Assembly (NCBI GenBank): GCA_019661945.1 | Contig: JAIFWI010000002.1 | Coordinates: 763 to 64,762 of the forward strand | DNA: 64,000 bases | Reading direction: 5' to 3' | Origin: Candidatus Parcubacteria bacterium | GTDB lineage: Bacteria; Patescibacteriota; Minisyncoccia; Phycocordibacterales; JAKAEA01 | Shown: one piece after another, positions 1 to 64,000 of the stretch | How positions within the stretch are numbered: position 1 is the first letter of the stretch | Layout: the number at the start of each line of letters is the position of its first letter | Notes under the pieces: model-generated | What the model saw: the letters and a program-made list of their open reading frames with translations, nothing else | Told to the model about the DNA's origin: nothing | The model's database searches: none | Made by a program: the position numbers and the translations under genes

Positions 1-1228
1 CACTTGTTTGAATAAGCGAGTGAGTGCCAATCAAAATGGGGATTTCACCATTGGCTACCCATTTTAAAAGTTGGGTCCGGGAGATGTCCGTCCAGCTTTT
101 TGGATTTACTTTGGAAGGAAATTTTTTACAGCCTGATGACGTAATCAAGCCAACAGAAATACCTAAATGGAAAAAATACTGAATAAAAGATTCAAAATGC
201 TGCTTGGCTAAAATTTCGGTTGGACACATATAGGCCACTTGAAGAGCGCCAAATGTTTGATTATGCGGCCGAGTTGTAACAGCAGCAAAGGCAGTGGTCG
301 CAGCCACGGCTGTTTTACCTGAGCCGACATCACCTTCAAGCAGGCGTGACATAGGGTGACCAGAGGCAAAATCTTTTAAAATATCGGCAATAGCTTTGCT
401 TTGAGCCTCTGTTTCTTTAAATGGGAAGCGCGAGGTAAATTTCTGGATATCCTCAGGGCTTTTTTCAATAACAAAGGCCGGACTTTTTTCCATTTCTAAA
501 CGATCTTTTTGTTTTCGAAGTTGGATGAAAAAAACTTCTTCAAAAGCAAAACGTTTACGAGCTGACTCGGCATCTGCTTCTTTGCGGGGAGTATGAATCC
601 AAATCAGAGCCGTTTTTAATCCTGGCAAATTATATTTTTTAAGAATCTCTTCAGGAATTGGATCAACGAGTGTTTCCAGAACTCCTGAAGCAAAGATTTT
701 CTGGATAGCATGGTAAAGCCACTTTGAAGTAATACCTTGAGTTTCGGAATAGGTGGGCAGAGGACTGGCGGCTTCATGCGATTCACCAAAAAGAGAAGAT
801 CCGGCCACAGACGGCGGCGCATCAGTCACTTGAAATTCCGGATTAGAAAGATAGAGGAAGCCTTTTTTGCTTTGGGAAATCTTGCCGGTAAATCGGGCAT
901 AGGCGCCTTCGGGCAACATTTTGGCAATATACGGCTGATGAAACCAAACGACTTGAAGTTTGCCGGTAGAATCCTGAAGTTCGCCTTTTGCCATGGGAAT
1001 TCGGGAGCGAAAGCCTTTTTTTAATTCCAGACCGGTAACCTGACCATAGACTGAAGCTGTCTCACCATGCACTAGGTCGGTAATATTTTTAACCTCGCCC
1101 ATATTGATATAGCGGGTTGGAAAGTAATACAAAATATCCTGGACAGTGTGTAGGCCAAGGCGTTTCAACCCTTTTTTTTGAGTATCGAGCAGGCGAAATT
1201 CTTCTAATATTGTAGAGCCGAGGTTCAT
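1..1228 (-). CDS. recG: ATP-dependent DNA helicase RecG, N-terminal part. The gene runs off the left window edge, so it is absent from the ORF track.
   Basis: Manual minus-strand translation from ATG at 1228 gives MNLGSTILEEFRLLDTQKKGLKRLGL... with RecG wedge-domain-like region and Walker A GDVGSGKT; continuous ORF to position 1. Confidence 0.75.
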   Translation of the reverse strand, partial: MNLGSTILEEFRLLDTQKKGLKRLGLHTVQDILYYFPTRYINMGEVKNITDLVHGETASVYGQVTGLELKKGFRSRIPMAKGELQDSTGKLQVVWFHQPYIAKMLPEGAYARFTGKISQSKKGFLYLSNPEFQVTDAPPSVAGSSLFGESHEAASPLPTYSETQGITSKWLYHAIQKIFASGVLETLVDPIPEEILKKYNLPGLKTALIWIHTPRKEADAESARKRFAFEEVFFIQLRKQKDRLEMEKSPAFVIEKSPEDIQKFTSRFPFKETEAQSKAIADILKDFASGHPMSRLLEGDVGSGKTAVAATTAFAAVTTRPHNQTFGALQVAYMCPTEILAKQHFESFIQYFFHLGISVGLITSSGCKKFPSKVNPKSWTDISRTQLLKWVANGEIPILIGTHSLIQTS

Positions 1229-1229
1229 A

Positions 1230-2117
1230 TTATAGTATATCAAATTTCTGACCCCTTTTGACTATAAAACCCTCATTTTGAAGAGCAGAAATATTCTTTT
1301 GAAATTGCTCTGAGGTAACCTTAACATTGTTGAGTTCAAGAAAAGATAAAATACTTTTTTGAGTCTGGGGCTTCAAAGTTATAGCTTTCAGAATGGTTGA
1401 GCGAATCTGGCGGTTCGAGCCTATAAAACTTGATTGCTTTGTATAATGCCGGCTCTGTTTATTTAAATTACCATGAGTTTTCTTGAGCATCACACCATAA
1501 TCCATCAAGGCATGATACCACTCCCTAGGATTATTTTTATCCAATGTCTTTTCAACAAGTAACAAGATATCGGCGTCAGCCACGAGAGGTAAAGTGCCAG
1601 AAGCAGGGGAAGGTGCCGCGCGACTTGCAGCTTGCGAAACGAAGCGCGGCACCTTCCCTTGCTTCTTATAAAAATAAATAAAAACCGTGCGGATGTTGGT
1701 TTCGATAATAGGGAAGGGTTTATTAAATGCAAAAGCCATGATGGCGCCGGCGGTGTACGGACCGATGCCGGGTAATTCTAATATTTTTTCGTAATTGGCT
1801 GGAAGTTTGCCATTATATTTTTCGCAAATGATGGCCGCCGCGCGCTTGAGCGCAAGCGCGCGGCGATTATATCCTAATCCTTGCCATATTTTCAGAACTT
1901 TCTGAAGCGGCGCATCTGCCAAATCTTTGAATGTGGGGAAGTGCTCGAGCCACTCTTCATACTTCTTTACAACTCTGTCAGTCTGAGTCTGCTGGAGCAT
2001 GATTTCCGAGACCAGAATCTTGTAGGGATCTTTAGTCTCTCGCCACGGAAAGGCCCTTTTATGAGCTTTGTAGTACTTCCATATGGTATTTCTGAATTGT
2101 CTGGTATTTATCAACAT
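1230..2117 (-). CDS. HhH-GPD base-excision glycosylase, MutY/Nth-like. No Cys4 Fe-S motif is visible.
   Basis: 295 aa; HhH-GPD motif LPGIGPYTAGAIMAFAF, MutY-like N-term (FPWR, IMLQQTQ); the C4 cluster cysteines are not present. Confidence 0.65.
   Translation of the reverse strand: MLINTRQFRNTIWKYYKAHKRAFPWRETKDPYKILVSEIMLQQTQTDRVVKKYEEWLEHFPTFKDLADAPLQKVLKIWQGLGYNRRALALKRAAAIICEKYNGKLPANYEKILELPGIGPYTAGAIMAFAFNKPFPIIETNIRTVFIYFYKKQGKVPRFVSQAASRAAPSPASGTLPLVADADILLLVEKTLDKNNPREWYHALMDYGVMLKKTHGNLNKQSRHYTKQSSFIGSNRQIRSTILKAITLKPQTQKSILSFLELNNVKVTSEQFQKNISALQNEGFIVKRGQKFDIL
1616..1667. repeat. Perfect 15-bp GC-rich inverted repeat (gggaaggtgccgcgc ... gcgcggcaccttccc) with a 22-nt loop, inserted in-frame inside the glycosylase CDS
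   Basis: Read directly; encodes PRFVSQAASRAAPSPASG, an insertion relative to MutY where the Fe-S loop normally lies. Confidence 0.6.
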
Positions 2118-2577
2118 GTGCGACCATATCCTACCATGATATACTCAATGTATTATCATATAAGTAAAGGCTTATGGAGACCCAACAACCACAACAAGTT
2201 CCTGTAGAAAATAAAGTAAGGAAACCTATTATTTATACCTCCGATCCAGCAGAAGATAATATTTGCGACAGCTGTCAGTAATCAAAAAAATTAAGCAGAA
2301 AAAGAGCCTCGCGGGAGCGGGGCTTTTTGCTGATTGGAGAAGTCGTAAGTGCTACCAGTCCACGATTTGCTGGCTAACTAGAAAATCGTGAACGAGCACC
2401 TTGTCGCCTCGCTTCGGTTTTTGGCTCCGGGCGATCTTGAGCAACTTCATCAGGCGGACGAAGATTGTGCTGAGATCGGACAGTTCGGAAGCTCGATTTC
2501 GCATACGTCCTCCGTGTTGAGGGTTTGCCGTTCCTGAATTTAGCTTAGCAGAAATAGTAAATTAGGCAAGGCTGAGC

Positions 2578-3150
2578 TTACTTCATCTTCAGAATTTGGG
2601 CTTGATAGATTGTGGCGATGACTTGAATACAGCCCATGACAATAAAGAGAGTACTGAAAGGAAATCGGCTGACAATAAGGCCGCCGATGATGATGGCGAT
2701 GCCAGTGGTGATTTGAAATTCGCCGCCGGCCAAGCCCCAAGTGAAACCGGCCCGTTTTCGATCTTCATGCTGAGCATATAAGGCATTCCAGGTTGGCGTT
2801 GAAAGAGCGGCCGCTAAACCAAGGCCTGCTTGAAGTAAAAGTAATTGCTTTGGTGTCTCGATAAAAAGATATCCGAAAGTAAAAATTGCATTCAAGGCAT
2901 AGCCCATAACTAAAAGCCACTCCTTATTAGATCTATCTGAAAATCGGCCAATAATAATGGTTAAGATGCCAGTGACAATAAGATAGGTCGCCCAAGCACT
3001 TGTGATATTTAAAATATCTCCTCCGAGTCTCTGGGTAAATATAGCCAAGAGCGGACCAAACATACCTTCGCCAAGAAACCATAAATTTGCACCGTATAAC
3101 AAAACTGCAATCTTTCTATTCAACTTCGGCGTCAGCATCGTAAAAATCAT
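2578..3150 (-). CDS. Half-size MFS-like transporter (6 TM). Possibly a truncated remnant next to tRNA-Ser.
   Basis: 190 aa, hydrophobic segments typical of an MFS half; a full MFS is about 400 aa. Confidence 0.4.
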   Translation of the reverse strand: MIFTMLTPKLNRKIAVLLYGANLWFLGEGMFGPLLAIFTQRLGGDILNITSAWATYLIVTGILTIIIGRFSDRSNKEWLLVMGYALNAIFTFGYLFIETPKQLLLLQAGLGLAAALSTPTWNALYAQHEDRKRAGFTWGLAGGEFQITTGIAIIIGGLIVSRFPFSTLFIVMGCIQVIATIYQAQILKMK

Positions 3151-3181
3151 TTCTCTATTATAGCAGAGTCAGAATATTATG

Positions 3182-3268
3182 CGGAGACGGTGGGATTCGA
3201 ACCCACGAGAGGTTTTACCCCCTACCTCGTTAGCAGTGAGGCGCTTTCGGCCGCTCAGCCACGTCTCC
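3182..3268 (-). tRNA. tRNA-Ser(GCT)
   Basis: Cloverleaf by eye: GGAGACG acceptor, long variable arm, anticodon loop CTGCTAA, T-arm GGTTCGAATCC. Confidence 0.85.
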
Positions 3269-3412
3269 ATTTACTACAGTACAAGAAATCTATCATATTT
3301 CAGGAGTGAATGAAAGGAAGTAGAGTGTGTACTTGACCTTTGGTATTAATGTGATATAATGAGTTTTGGAATCAACAAGTAACTGAGTTTGTTTACCAAA
3401 AAAGGAGACGTC

Positions 3413-3748
3413 ATGGACAAGGTAGTTCTGACTGTTGCTGTGCTCGGGCTCGTTGTGTGGCTGAGCTCACTCGTGGACAAGGGCTGCTCCGGCAAGAAGG
3501 ATGCCCCGCCGAGTACACCGCCTGCAGTTGTCCGAAAGCAGCCTGCGGTCAGAATGGCCCGGGTGCCGATCGAGAACAAAACGTCGGTGCCGCAGCAGTT
3601 CGATGCCGAAGGTGTCCCCGAGACGACCATCGCGCCGAAGTCCAAGCTCTACGTTGAATTGCCGGTCACAAAGGAGTTCAACGGCTTCAAGACGGTCCGC
3701 TACAAGATCGACGGCAAACCCAAGAAGATGTCCTGGCTTCTCGACTAG
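3413..3748 (+). CDS. Small secreted protein or lipoprotein (signal peptide plus Cys) in a GC-rich island
   Basis: MDKVVLTVAVLGLVVWLSSLVDKGCSG...; AAGGAG RBS 5 nt upstream; region is markedly GC-rich with ORFs open in several frames. Confidence 0.5.
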   Translation: MDKVVLTVAVLGLVVWLSSLVDKGCSGKKDAPPSTPPAVVRKQPAVRMARVPIENKTSVPQQFDAEGVPETTIAPKSKLYVELPVTKEFNGFKTVRYKIDGKPKKMSWLLD

Positions 3749-3764
3749 GACACACCCAAACAAA

Positions 3765-3801
3765 GACCCTTATCGTCGCTTCGCGATGATAAGGGTCTTC
3801 T
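3765..3801 (+). terminator. Rho-independent terminator hairpin (gacccttatcgtcgc / gcgatgataagggtc) followed by a T-rich tail
   Basis: Read directly. Confidence 0.6.
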
Positions 3802-3807
3802 GCTTTA

Positions 3808-4452
3808 TTAATGAGCAATACTAAAGGCGATAACGTTTCTAGCTCCTGATTTGAGGAGCGTAGTTTTTGCTTCGAGGATAGTAGAACCAGTTGTGGTGAC
3901 ATCATCAAGCAGAATTATATTTCTCTTTTTTATTTTTTCTGGTTCTAAGACTGCAAAACAACCTTTCAAATTTTTCAGGCGTTTTGATTTTGAGAGTTTA
4001 GTCTGGGCTTCGGTATGACGAATTTTTTTCAATATATTTTTTTCGAGCATAAATGATCTATTTCTATCTTTTGCTTGAAGAGCCGTAGCAATCATTTCAG
4101 TTTGATTCCAGCCTCGTTCTTGGAGACGTTGGCTTGAAAGGGGAATGGGAATAAGCAGAGGATCAGTAAAGCCTGAAAACAAGGCTTCATCGGCTAGGTA
4201 TTCAATGATTTCATCATACAGAATGTCAGCTAAAAGTCTGGCGAGTGTGTTGTTGCCGCGATATTTTAATTCCCATAATGTTTTTTGAACTAAGGGATGT
4301 TTATAATTGAAAATACTGACAATATCAGCTGAAATCTGCTCAAGTGCTTGTGGCGCTTCCGAAATAAAATCTTCAGCTGTCATTTTTTCGATTCTTTCAA
4401 TATCAATAGGTTGAGGAAATAGTATGTCAATGAAATAGTGTAGGAAATTCAT
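3808..4452 (-). CDS. ComF-family phosphoribosyltransferase (competence protein F-like)
   Basis: 214 aa; C-terminal PRTase motif ILLDDVTTTGSTI. Confidence 0.7.
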   Translation of the reverse strand: MNFLHYFIDILFPQPIDIERIEKMTAEDFISEAPQALEQISADIVSIFNYKHPLVQKTLWELKYRGNNTLARLLADILYDEIIEYLADEALFSGFTDPLLIPIPLSSQRLQERGWNQTEMIATALQAKDRNRSFMLEKNILKKIRHTEAQTKLSKSKRLKNLKGCFAVLEPEKIKKRNIILLDDVTTTGSTILEAKTTLLKSGARNVIAFSIAH

Positions 4453-4522
4453 ATATATATAGTAGCGATAGGTGTTAAAAACTTCTTAAAGACTAATTCA
4501 TCTGTGGTATACTACTTTTGTA

Positions 4523-5686
4523 ATGGCAAACTTTTTTAAGAAGCTTTTTGGTGGAACAAATGCCAGTGTATTGGGTATTGATATTGGATCAGCAGCTATT
4601 AAAATTGTTCAACTTCGAAAGAAATCTGGCCAGGCAGTTCTCGAAACATATGGCTCACTTGCTCTTGGACCATACGGTAATGTTGAAATTGGCCGCTCAC
4701 CAAACTTGCCGCCCGAAAAGATTATTGAAGCGCTCATTGATGTTTTGCGTGAATCACATGTCTCAACAAATCAAGCTGGATTAGCCGTGCCCTATGGGGC
4801 TAGTCTTATTTCAGTAGCAGAATTGCCCGAAGTAGCTGAAGCAGAGCTTATGAAAATTATTCCTTTTGAGGCGCGTAAATATATTCCTGTGCCGCTTTCA
4901 GAAGTGATGCTTGATTGGATGATCATTCCTAAAGCTGTAGGAGCGGCCGATAAAACTCGTCAGTTACAGCAGCCACAGCCTCAATCTCAGGCTCAAGCAG
5001 GAGTTGAGCCAGCTCAGGCACCGCCTTCTCAAGTACAAAAAACAATAGAAGTACTTTTAGTGGCAATGCACAATGAAACTATTTCTCGTTATCAATCAAT
5101 TGTCACTCAGGCTGGTCTCAATGTCAGTTTTCTTGAAATAGAAGCATTCAGCAATATTAGATCAGTCCTTGATCAGGGTGCAACAAGTGAAATGCTTATT
5201 GATATAGGCTCAGCCACGACAAAAGTATATATCGTTGAGAAGGGGATTATTCGTACACCTCATCTTGTTAATCATGGTTCGCAGGACGTAACTATGGCTC
5301 TTTCTTCAAAACTTGGAATTTCCGTCGAGGAAGCTGAAGTCTTGAAACGAGGCCTGGTCAAAGTGCCAGAAGGACAGCAAAAGGATGTTGGTGAAGTGAT
5401 TTTGCAGGCGCTTGAACCGCTTTTCTCAGAAATTAATCAGGTCTTATTGAGTTATCAGAAGCGCTATAATAAGGATATTGCTAAAACTTCCATAGTTGGT
5501 GGCGGTGCCCGTTTAGCTAACCTCCTTACTTTTGCCGAATCAAGAATTAGAACAAATGTTGTTCTGGGCAATCCTTTTGGAAAAACCCTAGCCCCGGCCT
5601 TTTTGGAGCAAGTACTCAAAGAAACTGGACCTGAATTTGCCGGAGCAGTGGGCGTTGCCCTAAGGAAACTGCAAGAACAAGGTTAA
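4523..5686 (+). CDS. pilM: Type IV pilus assembly ATPase-like protein PilM
   Basis: 387 aa actin-like fold; N-terminus LGIDIGSAAIKIV; first gene of the pil operon; Q/P-rich low-complexity insert. Confidence 0.85.
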   Translation: MANFFKKLFGGTNASVLGIDIGSAAIKIVQLRKKSGQAVLETYGSLALGPYGNVEIGRSPNLPPEKIIEALIDVLRESHVSTNQAGLAVPYGASLISVAELPEVAEAELMKIIPFEARKYIPVPLSEVMLDWMIIPKAVGAADKTRQLQQPQPQSQAQAGVEPAQAPPSQVQKTIEVLLVAMHNETISRYQSIVTQAGLNVSFLEIEAFSNIRSVLDQGATSEMLIDIGSATTKVYIVEKGIIRTPHLVNHGSQDVTMALSSKLGISVEEAEVLKRGLVKVPEGQQKDVGEVILQALEPLFSEINQVLLSYQKRYNKDIAKTSIVGGGARLANLLTFAESRIRTNVVLGNPFGKTLAPAFLEQVLKETGPEFAGAVGVALRKLQEQG

Positions 5687-5737
5687 GTGGAAAACTCGTA
5701 CTAGACCTGTAGAGCTTTGTGATACAATAGAATATAC

Positions 5738-6343
5738 ATGGAGGGTAAATTTCAAACATCATTCATTCCAAAAAAATCTGGAGGTGGTCAGCCTTCGTAT
5801 GTCACGCCTGTCAGGACCATAAATTTCTTTACCCTGACAATTATAATTATTTTTGCCACGGTTGTTCTGCTTTCAGCCGGAGTTTATGGTTATAAATGGA
5901 TGCTTAACCGTAACAATGAAGAAATCAAAGATGAGTTAAGCGCAGCTCTTGATGCTCTCAGAAAAGAAAACATCGCAGAGCTTGGCAGACTCGACTCAAG
6001 AATTGAAACAGGTAAAACACTTCTTGGTGAACACGTAGCTCTATCTGAATTCTTTACGTTTTTGAGTAAATCAACGCTACAAAATGTTCGCTTTACAAAT
6101 TTTAGATACAGCCTGACCGGCGATCAGAAAATAACAGTCAGTATGAATGGTATGGCCAGAAACTTCTCTTCCTTGGCCCTTCAGATAGATGAATTTTCAG
6201 CCACAACATCACAAAAGTATATAAAGGGCCCGGTATTTTCCAGTTATAGTTTAGACAAAGCAGGCAATGTTTCGTTTGTGTTTACTGCTGTGGTTAATCC
6301 TGAGTCAATTTTGTATAAGGAGCTTTTTAAAGAAGAACAATGA
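5738..6343 (+). CDS. pilN: PilN-like pilus assembly protein (single N-terminal TM)
   Basis: Position after pilM; one TM then coiled coil. Confidence 0.5.
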   Translation: MEGKFQTSFIPKKSGGGQPSYVTPVRTINFFTLTIIIIFATVVLLSAGVYGYKWMLNRNNEEIKDELSAALDALRKENIAELGRLDSRIETGKTLLGEHVALSEFFTFLSKSTLQNVRFTNFRYSLTGDQKITVSMNGMARNFSSLALQIDEFSATTSQKYIKGPVFSSYSLDKAGNVSFVFTAVVNPESILYKELFKEEQ

Positions 6344-6861
6344 AACTCTTAACCCCTTTATTTTTAATAGTTTTTGCCGGAGCGATACTGTATTTCTTTA
6401 CCTATCCTTGGTATCAGGAAATTCAGGTACTTCGGGCAGAAATAGTTGAGAACCAGGATTCACTTGATCGGGCAGAAAGAGCAAAAACATCGCTCGCTCA
6501 AAAAAGAACTCTCTATGATACTTTTTCTGATGAAGATAAGGCTAAACTTGAGACATTCCTTCCAGATAAAGTAGATGATGTTCGCTGGATCGTTGATCTG
6601 ACCTCGATTACCCGACGCAATAATGCGACACTAAGCGACATTAGAGTGTCCGAAGACTCGCGAGGTTCAACAGAAAGCCCTGTTGGAGTAGTAACCGCGA
6701 CATATAAAGTCAGTCTGCCATATGCTTCCTTTCTTAAATATCTGGCAGATTTGCAGAAGAGTTTAAAATTTACTGACATTAGTTCTGTTGATTTTGCTTC
6801 GTCAGTCACCGGTACAACGTACGACTACATTGTTAATCTTAAAACCTATTGGTTAAAATAA
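6340..6861 (+). CDS. pilO: PilO-like pilus assembly protein
   Basis: Position and architecture (N-terminal TM, coiled coil); 4-nt overlap with the upstream gene. Confidence 0.5.
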   Translation: MKLLTPLFLIVFAGAILYFFTYPWYQEIQVLRAEIVENQDSLDRAERAKTSLAQKRTLYDTFSDEDKAKLETFLPDKVDDVRWIVDLTSITRRNNATLSDIRVSEDSRGSTESPVGVVTATYKVSLPYASFLKYLADLQKSLKFTDISSVDFASSVTGTTYDYIVNLKTYWLK

Positions 6862-6865
6862 TATT

Positions 6866-7180
6866 ATGTACGAGCACCACACAATAAGTAAAACAAAAGT
6901 CAGCCTCATCGTTCTCTTCCTTGTTGGTGTCTGTATTGGCTACGATCAATTATTTGTTAACCGAGTTACCGCGCAGGAGACGCCATTGTCAGCACTTACT
7001 GTGGAATCATTGAGTATTATTAATAAGATTGAAGCTCTGAAGCTCGATAATAGTATTCTGAATGATGAAGCTTTTATGAGTCTTGAAGACTACTCTGTCC
7101 TCATCGAAAAGGAACCTGTCGGACGTCCTAATCCATTTGCACCCTTTACTGGTCAAGTAAGCCAACCACGAGGGCGCTAA
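6866..7180 (+). CDS. Small membrane-anchored protein in the pilus operon (PilP-like?)
   Basis: 104 aa, N-terminal TM, operon context only. Confidence 0.3.
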   Translation: MYEHHTISKTKVSLIVLFLVGVCIGYDQLFVNRVTAQETPLSALTVESLSIINKIEALKLDNSILNDEAFMSLEDYSVLIEKEPVGRPNPFAPFTGQVSQPRGR

Positions 7181-7192
7181 CTATAAGCCCTT

Positions 7193-8938
7193 ATGACACT
7201 GCTAGACGCTCTTGCAGAAAAAAAACTAATCTCTAAAAGCCAGGCTGCGGAAATTCGAGAAGAAGTAGAACGCGGCGACAAAACCCTTGAGATTGCACTC
7301 AAGGATAGAGGCATTACCGAAGAACAAATTCTGATAGTTAAATCAGAAGTGTTGGAGGTGCCGGTCCGGACTATTCAGAATGTGGAGACCTTACAGTCAT
7401 CGGTACTCGATTACATTCCTGAAGAATCGGCCATTCACTATAAATTTATTCCACTCGGAGTAAAAGATGGTGTGCTTGAAGTTGGACTTGTTGATCCTGA
7501 CAATATTGAAGCTCGGGATGCTCTAAGCTTTATTTCCACAAAAGTAAATATGCCCTATAAGGCATATCTCATTTCTCAGACTGATTTTGAGAAAGTATTG
7601 GGGGCGTATCGAAATTTAGCTTCTGAAGTAACAAAAGCTCTGGATGATTTGGATTCAGAACTTAAGGGTACAACCCCTGCCCAAGAAGACAAAGTTTCAA
7701 GTACAAAGCCTGGAGAGGGAGCAAAGGGAAAAGAGAATAATGATGATACAAAGATTGTTGAAGATGCGCCGGTAACAAAAATTGTAGCTACCGTTCTGCG
7801 TTATGCCAGTGAGGGCAATGCTTCTGACATTCACATTGAGCCTATGCGAGATAATGTTCGAGTTCGATTTCGCGTTGACGGCATTTTAAATACCAGTTTA
7901 GTCCTGCCAAATAAAGTTCATGCAGCTTTGGCCGCCCGCATAAAAATACTTTCAAACATGCGTCTTGATGAAAAAAGAAAACCTCAGGACGGACGTTTTT
8001 CGGCAAAAATTGAAGGACACAAAATTGATTTCCGTGTTTCGACATTCCCGACATATTTCGGAGAGAAAGTCGTGATGCGTATCCTTGATCAGGAAAAATC
8101 TGTTAAAAATTTCGATGTCATGGGCCTGACTGAACGAAACTTAAATCTTATTAAGGCTGCTATCAAGAAACCATATGGTTTGATTCTTATTTCTGGTCCA
8201 ACCGGTTCCGGAAAAACCACGACGCTCTATTCTATGTTGAGCCTTGTCGATCGTGAACGAAAAAATGTTCTATCCCTCGAAGATCCGATTGAATACAATA
8301 TGGATGGTGTCAATCAGTCTCAGATTCGACCGGAAATCGGCTACACCTTTGCCAATGGTCTGCGTACTACCTTGCGTCAAGACCCGAACGTTATTTTGGT
8401 GGGAGAGATTCGAGATAAAGAAACAGCTCAGCTTGCCGTCCAGGCGGCTCTTACCGGACACTTGGTGCTTTCAACCATTCACACCAATAACTCTGTTGGT
8501 GTAATTCCGCGTCTCATTGATATGGGAGTTGATCCGTATCTTATTGCGCCGACGCTTGTTTTGGCTGTTGGTCAGCGTCTGGCGGCCATGCTTTGTCCTG
8601 GGGCTGGTAAAGAAATTCCGGTGGAAGGGAGCCTGAGAGTTCGAATAGATAAGCAATTTGAAGATTTACCAGCCGAAATTAGGAAACAAATTCAAATCCC
8701 GGCCACTATACGGGAAGTTGAGCCAACCTCAGAATGTCCAAGCGGTACACGCGGCAGAGCACCTGTCTTTGAAATGTTTGAAATGGATAAAGACATTGAG
8801 CGAGCCATATTATCCAATGCCACGGAGCTCGAAATTTCAAAAATCGTTCGCCAGAAAGGCATGCTTAACATGCGGGAAGACGCTTGGCTCAAGGCTTTTC
8901 GGGGGGAACTGCCTATCGAGGAGGTAAACAAATTGTAA
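7193..8938 (+). CDS. pilB: Type IV pilus extension ATPase PilB (GspE family)
   Basis: 581 aa; Walker A GPTGSGKTTT, Asp box, His box, C-terminal tetracysteine-like region. Confidence 0.9.
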   Translation: MTLLDALAEKKLISKSQAAEIREEVERGDKTLEIALKDRGITEEQILIVKSEVLEVPVRTIQNVETLQSSVLDYIPEESAIHYKFIPLGVKDGVLEVGLVDPDNIEARDALSFISTKVNMPYKAYLISQTDFEKVLGAYRNLASEVTKALDDLDSELKGTTPAQEDKVSSTKPGEGAKGKENNDDTKIVEDAPVTKIVATVLRYASEGNASDIHIEPMRDNVRVRFRVDGILNTSLVLPNKVHAALAARIKILSNMRLDEKRKPQDGRFSAKIEGHKIDFRVSTFPTYFGEKVVMRILDQEKSVKNFDVMGLTERNLNLIKAAIKKPYGLILISGPTGSGKTTTLYSMLSLVDRERKNVLSLEDPIEYNMDGVNQSQIRPEIGYTFANGLRTTLRQDPNVILVGEIRDKETAQLAVQAALTGHLVLSTIHTNNSVGVIPRLIDMGVDPYLIAPTLVLAVGQRLAAMLCPGAGKEIPVEGSLRVRIDKQFEDLPAEIRKQIQIPATIREVEPTSECPSGTRGRAPVFEMFEMDKDIERAILSNATELEISKIVRQKGMLNMREDAWLKAFRGELPIEEVNKL

Positions 8939-8957
8939 GCTGTGGTATACTAAAATC

Positions 8958-9356
8958 ATGGATACTCAACCGAAATACAAAGTTTTTCTGATCGATGATG
9001 ACACCTTTTTACTGAATATGTATTCGCTTAAATTTTCAAAAAGTGGTTTTGAAGTGAATACTGCCCAGACCACTCATGAAGCTTTGCAGAAAATCAAACA
9101 AGGATATGAGCCAGACATCATGTTAATTGACATTATTATGCCCGGAATGGATGGTCTTGAGATGCTTTCGGAAATACGCAAAGAGAATCTTGCCCCAAAG
9201 GCAACCGTAATCATGCTTACTAATCAAAGTGATACCACGGACATTGAAAAAGCAAAAGGTCTTGATGTGGATGGGTATATTGTTAAAGCCACTACTATTC
9301 CATCAGAAGTTATAAGCGATGTCGTGGAAATTCATAAAAAACATACACAATCATGA
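8958..9356 (+). CDS. Stand-alone response regulator receiver (CheY-like) between pilB and pilT
   Basis: 132 aa; DD...D phospho-acceptor pattern (FLIDDD, MLIDIIMPGMDG), conserved K. Confidence 0.8.
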   Translation: MDTQPKYKVFLIDDDTFLLNMYSLKFSKSGFEVNTAQTTHEALQKIKQGYEPDIMLIDIIMPGMDGLEMLSEIRKENLAPKATVIMLTNQSDTTDIEKAKGLDVDGYIVKATTIPSEVISDVVEIHKKHTQS

Positions 9357-10420
9357 ATCAAGGTGCATATAAAAAAGTAGTAGATGATCTTATTGATGTT
9401 ATCGTAAAGGAAGATGGTTCGGACCTTCACTTGTCTGAAGGACGAAGTCCGGCCGTTCGTGTATCAGGTAGTCTGGTGCTTCTCGATAAATTTCCAGCTT
9501 TTAGTCAGGATGATATGCATGGCATATTGGATCATTTAATGACTCCTGAAAGTAAGCAGATGTTTATCCAAAATAAAGAAGTAGATTTTTCATATTCACA
9601 TCAAGACACGCGTTTTCGAGGTAATGGTTTCTATCGACAGGGCATGATCGGTATAGCTCTGCGTCTTATTCCGCACAAGATTAAAACGTTGGCAGAGTTA
9701 AATCTGCCGCAAATTCTTGAAACATTTACCCGCAAAACCCAGGGTTTTTTCCTGGTTGTCGGACCGGTAGGTCAGGGTAAGTCTACAACCTTGGCCGCTA
9801 TGATTGAACTGGTTAATCAAGAGCGTCTTGAACATATTCTGACTATTGAAGATCCGATTGAATATATTTATGAGCCAAAGAAGTCAATCATTGATCAGCG
9901 TGAAATTCGGATTGATACTCGGGATTTTCACACAGCACTTTTCTCAATGTTCCGACAAGATATTAATGTCTGTCTAGTTGGGGAAATGCGTGACCCCGAG
10001 ACGATCGCAACGGCAGTGACCGCGGCTGAAACGGGCCACCTTGTTTTTTCAACTTTGCACACCAATAACGCTTCTCAAACAATTGATCGTATTATTGACT
10101 CCTTCCCAGCCGATCAGCAGTCTCAAATTCGTATGCAATTGGCCGGAAGCTTAACAGGAATTTTTTCCCAACGCTTGATACCGAGAATTTCAGGCGGACT
10201 TATTCCAGCCTATGAGCTTCTCATTAATAATAGTGCTGTTGCAAACCTTATTCGTGAACGCCGTACGCATGAGCTCAATAGTGTCATTGAAACCGGTTCT
10301 CAACTTGGAATGATTGATCTTAATCGTTCTTTAGCGGAATTGGTTAAGGCCGGGGAGATAAGCGTTGAAAATGCCTACCGATATTCATTGAATCCGAAAG
10401 TCTTGGAGAAAATGTTATAA
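9353..10420 (+). CDS. pilT: Twitching motility retraction ATPase PilT
   Basis: 355 aa; Walker A GPVGQGKSTT; PilT family motifs. Confidence 0.9.
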   Translation: MNQGAYKKVVDDLIDVIVKEDGSDLHLSEGRSPAVRVSGSLVLLDKFPAFSQDDMHGILDHLMTPESKQMFIQNKEVDFSYSHQDTRFRGNGFYRQGMIGIALRLIPHKIKTLAELNLPQILETFTRKTQGFFLVVGPVGQGKSTTLAAMIELVNQERLEHILTIEDPIEYIYEPKKSIIDQREIRIDTRDFHTALFSMFRQDINVCLVGEMRDPETIATAVTAAETGHLVFSTLHTNNASQTIDRIIDSFPADQQSQIRMQLAGSLTGIFSQRLIPRISGGLIPAYELLINNSAVANLIRERRTHELNSVIETGSQLGMIDLNRSLAELVKAGEISVENAYRYSLNPKVLEKML

Positions 10421-10439
10421 AGTAAGTGACGAGGCGCGT

Positions 10440-11654
10440 ATGTTATTTAACTACAAAGCAATTGATACAACAGGTGCGTCACGTGAAGGCGCAATCGAAG
10501 CAGTCACCGTTGATGTGGCCATTAATTCTCTTCAGCGAAGAGGCTTAATTATCTCATCGATTAAATCTGCCGAAGAGGCTCTGCCCCTTCTTCAAAGAGG
10601 ATTAAGTTTCTCCTTTCTTAAACGTGTCAGCAATAAAGACATCGTTATTCTCTCACGCCAATTGGCTATTCTTTTTGAAGCTCAAGTTTCAGCTTTGAGA
10701 ATATTTCGATTGATTGCAGCCGAAATCGAGAACCCCATTCTTCAGAAAAGTTTGCTGACGGTTGCGGAAGATATTCAAGGTGGTAGTTCGATTTCTCGGG
10801 CTATGCAAAAACATCCGAAAGTATTTTCAGATTTTTATGTCAACATGGTTAGATCAGGAGAGGAATCTGGAAAGCTTAATGAAATATTCGGTTATCTTGC
10901 AGATTATCTTGATCGAAGTTACGAAGTGACATCAAAAGCTCGTAATGCCTTAATTTATCCGGCTTTCGTCATTACCATTTTCTTTGCGGTTATGGCCTTA
11001 ATGTTTACGGTCATTATTCCTAAAATTGCCGCTATTATTCTTCAATCTGAGCAGAAAGTTCCATTTTATACCCAAGTTGTACTCTCGATTTCTGCTTTTA
11101 TGGTTAATTATTGGTGGCTGATTCCTATTATTCTCGGCGGCGGCGGTTTCGCTCTCTATCAATACTTTAAAACTGAAAAGGGAATGGAGACGATGGACTC
11201 TTTGAAACTCAATGTTCCTTATATTGGAACACTTTTTCACAAATTATATTTATCACGCTTGACCGACAATATGCACACTATGCTTGTTTCCGGTATTCCT
11301 ATGGTTAAAAGTCTAGAGATTACCTCAGCGGTTGTTGGTAATAGAGTGTATCAAAGAATTCTTGATGCATCAGTTGAAGGTGTACGTGCCGGCAGCTCAC
11401 TTTCAGATGCTATGGCCCGCTATCACGAAATCCCAGGTATTATTATTCAAATGATTAAGGTTGGTGAAGAATCCGGAGAACTCGGCAATATCTTAAAGAC
11501 AATGGCTAAATTTTATCAGCGAGAAGTGATGAATGCCGTCGACACGCTTGTCGATCTTATCGAACCGGTGATGATTGTAACACTTGGTCTTGGTGTCGGT
11601 ATTCTCTTGGCATCAGTCCTTATGCCTATCTACAACTTGGCAAGCGGGTTTTAA
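10440..11654 (+). CDS. pilC: Type IV pilus platform protein PilC (GspF family)
   Basis: 404 aa; two GspF repeats; polytopic. Confidence 0.9.
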   Translation: MLFNYKAIDTTGASREGAIEAVTVDVAINSLQRRGLIISSIKSAEEALPLLQRGLSFSFLKRVSNKDIVILSRQLAILFEAQVSALRIFRLIAAEIENPILQKSLLTVAEDIQGGSSISRAMQKHPKVFSDFYVNMVRSGEESGKLNEIFGYLADYLDRSYEVTSKARNALIYPAFVITIFFAVMALMFTVIIPKIAAIILQSEQKVPFYTQVVLSISAFMVNYWWLIPIILGGGGFALYQYFKTEKGMETMDSLKLNVPYIGTLFHKLYLSRLTDNMHTMLVSGIPMVKSLEITSAVVGNRVYQRILDASVEGVRAGSSLSDAMARYHEIPGIIIQMIKVGEESGELGNILKTMAKFYQREVMNAVDTLVDLIEPVMIVTLGLGVGILLASVLMPIYNLASGF

Positions 11655-11701
11655 CACCCCTCCTGCTTTGCAGTGCTCCCCTCAAGGGGAGAATGATAAA
11701 A
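11655..11701. terminator. Convergent terminator region with two short GC hairpins (ctcccc tcaa ggggag; ctccct ttga agggag)
   Basis: Read directly between convergent pilC and the DUF559 gene. Confidence 0.4.
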
Positions 11702-12088
11702 TCAATCTCCCTTTGAAGGGAGTGGCCGCAGGCCGAGGGATGTTGTTGCTTTATTGATTTTTCCTATAACATTATCTATATCTTTTTCAACCTGATTATT
11801 ACTAAATCTCAAAAAAGTAATGCCAAAAGATTCTAATTGTCCTTGTCTGAATGTATCCGCTTCTATTTTTAATCTGTGAATTTGTCCATCAACTTCAATT
11901 GCTAGCTTTAATTCTTTACAATAAAAATCTAGAATGTAATTCCCAATGGGTTTTTGACGTAAAAACTGATATCCTCGAATCTGTTTACCTTTTAACCTAT
12001 TCCAGAGCAATACCTCGGCCAAGGTACTGTTCTTTCGAAGCTCTCGTGAATGCTCTTTGAGCTTGTGATTATATGGAATTATGTCCAT
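11702..12088 (-). CDS. DUF559 / Vsr-like endonuclease domain protein
   Basis: 128 aa; motifs LWNRLK, FDFY..., AIEVDG..H typical of DUF559. Confidence 0.7.
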   Translation of the reverse strand: MDIIPYNHKLKEHSRELRKNSTLAEVLLWNRLKGKQIRGYQFLRQKPIGNYILDFYCKELKLAIEVDGQIHRLKIEADTFRQGQLESFGITFLRFSNNQVEKDIDNVIGKINKATTSLGLRPLPSKGD

Positions 12089-12128
12089 TAATATAGAGTA
12101 ACAATGATATATGAAATATTTCTAAAAA

Positions 12129-12161
12129 TCCCCCTTAGAAGGGGGCAACCGCTTCAGGCGG
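12129..12161. repeat. Two small GC hairpins (ccccctt ag aaggggg; ccgc ttcag gcgg) upstream of the DUF559 gene, resembling the downstream pair
   Basis: Read directly. Confidence 0.3.
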
Positions 12162-12263
12162 AGGGGATGTTCTTAAATTACTTATCCACATACCCTCCTT
12201 CTCCAGCAGAGCCTGCTAGACTATAATAAGAACATTAGTCACACGACTTATCCGTCTACCTTC

Positions 12264-12275
12264 GCCACGTGGCGA
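12264..12275. promoter_or_regulatory. Perfect 12-bp palindrome cgccacgtggcg about 45 nt upstream of the major pilin start; candidate regulator binding site
   Basis: Read directly. Confidence 0.3.
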
Positions 12276-12320
12276 ACGGCGGAAGCGGACGGTCGATTTA
12301 AATAAGTAATTATAATTATA

Positions 12321-12809
12321 ATGAAAAATATACGAAAAGGTTTCACTTTGATCGAGTTGCTGGTTGTTATCGCCATCATTGGTATTCTGTCTGCAGTCGT
12401 TTTGGCTTCTTTGAACAACGCTCGAGATAAGGGATCAAATGCGGCTATTAAATCAACAGTTAATAATGCTCGCGCACAAGCAGAGCTTTACTATGATAGT
12501 AACCTTCAGTCATATGGTGCTGTTTGTAACAACGGAGCATTAGCTGGTGGTGTGAAAGGTATCTACGATATGAAACTCGGTGCTTCAAACGCCGGTGGTG
12601 GTGTCATTGGTACTGACGTAAAGTGTGCTGTAAGTTCTACCGGTGACGCTTGGGCATTGGAGTCAAAATTGAAAGGAACACCTACAACATATTATTGTGT
12701 TGATTCAACAGGTAATGCTACAACAACCACGGCCACAGGTATTGGTGATGGTACTTTGGGAGCAGGTCCAGCAATAACTGCTAATGCAATTTGTAGCCCG
12801 ATCATCTAG
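12321..12809 (+). CDS. pilA: Type IV major pilin (prepilin with N-terminal methylation motif)
   Basis: MKNIRKGFTLIELLVVIAIIGILSA... class III signal peptide; C-terminal Cys pair. Confidence 0.85.
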   Translation: MKNIRKGFTLIELLVVIAIIGILSAVVLASLNNARDKGSNAAIKSTVNNARAQAELYYDSNLQSYGAVCNNGALAGGVKGIYDMKLGASNAGGGVIGTDVKCAVSSTGDAWALESKLKGTPTTYYCVDSTGNATTTTATGIGDGTLGAGPAITANAICSPII

Positions 12810-12846
12810 TCTCAGTTTGGTAGTACGGTGATATGTTACCGTAAGT

Positions 12847-12875
12847 AAAAATCCCCAGATTGGGGATTTTTACTT
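12847..12875 (+). terminator. Rho-independent terminator (aaaaatcccca gat tggggatttt)
   Basis: Perfect 11-bp stem plus T-tract. Confidence 0.7.
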
Positions 12876-12909
12876 GGTTTCTTTGTTTTCTTTCTGATAT
12901 ACTTGAGGT

Positions 12910-13359
12910 ATGAAAAGAGGCTTTACCTTGATTGAATTGCTCGTAGTTATTGCTGTTATTGGTGTTCTCTCTGCTACTGTTTTAGCTTCTCTTAACAATG
13001 CTCGAGAAAAAGGATCCAATGCAGCTATTAAATCAAGTATTAATAATGCTCGTTCTCAGGCTGAGCTATACTACGCCGATAATACTTTGAGTTATCTTAA
13101 TGTCTGTAACACTGGGGTTTTGGCAGGCGGTTTAACAAAAGGCATTTATGATTTGGCTCTGAACGCCGCAAGTTCCAATGGTGGAGTTGTCGGTACGGAT
13201 GTACTGTGCGCTTCAGATGCAAATACTTGGGCTCTTACTGCACGACTGAGGGGTACGCCTATTAATTGGTACTGTGTCGATTCGACAGGTGTTGCTACAA
13301 CATCGATCATAGCTAATGATGTCGCGGCCGGTGCCGACTATACTTGTGCGGTTGATTGA
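12910..13359 (+). CDS. Type IV pilin paralog
   Basis: MKRGFTLIELLVVIAVIGVLSA...; N-terminal half highly similar to the upstream pilin. Confidence 0.85.
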   Translation: MKRGFTLIELLVVIAVIGVLSATVLASLNNAREKGSNAAIKSSINNARSQAELYYADNTLSYLNVCNTGVLAGGLTKGIYDLALNAASSNGGVVGTDVLCASDANTWALTARLRGTPINWYCVDSTGVATTSIIANDVAAGADYTCAVD

Positions 13360-14180
13360 TACTCGTAATGATTTATCTCTTCGGGATTTTTCTTTTTATT
13401 CTTGGCACAACTATCGGTAGTTTTTTAAACGTCGTTATATATCGATACAATACCGGTATGGGGGTGAATGGGCGGTCCCAATGTTTTTCCTGTGGTAAAA
13501 CGCTGCAATGGTATGAACTTATTCCGCTGTTTAGTTTTATCTTCTTGAGAGGGAGGTGCGGTCAATGCCAAAGTAAAATCTCCTGGCAGTATCCTTTAGT
13601 TGAGTTAACGACGGGTTTAGTATTTCTACTGTTTTTTTTGAAAATAGTCGGTACCCAAATTGTCACACCTGCATTAATAGGTCTTTTACTGTATTCTTTA
13701 GTCATAGCCAGCATTTTTATTGTTATCTTTGTATACGATCTCAAACATAAAATTATTCCTGATGGTTTAGTTATTGCCTTGAGTGTCTTCGCTCTTATAA
13801 GTCTCTTTGTTACTCCGGAATTTACCTTTCAAAGGCCAAGCATTTTAGCCATTCTGGCCGGACCGATATTAGCAGCGCCTTTTGCCCTCCTGTGGCTTAT
13901 GTCACGAGGACGCTGGATGGGCCTTGGAGACGCGAAGCTTGTACTTCCTATGGGCTGGTTTTTAGGCCTTACATATGGTTTTTCAGCAATTATCATCGCT
14001 TTTTGGATTGGGGCGATAATTGGTGTGGGGCTTATCCTCTTGTCAGGGAAGCTCGGCGCTATTACAATGAAGAGTGAAATTCCATTTGCGCCATTTCTTA
14101 TCATTGGCTTCCTGCTTGTCTATTTTTTGGGACTTAACGTTTTTAACCTCAGTACATTCTGGGGAATATACTATCTATGA
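13356..14180 (+). CDS. pilD: Prepilin peptidase PilD (A24 family)
   Basis: 274 aa; CxxC...CxxC (CFSCGKT...CGQCQ), polytopic, catalytic Asp region. Confidence 0.9.
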   Translation: MILVMIYLFGIFLFILGTTIGSFLNVVIYRYNTGMGVNGRSQCFSCGKTLQWYELIPLFSFIFLRGRCGQCQSKISWQYPLVELTTGLVFLLFFLKIVGTQIVTPALIGLLLYSLVIASIFIVIFVYDLKHKIIPDGLVIALSVFALISLFVTPEFTFQRPSILAILAGPILAAPFALLWLMSRGRWMGLGDAKLVLPMGWFLGLTYGFSAIIIAFWIGAIIGVGLILLSGKLGAITMKSEIPFAPFLIIGFLLVYFLGLNVFNLSTFWGIYYL

Positions 14181-14767
14181 AACATATAAAAAGATTAAGA
14201 GCCGGATTTACGTTCGTTGAACTGATAGTCAGTGTCGCTATTATTTTGATTATTTCTTCTATTGTTCTTTTCCAGTACAAAGAATACAACAATGATGTAA
14301 CACTCAAAGGAATCTCCAATGAAATAGCATTAGCTCTCCGTGAGGCTCAGGTCTATGCTACAAGTGGTCGAGAGTTTAAGCCAAACACTAATGTATTTAA
14401 ACTCCAATATGTCCTGTTGTTCGACAAGGCCAACAAGAGCTATAGCTTGTACGGCGATGCTGACGGTGATGGGCAGGTTGTCGCTGATCAGGCAAGTGAG
14501 ATCTTAGTGAATTACACACTTCGACCGGGATATACGATGGACTTGTGTATGAAAAACACAGAAGAAGGGAACTGTATTAATGCCAATCAGACGACACTAT
14601 TTGTTGGATTTCCCTACAAAGATTTTCAGGCGACTATAAAGCAAAGTGATACAGTCCCTAATGATCCTTCTATAAAGTTTGCAGAAATTATCATCTACAA
14701 AATTGGCCAAACACCGCTTCAGGGCGTTTCAGTGCGTATTGAGTCCACAGGACTAATTGAAAATTAA
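14177..14767 (+). CDS. Minor pilin / pseudopilin
   Basis: N-terminus RAGFTFVELIVSVAIILII. Confidence 0.75.
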   Translation: MKHIKRLRAGFTFVELIVSVAIILIISSIVLFQYKEYNNDVTLKGISNEIALALREAQVYATSGREFKPNTNVFKLQYVLLFDKANKSYSLYGDADGDGQVVADQASEILVNYTLRPGYTMDLCMKNTEEGNCINANQTTLFVGFPYKDFQATIKQSDTVPNDPSIKFAEIIIYKIGQTPLQGVSVRIESTGLIEN

Positions 14768-14782
14768 ATTGTATACTTACTA

Positions 14783-15418
14783 TTGATGAGATCGTATATG
14801 AGTTCTCGATATAATAACAAAGGGTTTACGCTTGCAGAGGTTCTGGTAGCTCTGGCAATTTTTGGTTTTGTGGTTATCATGGGATCCGGTACACTTGTGG
14901 CTGTCTCGAATACAAATTACAGCGCTCAGGTATCCCGAAAGACAATTGATAATATTGATTTTATTCTTGATGACATAGTCCGTGAAGCCCGATTCGGCAA
15001 AGATTATCATTGTGAAATTACAGAAACGATCAACGATGCTACACCGAAAGATTGTGATAAGGGGCATCAATCATTTGCCCTAACTCGACTTGATAATGGA
15101 TACATTGTTAGATACGCCACCTCGAGTATTTCTCAGCCAGATGGCAGTAAAAGGTCTGCCCTTATGAAACAGGTAATAGATCCAAATAATCCAGCGCATC
15201 TTGACCCGAATCATCCTGATTATCCTAAAGCAATTCAAATTTCTGCAGATAATATAGATATTAAACACCTTCGTTTTTATGTGTCCGGTTCTGGTGTGTC
15301 TGATGGTTTGCCCGCACAGGTGCTTGTATCAATCCAGGCTGAATTAAAGAAAGGAAGTAAATATCAGACGAGTATTAATCTTCAAACCACGATTGCCCAG
15401 CGGGCATCAGATAATTGA
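14783..15418 (+). CDS. Minor pilin / pseudopilin
   Basis: N-terminus NKGFTLAEVLVALAIFGFVV; start could be 14783, 14786 or 14798. Confidence 0.75.
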   Translation: MMRSYMSSRYNNKGFTLAEVLVALAIFGFVVIMGSGTLVAVSNTNYSAQVSRKTIDNIDFILDDIVREARFGKDYHCEITETINDATPKDCDKGHQSFALTRLDNGYIVRYATSSISQPDGSKRSALMKQVIDPNNPAHLDPNHPDYPKAIQISADNIDIKHLRFYVSGSGVSDGLPAQVLVSIQAELKKGSKYQTSINLQTTIAQRASDN

Positions 15419-15419
15419 T

Positions 15420-16127
15420 ATGAGTACCACTATGCCTACAAAAAAGGGATTTACACTGATTGAAACACTTGTAGCTGTTACCGTCTTATCTATGGCTCTC
15501 ATTCCGCCGATTTATACTGCATATCAAAGTGTTATTGCTACAAACTTTGCCCGCGACCAGATGATTGCCAGCTACTTGGCTCAGGATGCCATGGATTATA
15601 TTATTGCTAAAAAGAATCAAAACATTATTGCTTGTACGAATGCTGGTGATGATGGAATTCAGGGCGGAGGGGGGATAAATGATGATGATAAGGGCCAAGA
15701 TAGTGTCAATGATTATCCTTGTGATGAATATGGTCAAGGTCTCGGCAGGGACTGGCTGGCTGATTTAGATTTGTGTAATGCTACCGGTGTAGCTAATGCC
15801 AATAAAAAATGTGTTGTTGATACAACCAGGGAAAAAGACCAGCCTTATGTATATACCTTTCTGCCTACCTGTGTTGATGGAACAAGTTCTGACTGTTATA
15901 TCTACTTCGACAAAGAACGCAATTTATATCGCCATAGTAATGTTATTACCGAAGTAACTAATCCGGCAAACAAACAACAAACAAAATTTAGACGATATGT
16001 TAGTTTCAAAACATTGTCCGGAGGCAATGAAGCTGCAGTAGCGGTCGTGGTGAAGTGGAAAGCTCAAGGATTTACTACCGATGACTCTGTTACGGTCAGG
16101 TCAAATATTTTTAATGTTAAACCATGA
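15420..16127 (+). CDS. Minor pilin / pseudopilin
   Basis: N-terminus KKGFTLIETLVAVTVLSMAL; start chosen after the upstream stop. Confidence 0.7.
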   Translation: MSTTMPTKKGFTLIETLVAVTVLSMALIPPIYTAYQSVIATNFARDQMIASYLAQDAMDYIIAKKNQNIIACTNAGDDGIQGGGGINDDDKGQDSVNDYPCDEYGQGLGRDWLADLDLCNATGVANANKKCVVDTTREKDQPYVYTFLPTCVDGTSSDCYIYFDKERNLYRHSNVITEVTNPANKQQTKFRRYVSFKTLSGGNEAAVAVVVKWKAQGFTTDDSVTVRSNIFNVKP

Positions 16128-17704
16128 TGTCGACATACTCCAAAAATACCAATAAAGGCTTCACACTCTTTTTTGCCATTATTGTCATTAGTATTGTCCT
16201 TTCAATCGGCATTTCACTTTCATTAATTGCTCTTAAAGAAACTTCTCTAGCTGCAATTCGTCGAGAATCACAACTTGCATATTATGCTTCAGAATCAGGT
16301 ACCTCATGCGCTCTGTATTGGATTCTTAACGAATTTAGGACAAATGCTACACCATCAAGTATAGGTATGACCTGTAATGGTGCGCCGCTACAATCAGTTG
16401 GTAATAGTGGCACATATGTATTTGATTATGCCGGTGCAGGTGAAGTTCCTCCATTTCCCTATGAATCAGAAGTGCGGCTGACTGGCGGAGGCTCTACATG
16501 GGAAATTGAGTCCGAAGGACGTAACCGGACCGGTAATGTCGCTATTAAAACTCAACGAAGCCAAAGGACGCGAGTTTCTCCAGGTACTGTCGGACAGGCG
16601 AATGACATTATCTTTGCTATTGATCACTCAGGTAGTATTTGCCAAGCTCTCTGGCCAGATAATAATGCATTTGTTGGTGATGAAACCACACCAGATGGAC
16701 TTGTGGGAGTACCTAGAAGTATTTTTGCATATAATGACGGTCATTACCGTTATGAATTGGAACGTCGAAACTGTAATCAGCATAAAGCTATGCGCAGTTC
16801 TGCTTTGTGGCTCTTAGATAATCTTAATCCCGATCCAACTAATGTTACGAACGGCAACCGAGTTGGAATTATTACATTTGCCGGTGTTGGACAGCTCAAT
16901 GGTAGTCACAGTGCCGCTAAAGTAGCGGAACAATACTACTATGCACCAACCTTTGGCCAGCCAAAAATTCAAACTCACCTTGATGCTGCAGAAATAACGA
17001 GCAAAAATACAATTGAACAAGATGCAAGTAATTTCTTACAGATTTCATATGGTGATGGTACCAATATTACCGATACAATTGAGCTCGCAATATGTGAATT
17101 TACCGGCAAAAAGCTTAATGCTGCGAGCTATACTTCACCATGTACCACAAATGATATTGATGGTACTGGTAGTACTCATGATCGGCTTAATAATGGACCA
17201 CTATACGATAATCCACCCGTCGATATCAATTATCCGGACTCGCTCATTATTTTCACTGATGGAGGTCAAAATGTTTTGAAAGAGGGAAGCAATAGACGAT
17301 TCTTGTTGAATAATCAAGTGCAGAATGAATGCGATACATCATGGCAGCAGCTTGTTGATAAAGCAGCCGAGGCAAAGGCTCTGGGTATAAAAATATATGT
17401 TGTGGCTGTGGGTGATGTTATCAATGATTATGGCTGTTGGGATTCACGAGATAATGGCCGACAACTTCAGGCATCATTAAATGATGATTATGGTAATAGG
17501 ATTATCAAAGATATATTTAAAACCGAAATTGCCTCGCCTGAGACCGTTGATGCAGATGGTAAGACCAAAAAGTATTTTTACTTTGTTAGTGAATACTGTG
17601 AACAAAATCCAACCGTTCCTTCCGACTGCAAGGATGATCAACTCCGCAATACTTTTAGCGAAATCGTTAAAACATCCGGATTGGTTATAACTGTTCTCGA
17701 GTAA
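16124..17704 (+). CDS. Large PilX-like minor pilin with a C-terminal vWA-like domain
   Basis: N-terminus NKGFTLFFAIIVISIVL; later DxSxS (DHSGS) MIDAS-like motif and DGGQN; 526 aa. Confidence 0.65.
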   Translation: MMSTYSKNTNKGFTLFFAIIVISIVLSIGISLSLIALKETSLAAIRRESQLAYYASESGTSCALYWILNEFRTNATPSSIGMTCNGAPLQSVGNSGTYVFDYAGAGEVPPFPYESEVRLTGGGSTWEIESEGRNRTGNVAIKTQRSQRTRVSPGTVGQANDIIFAIDHSGSICQALWPDNNAFVGDETTPDGLVGVPRSIFAYNDGHYRYELERRNCNQHKAMRSSALWLLDNLNPDPTNVTNGNRVGIITFAGVGQLNGSHSAAKVAEQYYYAPTFGQPKIQTHLDAAEITSKNTIEQDASNFLQISYGDGTNITDTIELAICEFTGKKLNAASYTSPCTTNDIDGTGSTHDRLNNGPLYDNPPVDINYPDSLIIFTDGGQNVLKEGSNRRFLLNNQVQNECDTSWQQLVDKAAEAKALGIKIYVVAVGDVINDYGCWDSRDNGRQLQASLNDDYGNRIIKDIFKTEIASPETVDADGKTKKYFYFVSEYCEQNPTVPSDCKDDQLRNTFSEIVKTSGLVITVLE

Positions 17705-17749
17705 GCCACTTCTCTAAGTAAGTCTTGTATAATTTTACGTGCATAGTAG

Positions 17750-19777
<2,028 letters not shown>

Positions 19778-19792
19778 TGCTAGTATACCCTT

Positions 19793-20074
19793 ATGATTTC
19801 TGTTGAAGAGATTCGAAAATTAGCGAGCTTAGCTCGGATTAAGCTTACAAAAGATGAAGAAGAGAAACTTTCCAAGGATATGGGAAATATTTTGGCCTAT
19901 ATTGAGCAAATTCAGGAAGTATCGGCTACAGTAGAGGAGTCAGAAAAGCCTTTGCTTCGCAATGTTATGAGAGATGATGCTGAGCCGCATCAGGCGGGAA
20001 TTCACACTGAAGCATTATTAGCCGAGGCACCAAAGCGGGAGGAAAATTATGTGAAGGTGAAGAAAATTCTATAG
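19793..20074 (+). CDS. gatC: Glu/Asp-tRNA amidotransferase subunit C
   Basis: 93 aa; typical GatC N-terminus ISVEEIRKLASLARIKL. Confidence 0.9.
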   Translation: MISVEEIRKLASLARIKLTKDEEEKLSKDMGNILAYIEQIQEVSATVEESEKPLLRNVMRDDAEPHQAGIHTEALLAEAPKREENYVKVKKIL

Positions 20075-20173
20075 TGAAATGATTAAATAAAAATTTCAAT
20101 GGTCTGGCCCGCGCAGACGGGAGATCCGAGGACCTTGAAATTTATATTTAATCATGAAACTATCATTCCACTT

Positions 20174-21589
20174 ATGATTGATTTGAAAAATCTGACAATA
20201 AAAAAAGCCCATGAGCACCTGGTCAAAGGTGATTTTTCGGCACTGGAATTGGCTAATGCCTACAAAGCTGAGGCAGTAAAACGAAATCCTGAAATAAATG
20301 CTTATCTCGAAATTTTTTCTGACATTGATGAACAGGCCAAAGCGGCTGACGATCGGATTAAAGCAGGAAAAGCAGACATGCTCACCGGCATTCCATTTGC
20401 TATTAAAGATATAATTCTCATCAAAGGCCGAATCGCCTCAGGTGCTTCAAAAATTTTGGAAAACTATCGAGCAACGTATGATGCAACCGTTATTAAAAAA
20501 CTAAAAGACGCCGGAGTAGTTTTCCTAGGCCGGACAAACATGGACGAATTTGCCATGGGCGGTTCAAATGAAAACTCGGCATTTGGTCCAGTTAAAAATC
20601 CCCATGATACTTCACGGGTGCCGGGCGGTTCATCTGGAGGCAGTGCTGCCGCCGTGGCCATGGATGCAACCTTAGCGGCGCTAGGTACCGACACCGGTGG
20701 TTCAATTCGCGAACCAGCAAGTTTCTGCGGAGTAGTTGGACTTAAACCGACATATGGCGCAGTCTCACGCTTCGGCGTCATGGCTATGACCTCATCGCTT
20801 GATCAAGTTGGACCTTTGGCTAAAACGGTTGAAGATGCAGAAATTATTTTCAATACCATTAAAGGCCGTGATCCTATGGATTCGACATCATTTGAAATGA
20901 ACGAAACTCGGCCGGAGAAAAAAGTGATTGGTGTACCCTTTGATATTTTGAAAGAGGGAATTGATAAAGATGTTTTAGAAAATTTTAATGCCTCACTCGA
21001 AGTATATAAAAAGCAGGGATACACTATTAAAGATATTGATTTACCGATGATGAAATATTCTTTGGCTGTGTACTATGTTATTGTGCCCGCAGAAGTTTCA
21101 TCAAATACTGCTCGATATGACGGCGTAAAATATGGTCTCCATGTAGATGGTAAAGATTTGCCCGACGATTATCTTTCAACTCGGGCTCAAGGTTTTGGCC
21201 CAGAAGTTCGCCGAAGAATTATGCTCGGTACCTATGTTTTATCACAAGGATATTATGATGCCTACTACAGTAAAGCTCTCAAAGTAAAAAAACTGATTAC
21301 GGCAGATTTTAATAAAGCTTTTCAAGAAGTTGACGCTATTATGATGCCTGTTTCACCGACACCGGCCTTTAAAATAGGAGAAAAGACGGCTGATCCAATT
21401 TCGATGTATTTAGCTGATATTTTTACTGTGCCGGCAAACTTAGCCGGTATTCCAGCCATTTCAGTTCCAAGTGGTACCGTCAATCGAGACGGCAAAGCAT
21501 TGCCGGTTGGTCTTCAAATTATTGCTCCGGCATTTGCCGAACAAGTTCTCTTCGATCTTGGAAAGAAATTTGAACAGTCTCGATTATAG
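20174..21589 (+). CDS. gatA: Glu/Asp-tRNA amidotransferase subunit A (amidase signature)
   Basis: GGSSGGSAAAVA amidase signature; start placed at MIDLKNL rather than the track start at 20099. Confidence 0.9.
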   Translation: MIDLKNLTIKKAHEHLVKGDFSALELANAYKAEAVKRNPEINAYLEIFSDIDEQAKAADDRIKAGKADMLTGIPFAIKDIILIKGRIASGASKILENYRATYDATVIKKLKDAGVVFLGRTNMDEFAMGGSNENSAFGPVKNPHDTSRVPGGSSGGSAAAVAMDATLAALGTDTGGSIREPASFCGVVGLKPTYGAVSRFGVMAMTSSLDQVGPLAKTVEDAEIIFNTIKGRDPMDSTSFEMNETRPEKKVIGVPFDILKEGIDKDVLENFNASLEVYKKQGYTIKDIDLPMMKYSLAVYYVIVPAEVSSNTARYDGVKYGLHVDGKDLPDDYLSTRAQGFGPEVRRRIMLGTYVLSQGYYDAYYSKALKVKKLITADFNKAFQEVDAIMMPVSPTPAFKIGEKTADPISMYLADIFTVPANLAGIPAISVPSGTVNRDGKALPVGLQIIAPAFAEQVLFDLGKKFEQSRL

Positions 21590-21616
21590 AACTCTTCTTT
21601 AGTATAATAAAGGGAA

Positions 21617-22345
21617 ATGGGAGAACCAATACCAGGACCAAGAAGAGATGATGTAGATGATGATAGAGGAGCTGCTGCGCCTCCGCCGGCAAAAAAAGAA
21701 GAGTCCATATGGACTGTAGAGGTTGTTGGAGTTGCCATAATACTCGGGCTTTCTTTCCTCACCTATATTGGCCAGTCGAGCATTGTCAGACGATTGAATG
21801 ACGAGGATTTTTCGTTCACTGAACTTTTTTCAAACCCATCTTCTTGGCTTCCTGAATGGTTAGTAGCTATAGTCCTGCGATTTTCTATCATTTATACAAC
21901 CCTTGTTACGGTATTGTCCCTATTTTTCTTAGTGGTTATTGTGTATTCGCTTACCCGTTGGCGATATTGGGAAGTTGAATGGCAGAAACTTCTCTATCCA
22001 AGTCCAGATGAGGCCGAAAAACCATCTGTTAAAAATGAAAAATGGCAGCGTGTCGAAGAACATGTGAGCTCTGATAGTCCGAGTGATTGGCGGTTGGCCA
22101 TTCTTGAAGCTGATATCATCTTGGACGAATTGTTAGATAATCTTGGATACATTGGAGATACTATCGGCGATAAATTGAAAAAAGTTACTAAGGGTGATTT
22201 CCAGACGCTTGATAGTGCCTGGGAGGCCCATAAAATTCGTAATGCCATTGCTCATGAAGGTCAGGACTTTGTCTTGACTCAGCGTGAAGCTCAAAGAGTC
22301 ATTGGTTTATATAAACAAGTGTTTCAGGAATTTGACTACGTCTAA
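21617..22345 (+). CDS. Membrane-anchored protein with a C-terminal HEPN-like motif (Rx4H)
   Basis: 242 aa; two hydrophobic segments; C-terminal AHKIRNAIAHEG; aagggaa RBS. Confidence 0.4.
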   Translation: MGEPIPGPRRDDVDDDRGAAAPPPAKKEESIWTVEVVGVAIILGLSFLTYIGQSSIVRRLNDEDFSFTELFSNPSSWLPEWLVAIVLRFSIIYTTLVTVLSLFFLVVIVYSLTRWRYWEVEWQKLLYPSPDEAEKPSVKNEKWQRVEEHVSSDSPSDWRLAILEADIILDELLDNLGYIGDTIGDKLKKVTKGDFQTLDSAWEAHKIRNAIAHEGQDFVLTQREAQRVIGLYKQVFQEFDYV

Positions 22346-22370
22346 CTTTTACGATACATTCTATAAGCAC

Positions 22371-22441
22371 CGGGGCTTGGTGGAACGGTACCACGGGAGG
22401 CTCATAACCTCCAAAACCAGGTTCAACTCCTGGAGCCCCAA
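22371..22441 (+). tRNA. Candidate tRNA-Met(CAT) with C1:A72 mismatch (initiator-like), 71 nt
   Basis: Manual cloverleaf: D-stem GTGG/CCAC; anticodon stem GGAGG/CCTCC with loop CTCATAA; T-arm CCAGG TTCAACT CCTGG; acceptor CGGGGCT/AGCCCCA. Confidence 0.5.
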
Positions 22442-22469
22442 CAACGTAATACAAAAATAGAGGAACGAG

Positions 22470-22507
22470 AAAGGCCGGACTGCGTTTTGATAAACAGTCC
22501 GGCCTTT
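22470..22507. terminator. Strong bidirectional hairpin (13-bp stem aaaggccggactg / cagtccggccttt)
   Basis: Read directly; A-tract before and T-tract after. Confidence 0.5.
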
Positions 22508-22529
22508 GAGTTGTGCACTGACCTGACGA

Positions 22530-22778
22530 TCAGAAGTTGGGCTTCCGGCTCCGGCCCATGCTAAGCCTGAGCGGCGTGATGTGCGGGATGCGCCGGCAGC
22601 TCTCGCTGTCGCGCTTACGGTAGTCAGCCCTGAGTTTGCCGGCGAACATCGGTGGCGGGTCGATCTTGACGATGCCCGGCTCGACGATCTGTGCGGTCGG
22701 TTCGCTCATCAGCTCGTGCCTGGACCTCGGCATCAAGTCGCTTCTGATCTGTCCGCACCACGGGGTGGTTCTGGGCAT
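22530..22778 (-). CDS. Small hypothetical protein in a GC-rich island
   Basis: 82 aa ORF with a GAGGAG RBS about 7 nt upstream; overlapping plus-strand ORF 22581-22877 is an alternative. Confidence 0.3.
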   Translation of the reverse strand: MPRTTPWCGQIRSDLMPRSRHELMSEPTAQIVEPGIVKIDPPPMFAGKLRADYRKRDSESCRRIPHITPLRLSMGRSRKPNF

Positions 22779-22918
22779 ACAGTGCTCCTCGAGAGGGTAG
22801 AGGTGAAGTGTTTGCGGGCTTTCCTTATCCCGCGCTGTCGCTATTATATCATATATAATCTATATGTCAAGGAATGATTTTACCATACCAATGATGTGTG
22901 ATATAGTGATTTTTGCAT

Positions 22919-22991
22919 GTCGGAGTAGCTCAGTTGGTAGAGCACAGGACTCATAAGCCTGGGGTCGTGGGTTCGATCCCCACCTCCGACA
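22919..22991 (+). tRNA. tRNA-Met(CAT), elongator-type (or tRNA-Ile2 if lysidine-modified)
   Basis: GTCGGAG acceptor, D-arm GCTCAGTTGGTAGAGC, anticodon loop CTCATAA, T-arm GTGGGTTCGATCCCCAC. Confidence 0.8.
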
Positions 22992-23046
22992 CAATCAAAT
23001 TTTTTGTTTGCTGAATAGTGAAAAATCTGATAGATTTTACGTACTT

Positions 23047-23120
23047 GCGGCCATAGCTCAACTGGTTAGAGCACTCGCCTGTCACGCGAGAGGTTGCCGG
23101 TTCAAGTCCGGTTGGCCGCG
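23047..23120 (+). tRNA. tRNA-Asp(GTC)
   Basis: GCGGCCA acceptor, anticodon loop CTGTCAC, T-arm GCCGGTTCAAGTCCGGT. Confidence 0.9.
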
Positions 23121-23228
23121 CATATAGCTGAGCTTAGATTTAGAGCCCTCAAAAATATGAGGGTCTTAGGGACGTAGAACTGGGTATAAGATATTAGTAT
23201 TTAAACTCTGCTGTGAGACAATTATCTG

Positions 23229-23645
23229 ATGAGGAAGATTATTTCGAATATTGCTATTCTTTGTTTGCCTTTGGGAATGATGGGGTACTATCTCTGGCAT
23301 TTAATAAATTTAGAGATAATAAATCCAAAGCGATACTCAAATGGACAAAAATATACATCGTATCGTTCGGAAATATTTGCCGAGTTATTAGCATACTCAC
23401 TGATCATTCTAGCTTTTATAGTTGGTCAGTATATTACTAAAAGATTTTCAAATAAAATTGGTTATTTGAATGTGATGATTTTATCATCTGTTGTTTACTT
23501 AGGTATATTTCTTAGTGGGTTTCTATTGTTTGAGCAATATACCTCTATTGATGACTTAACTCTAGGGCTTGCTGGGGGAGTATACTTTTTAGTTAATTTG
23601 ATATTTTCCCATCAAACCTACAAAGAGCTAAGTGGGAAAGTATAG
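23229..23645 (+). CDS. Hypothetical membrane protein
   Basis: 138 aa, 4 hydrophobic segments, very AT-rich. Confidence 0.5.
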   Translation: MRKIISNIAILCLPLGMMGYYLWHLINLEIINPKRYSNGQKYTSYRSEIFAELLAYSLIILAFIVGQYITKRFSNKIGYLNVMILSSVVYLGIFLSGFLLFEQYTSIDDLTLGLAGGVYFLVNLIFSHQTYKELSGKV

Positions 23646-23794
23646 ATCGCAATTAATAACCACAGTTCCAACATCATTCACGAGGGCGCCCAACATTACA
23701 ACAGAATTCGGCTTTACTCAAGTGTGTAATTTCTTCGGCTCTGTATCGTCGCTAGCTATGTGTCGAAATTATTCATTTTTATGAATAGGACATT

Positions 23795-24058
23795 ATGAAT
23801 ATCATATTATGGCTTATTTTCGGAGCACTCGTTGGCTGGATTGCATCTATGATCATGGGTACCAATGCTGAGCAAGGTGCAGTTATGAACGTTATTGTCG
23901 GCATTGTCGGCGCTGTGCTTGGCGGATGGCTCTTCAGTCTCTTCGGTGGACAAGGAGTCGAAGGTTTCAACTTGTATAGCTTCCTCGTAGCTCTTGTTGG
24001 AGCAGTCGTACTTCTTGGCCTTTGGAGGGCTCTGCGGCGAACATCTGCCCGCGTTTAA
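23795..24058 (+). CDS. GlsB/YeaQ/YmgE family stress membrane protein
   Basis: 87 aa; LIFGALVGWIASMIMG...GIVGAVLGGWLF typical of PF04226. Confidence 0.8.
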   Translation: MNIILWLIFGALVGWIASMIMGTNAEQGAVMNVIVGIVGAVLGGWLFSLFGGQGVEGFNLYSFLVALVGAVVLLGLWRALRRTSARV

Positions 24059-24085
24059 AAGCATCTCCACGAAGCTTCGATACAG

Positions 24086-24110
24086 AAACCCCATTCAGGG
24101 GTTTTTGTTT
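24086..24110 (+). terminator. Rho-independent terminator (aaacccc attca ggggttttt)
   Basis: Read directly. Confidence 0.6.
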
Positions 24111-24114
24111 GCTC

Positions 24115-24732
24115 TTATTTATATAAATACACCGTGAAGTCATCATCGAGATAGTCTTCAATAATCTTTATATTCGAGCAAAATGTTTTACAGAATTTTT
24201 TAATTTCCTGAGGTCTGTATGTCGCAAATACACTATTATCAACATGCCGTTTAGCATCGAGCATATTAAATGCCAAAGCTTTTGATGCGTGGGTGTACAT
24301 TTTTTTAATCAAAGCGTAATAGTGGGCAATATGATTTTCTATTTTAAAACTTAAGACTCCCGAGGCTAGAATATAATCATACGACTTTTTCAGATCCTCT
24401 ATACTCTCGAGTGTAAACCGGGCTTCGGGAAAACGCTCGCGGGCACGGTTGATAAACTCCGTCATAATATCAATACCGGAATATTTTACGTCTATATTAT
24501 TTTCCAAAAAGAATGTATATAAATCTCCCAAGCCACAGCCGACATCGAGAACACTATGGCCATTCAAATCAGCCACGGCAGAGAGTATTTGAAACCGTTT
24601 CTGTTGGTTATAGCGGCTAGCCCAATGGACACTTCGGGCATCGTCCAATCCAAAATCGGCAATAGATTGCCGGTAAAACGTGCTTATACGTTCTTGATCG
24701 TTCTGGGACAGTGACATAGCTCTTCTATACAT
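24115..24732 (-). CDS. Class I SAM-dependent methyltransferase
   Basis: Motif I VLDVGCGLGDL. Confidence 0.75.
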   Translation of the reverse strand: MYRRAMSLSQNDQERISTFYRQSIADFGLDDARSVHWASRYNQQKRFQILSAVADLNGHSVLDVGCGLGDLYTFFLENNIDVKYSGIDIMTEFINRARERFPEARFTLESIEDLKKSYDYILASGVLSFKIENHIAHYYALIKKMYTHASKALAFNMLDAKRHVDNSVFATYRPQEIKKFCKTFCSNIKIIEDYLDDDFTVYLYK

Positions 24733-24764
24733 GGTATACTATTATACAAAGTAATGATAAATCT

Positions 24765-25034
24765 ATGAACGAAAAAGAACAATATATTGCTCTTATTAAT
24801 GAAATTATTCAAAAACAATCTCTCATTCTCGGACCACAAATTGCAGTTCTCAAAGCTCGAGGAGTATCCGGTATTACAGTCACTGATGAAGGCAAAGTTA
24901 CAGACATTAGCGTAGATCCTGCAGAAGCATTGCAGCAACTCATTGATCATTACGTAGAACTATCAGGCCAGATTGTAAGGAATGCTATGGACTCTGTTTT
25001 TGCTAAGTATCCTTCAATTAATCTCAAAAAATAA
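24765..25034 (+). CDS. Hypothetical protein
   Basis: 89 aa ORF; no recognisable motif. Confidence 0.4.
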   Translation: MNEKEQYIALINEIIQKQSLILGPQIAVLKARGVSGITVTDEGKVTDISVDPAEALQQLIDHYVELSGQIVRNAMDSVFAKYPSINLKK

Positions 25035-25035
25035 T

Positions 25036-25353
25036 ATGAACCCACTCGAATATATACATGTGCTGCTCGATATCGTCCTCTTAGTAGCTTTGATTTGGAT
25101 GGTGAGTGTAGCCTTGAAGGGTGTTGGTGGCATCATTGGTAGTGCCATTAACCTCATGACCATCGGTGTTCTTATTCTTGGTCTCGATCACATTTCTCGC
25201 CGATTACCAATTGAATATTTCCAATGGGATGGTGCCAATGGTGAGCTAATCCACCGAATTATTGCTTTGATAGGATTCTTTTTACTTGGATTTGGTTTTC
25301 GAAAAATTCGAATTATGACTATGAATATTCAAGCCCAGGTTAAACAAAAATAA
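25036..25353 (+). CDS. Hypothetical small membrane protein
   Basis: Start chosen immediately after the upstream stop; 3 hydrophobic segments. Confidence 0.45.
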   Translation: MNPLEYIHVLLDIVLLVALIWMVSVALKGVGGIIGSAINLMTIGVLILGLDHISRRLPIEYFQWDGANGELIHRIIALIGFFLLGFGFRKIRIMTMNIQAQVKQK

Positions 25354-25370
25354 ATGCAGCCGCAGGGTAT

Positions 25371-27137
25371 ATGTCCACTATTATTTATATTCTCATAGCG
25401 CTCGGCGGAATACTCTCTGCACTCTACTCTGTTTGGAGAAATCGAGGAGTAAAAGCAGATCTAAAGAAAAAAGAAGAAGATATGAGCAAGCGGATGTACG
25501 AGCTTGCCATTTTAAAAGACCTTGGAGACCGAATTGGTTATTCACTTAATGTAAAGGAGATTGTCGATGTTATTACAAGTTCTTTACATCAATTTATAGA
25601 CTACTCTGCTGTATCATATATGCTTCTCGAACCGGAGAAGATTATTTTCAAGGTGCATCTCGAAAAATCAGTCCATCGTCAATTTATTGTTGAAGTTCGC
25701 GACCGAATGCTCGGTGCCTTAGGTGCTTTGCTTGATCGTGAGCTTAATAAAAATACTGTCGAGGAAATTCTTTCCGGATCAATTCTCAACCGAGAGGGCC
25801 TTGAACCAGTTCGCTCGTTTTTCAACATTCCGGTCGTCATTGGCGGTCGGGTAGTAGCTATGATCACAGTGGCCGATACAAAAGTCGGACTTTATAAAGA
25901 AGAGGAAATGACTATTTTGTATAAAATTACTCAGCAAGCTTCAAATGCTGTTAGTCGATTGCAGGCAGTCGTCCAGACAGAACAAGCAAAATTGAATGCT
26001 ATGGTGGCCAGTATGCAGGATGGTGTTGTTATGACCGATACCGAATATCGTATTGTGGTCATCAATCCTGCCGCAAAAAAAGTCATTGGAGTAGCCCATG
26101 ATAAAGATGTCACCATTTTTGATTTCATTGATAATATGGGAGGGAAGATTGATATTCGGGGCCGGCTCGAAGAGAGTGTTACATTACAAAAACCATTTGT
26201 TTCGGATCGAGTTCTGGTCCGAGACCATTTCTTCCAGGTTTTTATTTTTCCCGTGCTATCTGATGATGAGATTCCAGCATTGCGCCGAGTGATTGGTGGA
26301 GCTGTCATCATACGTGACGTCACGCATGAATTTGAGCTTGAGCGAGTCAGGGAAGACTTCATGTCGATGATTGTGCATGAATTGCGTACACCGCTTGATG
26401 CTATTAAAAAAATGAGTGAAGTGTTAAAGCAGCCGGCTACTCGCGTCAAAAAAGTTACTCCGGACAACAATAAAGAATATGTCCAGCTCATTTATCAGAA
26501 CTCTTCAGAAATGCTCGAACTTGTAAGCGATATTTTGGATTTGGCAAAACTCGAAGCCGGTAAATTTGAAATTGTGCCGGTCTCGGCTGATTTCGGAGAA
26601 ACAATTGCCAATCGAGTTCAATTCTTTAATATTTCGGCTCGTGATGCCGGTATTGCACTAAAAGCTGAAGTCTCTAAAGATATACCAAAGGCAGCTTTGT
26701 TTGACCCTGAAGCAATTAAACAGGTGCTCAATAACCTTATGTCCAATGCCTTGAAATTCACCAAACAAGGCGGATCGGTGACGGTAGCAGCATTCCGTCA
26801 TGAGCCCGGACAAAGCCTTGTTTCAGAGCTAGCCAAACTCAGTCTGCGTTTCCCGGCTCATTTTCCTGATGAAAGTTTGGCATCGCTACCGGCCTCGCTT
26901 GTTGGTGTTGTTATTGATACTGGCGTTGGTGTTCCAGAGGATATGCAGGGAAAGCTCTTTAATAAGTTCAAGCAATTGAAAAATAAAACAGTCACAACCT
27001 CAATCCGAGGTACCGGTTTGGGCTTGGCTATTGCCAAGGGTATTGTTGAGGAGCATAAAGGTAAAATCGGAGTAGTATCACAAGTAGATGTTGGTAGCGC
27101 TTTCTACTTTGTGATACCATTACAGGAAGTCCATTAA
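25371..27137 (+). CDS. Sensor histidine kinase (TM, GAF-like, PAS-like, HisKA, HATPase with insert)
   Basis: H-box HELRTPL; N, G1, G2 boxes (NLMSNALKFT, DTGVGVP, GTGLGLAIAK). Confidence 0.85.
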   Translation: MSTIIYILIALGGILSALYSVWRNRGVKADLKKKEEDMSKRMYELAILKDLGDRIGYSLNVKEIVDVITSSLHQFIDYSAVSYMLLEPEKIIFKVHLEKSVHRQFIVEVRDRMLGALGALLDRELNKNTVEEILSGSILNREGLEPVRSFFNIPVVIGGRVVAMITVADTKVGLYKEEEMTILYKITQQASNAVSRLQAVVQTEQAKLNAMVASMQDGVVMTDTEYRIVVINPAAKKVIGVAHDKDVTIFDFIDNMGGKIDIRGRLEESVTLQKPFVSDRVLVRDHFFQVFIFPVLSDDEIPALRRVIGGAVIIRDVTHEFELERVREDFMSMIVHELRTPLDAIKKMSEVLKQPATRVKKVTPDNNKEYVQLIYQNSSEMLELVSDILDLAKLEAGKFEIVPVSADFGETIANRVQFFNISARDAGIALKAEVSKDIPKAALFDPEAIKQVLNNLMSNALKFTKQGGSVTVAAFRHEPGQSLVSELAKLSLRFPAHFPDESLASLPASLVGVVIDTGVGVPEDMQGKLFNKFKQLKNKTVTTSIRGTGLGLAIAKGIVEEHKGKIGVVSQVDVGSAFYFVIPLQEVH

Positions 27138-27146
27138 TCAAAATTC

Positions 27147-27524
27147 ATGAAAAAAATACTTATAATTGACGACGAACCCCTTTTCTGCAAAGTAGTCCGC
27201 GAAGGTCTTGATACCGCAAAATATGAAGTGTCTGAAGCTGTTGACGGTGTTGATGGCCTGAAAAAAGTTGAAGAAGTAAATCCTGATCTCATTCTTCTTG
27301 ATATTATGATGCCCAATCTTGACGGTATGGGCTTTTTGAAACAGCTCAATGAAAAATATGGCAAAGGCAAAATTCCGGTTATCATTACCTCAAATCTTTC
27401 GACTATCACCAAGATCAGTGAGGGCCTAGCTCTTGGTGTCAAAGGCTATATCATCAAATCAAATGAGAGCATTGAGACTATTGCTCGAACGATTGACTCG
27501 ATTCTAGAACAAAAACCTGCTTAA
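27147..27524 (+). CDS. Stand-alone response regulator receiver
   Basis: LIIDDEP...LLDIMMPNLDG...K. Confidence 0.85.
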   Translation: MKKILIIDDEPLFCKVVREGLDTAKYEVSEAVDGVDGLKKVEEVNPDLILLDIMMPNLDGMGFLKQLNEKYGKGKIPVIITSNLSTITKISEGLALGVKGYIIKSNESIETIARTIDSILEQKPA

Positions 27525-27601
27525 GGTAGGTCATTGAATTTCCTCTCTTTATATATTAGTATCTTAGACTAAGCCGTTAGGGTTTAGTGTATGCCGATGT
27601 A

Positions 27602-27640
27602 CCCGCCCGAACGGACCGAGTCCGCTCGGTACGGGCGGGG
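27602..27640. other. GC-rich nested hairpin (cccgcccg...cgggcggg enclosing accgag/ctcggt) upstream of the GIY-YIG gene
   Basis: Read directly; no T-tract. Confidence 0.4.
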
Positions 27641-27663
27641 CTCAGGGGAGCACGTGATTATAT

Positions 27664-27909
27664 ATGTTTACTGTATACGTCTTACGGGATTCAGAAGGTA
27701 AGTTATACAAAGGGGTAACTAATAATTTATCCCGACGACTTAATGAGCATAAGAATGGTCATACACGCTCTACTAGATATATGGATGATATCAATGTAGT
27801 TTATACTGAAGAGTATCCTGATTGGGAGGTCGCAAGAAAACGAGAAGTATATTTCAAAAGTGCGGCGGGTAGAAGATTTTTAAAGAAAGTAATAAATTTG
27901 CCGATGTAG
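27664..27909 (+). CDS. Small GIY-YIG nuclease family protein (YhbQ-like)
   Basis: 81 aa; VYVLRDSEGKLYKGVTNNLSRRLNEHK GIY-YIG core; stop codon lies inside tRNA-Thr. Confidence 0.8.
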   Translation: MFTVYVLRDSEGKLYKGVTNNLSRRLNEHKNGHTRSTRYMDDINVVYTEEYPDWEVARKREVYFKSAAGRRFLKKVINLPM

Positions 27910-27972
27910 CTCAGTTGGTAGAGCACGTCATTGGTAATGACGAGGTCTCCGGTTCAATCCCGGACATCGGCT
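27900..27972 (+). tRNA. tRNA-Thr(GGT)
   Basis: GCCGATG acceptor, anticodon loop TTGGTAA, T-arm TCCGGTTCAATCCCGGA. Confidence 0.9.
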
Positions 27973-28021
27973 CCGATTCTTTTTTTGCCAAAAGGTTATA
28001 AATTCACTATGATGGCAGTAC

Positions 28022-28094
28022 GCCAGTGTAGCTCAGTTGGTAGAGCACCGCTTTCGTAAAGCGGGGGTCGCCGGTTCGATCCTGGCCACTGGCT
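28022..28094 (+). tRNA. tRNA-Thr(CGT)
   Basis: GCCAGTG acceptor, anticodon loop TTCGTAA, T-arm GCCGGTTCGATCCTGGC. Confidence 0.9.
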
Positions 28095-28195
28095 CAGTTT
28101 CCGCCATAGGCGGACCAGCCTATGGCTGGGGATAGAGCACCGCTTTTCCGCCTGAGGCGGAGGGGTCCGCAGTTCGATCCTGCGAGGTGGCTCTA
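28095..28195 (+). other. Degenerate tRNA-like element. It has a D-loop-like GGATAGAGCAC and a canonical T-arm plus 3' acceptor strand (CGCAGTTCGATCCTGCG AGGTGGC), but no pairing 5' acceptor strand or anticodon arm. Several mutually exclusive GC hairpins precede it.
   Basis: Manual folding attempts failed to give a cloverleaf; hairpins ccgcc-ata-ggcgg, ccagcc-tat-ggctgg, gccatagg...cctatggc, ccgcc-tga-ggcgg. Confidence 0.3.
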
Positions 28196-28208
28196 GTATA
28201 ATTATTGT

Positions 28209-29084
28209 ATGGACAAAGAAGCGCTAGAGATGCAAATTAAGACTATTGAGGACCAGATGGCCCAGGCGGATTTTTGGAATGATAAAGATAAGGCTCAAGC
28301 GGCAATTCGTGAGCTTCAGGAATTAAAAGAAAAACGCGAAGGAGCAGGCAAGTATGACAAGGGTAATGCCGTCATGAGTATTCTCTCCGGCGCCGGCGGT
28401 GATGATGCTGAAGATTTTTCCAATATTCTCTTTGAAATGTATCGAAAGTTCGTCGCAAAAAAAGGCTGGCAGGCAAGTATTGTTCACGAAAACAAAAATG
28501 ATCATGGTGGATATCGAAACATTACGTTTGAAATAATTGGCAAGGGTACCTACGGGACCTTGAGAAACGAGTCAGGCGTGCATCGCTTAGTGCGCATTTC
28601 TCCCTTTAATGCCAAGCAAATGCGCCACACCTCTTTTTCATTAGTGGAAGTTATTCCAAAATTTGAAAAAGTTTTAGAGACCGACATTCCACCTGATCAG
28701 GTAAGAGTTGAACTTTCAAAAGCAGGCGGCCCAGGCGGACAGAATGTGAATAAGCGAGAAACGGCGGTGCGTTTGGTTCATATTCCAACTAATATTTCCG
28801 TTCACGTCGCCTCAGAACGCTCACAAGCCCAGAATAAAGAGAAAGCCTTTGCCCTTTTGAAAGGTAAATTATTTAAAAAAGAAGAAGAAGATCAAAAGAA
28901 AAAAGCAGCAGGCATGGCCGTGAGTTCCACGACAGATATCGAATGGGGCAGTCAGATCCGCTCATATGTCTTCCACCCCTATAAAATGGTTAAAGATCAT
29001 CGAACCAATGTTGAGGTTCATAATGTGGATAAGGTTCTCGATGGCGATTTGGATGAGTTTATCGAAGCTGAAAAAGAGCTCTAA
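28209..29084 (+). CDS. prfB: Peptide chain release factor 2, N-terminally short, no frameshift site
   Basis: SPF and GGQ motifs; 291 aa; alignment begins near E. coli RF2 residue 26. Confidence 0.85.
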   Translation: MDKEALEMQIKTIEDQMAQADFWNDKDKAQAAIRELQELKEKREGAGKYDKGNAVMSILSGAGGDDAEDFSNILFEMYRKFVAKKGWQASIVHENKNDHGGYRNITFEIIGKGTYGTLRNESGVHRLVRISPFNAKQMRHTSFSLVEVIPKFEKVLETDIPPDQVRVELSKAGGPGGQNVNKRETAVRLVHIPTNISVHVASERSQAQNKEKAFALLKGKLFKKEEEDQKKKAAGMAVSSTTDIEWGSQIRSYVFHPYKMVKDHRTNVEVHNVDKVLDGDLDEFIEAEKEL

Positions 29085-29152
29085 ATAATGCTGAGGGAGT
29101 AATTCTCAGGGGTTGCAATCTTTTCGTAAGATACTACAATAGGTAAGGCCAT

Positions 29153-29833
29153 ATGATTTACTTTGATCAGGTTTCAAAAATTTATCCAGACAATTCAATT
29201 GCCCTTGATGATGTGAGCTTTACCATAGAGCCCAATGAATTTGTCTCGGTGGTAGGCCACTCAGGGGCAGGCAAGACCACCCTTCTCAAGATGATCCTCG
29301 CAGAAGAAAAGCCCACCGAAGGGGCCGTTTATTTTCAGTCTACCAACATTCATGAACTTCGCCGAAATGAAATGAATTATTTCCGGCGTAAAATTGGCAC
29401 CATTTTCCAAGATTTCCGCCTTTTGCCCAATAAAACTGCCTACGAGAATATTGCCTTCGCTATGGAAGTAGCCGGCAAGACCGATGAGGAGATTGAATCC
29501 GATGTGCCGCATGTCTTGGAACTTGTTGATCTTGGTAAGAAGATGTGGAGTTTCCCGCATCAGCTCTCAGGTGGAGAAAAGCAAAGAGTGGCCATTGCCC
29601 GGGCTATTGTCAATCATCCGGACATTATTATTGCCGACGAGCCGACCGGAAATCTTGACCCGATTAATACCTACGAAATTGTCCAGATTTTGAAAAAGAT
29701 TAATGACTTAGGCACAACCGTAATTCTCACGACCCACAATAAAGGTGTGGTAGATGTAGTGAATAAGCGGGTCATTACCATCGAGAGCGGCAAAATTATT
29801 CGCGACGATAAAGAGGGCAAATACGTTTTGTAA
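29153..29833 (+). CDS. ftsE: Cell division ABC ATPase FtsE
   Basis: Walker A GHSGAGKTT, signature LSGGEKQR, Walker B IIIADEP. Confidence 0.9.
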   Translation: MIYFDQVSKIYPDNSIALDDVSFTIEPNEFVSVVGHSGAGKTTLLKMILAEEKPTEGAVYFQSTNIHELRRNEMNYFRRKIGTIFQDFRLLPNKTAYENIAFAMEVAGKTDEEIESDVPHVLELVDLGKKMWSFPHQLSGGEKQRVAIARAIVNHPDIIIADEPTGNLDPINTYEIVQILKKINDLGTTVILTTHNKGVVDVVNKRVITIESGKIIRDDKEGKYVL

Positions 29834-29842
29834 ATTAAATTT

Positions 29843-30769
29843 ATGTTGTGGACCAATACAAAAAGAGTTGTGCGTTCAGGTTTTGTAAACTTTTGGCGAA
29901 ATGGTTTCGTCTCGCTTTCTTCAATCCTGGTTATGACCATCACTCTGTTTGTCCTCGGCTCACTTATTTTCACCTACGTTCTTTTAAATGGTGCCCTCAT
30001 TCAAATTAAAGATAAAGTAGATATCAATGTTTATTTTGTCACAACCGCAAAAGAAGAGGATATTAAATCAATTCAAAAATCTCTAGAGACCTTGCCTGAA
30101 GTTTCAAAAGTGGTCTACTCATCTCGAGAAGATGTCTTAGCTGATTTTAAAAAGCGTCACGAAAATGATCAATTCACTCTCCAGGCTCTTGATGAATTGC
30201 AAGAAAATCCTCTCGGGGCAATTTTAAATGTAAAAGCCAAGGATCCATCACAATATGCCGGTATTGTCCGCTTTCTGGAATCAAAGAGTGTTTCTCAGAC
30301 AGACGGATTGCCCATTGTTGATAAGATTAACTACAATCAAAATAAAGTGGCTATTGATAAATTAACTCGAATTATTGACAGCGGTCAGCGACTTGGACTA
30401 TTTCTGCTCGGAATTCTCATTGTTATCTCGATTATGATTACTTTTAATACTATTCGACTAGCAATTTACATTTCTCGGGACGAAATTGCCGTTATGCGCC
30501 TTGTTGGAGCCAGTTCAAAATATATTCGCGGACCATTCGTCATTATCGGCATTATGTATGGCATTTTCTCAGCTATAATTACTGGACTTATTTTCCTGCC
30601 GGCCACATACTATCTCGGCCGGGCTACAGCCAACTTTTTCACTGGTATTAATGTCTATAACTATTACATTACTCACTTCCAGTATATTTTCCCTATGCTC
30701 CTTGGAGCCGGGGCATTGATCGGAGCGGTTTCGAGTTACATGGCCGTGCGGCGGTATTTACAGGTTTAA
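29843..30769 (+). CDS. ftsX: Cell division permease FtsX
   Basis: 308 aa, 4 TM with large periplasmic loop, follows ftsE. Confidence 0.85.
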   Translation: MLWTNTKRVVRSGFVNFWRNGFVSLSSILVMTITLFVLGSLIFTYVLLNGALIQIKDKVDINVYFVTTAKEEDIKSIQKSLETLPEVSKVVYSSREDVLADFKKRHENDQFTLQALDELQENPLGAILNVKAKDPSQYAGIVRFLESKSVSQTDGLPIVDKINYNQNKVAIDKLTRIIDSGQRLGLFLLGILIVISIMITFNTIRLAIYISRDEIAVMRLVGASSKYIRGPFVIIGIMYGIFSAIITGLIFLPATYYLGRATANFFTGINVYNYYITHFQYIFPMLLGAGALIGAVSSYMAVRRYLQV

Positions 30770-30793
30770 CAGTATCATATACAGTAGTACTTT

Positions 30794-32500
30794 ATGGCGA
30801 CGCGGAAAAAACGAAAATATATCTTTGTGGTGGGCGGCGTGATGTCAGGCGTCGGCAAAGGCATCGCCTCCTCATCAATCGGTACGGTCTTAAAAGCGCG
30901 GGGACTTAACGTCACCGCGTTAAAAATTGATCCCTATATCAACGTCGATGCCGGTACTATGAATCCGACTGAGCACGGCGAAGTTTTTGTCCTCGATGAC
31001 GGTGATGAAACCGATCAGGACATGGGTAATTACGAACGCTTTTTTAATACAACGCTTTCTCGGGTTAATTACATGACCACCGGCCGAGTCTATCTTGAAG
31101 TTATCCGCAAAGAGCGAAATTTAGAATACAAAGGCAAGAACGTTGAAGTTGTGCCGGATATTCCTTTCGAAGTTATCCGCCGGATTGAAAAAGCCACCGA
31201 GAAAGCTGATGCTGATGTCACTATTATTGAAATCGGCGGCACTATTGGCGAGTATCAAAATATTATATTCCTCGAAGCGGCTCGTATGATGAAGTCGAAA
31301 AATCCGCAAGATGTGGCTTTTGTCATGGTCAGCTATTTGCCGATTCCATCAAAAGTGGGGGAGATGAAAACAAAACCGACCCAGTATGCGGCAAGAACCT
31401 TAAATGGTGTGGGAATTCAGGCCGATATTATCATCGCCCGGAGTGAAGTGGCCCTCGATCATAAGCGTAAAGAAAAAATTGCTCTCTTTTGTAATATTCA
31501 GCCGGAAAGTGTTATCTCGGCGCCTGATATTGATAGTATTTATGACGTGCCGGTTAACTTTGAGCGGGATAATCTGGGAGCAATTTTGTGTAAAACATTA
31601 AAAATACCAAGCCGACCGACAAATCTTTCTGCATGGAAGTCATTTGTTAAAAAATCAAAGAGCCCGAGCAAAGAAGTGAAAATTGGCGTGGTTGGAAAAT
31701 ATTTTGATTCAGGTGATTTCGTTTTGTCTGATGTCTACATTTCAGTTCTTGAGGCTCTAAAAATTTCGGCCTATCATTTGGGAGCAAAGCCCGTCATTGA
31801 TTATATTAACTCTAAAGACTTTGAAGGACCGCAGCGCGAGAAAAACTTACAAAAGTTAAAAGAATATCATGGCATTCTTGTCCCCGGAGGCTTTGGCTCA
31901 ACTGGTATTGAAGGCAAAATAAATGCTATTCAATTTGCCCGGGAGAAAAAGATTCCATACTTTGGCCTGTGTTACGGTATGCAGCTTCTGGTTATTGAAT
32001 ATGCCCGCAATGTCGCGAGGTTGAAAGGCGCGCATACGACCGAAGTTGATCCGAAAACAAAATATCCTGTTATCGATATCATGGAAGATCAGAAGAAGCA
32101 CATGGAGAAGGGAAGTTTCGGCGCAACCATGCGTCTCGGTGCTTATCCTGCTCACTTAAAGAAAGAAACTGTGGCGCGTTCTGCTTACAATGAAGAAATG
32201 ATTTCAGAACGTCACCGCCATCGCTACGAAGTTAATCCTAAATATATTCCTGATATTACAAAAGCTGGTCTCGTCTTCTCCGGCACCTCACCCGACGGCC
32301 GGCTAATGGAAATTGCCGAACTTCCTGAGCGTCAGCATCCATTTTTCCTCGGCACCCAATTCCATCCAGAATTCACCGCCCGCCCGCTTAATCCTCATCC
32401 GTTATTCACTCGCTTCCTTGAAGCAGCTCTGAAACGAATAAAACCTCCAATAAAAATTGCTGGAAAGGTAGGTGGCGTGAAGCAAAATACTATTGCCTAA
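30794..32500 (+). CDS. pyrG: CTP synthase
   Basis: 568 aa; N-terminus YIFVVGGVMSGVGKG; C-terminal GATase (GLCYGMQ, H...E). Confidence 0.95.
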   Translation: MATRKKRKYIFVVGGVMSGVGKGIASSSIGTVLKARGLNVTALKIDPYINVDAGTMNPTEHGEVFVLDDGDETDQDMGNYERFFNTTLSRVNYMTTGRVYLEVIRKERNLEYKGKNVEVVPDIPFEVIRRIEKATEKADADVTIIEIGGTIGEYQNIIFLEAARMMKSKNPQDVAFVMVSYLPIPSKVGEMKTKPTQYAARTLNGVGIQADIIIARSEVALDHKRKEKIALFCNIQPESVISAPDIDSIYDVPVNFERDNLGAILCKTLKIPSRPTNLSAWKSFVKKSKSPSKEVKIGVVGKYFDSGDFVLSDVYISVLEALKISAYHLGAKPVIDYINSKDFEGPQREKNLQKLKEYHGILVPGGFGSTGIEGKINAIQFAREKKIPYFGLCYGMQLLVIEYARNVARLKGAHTTEVDPKTKYPVIDIMEDQKKHMEKGSFGATMRLGAYPAHLKKETVARSAYNEEMISERHRHRYEVNPKYIPDITKAGLVFSGTSPDGRLMEIAELPERQHPFFLGTQFHPEFTARPLNPHPLFTRFLEAALKRIKPPIKIAGKVGGVKQNTIA

Positions 32501-32566
32501 ATAGAAAAGTGAACTCAGCTTGCCTTTATGCCATTTTGCGCTACTATAGTCTCAGAAAGGAGCCTC

Positions 32567-32680
32567 ATGCATATACCAGCCCTTTTCCGGCGCAGGAAAG
32601 TTAGTTGGAAAGTGATTGGGGACTGGCTTACACCGTATCTCGTGAACCTCCAGTACCTCAGCCCTCATATTTTCTGAGGG
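32567..32680 (+). CDS. Candidate 37-aa small ORF (MHIPALFRRRKVSWKVIGDWLTPYLVNLQYLSPHIF) with RBS and terminator
   Basis: aaaggag 4 nt before ATG; hairpin plus T-tract right after the stop; below the track size cutoff. Confidence 0.25.
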
Positions 32681-32687
32681 TTTTTTC
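32655..32687 (+). terminator. Rho-independent terminator (ccctca ... tgaggg tttttt)
   Basis: Read directly. Confidence 0.55.
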
Positions 32688-32737
32688 TTGCTTGAATACT
32701 TGAATAAAGGCTGATTTTACAGTATCTTGGAGTGACT

Positions 32738-32811
32738 TGCGGGATCGTCTAATGGTAGGACATATGCCTCTGGAGCATAGTATCTTGGTTCGAGTCCAAG
32801 TCCCGCAGCCA
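32738..32811 (+). tRNA. tRNA-Gln(CTG) with encoded CCA
   Basis: U1:A72 acceptor TGCGGGA/TCCCGCA, anticodon loop CTCTGGA, T-arm TTGGTTCGAGTCCAAG, discriminator G plus CCA. Confidence 0.85.
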
Positions 32812-32848
32812 ATGCTTTTCAGATAAGCTCTGCTATAATTAAAGTTAT

Positions 32849-33172
32849 ATGAAGAAACCAATAACTACTTTATATCTTTATCTCGGTGTCGTCGTACTCA
32901 TTTGGATAATCGCAGCAATAATGCTGACTACAATTTCTTTTCAAGATGCAGGTGGTCTTCTTGTTATATTACCAGCTATTGGATTAAGTATTGTACTTAT
33001 TGCAATAGGTTTAATACATTACTCAAAGGTTAAATCTAAATTTATCAATCAAAACCAACTTCCACAATTCAGTCATTCTCCAACTATATTTCGTTGGGCA
33101 GGTATCATACTAATACTTTGGTTAGCTCTTTGGCTATTAGCTCCATATATATCAAATTTGTTTGGTTTTTAA
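32849..33172 (+). CDS. Hypothetical small membrane protein
   Basis: 107 aa, 3 hydrophobic segments. Confidence 0.5.
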   Translation: MKKPITTLYLYLGVVVLIWIIAAIMLTTISFQDAGGLLVILPAIGLSIVLIAIGLIHYSKVKSKFINQNQLPQFSHSPTIFRWAGIILILWLALWLLAPYISNLFGF

Positions 33173-33292
33173 GCACTTAAACTGGTTCCAACATCGTACA
33201 CGACGGTCAGCACTCATAAAAATCGTACCGGCATTATAATATGCAACACAATGGTTGCATATTTAAACACAGCATGATATCCTAAGCATATA

Positions 33293-33745
33293 GTGTTTAT
33301 AAATAAAAAATATATGCAAAACATAATCAAGCGTGAAGTTACAGTTAAAGCCGATAAGGAAAAGGTCTACAATGCAATTGCCAATCCTGAAAAAGTTGTT
33401 CAGTGGTTTCCTGATGAAGTAGAAGGTAAGTATGCGGCAGGCGAACGTCCAATATTTACATTTAAGGGGCATGGTAAGGCTCAGATTTATGTTGTCGATG
33501 CAAAGCCATATGAATATTTTTCGTATCGATGGATTCCAGGTGCTCATGACTTTATTGGCGATGTGTTAGCTGTCCCAAACACATTAGTTGAATTCAATAT
33601 TCAAGAAGAAAAAGATGGTACATGCAAAGTGGTGATGACAGAATCCGGTTTTGCAGCATTGCCAAGTGATACCGCAGAAAATGCATTCAAACAAAATTCC
33701 GGAGGATGGGAGTTCATGCTTGGCCGACTTGAGAAACTTTTTTAA
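33293..33745 (+). CDS. SRPBCC superfamily protein (AHSA1 / polyketide cyclase-like)
   Basis: About 145 aa with the typical beta-rich pattern; start may be 33314. Confidence 0.6.
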   Translation: MFINKKYMQNIIKREVTVKADKEKVYNAIANPEKVVQWFPDEVEGKYAAGERPIFTFKGHGKAQIYVVDAKPYEYFSYRWIPGAHDFIGDVLAVPNTLVEFNIQEEKDGTCKVVMTESGFAALPSDTAENAFKQNSGGWEFMLGRLEKLF

Positions 33746-33755
33746 GTAAAATAAT

Positions 33756-34067
33756 ATGGAAGCTCAAATTTTCAGGGCACTCGGTGATCCCTTGAGGCTC
33801 AAGATCGTCAAACGACTTTCTGGCGGGTCAACCCACACAATGGGAGATGTCACAAAAGGTCTTGGTGTCTCGAGGCAGGGTGCCCGAAAACAACTGCAAG
33901 TACTCGTTTCTGCAAAGATTGTACAGTTAAAACCCATTGGCCGTGAGGTAAGGGTACTACTGAACGCGAGTGCATTAAAATCGGGAAGGGACTTTATTGC
34001 CAATCTTGAAAACCAGTGGGACAAGCGCTTGAGAAAACTTAAGGAAGTTGTTGAAAAAGATTCGTGA
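33756..34067 (+). CDS. ArsR/SmtB-family HTH transcriptional regulator
   Basis: LGDPLRLKIVKRL...MGDVTKGLGVSRQGARKQLQVL. Confidence 0.75.
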   Translation: MEAQIFRALGDPLRLKIVKRLSGGSTHTMGDVTKGLGVSRQGARKQLQVLVSAKIVQLKPIGREVRVLLNASALKSGRDFIANLENQWDKRLRKLKEVVEKDS

Positions 34068-34106
34068 TTGACTGAACCCTTGCCGACAGGCATCCCGCAG
34101 TAATAT

Positions 34107-34134
34107 TTGACAAATATCATATTTTATATATAAT
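34107..34134 (+). promoter_or_regulatory. Near-consensus sigma70-like promoter: TTGACA, 16-nt spacer, TATAAT
   Basis: Read directly, 48 nt upstream of the ATG at 34183. Confidence 0.35.
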
Positions 34135-34182
34135 ATTTTTCGGTAGAAAGTTCCTCAAACTAAACCATCAACGGGAGAACTC

Positions 34183-34986
34183 ATGGCTGGAGATATGGAT
34201 CGAGAAACTCGTCTCAACCTGTGCCATAAGCTTATGGCAAATGCGGAATGGTGGCAGGGAAAGGTGAATGATGACCATCTCACACTGGTGATTGCCTTTC
34301 TTAAGGAGAGAATGGTTGTGGCTCGGCCATCAGACAGCAGTTCTGTCGGGGCCATGACGCCATTGCCGAAGGGTGTGCCGCCCTTGTATGTTGTGCCTCT
34401 CATGTCGCATGACCAGTATGTCGGTCGAGGAGAATGGAGGCAGTACCTCCATAGCGACAGCTCTGCCTGTTTCGTTGGGCCGGCATCACTTCTGGTCCTC
34501 TCAAGTCTCATCGATCGGAGCTTGGTGTCACTTGCGCTTGTATTCTTGCATGAGGCTGACCATGCTTATGGATGGTTTGTGCTCGGCAATAATGGTGAGC
34601 GCAATGGGCAGGCGAGGCTTGATGAGGAGATCAGGGTTCGAAGGAACGATAACAGAGCGATGACTAAGTTCGGGTTCAATCCTTACAATCGCTACATCGA
34701 CCTGTTAGCCCTGAAGGTGAAAGAAGAGATTGAAACCAAAGACGAGATGTGGATTGAACGGTGCATGTGTTCTGATTGGAGGGTTCTTGATGGCTTCTTG
34801 GGTTCTTCAGTAAGTGGGAGCGAACAACGATTTCGTCAGTCGAAGATTGCTCACCATGTCATTGAAGTTGTGGCAAGCTTGCTGCAACCCGATGAAGCGC
34901 AGCGCCCTGTTCTACATCGAGAGCTTCTGTTGTGCTTTTACGCGAAGGCTGCGCCGCCGCCGATGCTCAAACGGTATGCTGATTGA
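34183..34986 (+). CDS. Hypothetical protein with HExxH (LHEADHAYG) motif in a GC-rich island; putative zinc metallopeptidase
   Basis: 267 aa; gggaga RBS; GC-rich with ORFs open in several frames. Confidence 0.45.
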   Translation: MAGDMDRETRLNLCHKLMANAEWWQGKVNDDHLTLVIAFLKERMVVARPSDSSSVGAMTPLPKGVPPLYVVPLMSHDQYVGRGEWRQYLHSDSSACFVGPASLLVLSSLIDRSLVSLALVFLHEADHAYGWFVLGNNGERNGQARLDEEIRVRRNDNRAMTKFGFNPYNRYIDLLALKVKEEIETKDEMWIERCMCSDWRVLDGFLGSSVSGSEQRFRQSKIAHHVIEVVASLLQPDEAQRPVLHRELLLCFYAKAAPPPMLKRYAD

Positions 34987-35103
34987 TTCAGTCCAGATAC
35001 TACATTGTTTATCTGGGCTTTTTTCTTTTTAGTGCTATACTTGCGGCAATAGTTGAGACCAGCCTAAGGCTAGAAGGGTATTATAAGTTAAGTATTTAAT
35101 AAT

Positions 35104-35418
35104 ATGGAACTTGAAGATTTTATCACTACTACTCTTTTAGAAATTCAGAGAGGTATTCGTAATGCCAATATCAAAATTGCTAAAGAAGCGGGTAAAAAAT
35201 TGGGAGTTGATGAAACAATACAATATCAAATAGACAGAGGTAACAAAGGTATAAAGTTTGACGTTGCTGTTACAGTTAGTAATGAAAAAGGCGGAGAAGG
35301 TGGAGGTAAAATCAAGGTGGCAGTAATAGATGTTGGTGGTTCAAAGACTACAGCATCAAAGGAAGAATATGTCAGTCACATAACTTTTGAAGTAAATCCT
35401 TTTAGAAGTGTCCATTAA
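35104..35418 (+). CDS. Trypco2-like small protein (effector-associated domain)
   Basis: 104 aa; C-terminal pattern KFDVAVTVSNEKGGEGGGKIKVAVIDVGGS...SHITFEV matches my recollection of the trypco2 family. Confidence 0.4.
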   Translation: MELEDFITTTLLEIQRGIRNANIKIAKEAGKKLGVDETIQYQIDRGNKGIKFDVAVTVSNEKGGEGGGKIKVAVIDVGGSKTTASKEEYVSHITFEVNPFRSVH

Positions 35419-35481
35419 ATATATGAAAATTAAAATTTCTTACTTACTTGTATTTAGCCATTGTAATCTTGGAGCAAAGCC

Positions 35482-36075
35482 ATGATAAAAGCTATAATTT
35501 TTGACTTAAACGGTATATTTATACAGAGTCCCAAACTAAGTGAACGATTTGAGAAGGACTTTAATGTGCCTATTCCCGAATTTCTTCCGAAATTATCGGA
35601 AATTATGGATAAAGTACGACAGCCGAATGCTGGTGGTTCTTTTCAGTACTGGAAACCTGCCTTAGAAAAGTGGAACATTACTCTATCTGAACAAGAGTTT
35701 TGGGATTATTGGTTCAAGGCAGAGACTGTTTCTGAAAAGATGGTTGAGTTTGCGAAAGAATTACGAGCAAAAGGCATTAAGGTTTTCATCCTTTCTAATA
35801 ATTTTAAAGAACGAGCTGAGTATTATGGTCATTATCCTTGGATTTATGAAGCGGTGGATAAGGTCTATTTCTCTTGGCAATCTGGATTTGTTAAGCCTGA
35901 TCCACAAGCTTGGTTACAAATACTATCAGAAAATAGTTTAAAACCAGAGGAATTTCTTTACTTTGATGACCAAGAAAAGAATCTTAAAGCAGCCCAAAGT
36001 ATTGGTATAAAATCCTTCATGTTTACCACTGAGAAGAGTTTACAGGAAACAGTAAATGAGCACATTCCTTTTTGA
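35482..36075 (+). CDS. HAD-superfamily hydrolase
   Basis: N-terminus IKAIIFDLNGIF (motif I variant), later SNN and DD motifs. Confidence 0.65.
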   Translation: MIKAIIFDLNGIFIQSPKLSERFEKDFNVPIPEFLPKLSEIMDKVRQPNAGGSFQYWKPALEKWNITLSEQEFWDYWFKAETVSEKMVEFAKELRAKGIKVFILSNNFKERAEYYGHYPWIYEAVDKVYFSWQSGFVKPDPQAWLQILSENSLKPEEFLYFDDQEKNLKAAQSIGIKSFMFTTEKSLQETVNEHIPF

Positions 36076-36087
36076 TATACTTGAATC

Positions 36088-36498
36088 ATGAAAATATTTG
36101 TTTGTACAAGCAGGCATCTGTATGACAAGGCTAAGCCAGTTATTCAAGCTCTGGAACAGGCAGGGCATACAATAACATTGCCGAATAATTTCGATGATTT
36201 CGGAAGAGAGAATCGTATGAAGGCCGAACAGGCAAGTGATTACCCAGCATGGAAAGCGAGTATGTTTCGAAAGCAAGCCGAAAAGGTGGCGAATAATGAT
36301 GTAATCTTAGTGATGAATTTTGAAAAGGAAGGAAAGCCAAATTATATAGGCGGGGCAACTTTTCTGGAGATATTTAAAGCATGGGAGCTTAGTAAAAAAA
36401 TCTTTTTCTATAATCCTATTCCTGAAGGAATGCTTCGAGATGAACTTGTGGGTATGAGCCCTACAGTGATTAATCAAGACATATCTTTAATTGATTGA
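36088..36498 (+). CDS. Nucleoside 2-deoxyribosyltransferase-like (Rossmann-like) protein
   Basis: MKIFVCTS N-terminus and GGATFLEIFKAWELSKKIFFYN resembling the NDT-fold nucleophile region. Confidence 0.35.
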   Translation: MKIFVCTSRHLYDKAKPVIQALEQAGHTITLPNNFDDFGRENRMKAEQASDYPAWKASMFRKQAEKVANNDVILVMNFEKEGKPNYIGGATFLEIFKAWELSKKIFFYNPIPEGMLRDELVGMSPTVINQDISLID

Positions 36499-36501
36499 TA
36501 T

Positions 36502-37263
36502 ATGCTATCAAAACCCACTATCGTAAAGATGTTCGATGAACAAGCAAAGGCATTTGCTGAGTTCTCCCAAGAATCGTTCCAGTGGCATCATATGGAGAAG
36601 GGCATATATGATAAATACTTGAGCGACAACTTTTTAAATAACTCAGAAATTTTAGATATAGGTAGTGGAGCAGGAAGAATAATGAAATATCTTAACCAAA
36701 GGGGAGTATTGGAAGAGAACATCACCGGAGTAGATGTAAGTAGTGAAATGGTAAAAATTGCCAAAAATCGCTTGCCGGGAGCAACATTTGCGAATCAGGA
36801 TATTGCACATTTAGATCTCAGTAATAAAAATTTTAGCCTCGTCACGTCCCATATGGTCTTTGAATTTCTGGATAATGACCAACTGCATAAAACTTTAAAG
36901 CAGGCTTATGATCACATGGCTGAGAATGGAACTCTTATGTATACAACGACTCATCCTAACAAGATGGCCTCAGGAGATTATGCAAATTACAAGGATAAGC
37001 AGTTTTGGATTGATACGTCAGCTCCATGGGAAGGTGGAATATCTACCTTTCACCGACCGACCAATGATTTCATCAATGCAACAATAAAAGCTGGTTTTCA
37101 TATTGATAGAATTATCGAAATAGGTTTCGATCTAAGTGCAAAAGAGGAGAGTGCCTTAAAAGTCGCAAAGTATCTTAAATACGGGCCAATGAGATTGATG
37201 GTTATGGCCAGGAAACTAACCAAAGTTAAAAAACCATCAGCACGTGCTGTTTTGTATACTTAA
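36502..37263 (+). CDS. Class I SAM-dependent methyltransferase
   Basis: Motif I ILDIGSGAGRI. Confidence 0.75.
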   Translation: MLSKPTIVKMFDEQAKAFAEFSQESFQWHHMEKGIYDKYLSDNFLNNSEILDIGSGAGRIMKYLNQRGVLEENITGVDVSSEMVKIAKNRLPGATFANQDIAHLDLSNKNFSLVTSHMVFEFLDNDQLHKTLKQAYDHMAENGTLMYTTTHPNKMASGDYANYKDKQFWIDTSAPWEGGISTFHRPTNDFINATIKAGFHIDRIIEIGFDLSAKEESALKVAKYLKYGPMRLMVMARKLTKVKKPSARAVLYT

Positions 37264-37266
37264 TTC

Positions 37267-37650
37267 ATGAACACTCCCTTCAAAATCACTCGAAAGCTAT
37301 TCTGTATTAAAGATGGGGAAGTTAAAACACCTCCAGCTGATAGTTTTCACACGCATACTGAATGGTTCACGGATGAGGGCTGGATTGATGAGAATAATGT
37401 AGATATGTTTTTGGAAACAGTTGATCGGGGCTACTATTTTCCTGAGAACAATACTTTATATACATATACCGGTTATGATTTCGCTTTCACCGAGAAGACA
37501 GTTTCAAATGTGAAATCAGTTATACCTCTGCTTAAAGAAGCTTTGCACCTTGGCCTTGATACTAAAATCTGCTTTGGTCCAAAAGATAAAGTGTTTAATG
37601 GCCGAGAACATCCTCAGCTTTGCATTGGGGATTTAAAGGATATACTTTAG
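37267..37650 (+). CDS. Hypothetical protein
   Basis: 127 aa ORF, no motif recognised. Confidence 0.4.
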   Translation: MNTPFKITRKLFCIKDGEVKTPPADSFHTHTEWFTDEGWIDENNVDMFLETVDRGYYFPENNTLYTYTGYDFAFTEKTVSNVKSVIPLLKEALHLGLDTKICFGPKDKVFNGREHPQLCIGDLKDIL

Positions 37651-37652
37651 GT

Positions 37653-37922
37653 ATGGACATCCAATTTATTTTAAGTATTTTAGTCAGCATATTTTCACTT
37701 GCCCTTGTGCTTGTTGGCATACCGGCTCAGATTGCAAAAAATTATAGGGAGAAAAGATCGGGTCAGCCGGTGATGACGATACTTATTGCTCTAGCCTTCT
37801 ATGCATCCCAAATAGGTTTTTTCATCGTTACTCACACCTGGTTGCCGCTTGTCTCTTTCATTATTGGTATTATTTTGTGGGGTGTGACCCTGGTGCAGTA
37901 TTTTCTGTATCGTCAGAAGTAA
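37653..37922 (+). CDS. SemiSWEET-like 3-TM PQ-loop protein
   Basis: About 89 aa, three TM, GIPAQIAKNY PQ motif after TM1. Confidence 0.45.
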   Translation: MDIQFILSILVSIFSLALVLVGIPAQIAKNYREKRSGQPVMTILIALAFYASQIGFFIVTHTWLPLVSFIIGIILWGVTLVQYFLYRQK

Positions 37923-37940
37923 TAATGATACTATTACTAC

Positions 37941-38963
37941 ATGAGAGAATATCTGCTCATATTTGAGCAACAGGTGGATCAATTTATTTCGAGTCAGTAC
38001 ATTGAGCTCAGGGCATTTTTTCTAAATCCTTCGGACTTACCGCCGCTTGTGCCTACTCTTATTACGGCCATCTTTGTTATTGCAATTCTTGCCACTATTT
38101 TTCTTCTGTTTATATCAATCCATTCTGTCTTAATTCGACTGGGTCTTAAAAAGGGGGTTCAGCATTGGGGTATCATCTACGACAGTGTTACCAAGCAGCC
38201 TCTTGATCCAGCTGTTGTGGAACTACGAGACGCTGTTGGCAGACGGATGGGAAGTGCCATTACCGATATGGACGGGCGGTATGGTTTCTCCAGTCAGATA
38301 CCGGGGATTTATACCATGACCGCAAACAAGACTCATTATATATTTCCCTCGCAAAAACTTGCCGGACACACTGATGATGGTATATTTACCGATCTTTATT
38401 TTGGAGAGCAGATGTATTTTACCAAGGATCAAGAGGTCATAATAAAAAATATACCTCTAGATCCTGTTGAATTTGATTGGAATGAACATGAGAAAAGAAA
38501 AGAGCACCTATCTCATTCCTATTCACGGCACTTTACCTTCCTGAAATTAAGTATACATTGGTCTTTTATTACAATACTTATAGTGACCATTGCGGCAAGT
38601 TTTTTGGTACCTGCATCATATCGATATGTAATCTATGTACCATTAGGATTATTTCTCTGTACCAACATTATTCGGGCGTATCTTATCTCACCACGGCCAT
38701 ATGGCATAGTCAGGGATAAGAAAAGCGGCACACCGCTTCCATTTGCTACGGTCAATATATTTTATGCTTTATCTGCATCGGAACCAATTAAATACGGTAC
38801 GAAAAAATGTGATAATCATGGAAAGTATTACTGCTTAGTACCTAAAGGCCGTTACTTTGTCACTATCGAAAAATGGGTTCCAAACCAGAAAAATGTCAAC
38901 ATTTTTACGTCACCACCATTTGTGATTACCAATGGCATTCTTAATAATACGTTTGAGGTGTGA
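37941..38963 (+). CDS. Membrane protein with carboxypeptidase-regulatory-like (Cna B-like) beta-sandwich domains
   Basis: Motifs DMDGRYGFSSQIPGIYTMTA and NHGKYYCLVPKGRYFVTIEK; TM segments. Confidence 0.45.
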   Translation: MREYLLIFEQQVDQFISSQYIELRAFFLNPSDLPPLVPTLITAIFVIAILATIFLLFISIHSVLIRLGLKKGVQHWGIIYDSVTKQPLDPAVVELRDAVGRRMGSAITDMDGRYGFSSQIPGIYTMTANKTHYIFPSQKLAGHTDDGIFTDLYFGEQMYFTKDQEVIIKNIPLDPVEFDWNEHEKRKEHLSHSYSRHFTFLKLSIHWSFITILIVTIAASFLVPASYRYVIYVPLGLFLCTNIIRAYLISPRPYGIVRDKKSGTPLPFATVNIFYALSASEPIKYGTKKCDNHGKYYCLVPKGRYFVTIEKWVPNQKNVNIFTSPPFVITNGILNNTFEV

Positions 38964-39069
38964 TCTTGTGTTTCTTGGCTTTTTGAGTACTATACGGTGA
39001 GATCAGGGAGATACCTCCCAAAGCTGACAGGCCTTTGTCTGTCGAACCTGAACCTTGAAAAGGAGCGTT

Positions 39070-40665
39070 ATGAAAAACGCACTGATATCCGTGTATCGCA
39101 AGGATGGCATCGTCGAATTTGCCCGAGCACTCATGGAGCTCGGCTTCACGATCTACGCCTCGGGTGGGACGTACAAGCATCTCGCAGAACATGGCATCGA
39201 GACTCTGCCTGTGGCGAATCTCGTCGGCGGCGGAGCCATTCTCGATCATCGAGTGGTGACCCTGTCGCGTGAAGTTCACGCCGGACTTCTGGCCAGGAAT
39301 ACGCCAGAGGACATCGGCGAATTGGTCAGCCTGGCCATTCCACGCATTGACCTGGTATGTGTTGATCTCTATCCATTGGAAAAGGAGATCGCCAAGCCCG
39401 GCAGCACGCGTGACTCAGTCATCGAGATGACCGACATCGGCGGCCCGACCATGATTCGCTCTGGTGCTAAGGGCGCTCGAGTGGTCATCTGCGATCCGCA
39501 GGATCGGGACGAGGTCATCGCTTGGCTTCGAGCCGGTGAACCGGAGAATGGGTTTGTCGAAGATCTCGGTGCAAAAGGTGAATTCACTGTCGCCGGGTAT
39601 TGCATGGCTTCGGCTAGATACCTAAGCGGCGGTAAATACGAAGGATTTTTCGGTAAGCGTGTTGCGGTCTGTAAGTACGGCGAGAACGCCTGGCAGGCAC
39701 CGGCGCATCTTTATTCGACGGGCAGCGATGATCCACTGGCAATCGACAATTTTGCTGTGGTTGACGGAGCACCCCCGAGCTATAACAATTGGGTCGACAT
39801 CGACCGCTTGCTCCAGACACTGACGCACATTGGCAGGGTATACTCACTCAATCAAGGTGTCGACACAGCTATTGCTGTTGGCGCTAAGCACGGCAATGCA
39901 TGCGGTGTGGCAGTCGGATCAGACCGCGTGGATATTGTCGCCAGGATGATGGCTGGTGATCCACTGGCAATCTTTGGCGGACTGGTCATGACAAACTTTG
40001 AAGTGACTGAAATCTCAGGCCAGGTCCTTGTCGGTAAAATGCTGGATGGCATCATTGCTCCATCATTTACCCCGGCTGCGATAGACATGCTTCGCCGCAA
40101 AGGCGACAGATGTCGGTTCATCGTGAACCCGGCACTCACTGCTTCAAGCAATAGTTTGGATCAAGCGCCGCGTTTCCGCTATGTTCGCGGCGGTTTCCTT
40201 GTCCAGCCGAATTATACGTTCGTGCCGGAGTTTTACATTTCACCACTGGAACACAAGTCCGTGAGTGGAATCGTAAAATATGGCTCGGCTACTGCAAAGC
40301 AAGAAACGGACATGATGCTTGCCTGGGCTATCGGTTCGACCAGTAATAGCAATACGATCACGCTTGTGAAAAATAAGCAGCTCATCGGCAATGGCGTCGG
40401 TCAGCAAGATCGTGTCGGCGCAGCCGAGCTTGCCATAAGGAAGGCTCATCGTGCCGGACATGATGTGACTGATGCTGTGGCCTACAGTGATTCGTTCTTC
40501 CCATTCCCTGATGGACCGCAAAAGCTCATTGAAGCTGGCGTTAGAGCCATCTTCACGAGTAGCGGTTCGGTCAGAGACCGGGAAACGATTGATCTTTGTG
40601 CAAAACACAACGTCGCACTCTACATGATTCCTGATCAAATCGGCCGAGGGTTCTTCGGTCACTAG
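39070..40665 (+). CDS. purH: Bifunctional AICAR transformylase / IMP cyclohydrolase PurH in a GC-rich island
   Basis: MGS-like N-terminus KNALISVYRKDGIVEFARAL...ASGGT; AICARFT domain; AGGAG RBS 4 nt upstream of the ATG at 39070. Confidence 0.85.
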   Translation: MKNALISVYRKDGIVEFARALMELGFTIYASGGTYKHLAEHGIETLPVANLVGGGAILDHRVVTLSREVHAGLLARNTPEDIGELVSLAIPRIDLVCVDLYPLEKEIAKPGSTRDSVIEMTDIGGPTMIRSGAKGARVVICDPQDRDEVIAWLRAGEPENGFVEDLGAKGEFTVAGYCMASARYLSGGKYEGFFGKRVAVCKYGENAWQAPAHLYSTGSDDPLAIDNFAVVDGAPPSYNNWVDIDRLLQTLTHIGRVYSLNQGVDTAIAVGAKHGNACGVAVGSDRVDIVARMMAGDPLAIFGGLVMTNFEVTEISGQVLVGKMLDGIIAPSFTPAAIDMLRRKGDRCRFIVNPALTASSNSLDQAPRFRYVRGGFLVQPNYTFVPEFYISPLEHKSVSGIVKYGSATAKQETDMMLAWAIGSTSNSNTITLVKNKQLIGNGVGQQDRVGAAELAIRKAHRAGHDVTDAVAYSDSFFPFPDGPQKLIEAGVRAIFTSSGSVRDRETIDLCAKHNVALYMIPDQIGRGFFGH

Positions 40666-40681
40666 TTCTTAGGCGAAACGC

Positions 40682-40707
40682 AATACTCCAGGTGGAGTAT
40701 TTTTTTA
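40682..40707 (+). terminator. Rho-independent terminator (aatactcca gg tggagtatt ttttt)
   Basis: Read directly. Confidence 0.5.
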
Positions 40708-41076
40708 TTGTCATTTAAGTTTAATCCAAAAATAGATGAAGCCCTACAACAAACAAATGTGTTGTAGGGCTCCAGGTTGGACCGCTTGTTTTCTCTTCAG
40801 TGGTAATGAGGTGCGGTAAGCTCAGTACCAACGGGCAGGGATTGCCTGCCGGTGCGTCGGGTCTCTACCAGCTGCGCAGTGCGCAGGACGAGGCCGGCTT
40901 GGCCTGCGGGCTGGCTCGTGAGTGCATCATCGGATTTCTCCTCTGATCTGAGCGCGGATTACATGCTTATATACCAGCATGCTCGGTAGCCCCATGAAGG
41001 GCAATCTGTCCTGCCCATAATATTAACTCAACCTTAAAATTTATCAAGCTTATTCCGATTTGCTATACTTATCCAT

Positions 41077-41496
41077 ATGAAAATCTACATTGCTGCGCCG
41101 CTCTTTAATGATATTGAGAAAAAACGAAATGTTGAAATCCGTGACTATTTACAAGGCTTAGGATTTGAAACGTATCTGCCGCAAGAAGATGGCAGCGTGG
41201 CCTTTGATCGAATTAAATCAGGTGAGGAAAGAAGTAAGGTCAGAACAGTGGTATTCGAAAACGATATCAAGGCCATTAAAGAATGTGATGCGATGCTCTG
41301 TGTTCTTGATGGCCGAGTGCCGGATGAAGGAATGTGTATTGAACTAGGTATGGCATATATCCTCGGTAAAAAATGTATTGGCTATAAAACAGATCAGAGA
41401 AGTTTTGATAAATTTGGAGATAATTTAATGATTGAAGGATGTCTTGAAACAATTATCCATTCAAAAGAAGATTTAAAGGCAGCTTTTTCTCGTTGA
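41077..41496 (+). CDS. Nucleoside 2-deoxyribosyltransferase family protein
   Basis: MKIYIAAPLFN N-terminus and CIELGMAYILGKK nucleophile-region pattern. Confidence 0.7.
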   Translation: MKIYIAAPLFNDIEKKRNVEIRDYLQGLGFETYLPQEDGSVAFDRIKSGEERSKVRTVVFENDIKAIKECDAMLCVLDGRVPDEGMCIELGMAYILGKKCIGYKTDQRSFDKFGDNLMIEGCLETIIHSKEDLKAAFSR

Positions 41497-41527
41497 GATA
41501 TTTGGCCATTTATACTATGATAGCTCT

Positions 41528-42982
41528 ATGTCAACCAATCCCGACGACAAGATAGTCGAAAAGAAAATTACTCCTAGAGCCGAAGATTATTCCCAGTGGT
41601 ATCTCGATATTATTGCAGCTGCAGACCTAGCTGACTATGGCCCGGTCAAAGGGACCATGGTCATTAAACCCTATGGCTATGCTATTTGGGAGGCGACTCA
41701 GAAAATTCTTGACGAAAAATTCAAAGAAACAGGCGTTCAAAATGCCTATTTCCCGATGCTCATCCCTGAAAAACTTTTGAAGAAGGAAGAAAAACATGTC
41801 GAAGGCTTTGCTCCAGAAGTGGCGGTAGTGACACATGCTGGAGGTAAGAAACTTGATGAGCCGTTGGTCATTCGTCCGACATCAGAAACGGTGATATATG
41901 ATGTCTTTTCAAATTGGATTAGATCGTACCGTGATTTACCACTTCTCATTAATCAATGGGCCAATGTAGTACGCTGGGAACTTCGAACCAGACTCTTTTT
42001 ACGAACGACAGAATTTTTGTGGCAGGAAGGACATACCGTCCATGAGACAGAACAAGAAGCAGACGAGCGAGCAAGAAACATGATTGATATTTACCAAGAT
42101 TTTGCCGAAAATTATATGGCTATTCCGGTTATGATCGGTACCAAAACAGAGGCAGAAAAATTTGCCGGCGCGCTTCGAACCTACTGTGTCGAAGCAATGA
42201 TGCAAGACGGTAAGGCATTGCAATACTCAACATCGCACAACCTCGGTCAGAATTTTGCCAAAGTATTTGATGTGAAATTTTTGGATCGAAATAATACCGA
42301 GCAGTTTGGCTGGCAGACAAGTTGGGGATTGAGTACCCGAACTATTGGAGGTCTTATTATGGTTCACAGTGATGATAAGGGCTTAGTCATGCCACCCAAA
42401 ATTGCTTCAATTCAAGCAATCATTACCACAATCGTACCTTCAGAAAAAGATGCGGAGACTGTTGTCTCGAAAGCTCAAGAGGTTAATAACATGTTGAAAG
42501 CTGCCGGTATTAAATCACAGGCCGACATTCGAGACTTGCGGCCAGGGGAAAAATATTTTGAATGGGAAAAGAAAGGCGTGCCAATTCGCATTGAACTTGG
42601 TCCAAAGGATATTGCCAATGACTCTGCTATGCTCGTTCGCCGTGATACTGGTGAGAAAATAAAAACACCATTGAATACGTTGGCTGAAACGGTTATGAAT
42701 CTGTTAGGAGACATTCAAAAGAATTTATATGACCGAGCGCTTGAATACCAAAAAGCTAAAACGAAGCATGTTGATACCTGGGATGATTTTGTCAAAGCCA
42801 TTGATGAAGGCAACTTTGTCTGGGCACACTGGTCAGGCGAGGCTGATGTTGAAGCGAAAATTAAAGAAGAGACTGGCGCCACTATTCGCTGCATACCATT
42901 TGACGCGCTGGAAGAGCAGGGCGTATGTATTAAATCCGGTAAACCATCGACAATGCGTGTAGTTTTCGCCAAAGCGTATTAA
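41528..42982 (+). CDS. proS: Prolyl-tRNA synthetase (archaeal/eukaryote-like type, no editing insert)
   Basis: 484 aa, class II motifs, C-terminal Zn-binding-like domain. Confidence 0.9.
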   Translation: MSTNPDDKIVEKKITPRAEDYSQWYLDIIAAADLADYGPVKGTMVIKPYGYAIWEATQKILDEKFKETGVQNAYFPMLIPEKLLKKEEKHVEGFAPEVAVVTHAGGKKLDEPLVIRPTSETVIYDVFSNWIRSYRDLPLLINQWANVVRWELRTRLFLRTTEFLWQEGHTVHETEQEADERARNMIDIYQDFAENYMAIPVMIGTKTEAEKFAGALRTYCVEAMMQDGKALQYSTSHNLGQNFAKVFDVKFLDRNNTEQFGWQTSWGLSTRTIGGLIMVHSDDKGLVMPPKIASIQAIITTIVPSEKDAETVVSKAQEVNNMLKAAGIKSQADIRDLRPGEKYFEWEKKGVPIRIELGPKDIANDSAMLVRRDTGEKIKTPLNTLAETVMNLLGDIQKNLYDRALEYQKAKTKHVDTWDDFVKAIDEGNFVWAHWSGEADVEAKIKEETGATIRCIPFDALEEQGVCIKSGKPSTMRVVFAKAY

Positions 42983-43055
42983 AAGGGTTACTAATTTATA
43001 TAGTCTTTATTTTTCGATAAGAATTATTTTATCTCGTATTGGGCATGATTGAAGC

Positions 43056-43682
43056 ATGCCTAAGAAAACAATTATCACTTTTGGTGCGATCATCGCACTT
43101 GGAATTATTAGCGGGGTTGCACTAGCTGGGATTATTGATACAGCTAAATCTAAAAAATTACCAGAAGCAATCACTGCTTCTGTCATTCAAGCTCAAAAAC
43201 TGGCTCAAGCAGCGGCTACTTCAGAACCAAAGCCAACTCAACCCGTACCACCCATAAATGCTAATCCGCAGAATACTTCAAGCGCAGGAAATTCAAATGC
43301 TACCTATATTATATGCATGCCGATGATTACGTCGCCGAATAGTACAGTGTATGCCACATCATCAGTCTACTCAGCTACTGCCGTTAATAAATTGCCGGCT
43401 CAAATTCAACAGGTGATAAATAGTATCCCTCTACCGTCAGGAGGATCCGGTTCGCAAACAGCTGTTCCGGAACAAAATACTTCAAATACATCAAACACGC
43501 CAACACCAACTCCAACATCTGGTTCTTCACAATACATGTGCGAAGTCGATAGCTATAACTGTTCAGACTTTACCACTCAGGCTGAAGCGCAGAAAGTTTT
43601 TGACTCATGTGGGGGAGTCAGCAACGACATTCATCGTCTCGATGGCGATCACGATGGCCGCGTCTGTACCAGTTTGCGGTAA
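43056..43682 (+). CDS. Secreted low-complexity protein with a C-terminal Excalibur calcium-binding domain
   Basis: Signal/TM, S/T/P-rich, C-terminal CSDF...DGDHDGRVC. Confidence 0.65.
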   Translation: MPKKTIITFGAIIALGIISGVALAGIIDTAKSKKLPEAITASVIQAQKLAQAAATSEPKPTQPVPPINANPQNTSSAGNSNATYIICMPMITSPNSTVYATSSVYSATAVNKLPAQIQQVINSIPLPSGGSGSQTAVPEQNTSNTSNTPTPTPTSGSSQYMCEVDSYNCSDFTTQAEAQKVFDSCGGVSNDIHRLDGDHDGRVCTSLR

Positions 43683-43714
43683 CAGTATGTATTGCTGTAG
43701 AGTTACAGTAATAC

Positions 43715-44494
43715 ATGAAAGAATTCTTTGTCTTTGGTCTAAAAGAAGCCCAGGCGGCACTCTTTGCCGGATCATTTTTCACTCTGCTTTTTCTTTCGAA
43801 TCATATTCCACTTTTTGGCATCACTCGCTATGATTTCTTATTCGTCACGGCTGTTCTTATTCAACTTGTTCTTTATCTCACAGGACTTGAGACCAAGGAT
43901 GAGGTGAAAGTCATATTTCTCTTTCATATTATAGGTTTGATTCTTGAGCTGTATAAAACGCATCCAGCTGTCGGTTCATGGAGCTATCCTGAACCTGCTT
44001 TTTTCAAAATCAGCACCGTGCCGCTCTATAGCGGCTTTATGTATGCCGCTATCGGCAGTTATATCAGTCAGGCTTGGAAAATTTTTAAATTGGAGGTAAC
44101 GAATTATAATCACTACATTTGGAGCGTCGTACTCTGTATCCTTATTTATTTGAATTTTTTCACCAATCATTTTCTGCCTGATATTCGACTTATTCTTATT
44201 CCGGCAGTATTTATATTTTTCAGGAAAGTAGATGTCTATTTTACCGTGACAAAAAAGCGGAGAATGATGCCGTTGACCCTGTCATTTATCCTCATTGCCT
44301 TCTTCATCTGGATCGCTGAGAATATCTCAACCTTTTGGGGTGCTTGGCAATATCCTGATCAAGTTCATGTTTGGAATGTGGTTTCGACTCAAAAAATTAC
44401 TTCATGGTTTCTGATGGTTATTATCAGCTTTATTCTAGTGGCATACCTCAAGCACTTTAAAAAAGATGTATTGAAAATTGCCCCCTCTGAATGA
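43715..44494 (+). CDS. Polytopic hypothetical membrane protein
   Basis: 259 aa, about 7 TM. Confidence 0.5.
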   Translation: MKEFFVFGLKEAQAALFAGSFFTLLFLSNHIPLFGITRYDFLFVTAVLIQLVLYLTGLETKDEVKVIFLFHIIGLILELYKTHPAVGSWSYPEPAFFKISTVPLYSGFMYAAIGSYISQAWKIFKLEVTNYNHYIWSVVLCILIYLNFFTNHFLPDIRLILIPAVFIFFRKVDVYFTVTKKRRMMPLTLSFILIAFFIWIAENISTFWGAWQYPDQVHVWNVVSTQKITSWFLMVIISFILVAYLKHFKKDVLKIAPSE

Positions 44495-44574
44495 TCTCTT
44501 GCTTTCGAGTAATTTTTATGTAGTATTGTTGTTGGAATCATTGGTGAGGACTTCTCAACAAGAAGGGAGCGACA

Positions 44575-44964
44575 ATGGTCCTGACAAGGCTACAGCTTGA
44601 ACTTTTGAGGCAAGGCTTTGATCAAGCAGAGAATAACAAGGAGGCTTGGCAGGCAGTTTTCCAGGCTGTTGGTATGAATTTTGTTGGGTGCACGCTTCGA
44701 CAGCAAGGGTTTGATTCGCGTCAGTACAAAGTTGTGCAAATGGTTCTTACTGCCAACTCTTGCATATTCTTCATGAAACCTTTCTATGAAGAGTGCAAGT
44801 ATACACGCGAGGCTCTGTGTCATTTCCAGAACATGGAATTTAACCTCAACCGATACAAGCCTGGTCTCATAAGGCATGAAATCATTCTCGGATGTCCTCC
44901 AGGTTATGGCTACGGTGAACAAAACAGTATGTACCTTGCTTTTGATGTAAGCTCAGAGTCGTAA
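44575..44964 (+). CDS. Hypothetical protein
   Basis: 129 aa, aagggag RBS; no motif recognised. Confidence 0.4.
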   Translation: MVLTRLQLELLRQGFDQAENNKEAWQAVFQAVGMNFVGCTLRQQGFDSRQYKVVQMVLTANSCIFFMKPFYEECKYTREALCHFQNMEFNLNRYKPGLIRHEIILGCPPGYGYGEQNSMYLAFDVSSES

Positions 44965-45012
44965 GACCTCCGAGCTTTTTTTATATCAAAAAATTAAGGA
45001 TATAATGCATGA

Positions 45013-45255
45013 ATGACCTATTTTGTTTATATTCTTGAATGCGCCGATAAAACGCTTTACGTCGGTTGTACCAATAATTTAGAGAAAAGAATACTTCAGC
45101 ATAATACCTCCAAACAAGGCGCGCACTATACAAAAATTCGAAGACCAGTAATATTACGGTATTCTGAGAAGTTTCCAAACTTGAAGCTTGCTCGCGCCCG
45201 CGAAGCGGAAATAAAAAGGTGGGATAGGAAGAAGAAATTAAATCTTTTCAATTAA
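45013..45255 (+). CDS. Small GIY-YIG nuclease family protein (second copy)
   Basis: FVYILECADKTLYVGCTNNLEKRILQHN. Confidence 0.8.
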   Translation: MTYFVYILECADKTLYVGCTNNLEKRILQHNTSKQGAHYTKIRRPVILRYSEKFPNLKLARAREAEIKRWDRKKKLNLFN

Positions 45256-45281
45256 AAAACCCGTACTCCAACAGGTTTCTG

Positions 45282-45854
45282 TTAAAGTGCGGGTATAGGT
45301 TTTTCAACCGCGCGCAGGTTCAGCACGACCAACAACGTGTTGAAGATAATGCTGCTGACCGGAAAAGCGCGGTCCTGAATCGTCCAAGCCTTGGCGGTTA
45401 TAAGTGTGACTACCGCTGCGATGGTGATTATTGCCCAGACCCACCAGGTCGTCGGATCAGGTTGCTTCCAGAGGTCGCAGAGCAGGGGAATGGATGCGAG
45501 CCACATTGCGATAATGCAGGCAATGACTGCCCCCTTAGGCGCGCTGTAGTATCGAAGCAGCATGGCAACTGCCGCGCCGACAGCGCAGATCGTCTCGACA
45601 TAGCCCCATGACCATTTGCCTTTGCTGAGCAGAATGATGCTGATGAACACGCTGCCGAGGGTGAATCCAGCTGAGAGCCAGATATCCTTGTTTCCGGCAG
45701 CGAACATACTGAGGGTGATGACGAAGCTGAGAACTCCCCACATGAGCCAGGTGGCAACATTCATGGGGGTGTTGCTCTTCAGTAACTTAATCCCAAAAGG
45801 GATAAGGACGATACTTGGCGTCAATCCAGCAATCACTCCAAGATTTATTTCCAT
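45282..45854 (-). CDS. Hypothetical polytopic membrane protein in a GC-rich island
   Basis: Start at MEINLGV with GGAGGT RBS; GC-rich with ORFs in several frames. Confidence 0.5.
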   Translation of the reverse strand: MEINLGVIAGLTPSIVLIPFGIKLLKSNTPMNVATWLMWGVLSFVITLSMFAAGNKDIWLSAGFTLGSVFISIILLSKGKWSWGYVETICAVGAAVAMLLRYYSAPKGAVIACIIAMWLASIPLLCDLWKQPDPTTWWVWAIITIAAVVTLITAKAWTIQDRAFPVSSIIFNTLLVVLNLRAVEKPIPAL

Positions 45855-45941
45855 GGGACCTCCGAGGTTGGTGACAAGGTTCAAGCGGTACAAAACCTCG
45901 GCTAGTATGTCATATATCGTAAATTTGTGCTATAAAGTGTC

Positions 45942-46790
45942 ATGGCAAAAATCTTGGACGGTAAAAAAGTAAGCAGCGAACGCGCCGCAGAACTTGTAAA
46001 AAAGATTCAAAAACTTTCAGTTGAGCCGAAACTCATCATTATCCAAGTCGGTGATTTAAAAGAATCTAATACCTACATTAAACATAAAATAGATTTTGCT
46101 AAAAAAGTTGGTATCATTACCGAGCATAAAAAATATCAGGAGAACATATCCGAGCAGGAGGTTATAGCGGATATCCTGAAATATAATGCTGACCCGGCAA
46201 TTCATGGAGTTATTGTTCAATTGCCGTTGCCTAGAAACATACATACTGGTGAAATTGTTGAGTCTATTGATCCTAAAAAAGATGTTGATTGTTTGACATC
46301 AAAAAACATTAAACTTCTTTTTGATGAGACTGAAGCTATTCTGCCAGCAACAACCAAAGGTATTGTTACACTACTTCAGTATTATGATATTGATCTTAAG
46401 GGTAAAAGAGTAACGATGATTGGAGAATCTTCCTTGGTTGGCCGGCCAACAACACTAGCTCTTCTTAACCGGATGGCAACAGTTACTGTTTGTCATACCC
46501 ACACTGTCCAATTGAAGGAAGAAACAAAGCGGGCTGATATTCTTATTGTAGCTGCAGGCTCCCCAGGCTTAATTACTCCAAAACATGTTTCAAAGAATCA
46601 AATAATCATTGATGTTGGCATTACGGTAAAGGGAAAAAATAAAATAGTGGGGGATGTTGAATATGAAAAAGTTAAAGATATGGTTCAGGCCATTACTCCC
46701 GTACCTGGCGGTGTCGGACCAATGACGGTATTGTCTCTTTTTGAAAATGTAGTTGATGCGGCTACTGCTCAACAAAAAACGATCCTTTAA
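45942..46790 (+). CDS. folD: Bifunctional methylene-THF dehydrogenase / methenyl-THF cyclohydrolase
   Basis: 282 aa; MAKILDGKKVS..., GRPT, PGGVGPMT. Confidence 0.9.
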   Translation: MAKILDGKKVSSERAAELVKKIQKLSVEPKLIIIQVGDLKESNTYIKHKIDFAKKVGIITEHKKYQENISEQEVIADILKYNADPAIHGVIVQLPLPRNIHTGEIVESIDPKKDVDCLTSKNIKLLFDETEAILPATTKGIVTLLQYYDIDLKGKRVTMIGESSLVGRPTTLALLNRMATVTVCHTHTVQLKEETKRADILIVAAGSPGLITPKHVSKNQIIIDVGITVKGKNKIVGDVEYEKVKDMVQAITPVPGGVGPMTVLSLFENVVDAATAQQKTIL

Positions 46791-46823
46791 AAATATTTTA
46801 CCTAGGTTTGATATACTGCCTGG

Positions 46824-48488
46824 ATGACGCAGAAAGAGGCTTTGGATATATTGAAACTTGGACATAATGTCTATTTAACCGGTTCGGCTGGCAGCGGCAA
46901 GACCTATCTTTTAAATGAGTATATAAAGTATTTAAAGGAGCATGATGTGGTTGTGGCTATAACCGCTTCGACTGGTATTGCCGCTAGTCACATGAATGGC
47001 GTGACGATTCACTCATGGTCCGGACTTGGGGTGCGTTCAAGCCTTTCTCCGTATGATTTAGAAGCCATGGAAGAGAAGCGGTACCTCTGGGATCGGTTTC
47101 AGAAAACAAAAGTTTTAATTATTGACGAGATTTCAATGCTTCATCATTATCGGCTCGACTTGGTGGATCAAGTGACCAGATTTTTTAAGCGAGCCGATGT
47201 GCCGTTTGGCGGCATGCAGGTCATATTATGCGGAGATTTTTTTCAGCTTCCGCCTGTTAGCCGAAATAATGAGCCACCAGCGCATTTTGCTTATCATTCC
47301 GATTCATGGAAAGGACTTGATTTAAAAGTATGTTATCTGACTGAATCACACCGCCACAATGACCAGAATTTTTTGTCAGTTTTGAATGCTATTCGCCAGA
47401 ATACTCTCACAGCTCACATTATTTCCCATCTCACGGGACGGTTTAATAAAGAACCGGCATATGAAATCCGGCCGACAAAATTATACACTCATAATATTGA
47501 TGTTGATGCTATTAATCAGGCCGAGCTCGAGAAAATTGAAGGTGTGCCATTTCGATATGGTATGACAGAAGAAGGTCGGCCGCCGCTTGTGGCTGCATTG
47601 AAAAGCAGTTGCTTGGCTCATGAAACCCTGACTCTTAAACGTGGCGCTCAAGTTATGTTTGTAAAAAATGATCCTGAAGGCAAATATGTTAATGGCACGT
47701 TGGGTACAGTTATTGAATGCAATCGGGAATATCCGGTAGTGAAAACTGTTCGAGGCGATAAAATTCGAGCCGAACCAGTTGAGTGGCGAATTGAAGAAGA
47801 GGGGAAGGTGAAAGCTAAAATTAAACAAGTGCCATTGCGCTTAGCCTGGGCCATTACAATCCACAAAAGTCAGGGCATGACTTTGGATGCGGCTGAAATT
47901 GATTTATCAAAATCGTTTGAAAAAGGCATGGGCTATGTTGCATTATCGCGGGTCAAATCTCTTGATGGTTTGAAGCTTTTAGGCCTTAACGACAATGCTC
48001 TCGAAATTAATGAAGAGATTTTAATGTTTGATGAAGATTTGCAAGTAGAATCAGAAAGAATTGCTGAGGCCCTCTCGAAGCTTGATCCAAAAGAGAAAGA
48101 AGAACTCCAACAAAAATTTCTGGCTCACATTTCACCGCGCGGCAAAGAAAAGAAACAGAAAAAAGTGAAAGGTGGCACCTATCTCGAAACAAAACGGATG
48201 ATTCTGGAAAAGATGTCTGTGAAAGATATTGCCGCGGCACGCAAACTTGGACAAGAAACTATTGTTGGGCATGTTGAGAAGTTATTATTGGAGGGCAGCC
48301 TTTCTCTATCAGATATTGAATATCTCAAATCAGCAATACCTCCAGACCGCCTAGCAACAATTCTGGCTGCATTTCATAAACTCAAAAAAATCCCCGAAGG
48401 GCATTACCTCGGTTCAGTTAAAACAATGCTACCGCCAGACTATACCTTTCAAGAAATTCGTTTAGCGAGATTGTTTATAAAAAAGTAG
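46824..48488 (+). CDS. PIF1/RecD-like SF1 helicase with C-terminal extension
   Basis: Walker A LTGSAGSGKTYLL, Walker B LIIDEISM, PIF1-type motifs. Confidence 0.8.
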   Translation: MTQKEALDILKLGHNVYLTGSAGSGKTYLLNEYIKYLKEHDVVVAITASTGIAASHMNGVTIHSWSGLGVRSSLSPYDLEAMEEKRYLWDRFQKTKVLIIDEISMLHHYRLDLVDQVTRFFKRADVPFGGMQVILCGDFFQLPPVSRNNEPPAHFAYHSDSWKGLDLKVCYLTESHRHNDQNFLSVLNAIRQNTLTAHIISHLTGRFNKEPAYEIRPTKLYTHNIDVDAINQAELEKIEGVPFRYGMTEEGRPPLVAALKSSCLAHETLTLKRGAQVMFVKNDPEGKYVNGTLGTVIECNREYPVVKTVRGDKIRAEPVEWRIEEEGKVKAKIKQVPLRLAWAITIHKSQGMTLDAAEIDLSKSFEKGMGYVALSRVKSLDGLKLLGLNDNALEINEEILMFDEDLQVESERIAEALSKLDPKEKEELQQKFLAHISPRGKEKKQKKVKGGTYLETKRMILEKMSVKDIAAARKLGQETIVGHVEKLLLEGSLSLSDIEYLKSAIPPDRLATILAAFHKLKKIPEGHYLGSVKTMLPPDYTFQEIRLARLFIKK

Positions 48489-48515
48489 CAGTTCATATAT
48501 ACTTTATACATATAC

Positions 48516-49160
48516 ATGCAGGTGACTTCTCTTCATAAAGATATAGATATATTACAGCTCATGCATGGTGACTCTTCACTGCGGTCTATTTATGGAGCAG
48601 GCTGTATCGAGAATCCAAAGGTAATGTTTGTCTTTATGAATCCTACAGCGCGGAATATTTCTGCCCATGTACACTGGAAAGGACTGCGGGCACCCTGGCT
48701 TGGCACAAAGAACGTCTGGAATATATTTCATGAATTGGGTTTAGTATCAAAAGATACATATGAGCGCATCAGAAATATAAAATCTGAAGAGTGGAGTGAG
48801 AATTTTTGCCATTCTGTTTACTCTGAATTAGAGAAACAAAAAGTCTTTGTCACTAATCTTGCAAAGTGTACTCAGTTAGACGCCAGACCCCTCAAGGATA
48901 CTATATTTAGAAATTATCTGGAGCTCATGTTAAAAGAAATTGCATTAATAAAGCCAAAGCATATTATCTCTTTTGGCAATCAAGTAAGCTCGATCTTATT
49001 GAGCAAACCTATATCAGTAAGTACATACAATGGAACTAAGGCAGAAGTGTTAACTATTGATGGTAGGAATTTCAACGTGTATCCTACATATTATCCTGTG
49101 GGTCAAGGCAGAAGGAATATGCCCCTAGCAATAAAAAGAATTAAAGGAATCTTAAAATAA
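48516..49160 (+). CDS. Uracil-DNA glycosylase superfamily protein
   Basis: VMFVFMNPTARN resembles the GxNPG motif A; YPV motif B-like; 214 aa. Confidence 0.45.
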   Translation: MQVTSLHKDIDILQLMHGDSSLRSIYGAGCIENPKVMFVFMNPTARNISAHVHWKGLRAPWLGTKNVWNIFHELGLVSKDTYERIRNIKSEEWSENFCHSVYSELEKQKVFVTNLAKCTQLDARPLKDTIFRNYLELMLKEIALIKPKHIISFGNQVSSILLSKPISVSTYNGTKAEVLTIDGRNFNVYPTYYPVGQGRRNMPLAIKRIKGILK

Positions 49161-49214
49161 TTACATTCACCCTAATATTGCCTTTCGAATTATATCAGTA
49201 TATACTTATACATC

Positions 49215-49994
49215 ATGATCGAAATTAAGAATGTCACTAAAAAGTACGGGGACTTCACGGCAGTAGATAATATCTCTCTCAACGTCGAGAAAGGCGACGT
49301 CTTTGCCTTTCTCGGGCCAAACGGAGCAGGCAAGACTACTACGATTAAAATGCTGACAACGCTTTTAAATCCAACCAGCGGTGAAATATATCTTGATGGT
49401 CACAATGTGATGGAAAAACCATCCGAGACCCGAAAATCATTTGGTATTGTTTTTCAAGATCCAAGTCTCGACAATGAATTAACCGCATACGAAAATATGC
49501 AATTTCACGCCATTCTTTATGGTATTTCAAAAGACGTCTACATTGATCGGATTAAAAAATTGCTTGAGCTTGTTGAACTAACTGATCGCAAGGATTCGTA
49601 TGTTAAAACATTTTCCGGTGGCATGAAACGCCGTTTGGAAATTGCACGCGGCCTCCTGCATCATCCGAAAGTTCTATTTCTTGATGAGCCCACCATTGGT
49701 CTCGATCCCCAGACCCGAAATCATATTTGGAATTATGTAAAGAAATTAAACGAAGAAGAGAAGGTGACAATCTTTTTCACCACCCACCACATGGAAGAAG
49801 TGGAGCGCTACGGCCACACTATAGCCATTATTGACCACGGTAAAATTATTGAGCAAGGTACAATAGACGAAATCCGTAAGAAAGCCGGCACCGACAGCAT
49901 TGAAGATGCCTTTATTAAGTTAACCGGCCGGCAAATTCGGGCAGAAGCGTCGAATTTTAGTAAAAGCACCTTACGAGGCTTTAGAGGAATGTAA
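49215..49994 (+). CDS. ABC transporter ATP-binding protein
   Basis: GPNGAGKTT, LSGGMKRRL, LFLDEPT. Confidence 0.9.
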   Translation: MIEIKNVTKKYGDFTAVDNISLNVEKGDVFAFLGPNGAGKTTTIKMLTTLLNPTSGEIYLDGHNVMEKPSETRKSFGIVFQDPSLDNELTAYENMQFHAILYGISKDVYIDRIKKLLELVELTDRKDSYVKTFSGGMKRRLEIARGLLHHPKVLFLDEPTIGLDPQTRNHIWNYVKKLNEEEKVTIFFTTHHMEEVERYGHTIAIIDHGKIIEQGTIDEIRKKAGTDSIEDAFIKLTGRQIRAEASNFSKSTLRGFRGM

Positions 49995-49998
49995 TTTT

Positions 49999-50745
49999 AT
50001 GCGAACTATTTATATTTTGTGGATTAGACAGTTAAAAAGATTTATTCGTAAGCGAGCGAGCCTTATCGGCGCCCTTGGCCAGCCTTTAATATTTTTGATA
50101 GCTTTCGGCTTTGGTTTAAGTCCTGTATTTGCTCGAGCCGGGCAGGGGAATTACATTCAGTTTATTGGTCCGGGTATTATTGCTATGACTATCCTTTTTA
50201 CTTCTATCTTTACCGGCACCGAAGTTATTTGGGATAAGCAATTTGGATTTTTGAAAGAAACATTCGTTGCGCCTGTATCTCGTTTTGAAATTCTGCTTGG
50301 TAAAACATTGGGAGGCGCAACCGTGGCTGCTATTCAAGGAATTCTAGTATTCTTTATTACTCTGGCAGTTGGTTTCCGACCGCACAGTTTAGTAATGCTG
50401 CCGCTGGCCTTGCTCTATCTCGTGCTCATTGCTGTTTTGTTCTCAGCAGTTGGCGTAGCTATTGCTGCTAGACTTGAAGATATGCAAGGTTTTCCGCTTA
50501 TTATTAACTTTGTCATTCAACCGCTCTTTTATCTTTCAAGCGCATTGTTTCCGGTTCAGGGTTTACCAAAAATTCTCGGATTTATTACTACTATTAATCC
50601 ACTATCATACGGCGTTGATGGTATGCGCTATGCCTTAAGCGGCAGTTCGCATTTTTCTCCATGGCTTAGTCTTGGTGTCCTCTCAGCATTCCTCATTGCA
50701 GCTCTGGCTGTAGGTATTTACCAATTTCGAAGGATTCAGTTATAA
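49999..50745 (+). CDS. ABC-2 family transporter permease
   Basis: 6 TM, follows the ATPase. Confidence 0.8.
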   Translation: MRTIYILWIRQLKRFIRKRASLIGALGQPLIFLIAFGFGLSPVFARAGQGNYIQFIGPGIIAMTILFTSIFTGTEVIWDKQFGFLKETFVAPVSRFEILLGKTLGGATVAAIQGILVFFITLAVGFRPHSLVMLPLALLYLVLIAVLFSAVGVAIAARLEDMQGFPLIINFVIQPLFYLSSALFPVQGLPKILGFITTINPLSYGVDGMRYALSGSSHFSPWLSLGVLSAFLIAALAVGIYQFRRIQL

Positions 50746-50787
50746 TAGTATTGTTGAGTTAGTTCATTACTAAGTAATTTTTTATAT

Positions 50788-51213
50788 ATGGGAGTTCCAA
50801 TAAATTATTGGGCAGTGTTGGTGGCAACACTGGTCAACATTGTTTTAGGATTTTTGTGGTATGGACCGATTTTTGGTAAAAAGTGGAGGAGACTCATGGG
50901 CATGACGATAGAGAGTATGGAGAAGATGAAAGCCAAGGGCATGACACAGAGCTATGTGCTTATGATCGTCGGCGCTTTGGTTATGAATTATGTATTGGCT
51001 CATGCCTTGGTTTTTGGTATGACCTACACCGGCATGTACGGAGTTGTTGGAGGCATGACTGGAGCATTTTACTATTGGCTCGGTTTTGCTGCGCCATTAA
51101 CCTTGAGTTCTGTAATGTGGGAAGGCAAGTCATGGAAATTGTGGTTCATTGATGCTGGCTACTATTTGGTGGCTCTTCTCATTGCTGGCGCAATCTTCGG
51201 ATACTGGGTGTAA
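50788..51213 (+). CDS. DUF1761-like membrane protein
   Basis: N-terminus [28 protein letters not shown]. Confidence 0.5.
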
Positions 51214-51776
51214 TGAAAATACGTCCACTTGTTTTGATTGTTCTCGGGCTTCTTATTATTCATGCTGGAATTTTATACTGGATGGGTCAAGTGCCGATCT
51301 GTAAGTGCGGCTATGTGAAATTGTGGCATGGTGTGGTTTCAAGTTCCGAAAACTCTCAACATCTGACTGACTGGTATACGTTTTCTCATATTATTCACGG
51401 TTTTGTTTTCTACTTTTTCTTGTGGCTCATTAACAAAAAATGGCCGATACCATGGCAGATGCGATTATTGATTGCCATTGGTGTTGAAATGGCTTGGGAG
51501 ATTTTTGAAAATACTGATTTTATTATTAATCGCTATAGGGAAGTAACTATTTCACTTGATTATTACGGTGACAGTATTATTAATTCTGTGGCAGATATTG
51601 TGGCAATGATCGTTGGATTCTTGGCAGTGCGAAAAATGCCAATTTGGCTGACTATTCTTTTGATAATTGGCATGGAAGTTTTCGTTGGATATTATATTCG
51701 CGATAATTTAACCCTCAATATTATTATGCTCATCTATCCACTTGAATCAATTCGAGTTTGGCAAATGGCTGGGTAA
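51213..51776 (+). CDS. Hypothetical membrane protein
   Basis: 187 aa, 4-5 TM. Confidence 0.45.
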
Positions 51777-51801
51777 TAAAAAACAACTCTCTCGAGTTGC
51801 C

Positions 51802-52506
51802 TTACGTATACGTATACGGATACTGATCGATGTCGTACCTTTCGGGTACTTGGAGCGATGTGGGATCTTTTCCGTCCCAACTGATGAGACCTTGAACCAC
51901 CATGTTGGTGATGCCAGGCTGATGCTGATGCTCAACTTTGTTTACGTTTGCTGCCAGCGTTTCGGCAGTATCTTCAGGTGAGATATGCACGAAATGTCGG
52001 AAGAAGACTGGGCCGACGTCGTACTGAGTCTTGTCATCGGACGAAGTTTCACTGACGAAGTGCATGCAAGCGGCAGAGTGAGTAATCACTTTACGTCTGT
52101 ACGCCTCAATACTGGCTTCGTGGACATGATGCCCGAACATGTTATGACCACCGAAGTGATCAGGCCGCCCAGGCATTGTCAGATTCCCTGGATGGATGTT
52201 AATCGTTATCCGAGGATCATGACCAGATATGAGCTTGAGCCATCCTGTCAAAGCAACAAGATCAGGCTCGTACCTCTGGAAAATTCCTCGGTATTCTTCC
52301 TCAATGTAGGGACCTTGGAAAGGGATGAATGGAATTCCTAAGCGATCTGCTCTGACTCGGACACCTCCATTGGGATAGTTGCAAACCACCCCAATGATCT
52401 TTGCCTGAAGTGTCCCATTTTTGGTTGCTTCAAACAGCTTCTCCAATCCTGAACCACCACTTGTGGGTGTTCCAGAAGCCAAACCGAGTATGCGTGGTAA
52501 GCTCAT
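51802..52506 (-). CDS. Formyltransferase-domain protein (PurN/GAR transformylase-like), moderately GC-rich
   Basis: KIIGVVCNYP..., EPDLVALTGWLKLI, INIHPGNL (HxSLLP-like); AGGAG RBS. Confidence 0.55.
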   Translation of the reverse strand: MSLPRILGLASGTPTSGGSGLEKLFEATKNGTLQAKIIGVVCNYPNGGVRVRADRLGIPFIPFQGPYIEEEYRGIFQRYEPDLVALTGWLKLISGHDPRITINIHPGNLTMPGRPDHFGGHNMFGHHVHEASIEAYRRKVITHSAACMHFVSETSSDDKTQYDVGPVFFRHFVHISPEDTAETLAANVNKVEHQHQPGITNMVVQGLISWDGKDPTSLQVPERYDIDQYPYTYT

Positions 52507-52575
52507 GGCGAGCTCCTTCCTGTAAAAGGCCTAGGGTCTATCGATATAGTAATCAAATATATGTAATTTGCAAAT

Positions 52576-52608
52576 AAAAACGCCCCGCAAGAGGCGGGGC
52601 GTTTTTTT
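52576..52608. terminator. Strong bidirectional terminator (aaaaacgccccgc aaga gcggggcgttttttt)
   Basis: Read directly. Confidence 0.8.
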
Positions 52609-52616
52609 AGGAGTGA

Positions 52617-52802
52617 TTACATCATTTCTTCATCCTCGCTTGATTCAGTTCCGGTACGGCCTTCTTCAGCGGTTGAACCTTCCTCAGATGGTCGGCCACC
52701 GCTGTGGCTTGCCTTACCTCCTTCACTTGCGACACGCTTTCGGGTTTCTTCATCAGCAGAAGCTAATCCTCGCTTGCTGTTTTTGTTTTCGTCATTATTC
52801 AT
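52617..52802 (-). CDS. KGG-repeat stress-induced small protein
   Basis: 61 aa hydrophilic; RVASEGGKASHSGG pattern. Confidence 0.5.
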   Translation of the reverse strand: MNNDENKNSKRGLASADEETRKRVASEGGKASHSGGRPSEEGSTAEEGRTGTESSEDEEMM

Positions 52803-52984
52803 AAGAATAGATATTAAAATTTATAACGAGAATCTGTGTTCCAAACATTTGTTCAGAACGAAACTACAGACGGCAGCACTCTCGGCTTCTTACCTTGTTG
52901 AGGTATGTAAGAAAGCTGGGCGTCGTTCGTTGTTAAAAACGGGACTGCTCTTTATTTATTAGTACATAATACTAAAAAAATTAT

Positions 52985-53320
52985 ATGACAAGGTTCATAG
53001 CGCTCGGAACATTATCCCTTGTGGTTGCACTGTCACTTGTCGTAGTTCCACTTGTTAATGCCCAGACTTTTGACAATTATACAAGTGCATCTCCGACGGT
53101 TAGTGCTTCACCATCAGTAAGTGCCTCACCGACCATGAGTGCATCTCCGTCAGTAAGCTCAAGCCCTAGTACAAGGGGTGCTACATCAAACAGCACGACA
53201 TCACCAGGTTTGCCAAATACAGGAGTGGGCGGTGAAGCAGCAAAGAATTTGAGTATCTTGCTTGCATCAGGATTAGTTGTTGTTGGAGGCATCATCCTTC
53301 TTTCACGACGAATGGCCTAA
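52985..53320 (+). CDS. Small LPXTG-anchored surface protein with SASPxVS repeats
   Basis: Signal peptide; LPNTG plus hydrophobic stretch plus SRRMA tail. Confidence 0.7.
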   Translation: MTRFIALGTLSLVVALSLVVVPLVNAQTFDNYTSASPTVSASPSVSASPTMSASPSVSSSPSTRGATSNSTTSPGLPNTGVGGEAAKNLSILLASGLVVVGGIILLSRRMA

Positions 53321-53400
53321 TGTACGTTTGGTATAGCGGCAAATAACCGTCCCTTCGACTATGCAGAGGACGGTTATTTGTTGCAATAGCAATAGATAGT

Positions 53401-54003
53401 ATGAAAAGAGGTATACGATTTTCAACAATTTTTATCGGGTTTATCACATTATGGGGTCTGGCACTTTTTGTCGGCACCATTCAACGTGCCACAAGCTCAC
53501 CGATTCTCGAACCGGAGGTAGAAATGTCGGAGCAGTATTATTCTATTTCAACTGAAGCTCGGCCCAAGGCTTTGAGTATTCCACGGCTTGAAGTGGATGC
53601 CCAAGTTCAACATGTTGGTATGGCTCGAAGCGGTCGGATGGCCGTGCCGACAAACTATACTGATGTCGGTTGGTATCGTTACGGTGTGAGTCCAGGACAA
53701 AGCGGCAATGCTGTATTTGCCGGCCACCTTGATAATGGGTTTGGCCGGCCTGGAGTTTTTAATCGACTTCAGGAACTTGAGGTAAACGATGATATTTTTA
53801 TTACTAATGAAGATGGGCAGAGATTACATTTTAAAGTTATGAAGACAGAACAGCTATCAGCCGATACATTTTCGACATCATCTGTCTTCACTGGTGATAA
53901 CGGAGCGTTTATAAAACTCATTACCTGCGAAGGACAATGGGATTCCGCTACAAAAACATATTCGGAACGGCTGGTCATTACTGCTCGTCTTATTCCAGAC
54001 TAG
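53401..54003 (+). CDS. Sortase (transpeptidase)
   Basis: N-terminal TM; catalytic His in AGH, TLxTC-like LITCEG, conserved Arg. Confidence 0.8.
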   Translation: MKRGIRFSTIFIGFITLWGLALFVGTIQRATSSPILEPEVEMSEQYYSISTEARPKALSIPRLEVDAQVQHVGMARSGRMAVPTNYTDVGWYRYGVSPGQSGNAVFAGHLDNGFGRPGVFNRLQELEVNDDIFITNEDGQRLHFKVMKTEQLSADTFSTSSVFTGDNGAFIKLITCEGQWDSATKTYSERLVITARLIPD

Positions 54004-54671
54004 TCGCGATCAATTTTATACCCCCGACCTGGAATGGTGTGAATGAGTTTTGATTTTCTGCGTGTATCTATTTTTTTGCGAATATTTAAGATATGAGCTT
54101 CAATTGTATTTGAGAACGGATCGGTCTCGGCATTCCAGACATGTTCCATAATCATGCCTCGTGAGATGACGATACCCTTATGGCGCATTAAATACTCTAG
54201 AAGAGAGAATTCCTTGCGGGTTAAATAAACACTTTTTTCACCTCGGGTCACTTTTTGTTTGGGAATATCGACAATAAGATCATCAAGGGTCAGAATGTCA
54301 GGTGCGAGAATTGTCGGTCGACGCATCAGTGCCCGAATCCGAGCCATCAGTTCCCGAAAAGAGAAAGGCTTACTCATATAATCATCTGCGCCGGCATTCA
54401 AGAGTCTAATTTTTTCTTGAGCATCAGCCATAACTGAGAGCATCATGATCGGTGTCGTCTTACCGGCAGCCCGAATATCAGTACAAATTGTGCAGCCATC
54501 TTTCTTTGGTAAAGCAACGTCAAGAAGAATAATGTCATAATCATTAGTTCGAGCCATATATGAACCTTTTTCGCCATCTGAAGCACTATCAACAGCAAAA
54601 CTCTCAGCCTCAAGGCTCTGCTTTAGGGAGTCTCGGATCTCTGGGTCGTCTTCAACGATAAGAATACGCAT
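54000..54671 (-). CDS. OmpR-family two-component response regulator (REC plus winged helix)
   Basis: MRILIVEDDPEI...; C-terminal GRGYKI. Confidence 0.9.
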   Translation of the reverse strand: MRILIVEDDPEIRDSLKQSLEAESFAVDSASDGEKGSYMARTNDYDIILLDVALPKKDGCTICTDIRAAGKTTPIMMLSVMADAQEKIRLLNAGADDYMSKPFSFRELMARIRALMRRPTILAPDILTLDDLIVDIPKQKVTRGEKSVYLTRKEFSLLEYLMRHKGIVISRGMIMEHVWNAETDPFSNTIEAHILNIRKKIDTRRKSKLIHTIPGRGYKIDRD

Positions 54672-54851
54672 ATCACTATATAAACACGAATTTTAAAAAA
54701 AGCCAGGAACGGTTGGGGAAGGGTCTTCATAAAGATTTTATCTCGTGTTAAGGCCGTGGTTCAGGGTATGGGATTTACAGCAGTTCATGAGTATTTTCTT
54801 CTGAGGTTCTACGCAAGTTTTCCACACTTTGGCGTCATTTTCTAATGTACA

Positions 54852-57770
54852 ATGGAACATACTATGAGTATTTCAATCACCAAGACAGACGGCACCCGAG
54901 TGGCATTTAATGCAGATCGAATTAACCGGTCAATTGAGCGGGCATGTAAGGGGCTGACCAATCCGATTGCTATGGTTACGCAGATTGCGACCGAAACACA
55001 ATTAACGTTGTACGATGGCATCACCGAAGAAGAAATGGATTTTGCGACAATCAATGCTGCTGTTCAAAACATTAAAGAAGATATTGAATATGACAGGGTA
55101 GCAACAAGACTTCTCCTTAAAACAATTTACCGAAAGGTAGTTGGTGATTACGACAAAGATAATCCGGAAGAATTACGTCAGAAACATCGTAATGGATTTA
55201 TTTCCTATGTTAAAAGCGGTGTAGCCAATAAACGCCTCCATCCAGACATGATTGAAAAATATGATTTAGATATATTGGCGAATGCCTTGAAGCCTGAACG
55301 TGATGAACTTTTTAAGTATGCAGGTATTGATGGTTTGATGAATCGCTATGGACTTAAGGATATGAAGCAGCAACCACTCGAGACTCCTCAATATATTTTT
55401 ATGCGTATTGCTATGGGGTTGAGCTACCATGAGGATAATCCAACCCAGTGGGCTATAAAGTTCTACAATAAAATGTCGAAGCATGAGTATCTTGCTGGCG
55501 GTTCAACTAATTTAGGTGCAGGTACGGTTAGACCGGCATTATCAAACTGCTTCTTGCTTGAAATTCATGACAATATGGAGCATATCGCTAAGTCTGTTTC
55601 TGATGTCATGCTTTTGTCAAAAGGTTCAGGCGGCATTGGGGCTTCAGTGACAAAACTTCGGGCTGCTGGTTCACCACTCCGAAAAAACTTTGGTGGTGTT
55701 TCTACTGGTCCAACACCGTATGCAAAAATTATCGATACTGCTATTAGAGCAATTCAGCGTGGCGGTAAGAAAAAAGGTGCCCTCTGTTTTTACATGGAAA
55801 ATTGGCACCTTGATTTTCCGGAATTCATAGATTGGAAGCATAATGCCGGTGATGATTATCTTCGCATGCGTACCGCCAACACTGCTGTCTTTATGTCCGA
55901 TGAGTTTATGCGCCGGGTTCAGAAGGGCGAGGATTGGTATATGTTTGATCCGGTAGAGACGCCTGATCTTAATGAACTCTATGGTCAAGCATTTAGTGCT
56001 CGCTATCGAGAATACACAGAAATGGCAGATGCAGGGAAGCTTCGAACCTATAAAAGAGTGCCGGCGCAGGAGCAATTCAGGCAGATTTTAGTGGCCATGC
56101 AAACAACGTCGCACCCATGGCTGACCTGGAAAGACACTATTAACCTACGCGCGCTCAACAACAATACCGGTACGATCCACATGTCTAACCTTTGTACCGA
56201 AATTTGTCTGCCGCAAGATGAAGAAAATGTTGCTGTATGTAATCTAGCATCACTAAATCTTGCTGCCCATGTCTTTAATAAAGAAATAAATTGGGCTAAG
56301 CTTGAAGACTCAGTTCGAACTGCCGTTCGCCAACTTGATAACCTGATTGATATTAATGTGCTGCCTATTCCTGAAGCTGAAAAATCAGACAAAGAAAATC
56401 GGGCTATAGGTCTTGGTATCATGGGATTTTCGGATACGATTGAACAATTAGGCATGTCATATGATTCAGAACACGCTTGGGACTTTGCTGATCGAATCTT
56501 TGAATTTATCAGTTATATGGCTATTGATGAGAGCGCAAACCTAGCCGAAACACGCGGCAGTTATAGTCATTTCAGGGGTTCCGGTTGGTCAAAGGGAATG
56601 GTACCGATTGATAGTATAAAACAAGTAGAGGAAGATCGAGGACGGGCACTGACTGTTGCTAAGGAAAGCCGTCACAAAGGTCTCAATTGGGATATTCTGC
56701 GAGCTAAAGTTAGAAAAGGTATGAGAAATGCAACATTAATGGCCGTCGCTCCTAATGCCAATATCGGTCTTGTAGCTGGTACTACACCGGGTATTGATCC
56801 GCGCTTTGCCCAAGTTTTCTCTCGCAATAAAATTTCCGGTAAATATCTTGACCTTAATCACAACTTAGTTAAAGATCTAAAGAATATGGGTATTTGGGAA
56901 AAGGTCAGGGAGCAAATTGTCGAAAATCAGGGAGATATCTCAGATATTAATGCTATTCCGCAGCATATTAAGGATGTGTATAAAACATCTTTTACCACTT
57001 CACCTTATGCCTACATTGAAGTTGCCGCTCGAGCCCAAAAATGGGTTGATCAGGCATTGTCGAGAAATATGTATCTCGAAACGCGTGATATTGATGAAAC
57101 AATGCGTATCTATCAGACCGCTTGGGACAAGGGCTTGAAAACTACCTACTATCTGCACATGAAACCACGACACAGTGCTGAGCAGAGTACGGTTGCGGTT
57201 AATAAGTCTCAGAAAATGGGCCGAGTCGGATTCGGAGCAGTCAGAAAGCAAGCAGATATTGCGCCAATGTCATTTGCTTCACCATTGCAGAAAACAATTG
57301 ATATGACTCCAGCGGTTATGGATGAATCGGCTGAAGTTTCTTCAGAACCTCATGTAGAAGAAAACCTAGGCGGCTTATTTGAAAAGGCAGCGCCAGCGGC
57401 ATCTTCATCTCCGCTTGCTTCAGCTACAGCTCACACCACTCCAGTCATGACTGCTCCAGAAATTCGAACTCCGGCGCCTGCTCATACTGCCGAGAAAAAA
57501 ACGCAGGGTTTTAATCAGCCGAAAGCACAGCATCAAGCTCCAGCTGCATTGCCCAAGACAAAAGGTTTTGTCTCACTCGAGAACTTAAAAAAGAATACAC
57601 ATAAAAACAATCAAAATAACCACAAACAGGGGAATAATAAGCAACAACACAAACATCAGCCGCATCAGCAAAATAAATCAGAGTCAAAAAATACTAAGCC
57701 ACACATTTACCGCTCAGCCTCCGGTCCTACTGACCCTGCCGACGCCAACATCTGCGACGATTGCCAGTAA
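54852..57770 (+). CDS. nrdA: Class I ribonucleotide reductase alpha subunit with ATP-cone and an unusually long basic Q/N/H-rich C-terminal tail ending CDDCQ
   Basis: ATP-cone ITKTDGTRVAF; active-site region NLCTEI; C-terminal Cys pair. Confidence 0.9.
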   Translation: MEHTMSISITKTDGTRVAFNADRINRSIERACKGLTNPIAMVTQIATETQLTLYDGITEEEMDFATINAAVQNIKEDIEYDRVATRLLLKTIYRKVVGDYDKDNPEELRQKHRNGFISYVKSGVANKRLHPDMIEKYDLDILANALKPERDELFKYAGIDGLMNRYGLKDMKQQPLETPQYIFMRIAMGLSYHEDNPTQWAIKFYNKMSKHEYLAGGSTNLGAGTVRPALSNCFLLEIHDNMEHIAKSVSDVMLLSKGSGGIGASVTKLRAAGSPLRKNFGGVSTGPTPYAKIIDTAIRAIQRGGKKKGALCFYMENWHLDFPEFIDWKHNAGDDYLRMRTANTAVFMSDEFMRRVQKGEDWYMFDPVETPDLNELYGQAFSARYREYTEMADAGKLRTYKRVPAQEQFRQILVAMQTTSHPWLTWKDTINLRALNNNTGTIHMSNLCTEICLPQDEENVAVCNLASLNLAAHVFNKEINWAKLEDSVRTAVRQLDNLIDINVLPIPEAEKSDKENRAIGLGIMGFSDTIEQLGMSYDSEHAWDFADRIFEFISYMAIDESANLAETRGSYSHFRGSGWSKGMVPIDSIKQVEEDRGRALTVAKESRHKGLNWDILRAKVRKGMRNATLMAVAPNANIGLVAGTTPGIDPRFAQVFSRNKISGKYLDLNHNLVKDLKNMGIWEKVREQIVENQGDISDINAIPQHIKDVYKTSFTTSPYAYIEVAARAQKWVDQALSRNMYLETRDIDETMRIYQTAWDKGLKTTYYLHMKPRHSAEQSTVAVNKSQKMGRVGFGAVRKQADIAPMSFASPLQKTIDMTPAVMDESAEVSSEPHVEENLGGLFEKAAPAASSSPLASATAHTTPVMTAPEIRTPAPAHTAEKKTQGFNQPKAQHQAPAALPKTKGFVSLENLKKNTHKNNQNNHKQGNNKQQHKHQPHQQNKSESKNTKPHIYRSASGPTDPADANICDDCQ

Positions 57771-57780
57771 AATTAAAAAA

Positions 57781-58020
57781 TCAGGCTGCTTGTTTCCTAG
57801 ACAAGTGCTTGTATGCTTGGATGAATTTTACTATTTCGAGTTGGGTGAATGAGCGGTGGAGGAAGAGGGGAAGGTTGTGATTTTTGAGGTAGGTGAGGGT
57901 AGAACGCTCGGCTATGGGCTTAATAAAAGCCCTTAATTTGCGGCGTTTTTGGATTACAGGCAATAAATCCCGAGTATCCTCAGCTGTCAGGAGATCGGCA
58001 TTAGCTTTTGGGGTTTCCAT
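57781..58020 (-). CDS. Doubtful small ORF between nrdA and nrdB
   Basis: 79 aa ORF only; AGGAG immediately adjacent to the ATG (poor spacing). Confidence 0.2.
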   Translation of the reverse strand: METPKANADLLTAEDTRDLLPVIQKRRKLRAFIKPIAERSTLTYLKNHNLPLFLHRSFTQLEIVKFIQAYKHLSRKQAA

Positions 58021-58160
58021 ACTCCTATAGATGGTTTTTTAAGCGTTCTCTTACATTCTCTGCTTCAGACCACATTCGAGAGTATCGTGCAATGTTTCTT
58101 TCACGAGTCTCATCGTCTATAATATAACGACCTTTACATTTATCAGTAATTACTACCCCT

Positions 58161-59183
58161 ATGCCACTTATTGGAAAACCATCACCTGAAGACACAAATT
58201 TACATCCATTTCACTACAAGTGGGCTTATGATTTATATAATCAAGCTGTCAGAAACACCTGGTTCCCACATGAAATTGCTTTGAAAGAAGATATTGATGA
58301 TTGGCATAAGATGACTGATGATGAGCGCCATGCCGTAAAGTTTCTGATGGCTTTTTTTAATCCTGCCGAGCTTATTGTCAACCGCTCAATTGCGCTGGGT
58401 ATTTATCCATACTTGAAATCTCCAGAGTGTCACTTGTATCTTGCAAAACAAATGTGGGAAGAGGCCAATCACTGCGTCGCTTTTGAATATGTTTTAGAAA
58501 CATTTCCCTTTGATCGAAATACTATTTATACTATTCACCTAGATACGCCTTCGATGCAAGCCAAAGAGAATTTCATTACGACCTACATGCGTCGGATGAC
58601 TGAGGAAACACTTGATATCGAAACAACAGAAGGTAAAAAAGATTTCATTAGAAATCTTGTGGCCACAAACATTGTCATGGAAGGTATTTGGTTCTACTCA
58701 GGTTTTATGGTAGCCCTTTCATTTCGTCAGCGCAATCAATTACGAAACTTTGGCTCAATGATTAACTGGGTCATCCGAGATGAATCATTGCACTTAAAAT
58801 TTGGTATTAATCTCGTCCACAATATTTTGGAAGAAAATCAGGAACTTTTGACCGAAGAATTTGCCGAGGAAATCCGCCAGCTGGTGATTGAGGGAGTAAA
58901 TCTCGAAGTAAATTATAATAAAGATCTCTTTCCAAACGGTATTCTTGGCCTCAATGCCGACTATGTAAACCAATATGTGCAATATGTCGCTGATCGACGT
59001 TTGGAAGAACTTGGTTTGCCAAAGCACTATAATGTCACTAATCCGGCTAAGTGGATGGCTACCTCAACTGATGTTTTTGAATTGGTAAACTTTTTTGAAG
59101 CTCAGAACACAAGTTATGAAGTTGATGCCCGAGCTCATGGCAAAGAAAAGAAAAAAGAAACTCCAGCACCTACAGCTGAATAG
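58161..59183 (+). CDS. nrdB: Class Ia ribonucleotide reductase beta subunit
   Basis: Ferritin-like E..H ligands (EEANHCVAFEY), radical Tyr in IWFYSGF. Confidence 0.9.
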   Translation: MPLIGKPSPEDTNLHPFHYKWAYDLYNQAVRNTWFPHEIALKEDIDDWHKMTDDERHAVKFLMAFFNPAELIVNRSIALGIYPYLKSPECHLYLAKQMWEEANHCVAFEYVLETFPFDRNTIYTIHLDTPSMQAKENFITTYMRRMTEETLDIETTEGKKDFIRNLVATNIVMEGIWFYSGFMVALSFRQRNQLRNFGSMINWVIRDESLHLKFGINLVHNILEENQELLTEEFAEEIRQLVIEGVNLEVNYNKDLFPNGILGLNADYVNQYVQYVADRRLEELGLPKHYNVTNPAKWMATSTDVFELVNFFEAQNTSYEVDARAHGKEKKKETPAPTAE

Positions 59184-59200
59184 CTATTGTAAATTCAGAT

Positions 59201-59422
59201 TTGGTGTGGTATAGTATCAACGCTATGTCACCTGGCCGAATACTCTTTTTCATTTTAATGCCAATCTATGTACCATTGGCTCTCTTTGTGAATGGAACCT
59301 ATAACTGGTGGGTAAGTCTTTCAAATCGCCGCATACTTTTTTTTATTTTGTTGCCGATTTACGTACCACTCTCCCTTTTCCTCAATTGGACCTTTGAATG
59401 GTGGACGAAGTTGTCTGAGTAG
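59201..59422 (+). CDS. Small membrane protein made of two tandem approximately 33-aa repeats (RILFFILMPIYVPL...NWW)
   Basis: Protein-level and nucleotide-level tandem duplication read directly. Confidence 0.4.
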   Translation: MVWYSINAMSPGRILFFILMPIYVPLALFVNGTYNWWVSLSNRRILFFILLPIYVPLSLFLNWTFEWWTKLSE

Positions 59423-59461
59423 CTTGCTCCAGGCTTTGGCTTATGCCACAATAGGAAAACT

Positions 59462-59962
59462 ATGACCTTAGCTACACATGCTGTTACCGGTGCGCTCATC
59501 GGCGCCGTAGCCTCACAAAATTTGTTATTTGCTGCTGGTGCAGGCTTTATAAGCCATTTTCTTTTTGATACCATTCCGCACTGGGATTATTCTTTACGAA
59601 CACTTGAAAAGAAAAGCCTAAGTATTGAAAATAACATGAATACTAAAGGCCTGAATTTTATTATTGATCTAGCCAAGATTGCTTTCGATTTCTGGTTAGG
59701 AATGGCCCTAGTCTTTGTTATGGTTTATTCTTTGCCGCTCCCGGTTATTATTGGGGCCTTTATAGGTGCTCTGGCCGCAGTTTTACCAGATCCACTTCAG
59801 TTTGTATATTGGAAACTCCGTCCACGCATCATGTTGCCGATTCAACACTTCCATATGTATATGCATGCAACGCATAAGCTTAATGACCGACCACTTCTTG
59901 GCGTAACCAGTCAGCTGGGTATTGTCATTATAACGTTTATAGTATTTCAGCTAATATATTAG
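59462..59962 (+). CDS. DUF457/YdjM-like membrane-bound metal-dependent hydrolase
   Basis: N-terminus MTLATHAVTGALIGA and later H/D residues. Confidence 0.4.
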   Translation: MTLATHAVTGALIGAVASQNLLFAAGAGFISHFLFDTIPHWDYSLRTLEKKSLSIENNMNTKGLNFIIDLAKIAFDFWLGMALVFVMVYSLPLPVIIGAFIGALAAVLPDPLQFVYWKLRPRIMLPIQHFHMYMHATHKLNDRPLLGVTSQLGIVIITFIVFQLIY

Positions 59963-59974
59963 TATACTTTTATC

Positions 59975-60478
59975 ATGTACCGCGGACTTATTATCACAGT
60001 CATCGTTTTTCTCATTCTCATTGCCTTAGGTGGATTTCTAATTTTTGATATAGGCCGAGGTGGTAGTGAGTTATCTCCAGAAATAATTGCTAGCCCAATT
60101 TCATCACCAACACCGACGGCGACAATAACACCAAGTCCGGCAACAACCACTACATCACTTGTTCGGATAACTTCTCCAAAACCAGGTGATCGAGTCCAAA
60201 GTCCATTAGTCATTAAAGGCGAAGCCCGAGGTCAATGGTTTTTCGAAGCAAATTTCCCCGTTGAAATTCGAGATGCCAATGGTAAGATTTTGGGTGAGTG
60301 GTATGCTGAAGCTAAGGGAGATTGGATGACCACAGAGTTCGTGCCCTTTGAGTCGACCTTGGCTTTTTCACCGTCAACAACCGCAACAGGTACACTTGTT
60401 ATCATGAATGCCAATCCTTCCGGTGATACGGAACGGGCGCTCGAATTAAAAATCCCAATAACTTTTAATCCGCAATAA
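59975..60478 (+). CDS. Gmad2 immunoglobulin-like domain protein with N-terminal TM
   Basis: GQWFFEANFPVEIRDANGKILGEWYAEA...WMTTEFVPFESTLAF. Confidence 0.6.
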   Translation: MYRGLIITVIVFLILIALGGFLIFDIGRGGSELSPEIIASPISSPTPTATITPSPATTTTSLVRITSPKPGDRVQSPLVIKGEARGQWFFEANFPVEIRDANGKILGEWYAEAKGDWMTTEFVPFESTLAFSPSTTATGTLVIMNANPSGDTERALELKIPITFNPQ

Positions 60479-60486
60479 TTAGTACA

Positions 60487-60744
60487 ATGGAAACACTTAT
60501 TCACGCTGATATTTTCTTTTTTATTACTACCATTGCTGTGGTTCTTATTTCTATTGGTATCATTGTTGCCATTGTGTATATTATAAAAATATTACGGACA
60601 GTTTCTCATGTTTCTGATAAAGTGAAGGAGGAGAGTGAAGAGATTTTATTAGATTTAAAGCACCTTCGTGGTAATGTTAAGTCGCAAGGTTTTCGGTGGT
60701 CGTACGTCAAGCAGTTTATTAGAAGTATCTTTAAACGAAAATAA
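60487..60744 (+). CDS. Small membrane protein
   Basis: 85 aa, one TM then charged tail. Confidence 0.35.
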   Translation: METLIHADIFFFITTIAVVLISIGIIVAIVYIIKILRTVSHVSDKVKEESEEILLDLKHLRGNVKSQGFRWSYVKQFIRSIFKRK

Positions 60745-60745
60745 T

Positions 60746-61120
60746 ATGGCACAAAAACATCGAAAAGGTTCAGGTGTGGGAGCGGGATTAGGTATGGCGG
60801 CATTAGCAGCAGCGGCGGCAGGAGCATACTTTTTATACGGATCTAAAGAAGGGGCAAAGCGACGCCAGAAGATTAAAAGTTGGACATTGCGCATGAAAGG
60901 CGACGTCATGGATAAAATGGAGAATATGCGGGAGTGGAGCGAGGAGGCATACAATCGAGTCGTTGACGGTGTATCTGAGAAATATAAAAATGTTAAAAAT
61001 GTAGATCGCAAAGAACTTGATGCAGTAGTCAAGGATTTAAAAAAGCATTGGAATAATATTCGCAGGCAGGTAGAAGGAGGTCAAAGGAAAAAGCCAGCCG
61101 CTCGCCGCAAGAAGGTATAG
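60746..61120 (+). CDS. Hypothetical protein with N-terminal TM and charged helical C-terminus
   Basis: Start at ATG 60746 right after the upstream stop. Confidence 0.4.
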   Translation: MAQKHRKGSGVGAGLGMAALAAAAAGAYFLYGSKEGAKRRQKIKSWTLRMKGDVMDKMENMREWSEEAYNRVVDGVSEKYKNVKNVDRKELDAVVKDLKKHWNNIRRQVEGGQRKKPAARRKKV

Positions 61121-61122
61121 AG

Positions 61123-61884
61123 ATGAAAAAGGATACTTCCTGGGGGAATGTTGCTGACTGGTATAAAAAATACTTAGATGATCCAGACTCGTATCAGAGT
61201 CAGGTGATTTTGCCGCAGTTGATAAGGCTCCTTACTATTAAAAAAGGCCAAAAGATTTTGGACTTAGCTTGTGGCACAGGATTTTTCTCAGAAGTATTTC
61301 AGGCTCAGGGCGCTGAGGTCATTGGTGTGGATATTGCTTCTGAACTCATCGATATTGCACGTCTGCACGCCTCAAAAGACATTCAGTTTATTGTCTCTCC
61401 AGCACATAAACTCGGAACGTTACAAACTCAGAGTATTGATACTGTTGTTATTATATTGGCTATTCAAAATATTAAAGAAGTCAAAGAAATGCTTGCTGAA
61501 TGTAAACGAGTTCTTAAAAAAGACGGCAAGATAACTATTGTCATGAATCATCCTGCCTATAGAATTCCCGGAGGCTCTTCATGGGAGTGGCATGAACAAC
61601 AAGGCAGACAGTATCGACGTATAGATGCATATCTCTCAGAAAAGACAGTAGAAATCAGTATGCATCCAGGTAAAGATCCGCATACCAAAACAGTTTCATT
61701 TCATCGACCGATCCAGTATTATGCAAAACTTGCTCACAATTCAGGTTTTGCTATAAGCCGGATTGAAGAATGGATATCCCACAAAACATCGGAGATCGGT
61801 CCGCGTCAGAAAGAAGAAGATCGAATGAGAAAAGAAATCCCACTTTTTATGTTCCTTGAACTTTCACAGTTCGGTAACGTATAA
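61123..61884 (+). CDS. Class I SAM-dependent methyltransferase
   Basis: Motif I ILDLACGTGFFS. Confidence 0.75.
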   Translation: MKKDTSWGNVADWYKKYLDDPDSYQSQVILPQLIRLLTIKKGQKILDLACGTGFFSEVFQAQGAEVIGVDIASELIDIARLHASKDIQFIVSPAHKLGTLQTQSIDTVVIILAIQNIKEVKEMLAECKRVLKKDGKITIVMNHPAYRIPGGSSWEWHEQQGRQYRRIDAYLSEKTVEISMHPGKDPHTKTVSFHRPIQYYAKLAHNSGFAISRIEEWISHKTSEIGPRQKEEDRMRKEIPLFMFLELSQFGNV

Positions 61885-61893
61885 TATACCTAT

Positions 61894-62112
61894 ATGAATC
61901 ATTATGTATGTAGTGAATGCGGAGGAGTGTCTCACAGCGCAGGTACATGCCAAACAGATGGCTGTATGCAGCAGGGTACACCATTAAAGGCCTGTAAATG
62001 CGAAGATGGTAAGCATGCGGGGCTTATGAATGGCTCTGGTGACATAGAATCATCTCTGGAACAACCACGGCCAACGACAGGAGAGTTTATTGATCTCGAC
62101 GCTAATCTCTAA
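61894..62112 (+). CDS. Small Cys-rich (zinc-ribbon-like) protein
   Basis: CSECGG...C...C...CKC; 72 aa. Confidence 0.4.
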   Translation: MNHYVCSECGGVSHSAGTCQTDGCMQQGTPLKACKCEDGKHAGLMNGSGDIESSLEQPRPTTGEFIDLDANL

Positions 62113-63281
62113 AGGCTTTTTCGCTGAGTATTAAGTTTGTAAGCAAAGGCAATACCTGAAAGTATTGCAATTGAAACGACTAGGAAAATATAGTGAATGG
62201 GCAGGACTCGGACCAAGAGGCTTGTCAGGAGCGGCGCAACTATGTAGGCCATAGGACCGGCCATTCTGAAAATACTGATAAAACCGGCATCACGGTCAGA
62301 GACACGTTTGAAAAATGAATATTCCGCACCGACTTCAACAAAGCTTGCACCAACACGTGACATAAACAAAAGGGCAGACCACAATAATACATTGGCGTCT
62401 CTCAGGAAAAAGATTGTACATGAAGATACACTTATGATAAAAAATCCGGCAATGAGAGCGTCTTTTTCGGCGCCGATCCGATCAAAGAGTCGGCCAAGCG
62501 GCGCCTCAAAAAGGACAAACGGTACGAGCATTATCGTGAACATAAAACCTATTTTCTCCCAACTGAAACCGATTACTTCGTGCAGATAGAGCGGCATATA
62601 AATAACCATAGCGGCATAAAAACTATGGAGCAGGAAATTAATGATGAATATCCTGTTGAGATTTTTATGCGGTACGAATTTCTTAAGACTGTCTATAAAA
62701 TTAATTTCTCGTAATTTTCTGGTGCGAATAGTTCTGAATTCATCGAAGGTAAGGAAGAGAAGTGCCATACAAAAGACTGCCGAGATAAGATATATCGTTC
62801 GGTAAGAACTCATGGTAACGATTTTACCTACGATGAGCGGAGAGAGAACAAAAGCAACATTGTGAGCTGTCAGATACAGGGAATGAACACCACCGGTGTG
62901 ATTCTCATTTCTCATAGTACCCTCAAGGAATAGATCGAGACCAAATAAGAGAAGCGGCGGAATAGCCTGATGAATGACGAAAAGAATTTTTATAAGTTCC
63001 GGATTGGAGCTTGAAAACAATCCAAGTAGGACGATAATTTCCGTACAAAGAATTGAGGCGAAAAAATAAAAATTACTGATTCGACGGATGATACTTGAAC
63101 TGGCGATAAGAATGAGTACTGTCAACAAGGCTCCAGCAGTATATAGAAGACCAACTGTTTTAGCCGGAAAGAATTCGCTCAGGAAGGTTGAGTTGATGTA
63201 AATGGTAAAGGCGTAATGAAACGACATCAAAAACGCCGCCAGATAGACGAAACGGACCTTGTACCACATACGAGAACGCAT
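62109..63281 (-). CDS. MFS transporter
   Basis: 390 aa, about 12 TM. Confidence 0.8.
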   Translation of the reverse strand: MRSRMWYKVRFVYLAAFLMSFHYAFTIYINSTFLSEFFPAKTVGLLYTAGALLTVLILIASSSIIRRISNFYFFASILCTEIIVLLGLFSSSNPELIKILFVIHQAIPPLLLFGLDLFLEGTMRNENHTGGVHSLYLTAHNVAFVLSPLIVGKIVTMSSYRTIYLISAVFCMALLFLTFDEFRTIRTRKLREINFIDSLKKFVPHKNLNRIFIINFLLHSFYAAMVIYMPLYLHEVIGFSWEKIGFMFTIMLVPFVLFEAPLGRLFDRIGAEKDALIAGFFIISVSSCTIFFLRDANVLLWSALLFMSRVGASFVEVGAEYSFFKRVSDRDAGFISIFRMAGPMAYIVAPLLTSLLVRVLPIHYIFLVVSIAILSGIAFAYKLNTQRKSL

Positions 63282-63354
63282 AGCCTTATTATATCAGGCT
63301 CTAGCGAGAATGAGTGTTGATAAAAGAAAAAACCGCAAGCTGTGCGGTTGGGAT

Positions 63355-63681
63355 TCAGGAATGCGGAGTTCCCTGACGAGATCTGTGGAAAGTAACGAGA
63401 ATTCCTTCATCAGTGTTGGCTGACAGATACCAGAGATCTTGATGTATCGCAAGGGCACACATCATTCCGCACATCATCAGAAACTGTTCTTTGTTCATAC
63501 CCTTGAGGTCAAGAGTGTCTACCGTAGTGTCTCCTTGTTGGAATAACAAATTCTCAGACTGTCCGCCTTCAGTGAAGCATGTAGCCGTGAGCATGCTTGT
63601 TCTCGGATCGTATAAAAGTGTGACGTCAGAACTGAAAGCGATCGGACGATTTCCGGCTGCAAAGCTGAATCCTCGTGGCAT
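63355..63681 (-). CDS. Hypothetical protein
   Basis: 108 aa ORF. Confidence 0.35.
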   Translation of the reverse strand: MPRGFSFAAGNRPIAFSSDVTLLYDPRTSMLTATCFTEGGQSENLLFQQGDTTVDTLDLKGMNKEQFLMMCGMMCALAIHQDLWYLSANTDEGILVTFHRSRQGTPHS

Positions 63682-63775
63682 GAGTTTTTCCTCTGTAGAA
63701 ATGTGTACCCCCTAAAAAACATACTGATTGATACTATACAGTAGAAATAGTATAGGTCAAATCCTTTTGGAAAAT

Positions 63776-64000
63776 CTAAACTCCTAAGAGGACGGGGATG
63801 ACGATTGGGCGTTTGGCGGTTTGCTGGAAGAGATATTTTGAGACGTTATCGGTTACGACTTGCTTAACATAATCGAAGTTAATTGGATGCATGCCGGCTA
63901 CAGAATCTTCAATAGTTTTTTTGATGATATAGCGAGTTTGCTGGAGCAAATCTTGTGATTCGCGCAAATAAACGAAACCGCGGGAAATAATGTCCGGACT
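63776..64000 (-). CDS. rnj: C-terminal end of a ribonuclease J-like protein; the N-terminus lies beyond the right window edge
   Basis: ...LFQQTAKRPIVIPVLLGV* resembles the RNase J C-terminal domain ending. Confidence 0.45.
   Translation of the reverse strand, partial: SPDIISRGFVYLRESQDLLQQTRYIIKKTIEDSVAGMHPINFDYVKQVVTDNVSKYLFQQTAKRPIVIPVLLGV

Follow-up and report, generated by a model that had tools for sequence, protein, structure and literature searches.

The window, i.e. the whole 64-kb stretch of DNA analysed here, begins with two minus-strand genes: a recG gene that runs off the window and a gene for an adenine DNA glycosylase (Table 1). A single nucleotide separates the stop codon of the glycosylase gene from the start of recG, so that the first gene of a glycosylase-recG unit houses the hairpin described below. 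The orthologous loci L094, L001-L003 and L097/L098 share this gene order. The domain matches bear out the preliminary description of this ORF as a MutY-like glycosylase gene, and an identical protein (P0001) is annotated as an A/G-specific adenine glycosylase in a Candidatus Parcubacteria MAG. The protein combines a HhH-GPD catalytic domain with a C-terminal winged-helix-like domain and lacks a Cys4 motif. Its best solved relative is 8UUC (E=1.9e-54), the MutYX of Eggerthella sp., an adenine glycosylase that has no Fe-S cluster and whose C-terminal domain is distinct (PMC12631127).

No member of the family carries the Cys-X6-Cys-X2-Cys-X5-Cys motif. Indeed, after ALMDYGVML all of them read KKTxGNLNKRSKHYTKQSxFKGSNRQ, which is cysteine-free. 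The preliminary description had placed the hairpin where the Cys4 Fe-S cluster loop of MutY normally lies and had remarked that no cysteines are present there. The cysteines are truly missing, but this is unconnected with the insert, the clusterless MutYX family as a whole having none at that place. The position was mistaken as well: the insertion lies about 40 residues upstream of the canonical place of the MutY Cys motif, which comes downstream of the ALMDYG helix. The insertion site does not correspond to the canonical MutY/EndoIII Fe-S cluster loop, and replacement of that loop was rejected on the two grounds of wrong position and family-wide absence of cysteines. For annotators, the missing cysteines are to be read as a trait of the MutYX family and not as a consequence of the insert.

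The hairpin itself, a perfect 15-bp palindrome with a 22-nt loop inside the coding sequence, is present as had been described (GGGAAGGTGCCGCGC / GCGCGGCACCTTCCC, the second arm being GCGCGGCACCTTCCCC less one). The span first given for it, 1616-1667, was shifted by about 9 nt, the perfect arms lying at 1607-1621 and 1644-1658. When one mismatch is accepted, pairing reaches 23-nt arms (1599-1621 and 1644-1666). The GC content of the hairpin is well over the 42% of the gene. Its 69 nt are read as 23 codons, in frame and with no stop, so the ORF stays open, and their translation is an Ala/Ser/Pro/Arg-rich linker of 23 residues with a helix on either side. The 18-aa string PRFVSQAASRAAPSPASG reported earlier is correct and corresponds to residues 157-174 of the ORF.

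Table 1. Features of the glycosylase-recG end of the window
Feature	Position	Strand	Details and basis
recG, runs off window	2..1228	-	Pfam RecG_wedge 4.7e-17, DEAD 9e-13
Host gene, clusterless adenine DNA glycosylase, MutYX type, 295 aa	1230..2117	-	ORF; Pfam HhH-GPD 6e-17, HHH 8.5e-9; 8UUC
Residues 153-180, predicted low-confidence coil between helix 140-152 and helix 181-191	1578..1661	-	AlphaFold2 model
Whole hairpin element	1599..1666	.	68 bp, 23-nt arms with one mismatch, 22-nt loop; repeat search, fold
Hairpin codons K151-S173 (KKQGKVPRFVSQAASRAAPSPAS)	1599..1667	-	Translation; alignment gap versus orthologues and 8UUC
Perfect 15-nt arm GGGAAGGTGCCGCGC (+ strand)	1607..1621	.	Conserved family core GGTGCCGCGC at 1612-1621
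22-nt loop	1622..1643	.	+ strand GACTTGCAGCTTGCGAAACGAA; gene sense TTCGTTTCGCAAGCTGCAAGTC
Perfect 15-nt arm GCGCGGCACCTTCCC (+ strand)	1644..1658	.	Family core GCGCGGCACC at 1644-1653
Second perfect palindrome, same gene	1836..1865	.	13-nt arms, 4-nt loop; encodes RRALALKRAA

For a sequence of the window's composition, chance alone would give 0.01 perfect inverted repeats per 64 kb with arms of 15 nt or more and a spacer no longer than 80 nt. No long inverted repeat of the window other than the hairpin falls within a gene; the rest are intergenic. Folding of the region as RNA, a check that the preliminary description had proposed, confirms a strong structure: the fold of the 86-nt region has -46.6 kcal/mol (z = -6.9), unmatched by any of 200 shuffles. 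The hairpin is thus palindromic, long and stable, as would be expected of an element resembling the Rickettsia palindromic elements (RPEs).

Alignment with homologues, by which the preliminary description had proposed to recognise an insertion, gave a clear answer. The spacing between ETNIR and ALMDYG is 42 residues in 124 of the 183 full-length orthologues, against 64 in the window protein. The remaining 59 orthologues depart from this spacing, which marks the loop as hypervariable. A scan of a genome collection with the family alignment found the 42-residue spacing at 38 of 50 loci (among the matches listed, relatives at no more than 51% identity). The alignment with 8UUC covers residues 21-148 and 179-252 of the query and leaves 30 query residues opposite 8 in the chain. 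The closest orthologue for which DNA is available, L094 (70% nucleotide identity), shows an empty site, FYFGDKFGQIHD, and the 5' outer arm of the window copy, KKQGK, aligns weakly with its DKFGQ. These alignments show the hairpin segment to be an insertion when compared with most orthologues.

The AlphaFold2 model of the host protein has a mean pLDDT of 89.6 overall, falling to 62, 48 and 57 in successive blocks over residues 151-180, and residues 153-180 are modelled without secondary structure. The insertion site is thus a predicted surface loop that is compatible with the fold. Insertion of an in-frame palindromic element of the RPE kind, as first suggested, agrees with the absence of the segment from most orthologues, with the disordered loop and with the presence of the element in both orientations in other lineages. 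Translational bypass and intron-like removal of the segment have no support, all the inserts seen being stop-free and in frame; carriers were found through intact annotated proteins, a procedure by which out-of-frame inserts would stay hidden.

Within the window, the element stands alone. Neither the loop (1622-1643, at up to 3 mismatches) nor the arm has a second copy in the 64 kb, where families of repeated small elements are also absent. No transposase, recombinase, HUH enzyme or invertase was found among the 60 of 65 window ORFs that were scanned. No clear target-site duplication or terminal signature can be made out at the window copy; the whole element is an inverted repeat. When the 30-residue insert peptide was compared with 1.84 billion representative proteins, the sole significant match was itself, in a search whose sensitivity is low for so short a query.

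Other lineages carry the same element. L002 (P0006) and L084/L085 (P0062) have, in frame and in the same loop, a core made of GGTGYCRCGC, 22-25 nt and GCGYGRCACC; their hairpins have the arms GAGAGGTGTCACGC and GGTGTCACGC, and the loops measure 25 nt (L002) and 22 nt (L084/L085). The copies of L084 and L085 come from two runs and are identical. Set against the reverse complement of its L084 counterpart, the window core agrees at 37 of 43 positions and the loop at 20 of 22, so that the element is oriented in the window gene opposite to its orientation in L084. Outside the loop, the two genes share 56% nucleotide identity, with 33% at third codon positions, and their GC contents are 42% (window) and 59% (L084). 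The core is thus conserved more strongly than the host gene. In L002, the central loop differs.

Because the peptides encoded in the two orientations differ (FVSQAAS versus DLPLAQR), selection at the protein level cannot explain the conservation of the core. This conservation must lie at the level of the nucleic acid or reflect a recent common ancestry of the element. In a loop-masked neighbour-joining tree, which is rough and not robust at these distances, the three carriers fall into three subclades and their nearest relatives lack the element. In the three genes, the core lies 17, 29 and 35 nt downstream of the IxF codons, as worked out by hand, and these differing offsets fit separate insertions. 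The total insert measures 63-72 nt in all three carriers.

L002 also includes a second copy, 950 nt downstream and in the opposite orientation, which is intergenic between a cupredoxin gene and recG. Its loop is identical at 22 of 25 positions (GAATTTTTCnnnCAAGAAAAACGGA), and its stem differs yet remains paired (GGGGAGYTTCGC). L002a combines a stem of the L084 type with a loop of the L002b type. Thus, the other copies whose search had been proposed from the outset are missing from the window itself and do occur in the genomes of relatives, one of them extragenic. An alignment of the three loop segments used as a protein query retrieved short fragments only. No match to the loop, or to a pattern of stem plus loop end that covers the three carriers, was returned from a metagenome collection; the L002 contig was likewise not returned, so this search is uninformative on copy number. 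The stem pattern had seven matches in viral contigs, six of them in contigs of 58-72% GC. The most similar, L090 (52% GC), is unrelated: it is a phage in which a AAGGTGTCAC motif is repeated upstream of the terminase genes. When each of the four copies is read in the orientation of the element, GT(A/G)N stands immediately 5' of the stem, a purely descriptive observation.

Conservation of a structured core invites the idea of a functional cis-element under selection at the nucleic-acid level. Whether a hairpin or cruciform in the DNA or a structure in the mRNA, it would tune the expression, the stability or the replication-transcription handling of the glycosylase-recG unit. The core and loop conserved above the host gene, the covarying stems, the conserved linkage of glycosylase and recG and the L002 intergenic copy just upstream of recG all speak for it. 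The total absence of one-sided (G-U type) stem changes would further fit a structure formed on both DNA strands. However, the element is found in a small minority of orthologues, the others having unrelated hairpins or none, and its orientation relative to the transcript varies, which an RNA element would not tolerate; moreover, the central loop of L002 differs. The structured regulatory RNA that the preliminary description offered as an alternative therefore finds no support: an RNA function is unlikely because the orientation flips relative to the mRNA between orthologues, most orthologues are without the element, no Rfam family matches and there is no terminator-like tail. Taken as a whole, a role in cis is decidedly unlikely.

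Two candidate structures were examined along the same line. The generic, miRNA-like hairpin matches to Rfam score 25-26 bits, below the gathering scores of 79-103, and a known structured RNA was rejected; Rfam likewise returned nothing in the orthologous loci. An intrinsic terminator was rejected as well, no terminator-like site being found on either strand between 1100 and 2300; the sense tail is CUGCUUCUGGCAC, and the antisense one is A-rich.

The two orientations might also suggest an intragenic invertible segment, with the 22-nt loop flipping between its repeats within a population to give two protein variants. Orthologues do show the two orientations, each with an open frame, RFVSQAASR facing RDL(P/Q)LA(Q/K)RS when the window loop is inverted and translated. 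This reading is nevertheless very improbable, as a 22-nt spacer is far below what recombinase-mediated inversion needs, no invertase lies nearby among the window ORFs scanned, and the orientations differ between distant lineages only.

The stems provide information on how the hairpins are maintained. Over the four copies, both partners have changed in 9 of the 19 stem pairs, and in no pair has a single partner changed; 85.5% of the cells are paired over these 19 pairs, and none of 500 shuffles reached the observed values. Perfect stems are a documented outcome of template switching, as are loop inversions and compensatory changes of several bases (Monttinen and Loytynoja 2022, PMC8794818). The hairpins show these signatures, with perfect stems, multi-base compensatory differences and a loop inverted between related sequences. 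The L001 hairpin has the appearance of an inverted copy of sequence present in L003 as a linear insert, so that one of its arms can be traced to a relative without the hairpin; for the window copy, the sole correspondence of this kind is the weak one between KKQGK and the DKFGQ of L094. In the same gene, the second palindrome (1836..1865) is made of GC-rich synonymous codons of the conserved RRALALKRAA motif, which forms a palindrome of 12 nt in L003, of 9 nt in L026 and of merely 3-7 nt in 60 other orthologues.

From these features, an immobile hairpin bound to its locus can be envisaged. A linear insert in the hypervariable loop would have become a hairpin by template-switch inverted duplication, and would then have been inherited vertically, lost repeatedly and perfected by further switches. 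The perfect arms, the exclusively double-sided stem changes and the loop inverted between orthologues are three signatures of template switching (PMC8794818) and support this scenario, as do the L001 hairpin as an inverted copy of sequence common to the non-hairpin L003 insert, the perfect RRALALKRAA palindrome confined to few lineages, the 59 of 183 orthologues off the 42-residue spacing and the single copy in the window. However, nothing in template switching preserves a loop, and still the loops of the window and L084 copies are 20/22 identical despite saturated third positions (33%) and GC contents 17 points apart. Nor does this scenario agree with core offsets that differ between the three genes, with the fourth copy lying outside the gene or with the L096 family in an unrelated gene and other contigs (see below), and de novo copying cannot originate GC-rich sequence. 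Template switching alone does not account for a 43-nt core common to distant hosts, for the offsets and for the extragenic copies. A hairpin confined to its locus is accordingly a possible explanation, but on balance an unlikely one.

Besides the shared element, the same loop houses hairpins of other kinds. Of nine orthologues with inserts of at least 10 residues and obtainable DNA, seven fold strongly, with z from -3.9 to -8.6. These strong folders represent different sequence families, found in L086, in L051, in L001, in L096 and in the window together with L002 and L084 (one shared family). L086 forms nested stems (-86 to -90 kcal/mol according to the segment folded), L051 has arms CTCTAAAAGAGGGG / CCCCTCTTTTAGAG, and L096 forms a three-way junction. 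Weak folds were obtained for the 20-residue insert of L095 and the short insert of L003.

The L096 family has a second in-frame copy on the same 5.4-kb contig in an unrelated PQQ-dehydrogenase-like gene, where it fills an insertion of about 33 residues relative to 6H7T. Orientation and frame agree between the two copies (DPVRGRSP...SNGVE versus SPVRSKSP...SNGVK). Possible TTGA/TGA duplications stand beside the L096 copies. The terminal repeat of this family, CCCCGTTAGARG, is also found in two IMG/VR contigs, where one occurrence overlaps a gene at its 3' end. These copies elsewhere imply that at least some of the loop hairpins belong to dispersed element families. The second copies of L002 and L096 both lie less than 1.5 kb from the glycosylase gene.

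Fold-back chimeras occur in amplified DNA, which raises the question of an assembly or amplification artefact. Such an origin is hardly credible here: related hairpins are found at the same place in independent assemblies from NCBI, JGI, Logan and ENA, the insert is stop-free and in frame, and the identical L084 and L085 copies come from two runs. The idea that a flanking quasi-palindrome in the conserved HFFF and DKEI codons nucleates the hairpins was also rejected. Its complementarity, 5.3/12, compares with 3.1-5.1 in shifted controls, and the fold gives it no support either, the mean z being -0.31 in 35 insert-free orthologues.

Among the explanations considered, the one we hold to be probable, by a little better than an even chance, is that of a small, apparently selfish RPE/REP-like palindromic element that is tolerated as a linker, with template switching keeping its arms paired. 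A non-coding, GC-rich, 68-bp palindromic element would have entered a clusterless MutY (MutYX-type) gene within the stretch coding for a disordered surface loop. The ribosome would read through the insert, giving a peptide spanning KVPRFVSQAASR, and the enzyme would tolerate this linker, the element presumably doing nothing for the protein. Its spread would have taken place as DNA, either through a trans-acting enzyme or through template switching at replication. Once inserted, template switching within the hairpin (quasi-palindrome correction) could keep the arms complementary and sometimes invert the loop.

Several observations run counter to this preferred reading. The window holds a single copy and no mobilising enzyme among the 60 of 65 ORFs scanned, the window copy shows no clear target-site duplication or terminal signature, the insert peptide matched nothing but itself in a search of low sensitivity, and 68 bp is about half the size of an RPE. 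The multi-copy evidence comes from relatives, in which local copying is possible given the proximity of the second copies to the glycosylase gene. Moreover, random insertion followed by a filter of tolerance leaves at least five unrelated hairpin families in one loop unaccounted for. Why one loop of a repair gene beside recG collects them is the question that this locus raises.

One speculative, and rather unlikely, answer is that Patescibacteria carry small DNA hairpins that home to a single loop-coding segment of clusterless MutY, the first gene of the glycosylase-recG unit. Unrelated families, at least five in number, would have arrived independently and in either orientation, and they might propagate and maintain themselves by hairpin-driven template switching, with no transposase. 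If true, these hairpins would be self-perpetuating structural DNA parasites of a DNA-repair gene and a natural case of palindromes creating new protein linker sequence. To our knowledge, in-frame palindromic elements are textbook matter for Rickettsia only. Under the preferred explanation of a tolerated RPE/REP-like element, RPE behaviour in Patescibacteria, whose genomes are reduced, would mean that this way for selfish or structural DNA to equip essential proteins with disordered segments is a more general one. In addition, with its double-sided stem changes, its inverted loop and its perfected neighbouring motif, the locus offers a compact natural test case for hairpin perfection.

Four known systems can be compared with the window element. 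The host protein belongs to the same family as the solved MutYX (8UUC), with which it shares the HhH-GPD domain, the lack of Cys-X6-Cys-X2-Cys-X5-Cys and the distinct C-terminal domain; the solved enzyme has 8 residues where the window protein has 30, and is without the hairpin-encoded linker. The products of template switching at quasi-palindromes resemble the window element in their perfect arms, compensatory multi-base differences and inverted loop, and in a neighbouring motif that is perfected synonymously. They have been described for RNA genes (PMC8794818) and not for translated inserts in a bacterial repair gene. This process accounts for the local creation and maintenance of hairpins, and not for the sharing of a core between distant hosts.

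The REP/REPIN elements and terminator-like mobile hairpins such as the pneumococcal SPRITE (PMC3733652, PMC10969869) are also GC-rich stem-loops in which the stem sequence varies and pairing is kept. The likeness extends to the intergenic copies of L002 and L099, which resemble a terminator hairpin, and to the GT(A/G)N motif 5' of the stem. In contrast, the window element is intragenic and translated, longer (22-25-nt loop) and of low copy number; the window copy has no U/T tail, and no RAYT/Y1 transposase is present among the 60 of 65 ORFs scanned. By its sequence, it would therefore not be classed with the REP/REPIN elements mobilised by RAYT, which are extragenic, high-copy, imperfect palindromes of 20-40 nt with a GTAG/CGTC tag and a cognate Y1 transposase.

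RPEs are described, in the account of Ogata et al. 2000 contained in PMC10969869, as hairpin-forming elements of about 100-150 bp that are inserted in frame and encode a conserved peptide. The window element is smaller (68 bp) and occurs in both orientations, hence without a conserved peptide, and on these two points it would not rank as an RPE proper. Its host is a member of the Patescibacteria instead of Rickettsia, it has no multi-copy family in 64 kb, with two copies each in the relatives L002 and L096, and the occurrence of several unrelated hairpin families in the loop of one gene is not part of that account of RPEs. What the two have in common is a non-autonomous hairpin lying in frame in a housekeeping gene and read through as an extra peptide, at a surface loop that is compatible with the fold and in a position where orthologues have nothing. 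The L096 family, which keeps one frame in two different genes, likewise behaves as RPEs do.

Palindromic sequence resembling that of the glycosylase loop is also found outside it, as in L096, a relative that carries a hairpin in the orthologous loop. Two copies of one element are inserted there in-frame, both in the identical frame, into unrelated genes 1.5 kb apart, one encoding a PQQ-dehydrogenase-like protein and the other the glycosylase, with TTGA/TGA next to both copies as possible target duplications. The terminal repeat of this element type is shared by hairpins of two IMG/VR contigs, L099 and L100, in both of which CCTTTA precedes the hairpin, whereas the interiors differ. In L099 a glycosyltransferase-like ORF shares its 3' end with the hairpin, which adds the peptide SPVRS.

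Palindromes and other features of the window and of related or IMG/VR contigs
Feature	Location	Strand	Structure or setting
Second perfect palindrome	window 1836-1865		CGCCGCGCGCTTG / CAAGCGCGCGGCG, 4-nt loop; same gene as window hairpin
Intergenic copy of window-type hairpin	L002:2925-2969 (= L097 about 4409-4453)		terminator-like; interval between cupredoxin-like gene and recG
L096 palindromic element, two copies	L096:584-653; L096:2142-2215		outer stem CCCCGTTAGARG, inner hairpins
Hairpins with L096-type terminal repeat	L099:2297-2354; L100:4876-4943		ACCCCGTTAGAAG...CTTCTAACGGGG; IMG/VR contigs
Repeat array	L090:640-940		AAGGTGTCAC(G), at least 5 copies; IMG/VR phage contig
Type IV pilus / competence-like cluster (large)	window 4523-16124		PilM, two T2SSE ATPases, T2SSF, prepilin peptidase, five N-methyl pilins
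ComF-like gene	window 3811-4452
DUF559 endonuclease-like gene	window 11705-12088	minus
AT-rich inverted repeat	window 20071-20163		29-nt arms, 86% complementary, 35-nt spacer
FtsH-like Peptidase_M41 and AAA domains	L098:16885-18014		two separately called short genes (175, 179 aa); 1-Mb relative

The window-type hairpin likewise has a copy outside the gene, in the relative L002, where the intergenic and intragenic hairpins point in opposite directions and both carry purine-rich 3x3 internal loops (GAA/GAA and GAA/GGA in the intergenic copy). Compared as protein sequences only, the loop inserts of the proteins P0004 and P0236 have APRSLGE(V/G)GS in common, loosely like VPRFVSQAAS of the window, and these inserts could be truncated remnants of the window-type element.

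The second palindrome of the glycosylase gene coincides with codons for the conserved motif RRALALKRAA, written in GC-rich synonymous codons within a gene of 42% GC. Among orthologues, only L003 (12 nt) and L026 (9 nt) have a comparable palindrome at this motif, which spans 3-7 nt in 60 others.

GC skew is positive throughout the window (1-64000) and nearly all genes lie on the plus strand, the glycosylase-recG pair being among the few minus-strand units; given the presumed direction of replication, this pair would be transcribed head-on to it. Elsewhere in the window, both arms of the AT-rich inverted repeat reach into ORFs: the left arm into a short one at 19793-20074, by a few bases at its end, and the right arm into the initial ~65 bases of an amidase-family ORF starting at 20099. 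The FtsH-like pair of L098 may represent one gene that has been split or has taken up an insertion.

The likeness of the L090 phage repeat to the hairpin arm appears coincidental. Some of its copies form inverted pairs, and the array, located upstream of the genes for the small and large terminase subunits, probably functions in packaging or regulator binding.

What the first reader, a model, noticed from the sequence alone, without database searches (positions are those of the whole stretch)
3389..52610. Multiple GC-rich micro-islands whose genes carry canonical AGGAG ribosome binding sites, in a genome whose native genes lack them
The islands are at about 3390-3760, 22445-22800, 34180-34990, 39000-41076, 45280-45900 and 51800-52510. 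Each stands out by eye as GC-rich (about 50-60%) against a roughly 35-42% background, with ORFs open in many frames.

Their predicted starts have textbook RBSs: AAGGAG at 3413, GAGGAG at 22778(-), GGGAGA at 34183, AGGAG at 39070, GGAGGT at 45854(-), AGGAG at 52506(-). Native genes (pilM, pilB, ligA, nrdA, pilA) have no purine-rich RBS.

Several islands abut tRNAs or strong hairpins. This pattern indicates repeated horizontal acquisition from a high-GC donor (for an episymbiotic CPR cell, possibly its host) rather than assembly chimerism, because the islands are interleaved with native genes.
Basis: partly seen in the sequence, partly recalled or inferred. Interest (0 to 1): 0.75.

Follow-up and report, generated by a model that had tools for sequence, protein, structure and literature searches.

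The report
GC-rich foreign gene cassettes in Parcubacteria
In a small, AT-rich Parcubacteria genome whose own genes start translation without a leader, six or seven single genes stand out as GC-rich, leadered, Shine-Dalgarno-bearing units; they are most likely horizontally acquired, and the one traceable case comes from other Patescibacteria rather than from a high-GC host.

Summary
All six islands exist at the stated places and are GC outliers, each above every one of 2,000 native segments of the same length. Their codon usage is atypical. All six have a Shine-Dalgarno (SD) site, against 2 of 65 native genes. Native genes are mostly leaderless, with a -10 box 3-12 nt upstream of the ATG.

Each island is one compact transcription unit: promoter, 45-75 nt leader, SD, GC-rich ORF, terminator. 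A seventh mini-unit lies at 40735-41012(-).

Horizontal acquisition is the best explanation, but no high-GC host donor was found.
- **PurH (I4):** its closest relatives (73-76% aa) are all Patescibacteria. The same purH clade, with a conserved promoter and structured leader, is also a GC-rich, SD-led island in other low-GC Paceibacteria.
- **PurN-like (I6) and the 7-TM protein (I5):** both have only distant relatives, found next to purine genes.
- **I2 and I3:** no homologue among 5.8 billion proteins.
- **I1:** not searched for distant homologues.

Similar cassettes occur in related genomes. This is a known kind of phenomenon, horizontally acquired islets that are partly ameliorated. It comes with two twists: the translation-initiation mode marks the islets, and the pur leader is a candidate regulatory RNA.

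The parts
3333..3799 (+). Island I1 cassette. Promoter TTGACC-16-TATAAT at 3333-3360. SD AAGGAG at 3402-3407. ORF 3413-3748: 111 aa with an N-terminal hydrophobic anchor, annotated hypothetical. Terminator hairpin at 3763-3799.
   Evidence: Sequence. Promoter and terminator scan. GC 0.59, GC3 0.76, codon z -4.2. No Pfam, NCBIfam, PHROG or PADLOC hit. Singleton 90% cluster.
22470..22870 (-). Island I2 cassette. Perfect promoter TTGACA-16-TATAAT at 22870-22843. SD GAGGAG at 22790-22785. ORF 22778-22530: 82 aa (NCBI calls only the last 59 aa). Hairpin at 22470-22507.
   Evidence: GC 0.64 with GC1/2/3 of 0.51/0.54/0.87. Codon z -6.0. No homologue. No known RNA family.
34107..35026 (+). Island I3 cassette. 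Perfect promoter TTGACA-16-TATAAT at 34107-34134. SD GGGAGA at 34173-34178. ORF 34183-34986: 267 aa with an HEADH (HExxH) motif. Hairpin plus T-run after the stop codon.
   Evidence: GC 0.51, GC3 0.55, codon z -2.5. Orphan: only a self-hit in 5.8e9 proteins. No hit in viral contigs or plasmids. AF2 model unusable, pLDDT 35.
38980..39069 (+). Conserved pur promoter and 5' leader of I4. Promoter motif TTTTTGAGTACTATAC at 38980-38995. P1 pairs 39006-39010 with 39015-39019. P2 pairs 39026-39032 with 39037-39043 (loop CTTT). SD AAGGAG at 39060-39065.
   Evidence: About 80% identical to the leaders of purH in L001, L003 and L004, while 4-fold sites of the CDS are only 42-46% identical. The same motif precedes purC/E. 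The covariance model finds 12 instances, all in this clade. 5 of 7 P2 pairs show compensatory changes. No Rfam hit.
39070..40701 (+). Island I4: PurH-like bifunctional AICAR formyltransferase / IMP cyclohydrolase (531 aa, 39070-40665), followed by a terminator at 40682-40701.
   Evidence: Pfam MGS and AICARFT_IMPCHas. NCBIfam purH models are matched below their cutoffs. Homologues. GC 0.54, which is +0.13 over the flanks, against a mean offset of +0.049 in 57 loci. Terminator.
40735..41012 (-). SD GAGGAG at 40943-40938. 21-codon ORF at 40930-40865. Strongly folding body. Terminator at 40774-40737. It may be an sRNA or the remnant of an acquired gene.
   Evidence: Sequence. GC up to 0.73. Fold z = -4.85. 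Terminator. No Rfam hit. No match in any fetched locus.
45250..45905 (-). Island I5. SD GGAGGT at 45863-45858. ORF 45854-45282: 190 aa with 7 predicted TM helices. Weak hairpin plus T-run after the stop. It is the divergent neighbour of native folD (45942-46790).
   Evidence: 7 helices, pLDDT 56; FolD. GC 0.53, GC3 0.66, codon z -4.2. A 27%-identical homologue (E 8e-17) lies two genes upstream of purH in L125. The consensus scan called no promoter or terminator here.
51775..52560 (-). Island I6. SD AAGGAG at 52518-52513. ORF 52506-51802: PurN-like formyltransferase, 234 aa. Hairpin plus T-run after the stop.
   Evidence: Pfam Formyl_trans_N, E 1e-11. TIGR00639 PurN at 58.9 bits, below the cutoff of 150. 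PDB GAR transformylases at E 1e-9. Best relatives are 53% identical. Homologue P0133 lies between purD and purL. GC 0.49, GC3 0.49, codon z -1.9.

Best explanation
The islands are single-gene expression cassettes of foreign origin. They were acquired on separate occasions and are now at different stages of amelioration. The host is a Parcubacteria genome whose own genes are transcribed as leaderless mRNAs.

Each cassette is a complete leadered unit: a sigma-70-type promoter, a 45-75 nt 5' UTR with an SD site, a GC-rich ORF and an intrinsic terminator.

**Shown**
- The compositional and codon anomaly.
- The split between SD-led islands and leaderless native genes.
- The cassette anatomy.
- For PurH, membership of a clade confined to Patescibacteria. 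That clade carries its own conserved promoter and leader. It forms the same kind of GC-rich, SD-led island, alone or as purC/E-purB-purH, in several unrelated low-GC Paceibacteria.

**Inferred**
- The cassettes came in by horizontal transfer from GC-richer genomes in which SD-led initiation is usual. For PurH that means other Patescibacteria of about 48-50% GC or richer.
- The SD travels with the gene because a leadered foreign mRNA needs it.
- PurH, the PurN-like enzyme, the 7-TM protein and native FolD together extend the cell's use of 10-formyl-THF to make IMP from imported intermediates.
- The orphan cassettes I1-I3 come from an unsampled accessory pool, such as phages or other Patescibacteria.
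For: - **GC and codon outliers**.
- **Coding history in a GC-rich background.** Strong three-base periodicity with GC3 far above GC1 and GC2 in I1, I2 and I5.
- **Initiation mode.** SD in 6 of 6 islands against 2 of 65 native genes. A -10 box at the start codon in 0 of 6 against 44 of 65.
- **PurH homologues** are all Patescibacteria at the top of the lists.
- **PurH GC normally follows the genome.** Across 57 loci the slope is 0.90 and the mean offset +0.049. The window's +0.13 is among the largest.
- **A native-looking contrast.** L006 has a purH of native GC that is leaderless.
- **Recurrence in other genomes.**
  - L119: purC/E-purB-purH at GC 0.56-0.60, GC3 0.64-0.77, SD-led, amid genes with GC3 of about 0.3 and no SD.
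  - L120: purH is +0.12 over its flanks.
  - L001 and L002: purH is +0.13 over its flanks.
- **No conserved position.** purH has different neighbours in each genome.
- **Timing is compatible.** 4-fold identity of 0.42-0.46 to the nearest relatives fits a partly ameliorated GC3 of 0.57.
- **Relatives by ProRS** (70-79%) have window-like GC of 0.39-0.42 and carry none of the islands within 20 kb.
- **Expression does not explain it.** EF-G and EF-Tu in Patescibacteria loci show no comparable GC3 shift or SD. The pilin-like gene at 12321 has GC3 0.31.
- **Similar cassettes elsewhere:** L089 and L028.
Against: - No donor is identified for any island at high identity. The best is 76% aa for PurH and 53% for PurN-like. 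I2 and I3 have none. I1 was not searched for distant homologues.
- There are no integrases, transposases or att-like direct repeats at the edges. The mechanism of entry is therefore unknown.
- Promoters and terminators are AT-rich, and the GC-rich stretch coincides almost exactly with the ORF. That would also fit a force acting on the coding sequence alone.
- The perfect -35/-10 promoters look like the lineage's own promoter type.
- The purH clade is GC-richer than its flanks in every genome examined, even in the candidate donors (+0.06 to +0.09). This holds despite about one synonymous substitution per site between copies. That leaves room for gene-specific maintenance of high GC.
- No close relative with conserved synteny was found, so presence versus absence could not be shown.
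Confidence: 0.6

Rival explanations
1. One reading: repeated transfer from one high-GC non-CPR donor, possibly the episymbiont's host.
For: GC3 of I1 (0.76) and I2 (0.87) implies a source of roughly 57-68% GC, judging from the GC3 against flank-GC relation. Few Patescibacteria are that GC-rich. Orphan status does not exclude an unsampled host.
Against: - PurH is clearly from the Patescibacteria pool, leader DNA included.
- I5's only detected homologue is in a Paceibacterota, next to purH.
- GC3 is spread from 0.49 to 0.87, so there is no single source.
- Hosts are usually better sampled than CPR, yet I2 and I3 have no homologue in 5.8e9 proteins, and plasmid searches with I2, I3 and I5 found nothing.
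Confidence: 0.1
2. The islands are long-resident genes of the lineage. Their GC-rich codons and SD-led leaders are kept by selection, for expression level, mRNA stability or regulated translation, and not by recent transfer.
For: - The GC-rich stretch equals the ORF.
- The promoters are of the lineage's own type.
- The purH clade stays GC-rich in every host genome despite a dS of about 1.
- Its leader is under strong constraint.
- The same cassette style recurs in relatives.
Against: - PurH GC tracks genome GC across 57 loci, and L006 has a native-GC leaderless purH.
- EF-G and EF-Tu show no such shift and no SD.
- Codon choices in I1 and I2 are those of GC mutation pressure (GC3 0.76-0.87), in a genome with native GC3 of about 0.35.
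- Island positions are not conserved.
Confidence: 0.17
3. Assembly or binning artefact: pieces of GC-rich genomes spliced into a Parcubacteria contig.
For: It is a MAG. No second assembly carries the window's island proteins: all are singletons seen on one contig.
Against: - There are seven gene-sized inserts. Each starts after an AT-rich promoter and ends at a terminator, flanked on both sides by native genes on one 68-kb contig.
- The leader of I4 matches Patescibacteria leaders.
- The equivalent purH island is reproduced in two independent assemblies of another genome.
Confidence: 0.03
4. The GC-rich segments are structured non-coding RNAs, as is usual for GC peaks in AT-rich genomes.
For: The GC peak at 27900-28193 is a tRNA cluster. 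I4b folds far better than shuffles (z -4.85) and has only a 21-codon ORF.
Against: - No Rfam family beyond tRNAs matched: none at gathering score anywhere in the window, and none with the permissive filters around I1, I2, the I4 leader and I4b.
- There is clear codon periodicity.
- Protein families or transmembrane and signal features are present in I1, I4, I5 and I6.
Confidence: 0.03

Closest known systems
Horizontally acquired genomic islets detected by atypical composition, and their amelioration (Lawrence and Ochman framework; from my own knowledge)
   Same: Gene-sized segments with deviant GC, GC3 and codon usage. Patchy distribution. Proximity to tRNA genes for two of them. A graded GC3 consistent with different residence times.
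   Different: No mobility genes or flanking repeats. The GC anomaly is confined to the ORF. The islets also differ from the host in translation-initiation mode, SD-led against leaderless.
Phage 'morons': independent promoter-gene-terminator units of deviant composition (from my own knowledge)
   Same: Each island is an autonomous unit with its own promoter and terminator and a composition unlike its neighbours. Three are orphans.
   Different: They are not inside a prophage. The neighbours are housekeeping genes (ligA, proS, folD, pil genes). No PHROG hits for the orphans and no viral-contig relatives.
Genomes dominated by leaderless or non-SD initiation, such as Deinococcus, many Actinobacteria and Bacteroidota (GeneMarkS-2 genome classes; from my own knowledge)
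   Same: Native genes carry a -10 box 6-9 nt before the ATG and no SD.
   Different: Here a small minority of SD-led genes coincides with compositional foreignness. I found no paper describing leaderless dominance in Parcubacteria.
Riboswitch- or leader-controlled purine genes (purine, ZTP and PRPP riboswitches)
   Same: A conserved structured 5' leader is shared by two different purine-biosynthesis genes, purH and purC/E. It has a covarying hairpin and an SD close by.
   Different: No match to any Rfam family. It is very small, two short hairpins. The promoter is conserved as well, so a DNA operator or protein-binding leader is equally possible. It is restricted to one Patescibacteria clade.

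Membership tests
Horizontally acquired genomic islet | Base composition and codon usage deviate significantly from the host genome | tested here: met
   GC z of 3.3 to 8.6, above every native segment of the same length. Codon z of -1.9 to -6.0.
Horizontally acquired genomic islet | Closest homologues lie in organisms other than the closest relatives, or the gene is absent at the orthologous site in relatives | tested here: inconclusive
   The best PurH relatives sit in genomes of 0.48 GC, or as islands in other genomes. ProRS relatives of 0.39-0.42 GC show no islands within 20 kb, but synteny is not conserved, so orthologous sites could not be compared.
Horizontally acquired genomic islet | Mobility signatures: integrase or transposase, flanking direct repeats, tRNA target | tested here: not met
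   No flanking direct repeats. No mobility domains in the neighbours scanned. Only proximity to tRNAs for I1 and I2.
PurH (AICAR transformylase / IMP cyclohydrolase) | MGS-like and AICARFT_IMPCHas domains over the full length | tested here: met
   Pfam E 1e-15 and 8e-47. 531 aa aligned end to end with 19 homologues, with many invariant columns.
PurH (AICAR transformylase / IMP cyclohydrolase) | Score above the NCBIfam equivalog cutoff | tested here: not met
   NF002049 at 360.6 bits against a cutoff of 402. TIGR00355 at 305.8 against 528. It is a divergent subfamily, and NCBI calls it hypothetical.
PurN (GAR transformylase) | Formyl_trans_N fold with the N-x-H ... D catalytic motif | tested here: met
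   Pfam E 1e-11. PDB GAR transformylases at E 1e-9. INIHPG and YDVGPV were read in the sequence; the motif reading is mine.
PurN (GAR transformylase) | Equivalog-level score, and purine-gene context | tested here: inconclusive
   TIGR00639 at 58.9 bits against a cutoff of 150.1. In the window it stands alone. A 53%-identical homologue lies between purD and purL.
Phage moron | Autonomous promoter-ORF-terminator unit of deviant composition | tested here: met
Phage moron | Located within a prophage or phage genome | tested here: not met
   The flanking genes are cellular. No phage families or viral relatives.
Known riboswitch classes (purine, ZTP, PRPP, THF) | Match to the family covariance model | tested here: not met
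   Rfam cmscan of 38950-39120 at E <= 10 gave only noise.
Structured cis-regulatory RNA (generic) | Conserved structure supported by covariation, and recurrence upstream of functionally related genes | tested here: inconclusive
   P2 has 5 of 7 pairs with compensatory changes. 86% of cells are paired, against 76% when shuffled and 21-59% when slid. It is upstream of both purH and purC/E. But there are only 12 sequences from one clade, P1 does not covary, and the alignment was fitted to the model.

The most novel reading that the evidence does not exclude
Low-GC, leaderless-type Patescibacteria share a circulating pool of GC-rich, SD-led, self-contained gene cassettes. One of them is a late-step purine module (purC/E-purB-purH, here only purH) that moves together with its own promoter and a previously undescribed structured leader. 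That leader could be a new purine-related riboswitch or regulator-binding RNA. If so, the translation-initiation mode would be a practical marker of recent gene flow in CPR genomes, and the module would be a route by which nucleotide-auxotrophic episymbionts regain part of purine synthesis.
Probability: 0.3. Interest if true: 0.6.

Novelty: new member of a known kind. Interest (0 to 1): 0.45.

Why it matters
CPR and Patescibacteria are thought to depend on hosts for nucleotides. Gene gain in these reduced genomes is less documented than gene loss.

Parts of the purine pathway (PurH, a PurN-like enzyme, possibly a linked membrane protein) arrive here as autonomous, compositionally foreign cassettes. 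The same purH module recurs as an island in several Paceibacteria. That gives a concrete, testable case of metabolic gain by gene flow inside the radiation.

The SD-versus-leaderless contrast offers a cheap second marker for foreign genes in such genomes, independent of composition.

The conserved pur leader is a candidate regulatory RNA that can be tested directly.

Tried and rejected
- **Known RNA families.** Rfam at gathering score on the whole window found only tRNAs. Permissive searches on I1, I2, the PurH leader and I4b found no relevant family.
- **Homologue searches for the orphans.** I2 and I3 returned only themselves. Viral-contig scans for I1, I3 and I5 found nothing. Plasmid searches with the I5 and I3 proteins and with I2 DNA found nothing. 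PADLOC and PHROGs gave nothing for the orphans.
- **Structure prediction.** The models of I3 (pLDDT 35) and I5 (pLDDT 56) were too poor. The Foldseek search with I5 returned noise.
- **Close relatives through a 90% cluster of PilB.** This led to unrelated contigs and wasted one look-up.
- **Synteny with ProRS relatives from metagenomes.** Only the ProRS-GIY-YIG adjacency is conserved, so no test of presence against absence was possible.
- **Att-like repeats at the island edges.** None found.
- **Perfect consensus promoters as a donor signature.** Rejected, because 12/12 promoters are common across Patescibacteria loci.
- **High expression as the cause of high GC.** Rejected. EF-G and EF-Tu genes in Patescibacteria loci are not GC3-shifted and have no SD.
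- **Tandem WG-repeat paralogues in L028 as a test of long-term GC maintenance.** Uninformative, because the duplications are recent (4-fold identity 78-86%).
- **Literature.** Searches found nothing specific on leaderless initiation or purH transfer in Patescibacteria.

Full report
**Source and background**

The window is most of a 68,357-bp contig of a MAG labelled 'Candidatus Parcubacteria bacterium' (locus tags KW782_). Overall GC is 0.42. It carries housekeeping genes:
- LigA, a GspE/PulE ATPase and a nucleoside 2-deoxyribosyltransferase;
- ProRS, FolD, a sortase with an LPNTG substrate and a response regulator;
- eight tRNAs.

With corrected start codons, the island ORFs are as follows.

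| Island | ORF | GC | GC3 |
|---|---|---|---|
| I1 | 3413-3748(+) | 0.59 | 0.76 |
| I2 | 22530-22778(-) | 0.64 | 0.87 |
| I3 | 34183-34986(+) | 0.51 | 0.55 |
| I4 | 39070-40665(+) | 0.54 | 0.57 |
| I5 | 45282-45854(-) | 0.53 | 0.66 |
| I6 | 51802-52506(-) | 0.49 | 0.49 |

- Native genes mostly have GC3 of 0.29-0.43.
- Each island is GC-richer than all 2,000 native segments of the same length (z 3.3 to 8.6).
- Synonymous-codon likelihood z-scores are -1.9 to -6.0.
- The GC-normalised dinucleotide signature deviates for the longer islands I3, I4 and I6.
- Maximum-likelihood GC boundaries fall within a few tens of nucleotides of the ORF ends.

**Translation initiation**

The SD cores lie 4-7 nt upstream of them. 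I scored pairing to an assumed anti-SD, because the 16S gene is not in the window.
- All six islands score <= -7.4 kcal/mol.
- Only 2 of 65 native genes reach -6 (Fisher p = 2e-7).
- 44 of 65 native genes have a TANNNT box ending 3-12 nt before the start codon, against 0.18 at random positions. The mode is TATACT or TATAAT at 6 nt. No island has one.

So the native genes do not merely lack an SD. Most look leaderless, with the -10 element directly in front of the ATG, often with an upstream TG. I found no paper describing this for Parcubacteria.

**Anatomy of the islands**

Each island is a compact, autonomous unit.
- I1, I2 and I3 are preceded by the three best sigma-70 consensus promoters of the whole window: 11/12, 12/12 and 12/12 matches, all with a 16-nt spacer, 49-65 nt before the ATG.
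- They are followed by hairpins with T-runs. The consensus scan calls the one after I1. The I2 hairpin comes from the repeat search. The I3 hairpin was read in the sequence.
- I4 has its own promoter and leader (described below) and a terminator.
- For I5 and I6 I can see weaker promoter-like and terminator-like sequences, but the scan does not call them.
- A seventh GC-rich unit lies on the minus strand at 40735-41012. It has an SD, a 21-codon ORF, a body that folds far better than shuffles (z -4.85) and a strong terminator.
- No flanking direct repeats or mobility genes were found.

**What the island genes are**

- **I4** is a PurH-type AICAR transformylase / IMP cyclohydrolase. Both Pfam domains are present, but NCBIfam scores fall below the equivalog cutoffs.
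- **I6** is a divergent PurN-type formyltransferase. Its best relatives are 53% identical, with 69 representatives below 1e-30. One relative lies between purD and purL.
- **I5** is a small membrane protein with seven predicted helices and no family. It has a 27%-identical homologue (E 8e-17) two genes upstream of purH in another Paceibacterota contig. In the window it is the divergent neighbour of native folD.
- **I1** is a 111-aa protein with an N-terminal hydrophobic segment. It hit no family library and no viral contig. I ran no large homologue search for it.
- **I2** (82 aa) and **I3** (267 aa, HEADH motif) have no family. They have no homologue among 5.8 billion proteins.
- Strong codon periodicity argues that all are, or were, coding. 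I2 has GC1/2/3 of 0.51/0.54/0.87 and I1 has 0.57/0.39/0.76.

**Where PurH comes from**

The 120 best protein hits (57-76% identity) carry only Paceibacterota, Taylorbacteria, Patescibacteria or unclassified 'bacterium' names, where a name is given at all. A scan of species-representative genomes gave more than 568 relatives. Patescibacteria are on top at 73%. Nitrospirota and Actinomycetes reach 54-59%.

Across 57 loci the gene's GC follows the GC of its flanks, with slope 0.90 and a mean offset of +0.049. High GC is therefore not an intrinsic property of purH. The window's offset of +0.13 is among the largest. One Paceibacterota (L006, 65% identity) has a purH of native GC with a TATAAT box 6 nt before the ATG, which is a 'native-looking' version.

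The window's closest clade (71-76% identity) behaves differently.
- In genomes of about 0.48 GC it sits in a purC/E(-)-purB-purH cluster, at +0.06 to +0.09 over the flanks.
- In low-GC genomes it is a sharp island.
  - L119: flanks 0.39, while purC/E is 0.60, purB 0.56 and purH 0.58. GC3 is 0.64-0.77 and all three are SD-led. The neighbours have GC3 of about 0.3 and no SD.
  - L120: purH is +0.12 over its flanks.
  - L001 and L002: purH is +0.13 over its flanks, with the same layout in two independent assemblies.
- The neighbours differ in every genome.
- 4-fold sites between the window's copy and these relatives are 42-46% identical, against 24-27% for the saturated comparison with L006. That is roughly one synonymous substitution per site.
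- By my rough two-state calculation, this is compatible with a GC3 that has fallen part of the way from about 0.62-0.67 to 0.57.

**A conserved pur leader**

The 90 nt upstream of purH are about 80% identical between the window, L001, L003 and L004. That is far above the 4-fold-site identity. The motif runs in this order:
- TTTTTGAGTAnTATA, which contains the -10 box;
- a short hairpin P1 (GGGA...TCCC);
- AAAGCU;
- a 7-bp hairpin P2 with loop CUUU;
- AACUGAAC..UUGAGAAAGGAA, six or so nucleotides, then AUG.

The same architecture precedes purC/E in four genomes, with a different P2 sequence: GAUACGG/CCGUAUC instead of GACAGGC/GUCUGUC. A covariance model found 12 instances among 81 sources, all in this clade.

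On the model-fitted alignment 5 of 7 P2 pairs show compensatory changes. 86% of cells pair, against 76% in shuffles and 21-59% in slid controls. P1 does not covary. No Rfam family matches.

I read the P2 loop (CCUUU) as complementary to the SD (AAAGG). This is untested.

The element shows that the SD of I4 is part of a conserved leader that travels with the gene. It is a candidate regulatory RNA, but a DNA operator or a protein-binding leader is equally possible.

**The pattern recurs elsewhere**

Perfect consensus promoters are frequent in Patescibacteria loci: 24 in 1.8 Mb, against about 0.65 expected by chance. The island promoters therefore look like the lineage's own type, not a donor trait. 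Several low-GC genomes have the same cassette style.
- L089 is the closest ProRS relative. It has a 12/12 promoter, an SD-like site, and a 175-aa orphan of GC 0.57 against 0.42.
- L028 has a 165-aa orphan and four tandem WG-repeat paralogues of GC 0.47-0.53 against 0.37, each with its own promoter and SD.

High expression does not explain this. EF-G and EF-Tu genes in these loci lie within -0.03 to +0.11 of the locus median GC3 and lack an SD.

**Interpretation**

Horizontal acquisition on several occasions, with partial amelioration, explains four things together:
- the composition;
- the periodicity;
- the lack of positional conservation;
- the recurrence of the purH module as an island.

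I put it at about 0.6.

The one traceable island comes from the Patescibacteria pool. I5 also has its only detected relative there. The GC3 values are too heterogeneous for one source. It remains possible for I1 and I2 (about 0.1).

The main rival (about 0.17) is that these are resident genes whose GC-rich codons and leaders are maintained by selection. Three facts favour it:
- the GC-rich stretch equals the ORF;
- the promoters are native-type;
- the purH clade is GC-richer than its flanks everywhere.

Misassembly and non-coding RNA are unlikely, with I4b as a possible exception for the latter.

**Functional reading (inferred)**

PurH and a PurN-type enzyme both use 10-formyl-THF, which native FolD supplies. 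Together with a linked membrane protein they could let the cell finish IMP synthesis from imported intermediates. The window holds no other purine-biosynthesis gene among those I scanned, so the extent of the pathway is unknown.

**Limits**
- No reads were available.
- The 16S gene is not in the window.
- No relative close enough for a presence-versus-absence comparison was found.

Noticed in passing
window 38980-39069; also L001:4213-4306, L003:9909-10003 and 8183-8273(-), L004:975-1067, L005:9915-10003 and 8191-8282(-), L119:7908-8003 and 6109-6199(-), L120:7910-8003, L123:1934-2032: A conserved promoter plus two-hairpin 5' leader is shared by purH and purC/E genes of one Patescibacteria clade. 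P2 covaries. There is no Rfam match. The P2 loop is complementary to the SD. It is a candidate new cis-regulatory RNA or operator.
   Followed up: partly
window, all native gene starts (for example 4523, 8958, 12910, 17759, 19793, 28209, 36088, 37267, 41077, 46824): Most native genes have an extended -10 box (TGnTATACT or TATAAT) ending about 6 nt before the ATG and no SD. The genome appears to run largely on leaderless mRNAs. Internal cistrons also lack an SD.
   Followed up: partly
window 40735-41012 (-): A GC-rich (up to 0.73) unit between purH and the deoxyribosyltransferase gene. It has an SD, a 21-codon ORF, a strongly folding body (z -4.85) and a terminator. It matches no known RNA family and has no relatives. 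It may be an sRNA or a gene remnant.
   Followed up: partly
L089:2750-3368; L028:7081-7663 and 12927-15217: Other low-GC Patescibacteria carry the same cassette style: consensus promoter, 45-65 nt leader, SD, GC-rich ORF, terminator. The four tandem WG-repeat paralogues in L028 have 62-72% aa identity but 78-86% identity at 4-fold sites, which indicates fast protein diversification.
   Followed up: partly
fetched Patescibacteria-rich loci (1.8 Mb in total): Perfect TTGACA-N16-18-TATAAT promoters are about 35-fold more frequent than chance (24 against roughly 0.65 expected).
   Followed up: no
window 43056-44964: Three genes (an Excalibur-domain protein, DUF817, and an SD-led 129-aa ORF with GC3 0.47) separate ProRS from a GIY-YIG gene. 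These two are adjacent in the relatives L094-L097, so this is a possible older insertion.
   Followed up: no
window 33756-34067: An ArsR-type HTH gene directly upstream of I3 has atypical codon usage (z -2.6, GC 0.46). It follows an AHSA1/SRPBCC gene and may belong to an older acquired segment.
   Followed up: no
window 52617-52802 (-), 52985-53320 (+), 53401-54003 (+): A KGG-repeat stress-protein gene. A Ser/Pro-rich surface protein with an LPNTG sorting signal (codon z -3.2). An adjacent sortase gene.
   Followed up: no
L125:1533-2162 and window 45282-45854: The 7-TM protein family of I5 lies near purH in another Paceibacterota and next to folD in the window. This hints at a transporter linked to purine or folate metabolism.
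   Followed up: partly
window 22371-22442 and 22919-22992: Two tRNA genes with anticodon CAT flank island I2. I did not check whether they are initiator, elongator or tRNA-Ile2.
   Followed up: no

Follow-up and report, generated by a model that had tools for sequence, protein, structure and literature searches.

The segment between an intact tRNA-Thr(CGT) gene and the release factor gene prfB in a Candidatus Parcubacteria genome combines parts of a tRNA with several GC-rich hairpins, and the question raised by this locus is what the segment is and how it came to be there. The original prediction, made for positions 28095-28195 of the window (the whole 64,000-nt stretch of DNA analysed here), had offered three options: a tRNA pseudogene, an attachment-site-like duplicate of a tRNA 3' half, or an atypical or permuted tRNA. 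The segment and its neighbours comprise the following features.

27900-27974 (+): intact tRNA-Thr(GGT) (ARAGORN, Rfam)
28022-28095 (+): intact tRNA-Thr(CGT), the copy now serving (ARAGORN; Rfam, 65.3 bits; family model R1, 97.9 bits)
28096-28193 (+): element read here as a degenerate tRNA-Thr(CGT) relic with hairpin scars, directly 3' of the intact tRNA-Thr(CGT)
28098-28114 (+): mini hairpin TTTCCGCC-ATA-GGCGGA, repeated directly at 28145-28161 with 88% identity (repeat search)
28115-28129 (+): mini hairpin CCAGCC-TAT-GGCTGG, over the expected 5' acceptor strand, positions 8-9 and D-stem 5' strand
28133-28146 (+): D-stem 3' strand and anticodon-stem 5' strand TAGAGCACCGCTTT, identical at 14 of 14 positions to 28041-28054 of the intact tRNA
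28148-28160 (+): mini hairpin CCGCC-TGA-GGCGG, standing where the anticodon loop and 3' anticodon stem would be
28162-28193 (+): intact 3' part with variable region, T arm, acceptor strand AGGTGGC and discriminator T (blastn against relatives)
28209-29084 (+): prfB, release factor 2 (291 aa), the gene preceded by the ancestral tRNA-Thr(CGT)

Structure and coding capacity of the element

The motifs described in the original prediction were recovered when the sequence was read again. The D-loop signature GGATAGAGCAC occupies 28130-28140 (read directly), and the T arm, with a loop of the GTTCGATCC type (CGCAG TTCGATC CTGCG, 28168-28184), is followed by the acceptor strand AGGTGGC at 28185-28191 and a T at 28192. 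The hairpins ccgcc-ata-ggcgg and ccagcc-tat-ggctgg lie at 28101-28113 and 28115-28129, the fourth, ccgcc-tga-ggcgg, at 28148-28160, and the alternative stem gccatagg/cctatggc pairs 28103-28110 with 28119-28126 over 8-9 bp. The description of three mutually exclusive hairpins holds in part, as the 8-9 bp stem excludes both of the others, but those two are adjacent and mutually compatible. A complementary 5' acceptor strand and an anticodon arm, which had been sought in vain, are indeed absent: GCCACCT... does not occur in the window and no 7-nt anticodon loop is present. A search for GCCACCT... across the 64 kb returned as its sole near match the intact tRNA at 28022, with 3 mismatches, and no GCCACCTTAGCTCAGTTGG-like 5' half was found in the same 64-kb window besides that of the intact tRNA.

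The changes in the element are localised and include perfect GC palindromes in a genome of 42% GC. From the 5' acceptor strand through the D loop the sequence is scrambled to CCAGCC-TAT-GGCTGG-GGAT, which matches the expected GCCACCTTAGCTCAGTTGG at 9 of 19 positions in an ungapped comparison. The CGT anticodon is missing, the covariance alignment placing a 9-nt insert where the loop should be, while the mini hairpin at 28098-28114 occupies the gap between the relic and the upstream tRNA. The word CCGCCNNNGGCGG occurs twice in the window, both times within the element (0.03 expected), and the 20-mer that spans the T arm and acceptor strand occurs once, with 0 expected. A folding energy of -55.1 kcal/mol was computed for the 100-nt stretch (z = -4.96 relative to shuffled sequences), and its minimum-free-energy fold pairs AGAGCACC with GGTGGCTCT beside the T arm.

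The clean covariance-model call that would have made the segment simply a tRNA did not materialise. Rfam RF00005, with a gathering threshold of 29 bits, gave no match on 28096-28195 even at E<=10, against 65-71 bits for the neighbouring tRNAs. A more specific family covariance model (R1), built from 42 tRNA-Thr(CGT) genes of relatives, scored 28118-28193 at 25.9 bits (E about 5e-7), compared with 97.9 bits for the intact tRNA-Thr(CGT) and 91.2 bits for tRNA-Thr(GGT), and in its alignment four of the seven acceptor pairs of the relic are broken and three are formed. The 7-bp acceptor stem is thus not formed, and the frame chosen by ARAGORN yields at best 5/7 pairs. An anticodon stem made of CCGCT...GGCGG would enclose 12 nt in place of a 7-nt loop, the alternative fold of this arm being a 5-bp stem with a 3-nt loop. 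With the anticodon loop replaced and the 5' acceptor strand scrambled, the element can form no cloverleaf and presents no anticodon, and so can be neither charged nor used in decoding.

ARAGORN nevertheless reports a tRNA-Ser(tga) at 28115-28193. This call was rejected as a false positive on account of its mismatched acceptor stem and the 5 extra bases before the anticodon, which would fall at position 39. Bacterial tRNA-Ser belongs to class II and has a long variable arm; the 79-nt call has no variable-arm stem separating its anticodon arm from its T arm, and the genuine tRNA-Ser(GCT) of the window measures 88 nt according to ARAGORN. The spurious tRNA-Ser(tga) should be excluded from the tRNA set of this genome.

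The ancestral place before prfB and the replacement copy

Comparison of the element by blastn with 80 related loci links it to the tRNA-Thr(CGT) genes of Paceibacteria/Zambryskibacteria-like Patescibacteria, the lineage in which the tRNA-Thr(CGT)-prfB gene order is found. The RF2 relatives likewise point to a CPR bacterium of this type as the source of the window. Positions 28162-28193 are identical to the tRNA-Thr(CGT) 3' end in three of these loci (32/32 in L015, 30/30 in L033 and 29/29 in L052), and the element can be aligned over its length to the family form GCCACCT-TA-GCTC...AGGTGGC-T. The distance from the tRNA-Thr(CGT) 3' end to the prfB start is 0-46 nt in 20 related Patescibacteria loci, being 0 nt in 9 of them, and 0-23 nt in all six closest relatives with upstream sequence, whose RF2 is 82-85% identical. 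In these closest RF2 relatives (L081-L085 and L001) a single tRNA stands before prfB, and neither the relic nor a GIY-YIG gene was found at their prfB locus. Since the 3' end of the relic lies 15 nt before the prfB ATG, at the conserved place of the family, the relic is regarded as the orthologue of the ancestral tRNA-Thr(CGT). The segment is thus very probably the dead remnant of the ancestral prfB-proximal tRNA-Thr(CGT), the job of which has been taken over by the abutting intact copy. Of the three options offered originally, the tRNA pseudogene is accordingly the one upheld, both by the full-length alignment to the tRNA-Thr(CGT) genes of relatives and by the prfB-proximal position of that gene. 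As an object the relic is a tRNA pseudogene, a known kind; a metagenome scan for GGATAGAGCAC N27-50 GTTCGATCCTGCGAGGTGGC gave no match.

The intact tRNA-Thr(CGT) is of a different type from that of the closest relatives. Its acceptor stem is GCCAGTG/CACTGGC and its T stem GCCGG/CTGGC, whereas the relatives have the acceptor type GCCACCT/AGGTGGC. Among 45 sampled tRNA-Thr(CGT) genes, GCCACCT is the common type and GCCAGTG occurs once, its combination with this T stem being likewise unique. The best matches of the intact copy, at 87-90%, come from more distant lineages (L046, L043 and L051); no donor was found among the related loci, and the 3' end of the replacement tRNA had no match in the metagenome scan. 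The anticodon stem CCGCT/AGCGG is common to the relic and the intact copy and absent from the 44 other tRNA-Thr(CGT) genes sampled, a pattern which, to judge from the sequences, points to gene conversion or a shared history in the central region. The presence of this rare stem in both copies would also fit within-lineage duplication or gene conversion better than simple import. The adjacent tRNA-Thr(GGT) at 27900-27974 was found, by reading the sequences, to be identical to the tRNA-Thr(GGT) of L081 and L082.

The relic is probably transcribed as a passenger of the tRNA-prfB transcript. A promoter scan reported a putative promoter at 27985-28013, and a perfect TATAAT stands 6 nt upstream of the prfB ATG. 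A candidate sigma-70 promoter for prfB inside the relic was rejected, its -35 position (TTCGAT, in the T loop) matching at 2/6 bases and the promoter scan not reporting it. Given a tRNA-prfB spacing of 0-46 nt, the 5' end of the prfB mRNA is probably generated by tRNA 3' processing, and the 0-nt spacing in particular suggests that prfB mRNA 5' ends are made in this way in these bacteria.

A GIY-YIG gene and hairpin-bearing relics at tRNA loci

About 190 nt upstream of the relic lies a small nuclease gene with a tRNA relic of its own.

27593-27660 (+): left relic, a tRNA-Thr(GGT) 5' half consisting of GCCGATGTA, a hairpin and GCTCAGGGGAGCACGTGATT, directly 5' of the GIY-YIG start codon (repeats)
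27602-27639 (+): conserved 38-nt GC hairpin CCCGCCCGAACG...CGGGCGGG, an insertion in the left relic that follows tRNA position 9
27664-27909 (+): protein of 81 aa, all of it a GIY-YIG catalytic domain (Pfam PF01541, E = 1.4e-13)

The tRNA fused with the open reading frame is the one before tRNA-Thr(CGT), namely tRNA-Thr(GGT) at 27900, in whose positions 1-10 the last codons and TAG stop of the frame fall. Both relics of the window have the odd D loop GGGGA. The canonical CCCGCCCGAACG...CGGGCGGG hairpin is missing from the prfB-side relic, in which only CCGCC-NNN-GGCGG (twice) and CCAGCC-TAT-GGCTGG are present. At the same site in the closest relatives, L081 and L082, there is no nuclease gene and neither relic, and no integrase is encoded among the open reading frames of 25000-31500. 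A possible remnant of a second GIY-YIG frame before the intact tRNA-Thr(CGT) was considered and dropped, since the agreement of 16/22 bases (73%) was estimated to be not above chance in AT-rich sequence.

Homologues of the nuclease with 65-75% identity and a length of about 80 aa were examined in CPR genomes at 9 further loci, which with the window make 10. In all ten the nuclease frame extends into a tRNA gene, the isotypes being Asp, Thr-GGT, Thr-TGT, Ile, Ala, Val and Gln, and in nine it is preceded by a 5' relic of the same tRNA that bears a hairpin of this family. The full module of 5' relic, CCCGCCCGAACG...CGGGCGGG hairpin, open reading frame and intact tRNA is present in L039, L086, L087, L089, L094, L095, L096 and L097, at tRNAs for Asp, Thr, Ile, Ala and Val. 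The insertion point of the hairpin lies behind tRNA position 9, 13 or 21, both orientations occur, and the conservation of the hairpin is one of sequence and not of covariation.

Right-hand relics that abut an intact tRNA of their own isotype are found in L094 and L096, together with the nuclease gene, and in L058, near whose tRNA-Thr(TGT) no GIY-YIG gene was found. The right relic of L094 (1109-1200) is the 3' part of a different tRNA-Ala that abuts the intact one; it carries the hairpin, inverted, after the anticodon loop, and the outer halves make up one complete tRNA. In L096 the intact tRNA-Val is followed by two successive relics (1113-1216 and 1230-1294), both with perfect T arms and without a usable 5' end, one of them having the hairpin in its D loop. 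In L058 a 5' and a 3' relic (the latter at 6133-6221), both with AT-rich hairpins, surround tRNA-Thr(TGT). The pattern of right-hand relics is one in which the T arm and 3' acceptor strand are kept, the 5' acceptor strand is lost and hairpins replace the lost parts. The prfB-side relic of the window agrees with it in that it is of the same isotype as the intact tRNA that it abuts and has no usable 5' acceptor strand.

A scan of viral contigs for the hairpin gave 22 matches, mostly chance occurrences in GC-rich phage DNA, and the only true-looking members of the family (L101 and L113) lie near neither a tRNA nor a GIY-YIG gene. No description was found in the literature searched, either under the hairpin sequence or under GIY-YIG genes linked to CPR and tRNA, which is not proof of novelty.

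At related tRNA-Thr/prfB junctions a GIY-YIG gene, an HNH gene or inserts resembling introns were observed. Inserts of the last kind, about 180-220 nt long, split tRNA-Thr(GGT) behind its anticodon in L019, L037 and L052, and the 5' arm of the hairpin is identical to them over 14-15 nt. As a sequence resemblance, this match hints at a group I intron, with its homing endonuclease, as the ancestor. The inserts of L019 and L037 gave no match to the Rfam Intron_gpI model, and the label 'group I intron' is our presumption, drawn only from U/G splice-site bases and R/S-like motifs.

Possible origin, rival explanations and known counterparts

The origin proposed for the relic is that a small GIY-YIG nuclease gene colonised this tRNA locus and that the relic is a by-product of the ensuing rearrangements: double-strand-break repair or cassette replacement would have installed the new tRNA copy, and the resident tRNA-Thr(CGT) would have been displaced and truncated from its 5' side. 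That the nuclease caused the relic in this way, by analogy with SegB of phages T4/T6 (see below), has nearly an even chance of being correct. A wider reading, to be held more tentatively, is that the relic may be the right-hand scar of a class of selfish elements in CPR bacteria of which no description was found. Such an element would consist of a protein of about 80 aa with a GIY-YIG domain only, a conserved CCCGCCCGAACG...CGGGCGGG hairpin set in a dead tRNA copy, and an open reading frame extending from the anticodon-loop end of the duplicated tRNA 5' half to U8-A9-G10 of the intact tRNA; it would replace or duplicate tRNA genes and leave behind series of relics marked by hairpins; the mini hairpins of the window, three in number, would be collapsed copies of the conserved hairpin. 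Taken by itself, the derivation of the three mini hairpins from the large one is doubtful, though it deserves consideration. CCGCC/GGCGG is a sub-word of CCCGCCCG/CGGGCGGG, two of the mini hairpins stand at the D-loop and anticodon-loop positions, as do full hairpins in L094 and L096, and the two relics of the window have the D loop GGGGA in common. Against the proposed origin it may be said that the mini hairpins are not the canonical CCCGCCCGAACG hairpin and have the sub-word alone in common with it, that the GIY-YIG gene is attached to tRNA-Thr(GGT) and does not lie between the intact tRNA-Thr(CGT) and the relic, that the search for a donor of the replacement tRNA found none, and that the rare stem CCGCT occurs in both copies.

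An explanation that needs no nuclease, and which concerns the origin of the relic only, is that a second tRNA-Thr(CGT) arose by tandem duplication or was imported and that the prfB-proximal copy, now redundant, decayed neutrally, the hairpins arising through local template-switch or slippage mutations. It would agree with the 14 identical bases and rare CCGCT anticodon stem common to the relic and the intact copy, with the absence of a nuclease gene between the two, and with the trio of 5' relic, intact tRNA and 3' relic in L058, which has no GIY-YIG gene nearby. However, the two copies differ in their acceptor and T stems at about 11 positions, each of them compensated, while the relic 3' end is unchanged, a combination hard to square with a duplication old enough for such divergence. 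The changes are moreover localised and created perfect GC palindromes in a 42% GC genome, and 190 nt away there is a GIY-YIG gene accompanied by a hairpin-bearing relic, a combination that recurs elsewhere, so that neutral decay without a role of the nuclease is judged rather unlikely. The uneven distribution of the decay, with 0 changes in 32 nt at the 3' end and heavy change at the 5' end, could also reflect selection on the 3' part. A further rival is exaptation of the relic as a tRNA-like leader, in which cleavage of the RNase Z/RNase P type, guided by the retained T arm and 3' acceptor strand, would form the prfB mRNA 5' end, as it would at the intact tRNA in relatives where that tRNA abuts the ATG; the AGGTGGC strand would be re-paired with GAGCACC (28135-28141) as a pseudo-acceptor stem. 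The close spacing of tRNA and prfB in relatives (0 nt in 9 loci, within 46 nt in 20), the unchanged 32 nt and the predicted pairing of AGAGCACC with GGTGGCTCT beside the T arm are in keeping with such a leader. Its probability is nonetheless low: the relics of L094, L096 and L058 have also retained a perfect T arm and 3' acceptor strand, although no downstream gene is tightly linked to them, so that this preservation seems to be a property of how such relics arise, the TATAAT before prfB could provide an independent start, and the element was found in this genome alone in both the 80 related loci and the metagenome scan.

Two further explanations correspond to the remaining options of the original prediction. 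Integration into tRNA genes classically leaves a displaced tRNA 3' portion beside an intact tRNA with the same anticodon, and the arrangement in the window resembles this outwardly, as an attR-type scar of an integrase-mediated insertion whose mobile element has since been lost. The attachment-site-like duplicate fares poorly, though, since the two 3' ends are just 75% identical, the intact tRNA is not a hybrid, with both of its acceptor-stem strands of the new type and different from that of the relic, and no integrase is found among the open reading frames of 25000-31500; the relic also reaches 5' into the D arm and anticodon stem, past typical att cores. Such a scar is very improbable. A functional atypical tRNA, whether a tRNA-Ser(TGA), an intron-containing or a permuted one, is scarcely credible: the ARAGORN call at 28115-28193 and the perfect T arm are set against the want of any Rfam match at E<=10, a destroyed anticodon loop with the anticodon at position 39, acceptor pairs that number 5/7 at best, no long variable arm, no matching 5' half in the window, and no such gene at this place in the closest relatives.

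Under the preferred reading of a dead ancestral tRNA-Thr(CGT), the relic itself is ordinary, although its mobile-element context may be undescribed. The relic marks the Paceibacteria tRNA-Thr/prfB junction as a site of selfish-element activity. If the GIY-YIG/hairpin/relic module is a mobile unit, it would illustrate how the reduced genomes of CPR bacteria tolerate nuclease genes in essential tRNA loci, by having the tRNA duplicated or replaced, and would make available for study a compact nuclease whose partner is a defined DNA or RNA hairpin.

Among known systems, bacterial tRNA pseudogenes and the tRNA ends at attL and attR sites resemble the relic in that a dead fragment with its T arm and 3' acceptor strand kept stands beside an intact tRNA of the same anticodon. 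In contrast to attL/attR ends, neither an integrase nor cargo stands between the copies here, the intact one does not combine a host 5' part with an element 3' part, and the relic retains D-arm and anticodon-stem sequence, with small GC hairpins in place of the lost parts. The setting before prfB has a counterpart in the E. coli thrU-tyrU-glyT-thrT-tufB operon, in which tRNAs and a translation factor are co-transcribed. In both cases a tRNA-Thr immediately precedes the gene of a translation factor, an arrangement which implies that the two are co-transcribed and that the mRNA is freed when the tRNA is processed; in the Patescibacteria, however, the downstream gene is prfB, the spacing is 0-46 nt and often 0, and in the window a dead tRNA occupies that place. 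Short GC-rich palindromes that accompany a nuclease gene, at varying nearby positions and in both orientations, also recall REP/RAYT or MITE-like elements. Unlike the HUH transposase of REP/RAYT systems, the nuclease here is of the GIY-YIG type, and in contrast to REP/RAYT and MITE-like elements, the hairpins were seen only in tRNA relics and two unrelated viral contigs, with no sign of independent mobility.

A further parallel is offered by SegB of phages T4/T6, a free-standing GIY-YIG homing endonuclease encoded in a tRNA gene cluster (PMC2988022; PMC13096335). SegB targets the tRNA region and brings about preferential inheritance and tandem amplification of the tRNA-segB unit, the amplification proceeding via microhomology between the tRNA 5' end and the segB 3' end, and T4 homing endonuclease genes have RNA hairpins upstream of the open reading frame (PMC2988022; PMC13096335). 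The window likewise has a GIY-YIG nuclease gene among tRNA genes, yet it differs from the phage system in several respects. The gene resides in a CPR bacterial chromosome and not in a phage, and its product is a protein of about 80 aa with a predicted catalytic domain and no recognisable DNA-binding domain. The open reading frame reads into the tRNA, using U8-A9-G10 as its stop codon, and the hairpin is conserved in sequence and lies inside a duplicated tRNA 5' half.

A GIY-YIG gene bracketed by tRNA repeats

In the window, the tRNA-Thr(GGT) gene is preceded by a second tRNA relic, and the GIY-YIG nuclease gene lies between the two.

Window 27593-27660: relic of the tRNA-Thr(GGT) 5' half, immediately before the GIY-YIG start codon
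Window 27602-27639: 38-nt GC hairpin interrupting this relic past position 9

Because the relic lies directly upstream of the start codon, the nuclease gene is bracketed by direct repeats of the 5' part of the tRNA. GIY-YIG ORFs of approximately 80 aa belonging to one subfamily run into a tRNA gene at its 5' end in all 10 loci examined.

GIY-YIG ORFs joined to a tRNA gene (L handles denote related loci compared with the window)
Window 27664-27909
L039 65-286, minus strand
L027 6470-6708
L086, L087, L089, L094, L095, L096 and L097, each ~801-1046

Across these 10 loci, the start of the ORF coincides with or lies close to the anticodon-loop end of the upstream duplicated tRNA 5' half, and its stop codon is usually formed by T8-A9-G10 of the downstream tRNA, such that RNase P cleavage of the joint transcript would remove the stop codon. 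The window also contains a second GIY-YIG gene (45013-45255), a distant relative (32 % identity) of the tRNA-linked one, which lies by itself among other genes and is accompanied by neither a tRNA nor a relic or hairpin; the association with tRNAs is therefore specific to one subfamily.

Conserved hairpins and tRNA-Thr(GGT) inserts

The hairpin within the left relic belongs to a family, CCCGCCCGAACG...CGGGCGGG, which is found in both orientations; two of its copies lie on viral contigs.

Copies of the hairpin
Window 27602-27639
L039 307-341
L086 750-785
L087 742-783
L089 749-784
L094 750-781 and 1123-1159
L095 750-785
L096 753-787 and 1130-1164
L097 732-770
L101 12837-12869 (viral contig)
L113 12244-12279 (viral contig)

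Among 12 copies, the sequence is conserved and its ends are invariant or nearly so, with a single copy differing at the terminus (CCTGCCCG), and no covariation was detected. Within the hairpin, the arrangement of the inner helices (AACG/CGTT and TACCG/CGGTA) allows only one of the two to form at a time.

A 14-15-nt segment identical to the 5' arm of this family (CGCCCGAACGACTGA) also occurs in conserved inserts of ~180-220 nt that break tRNA-Thr(GGT) genes of related loci immediately past the anticodon.

tRNA-Thr(GGT) genes with inserts
L019 2134-2352
L037 1974-2152
L052 ~1640-1740
L028 upstream of 473

These inserts look like group I introns in sequence, since an exon T precedes their start, a G terminates them and R/S-like motifs lie inside. 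A search of the L019 and L037 inserts for the Rfam family Intron_gpI returned no match, even at E<=1.

Further nuclease genes, tRNA fragments and GC-rich features

At related locus L037, an HNH-type ORF (2240-2690; CxxC...HxDGN-like motifs) between tRNA-Thr(GGT) and tRNA-Thr(CGT) represents a further selfish nuclease of this tRNA-Thr hot spot. Further GIY-YIG homologues were observed just 3' of prfB (L027 3885-4201 and L012 3925-4240), enclosed by 21-nt inverted repeats (CCCGGTAGTGAAATTTTAGTT) ~275 nt apart, an organization like that of a small transposon-type unit. At L084, a 13-nt fragment (466-479; CGCCACCTTAGCT), comprising the tRNA-Thr(CGT) 5' end and one preceding base, is present as a duplicate; the intact tRNA (541-614) lies 75 nt farther downstream. 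At L058, tRNA-Thr(TGT) lies between a 5' relic (5942-6007) and a 3' relic (6133-6221) that have an AT-rich hairpin insertion in common, with no GIY-YIG gene nearby; the assignment of the 3' relic as 'tRNA-Ser(act)' was rejected as an ARAGORN miscall.

Elsewhere in the window, a GC-rich island of ~300 nt (22530-22830) between two tRNA-Met genes (22371-22442 and 22919-22992) includes several stretches of at least 70 % GC over 30 nt in a genome of 42 % GC. It contains no convincing ORF and has no Rfam match; it may be of foreign origin or specify an RNA that has escaped recognition. Outside the tRNA region, no short hairpin of the window is more stable than a perfect 13-bp GC palindrome at 1823-1869 (GCCGCGCGCTTGA...TCAAGCGCGCGGC-like, -29 kcal/mol).

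The tRNA-Thr(CGT)/prfB junction

The gap between tRNA-Thr(CGT) and the prfB ATG is 0 nt in nine related loci (L015, L084, L085, L008, L007, L017, L048, L038 and L029) and at most 46 nt in 20; the corresponding stretch in the window, from relic end to prfB, is 28193-28209. Such spacing implies that tRNA 3' processing would generate the 5' end of an almost leaderless prfB mRNA. A perfect TATAAT (28197-28202), 6 nt before the ATG, is compatible with a leaderless transcription start; its -35 position is occupied by the T loop of the relic (TTCGAT, 2/6 matches), and a promoter scan did not report it. The encoded release factor 2 is short (291 aa); compared with E. coli RF2, the N-terminal part with the usual frameshift site is presumably missing.

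Follow-up and report, generated by a model that had tools for sequence, protein, structure and literature searches.

The 2-kb GC-rich patch around the PurH-like gene of our window (the whole 64-kb stretch of Candidatus Parcubacteria DNA that was analysed) appears, on balance, to consist of two independent features, a purH transcription unit and a GC-rich core that may be a small RNA gene. The patch had initially been described as a GC-rich island with a structured GC-rich segment behind it. It is not one island: a spacer of ~36% GC (about 40651–40800), carrying both purH's own terminator and a minus-strand terminator, divides purH from the core (Table 1), and the core forms a separate peak in the GC profile. 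The 411-base gap downstream of purH (40666–41076) lacks any ORF of at least 60 aa, in line with the ORF-free segment noted at first, and the hairpins named there are present (gccctacaaca/tgttgtagggc at 40741–40772, ggcagg/cctgcc at 40834–40850 and ctgcgca/tgcgcag at 40872–40886). However, the first of these, the 11-bp hairpin, is part of a minus-strand intrinsic terminator and lies outside the core. The purH gene itself is a member of a large Paceibacterota-specific PurH clade rather than a one-off foreign import, and a GC excess over the flanking DNA is the rule in that clade.

Table 1 Features of the purH unit, the GC-rich core and the adjacent NDT gene (window positions).
Feature	Position	Strand	Details
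purH promoter	38966-38993	+	-35 TTGTGT 38966-38971, 16-nt spacer, -10 TACTAT 38988-38993; conserved in relatives' alignments
pur-specific box TTTTGAGTACTAT	38981-38993	+	inside purH promoter
Structured 5' leader of purH, ~70 nt	38996-39069	+	two hairpins and Shine-Dalgarno; covariance model, MFE
Leader hairpin H1, GGGAG-ATAC-CTCCC	39006-39019	+	
Leader hairpin H2, GACAGGC-CTTT-GTCTGTC	39026-39043	+	
purH Shine-Dalgarno, AAGGAG	39060-39065	+	
PurH-like gene (AICAR formyltransferase / IMP cyclohydrolase homologue)	39070-40665	+	531 aa, GC 0.54, GC3 0.57
purH intrinsic terminator, AATACTCC-AGGT-GGAGTATT then T run	40682-40708	+	conserved in L097, L001, L010, L098
Intrinsic terminator, 15-bp stem (includes the 11-bp hairpin) and UCUAUUUUUG tail	40727-40774	-	
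GC-rich ORF-free core, candidate body of ~286-nt RNA or remnant of acquired DNA	40775-41013	-	GC 0.58, peaks 0.65
Promoter-like site TTGATA-16-TAATAT	41020-41047	-	predicted start near 41013; consensus match only
NDT promoter-like site	41041-41069	+	ends 7 nt before ATG
Nucleoside 2-deoxyribosyltransferase (NDT) gene	41077-41496	+	Pfam PF05014 E=1e-21; native GC 0.37

Identity and clade of the PurH-like gene

The ORF and ribosome-binding site proposed for purH were both confirmed, and the product matches the Pfam families MGS (PF02142, E=1e-15) and AICARFT_IMPCHas (PF01808, E=8e-47). It aligns over its full length with the PurH structure 3zzm from the PDB (E=3e-65; residues 2–520 on 11–516), so that the N-terminal MGS-like IMP cyclohydrolase (IMPCH) domain and the C-terminal AICARFT domain are collinear end to end, as in the bifunctional enzymes of M. 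tuberculosis (3ZZM) and human (ATIC, 1P4R). Catalytic motifs of ATIC include the Lys-His of AICARFT (KHxNPCG) and, for IMPCH, a Tyr, the Asp of DIGGP, a Lys and the lysine of RVKTLHP, the last of which corresponds to human Lys66. The window protein keeps KHGN(A/P)CG, LYP, DIGGP and AKG, and shares KH(G)N(P)CG, DIGGP and SD(S/A)FFPF with the bifunctional enzymes; its close relatives are likewise encoded in pur clusters. In contrast to those enzymes, it falls under the NCBIfam equivalog cut-offs (360.6 versus 402 bits for NF002049 and 305.8 versus 528 bits for TIGR00355), is labelled "hypothetical" in the source records and has no neighbouring pur genes in the window. Furthermore, RVKTLHP reads RVVTLSR in all 38 of the aligned clade members, which makes the exact activity of the protein putative. 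A database protein, P0001 (Candidatus Parcubacteria bacterium), is 100% identical to it.

CPR/Patescibacteria are generally described as incapable of purine synthesis, and the initial annotation had considered purH an unusual gene of foreign GC in this group. The atypical composition holds: the ORF is 0.54 GC in a window that is otherwise 0.42, and the difference extends to synonymous sites (GC3 0.57 versus 0.29–0.43 for adjacent genes). The unusual foreign origin does not, considering that every named member among the best 120 relatives listed (58–77% identity) is CPR, many of them named Paceibacterota, Taylorbacteria or Patescibacteria, and that purH exceeds its flanks in GC in 95% of 77 loci (mean +5.4 points). 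The excess is +12 points in the window, +11 to +14 in five of the closest relatives and +6.5 in a sixth (L010).

Within the 64-kb window purH stands alone, as had been claimed, with no PurB or PurC-PurE found by tblastn at E≤1, although the genome as a whole may differ. A PurN-like formyltransferase and FolD had also been pointed out; FolD is indeed present, but the PurN-like gene is no more than distantly related to PurN, scoring 58.9 bits where the cut-off is 150. Relatives carry purCE-purB-purH (L097 and L099), purB-purH (L001 and L010) or purB-purH-purM-like clusters (L100), and the pur module of L099 has a GC3 of 0.64–0.77 versus 0.25–0.34 for its neighbours. In the nearest relatives, purH is part of a "late purine" module (a purC-purE fusion, purB and purH, with or without a purM-like gene) that would lead from AIR to IMP. 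Such a module may also move between lineages. Literature searches on purH in Parcubacteria/Patescibacteria returned nothing usable.

The purH transcription unit and its leader

Positions 38966–40708 would form a complete, self-contained purH-like transcription unit, comprising the promoter box, a ~70-nt leader with two hairpins, the ORF and the terminator. These elements are conserved in relatives as one block even though the flanking genes differ. Exact copies of the box TTTGAGTANTAT number 11 across 100 related loci, each at a purH, purCE or purM-like promoter, and the 64-kb window holds one exact copy. Similarity to the relatives' loci stops at the purH terminator, and nothing resembling the downstream segment occurs in the 100 loci; this weakens the earlier suggestion that the segment is the decayed remainder of an acquired purH block.

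Covariance model R1 recovers 13 instances of the leader at E≤6e-11, upstream of purH and purCE only, and both hairpins are present in the MFE fold of the window's leader. Compensatory (double) changes occur in 5/8 pairs of H2, across 13 sequences that carry three versions of the stem and represent few independent events. H2 cells are paired in 90% of cases, versus 81% in shuffles (0/500 reach the observed value) and 22–61% when the positions are slid, and none of 500 shuffles matches the covariation score. In this small sample, the structure of the leader is conserved through compensatory changes, and the genes that follow it are related in function. As it precedes purCE too, has one hairpin with compensatory changes and matches no Rfam family at E≤10 (scan of 38900–41200), we consider it a candidate new cis-regulatory RNA. 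In a group with almost no RNA regulation known, this is a small but concrete candidate.

The common leader would most likely regulate translation. In an alternative fold, the Shine-Dalgarno and start region could be taken up by the 5' strand and loop of H2. Such a pairing is possible in 81% of cells, a value that is not significant (63/500 shuffles are as good), and it is the MFE structure in L099 and L010. Like the ZTP/pfl motif (RF01750) and the purine riboswitch (RF00167), the leader is a structured element between the promoter and the Shine-Dalgarno of purine-biosynthesis genes, and one genome carries it ahead of two separate pur transcription units. Unlike them, it matches no Rfam model at the above threshold, is simpler (two short hairpins with no demonstrated junction or pseudoknot) and is confined to one subclade (PurH at least 70% identical). 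The most far-reaching reading would make the leader, common to purH and purC-purE of one Paceibacterota subclade, a putative new class of metabolite-sensing riboswitch that controls how a late purine module, passed horizontally among CPR, is translated, with the adjacent orphan 240-nt GC-rich element as a new structured RNA gene; we regard this as doubtful. If a clade-wide GC-rich cassette (purE/C, purB, purH and sometimes purM) that brings its promoter box and shared leader along is real, some of these reduced bacteria would have retained the steps from AIR to IMP and would control them, a point that bears on what they obtain from their hosts.

The GC-rich core

The core lies outside the purH unit, bracketed by a promoter-like site (41047–41020) and a strong intrinsic terminator (40774–40727) on the same strand. 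Both sit at the exact edges of the core, and both are consensus matches only. On the plus strand no T run follows the terminator hairpin, the relatives' conserved pur promoters have the same −10 variant, TAATAT, and there is no minus-strand ORF for kilobases upstream of the promoter-like site. No core frame shows a coding signal, and the other GC-rich ORF-free gaps of the window are tRNA clusters, which also speaks for an RNA gene. We tentatively consider the core a candidate small RNA gene of ~286 nt that would be specific to this lineage, transcribed independently on the minus strand and convergent with purH. Like orphan trans-encoded bacterial small RNA genes, it is intergenic and ORF-free, and the promoter-like site and intrinsic terminator at its ends share a strand; it differs from them in being longer than typical sRNAs and in having no known homologue. 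The GC-rich segment by itself matters little unless it proves to be expressed.

Several observations temper the small RNA reading. The minus strand does fold better than the plus strand (z of −2.97 versus −1.38; −2.8/−3.0 versus −1.4/−1.6), but within the purH ORF a number of 239-nt windows score −3 to −4, so the core is no better folded than GC-rich coding DNA and the description of the segment as highly structured was not borne out. Promoter-like sites are also common in the AT-rich spacers (6 found versus 2.7 expected). In addition, the core has no homologue by nhmmer, blastn or tblastx in 100 loci (~0.74 Mb; 87 PurH loci, 4 ProRS loci, 5 NDT loci and 4 further PurH loci), no blastn match in phage and plasmid collections and no match to its patterns in viral contigs (two exact-pattern scans). 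Because no search yielded a homologue, conservation and covariation lend the putative RNA no support. Prediction of sRNA targets with RNAduplex gave meaningless long duplexes.

Nearly as likely as an RNA gene is a non-functional core, in which case it would be a decayed remnant (a pseudogene end or an intergenic scrap) of GC-rich DNA gained by horizontal transfer and the minus-strand hairpin the surviving terminator of a lost gene. The absence of the core from the 100 loci and its unexceptional fold fit this account, as does the interval from PyrG to NDT, where GC-rich and AT-rich pieces alternate as a mosaic that is missing in the syntenic locus L094. A frame that stays open for 53 codons, ends 28 nt before the terminator and has GC1>GC3>GC2, as coding DNA does, would also suit a decayed gene end. 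On the other hand, tblastx found no similarity between the core and PurB, PurCE, PurM-like or the relatives' PurH neighbours, none of nine stop-free frames matched Pfam, and the 53-aa frame, searched with phmmer in a set of 1.8 billion representatives, matched only two repeat-protein artefacts, in a search that is insensitive at this length. The promoter-like site exactly at the other edge is likewise not what a remnant would suggest.

The same promoter-like site and terminator also bracket a 21-codon ORF, MMHSRASPQAKPASSCALRSW (about 40930–40868, minus strand), preceded at a good spacing of 7 nt by the Shine-Dalgarno-like GAGGAG. That the core encodes such a very small protein, the GC-rich structure being its mRNA, is nevertheless quite unlikely: the GAGGAG lies inside a predicted hairpin, the coincidence of a Shine-Dalgarno and an ATG is not rare under loose definitions, and the peptide, which is too short for a homology test, has the composition typical of translated GC-rich non-coding DNA.

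Known RNA families do not explain the segment, a check that the initial annotation had asked for. An Rfam 15 scan of the whole window at gathering scores, with models that include RNase P, tmRNA, SRP, 6S, T-box, ZTP, purine and other riboswitches and group I/II introns, found only tRNAs, and at E≤10 with relaxed filters the 316 nt at 40715–41030 gave only microRNA hairpin look-alikes on the terminator. A length of 240–290 nt and a high GC content against an AT-rich genome would suit a structural RNA, and none of RNase P RNA, SRP RNA, 6S RNA (Rfam) or tmRNA (ARAGORN) is found elsewhere in the window, so the core could in principle be one of these four in a form too divergent for the Rfam models. 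We regard this as highly improbable, given that the four models do not match the core even under the relaxed conditions and ARAGORN reports no tmRNA. A housekeeping RNA should also be recognisable in relatives, a weak argument here as the loci are small samples of those genomes. Literature searches on RNase P RNA in Parcubacteria/Patescibacteria yielded nothing usable.

Genomic setting between pyrG and the NDT gene

In the window only purH is seen of the pur genes, and it would occupy a hypervariable interval that has pyrG/tRNA-Gln on one side and NDT/proS on the other. Locus L094 has the order FtsE-FtsX-PyrG-p266-NDT and lacks the 8.6 kb that separates PyrG from NDT in the window, and loci of ProRS relatives (83–85% identity) have no neighbours in common with the window.

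The core lies directly upstream of the NDT gene, which has the same direction on the plus strand, and in L002, too, the DNA that separates purH from an NDT-like gene includes a stretch free of ORFs. Both would fit a plus-strand 5' leader or riboswitch for NDT/proS. However, the core is probably not an NDT leader because a TG-extended promoter-like site lies downstream of it (41041–41069) and ends just before the NDT start codon. The strong purH terminator precedes the core, the scan for promoters showed none on the plus strand ahead of the core, the plus-strand fold z is only −1.4, the NDT homologues (69–73% identity) have short, unrelated upstream regions, and there is no match to a T-box or riboswitch family. 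Taken together, we give a leader function very little credence. The L002 stretch was also tried as a counterpart of the core and rejected (local alignment score of 17 versus a shuffle mean of 17.7).

A retron, with the core as its ncRNA and NDT as its effector, was considered and rejected. The genes scanned include no reverse-transcriptase domain, proS directly follows the NDT gene, and the latter encodes a bona fide PF05014 enzyme that is conserved in relatives without the element.

The setting can also be compared with tRNA-adjacent genomic islands. It differs from these in that no integrase turned up in the scanned genes and the tRNA-Gln 3' end is not repeated; direct repeats flanking the island were not found either. 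It resembles them in its mosaic GC and in the absence of the pyrG/tRNA-Gln to NDT interval from the syntenic locus. In other loci, too, tRNA genes often flank the PurH-like genes.

The PurH-like gene and its CPR relatives

The PurH-like protein of the window matches solved PurH structures from end to end (3zzm, E = 3e-65) and scores under the NCBI PurH equivalog cut-offs. A Candidatus Parcubacteria MAG encodes the identical sequence, annotated there as a "hypothetical protein". The ribosome-binding site reported for the gene was confirmed (AAGGAG, 4 nt upstream of the ATG). In an alignment of PurH-like proteins (A1), 38/38 CPR proteins have RVVTLSR in place of RVKTLHP, a universally conserved motif of IMP cyclohydrolase (residues 61–67 of the window protein); the remaining catalytic motifs are retained. 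The cyclohydrolase chemistry of the CPR clade may differ.

The initial annotation described purH as isolated and of foreign GC. It is indeed isolated within the 64-kb window, where neither PurB nor PurCE (the purC-purE fusion) was found by tblastn at E ≤ 1, but its closest relatives carry purH in pur clusters. FolD is present in the window, as noted earlier, and the supposed PurN-like gene is related to PurN only remotely (58.9 bits vs a cut-off of 150). Upstream of the latter is a small acidic/Gly-rich ORF (MNNDENKNSKRGLASADEETRKRVASEGGKASHSGGRP...; 52620–52805, minus strand) with its own terminator, which may resemble the stress-induced KGG-repeat proteins.

The best 120 PurH relatives listed are 58–77% identical, and all named organisms among them are Paceibacterota, Taylorbacteria or Patescibacteria. 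In the 91 loci of PurH relatives examined, the closest relatives carry purH in late-purine modules (see table), and more distant relatives are often 3' of rplJ-rplL or adjoin purB, purC or tRNA genes. The rplJ-rplL pair precedes the PurH-like gene in ~20 of these more distant loci, and tRNA genes directly adjoin it in the unrelated loci L046, L017, L038, L057, L009 and L074. Restriction-modification genes adjoin the module in L099, as do CBASS-like SAVED/SMODS genes in L098.

The GC excess recurs as well. It lies at synonymous sites in the window (purH GC3 of 0.57 vs 0.29–0.43 in neighbours), and purH exceeds its flanks by 5.4 points on average, with a positive difference in 95% of 77 loci (+12 in the window, +11 to +14 in five of the closest relatives, +6.5 in L010). 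The L099 module has a GC3 of 0.64–0.77 vs 0.25–0.34 in neighbours. As the named relatives are all CPR, and both the GC excess and the pur clusters recur among them, purH is not a singular foreign acquisition; it belongs to a clade found across the CPR and to a recurrent late-purine module that is internal to the CPR and distinct in composition. This composition may reflect either repeated transfer or selection.

Coordinates of the purH unit and downstream features in the window, and of related features in other loci (L numbers)
Feature	Position	Strand	Remark
Box and leader	window 38966–39069		
Box and leader	L097:4891–5002 and 3291–3191	second copy minus	
Box and leader	L099:4890–5002 and 3217–3117	second copy minus	
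Box and leader	L010:3893–4002 and 2337–2247	second copy minus	
Box and leader	L100:1327–1439		
PurH-like ORF	window 39070–40665	plus	MGS-like and AICARFT/IMPCHase domains
purH terminator	window 40682–40701 and T run	plus	inside GC dip
Terminator hairpin, 15-bp stem	window 40737–40774		T-rich tail on minus strand only
GC-rich core	window 40775–41013		
NDT gene	window 41077–41496	plus	
purC-purE fusion, purB, purH	L097:1851–6575; L099:1771–6572	minus, plus, plus	
purB-purH	L001:3197–6381		also in L010
purB-purH-purM-like	L100:30–4098		

Promoter box and structured leader of purH and purCE

Of most interest is a finding slightly beyond the coordinates initially annotated: a pur promoter box and a structured leader common to purH and purCE, the leader matching no Rfam family. 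Unit boundaries were taken from the aligned flanks of the closest purH relatives. The conserved promoter consists of a -35 TTGTNT, 16 nt and TA[ACG]TAT, with an invariant TTTTTGAG directly 5' of the -10, and nucleotide conservation extends from it across the ~70-nt leader to the SD. At the 3' end, conservation restarts in the terminator (AATACTCC...GGAGTATTTTTTT) and ends there. Both gene ends are thus conserved while the flanking genes vary by locus, so the unit is conserved as a cassette.

Among the 100 related loci, the box TTTGAGTANTAT appears 11 times, always at purH, purCE or purM-like promoters, including the PurM-like gene 3' of purH in L100. The box TTTTTGAGTAnTAT with its two-hairpin leader precedes purH and purCE in one Paceibacterota subclade. 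A copy with one mismatch at window 52966–52978 is probably due to chance.

Using nhmmer and a covariance model (R1), we found 13 leader instances in 0.8 Mb (E ≤ 6e-11): upstream of purH in the window and nine relatives, and upstream of purCE in L097, L099 and L010; nhmmer additionally detected the leader at purH of L100. The leader was found nowhere else in the 0.8 Mb and is absent from the ~80 loci with a PurH of ≤66% identity. Its first hairpin (H1, GGGA-loop-UCCC) is conserved in sequence. The second (H2) keeps one pairing with three stem sequences (GACAGAC/GUCUGUC, GAUACGG/CCGUAUC and GUCGUGG/CCACGUC), with double changes in 5/8 pairs; 90% of its cells are paired, vs 81% in shuffles (0/500) and 22–61% when slid. 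Such symmetric changes in the two arms argue for an RNA hairpin over a protein-binding DNA palindrome. The 5' strand of H2, together with its CUUU loop, can instead pair with the SD (AAAGG) and the nucleotides 5' of the AUG, a pairing that is the minimum free energy fold in L099 and L010 and possible in 81% of cells, though not significant against shuffles (63/500). We regard the leader as a candidate for cis-acting RNA regulation of the late-purine module, which would probably act on translation.

The GC-rich core downstream of purH

The sequence observations of the initial annotation here were right, and it was their framing that needed correction. GC does rise from ~42% in the window to 51–56% in bins 39001–41000, but not as a single island: in 100-nt steps, purH (0.48–0.62) is split from a second peak (0.52–0.65, ~40775–41000) by a dip to 0.36 at 40651–40800 that contains two terminators. 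All three hairpins named previously are present, the 11-bp one being the 15-bp-stem minus-strand terminator, and 411 nt 3' of purH hold no ORF of at least 60 aa. The core was also called highly structured, which is not demonstrable: its 239 nt fold with z = -2.97 (minus) and -1.38 (plus) vs dinucleotide shuffles, and same-size windows within the purH ORF reach -3 to -4. Nor is the segment the tail of an acquired purH block, as conservation stops at the purH terminator and the core falls outside the conserved unit.

Our best, though tentative, reading of the core is an RNA gene of ~286 nt, lineage-specific and on the minus strand. A promoter-like TTGATA-16-TAATAT (41047–41020, minus) sits exactly at the far edge and a strong minus-strand terminator at the near edge; the nearest upstream minus-strand ORF of at least 100 aa starts only at 45893, leaving this terminator nothing else to terminate. 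The remaining GC-rich ORF-free gaps of the window are tRNA clusters. Against this, promoter-like matches are frequent (6 found vs 2.7 expected), the folding is unexceptional, and no conservation was seen in DNA and translated searches of the 100 related loci, in phage/plasmid collections or viral contigs, or as a second copy within the window. Only somewhat less probable is the reading as leftover acquired DNA: an open frame of 53 codons with coding-like GC1>GC3>GC2 stops 28 nt before the terminator, which suits a decayed gene end. Pfam gave no hit in any stop-free frame of the core, and exhaustive phmmer with the longest minus-strand frame only repeat-protein artefacts. We give minor weight to a small-protein gene (the segment has a 21-codon ORF with a GAGGAG SD), to a divergent housekeeping RNA (no Rfam match at E ≤ 10 and no tmRNA in the core) and to a leader of the downstream nucleoside 2-deoxyribosyltransferase (NDT) gene.

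A Taylorbacteria locus (L002) is analogous, with purH, a terminator, a 470-nt ORF-free stretch and an NDT-like gene. This stretch has a minus-strand terminator (7811–7788) and folds with z = -3.1 (minus) vs -1.65, and is not similar to the window core. Identical 31-nt palindromes (AAGAATGTCAACGCTAAGCGTTGACATTCTT) flank it on both sides (L002:7647–8177).

The core lies at one end of a hypervariable interval, as the filling between PyrG and NDT or ProRS differs among loci. The window reads FtsE-FtsX-PyrG (to 32500), tRNA-Gln (32738–32811), 8.6 kb including purH and the core, and NDT-ProRS; the syntenic L094 (FtsE-FtsX-PyrG-p266-NDT, p266 being a gene of that locus) has ~1.1 kb vs 8.6 kb in the window (32501–41076), and L090 has another filling between PyrG and ProRS. 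The interval is mosaic in GC and includes a GC-rich orphan ORF (34183–34986; GC3 0.55) with no Pfam or NCBIfam hit; it showed no integrase among the genes scanned and no tRNA-derived direct repeat. Between pyrG and tRNA-Gln (32540–32690), an AAAGGAG SD precedes an ATG-started ORF of ~35 codons whose end is marked by a clear hairpin-type terminator (cctcagccctca...tgagggttttttc); this may be an unannotated small gene. At the other end (41041–41079), the NDT gene lacks an SD and its TG-extended -10 TATACT stops 7 nt before the ATG, which suggests a leaderless mRNA.
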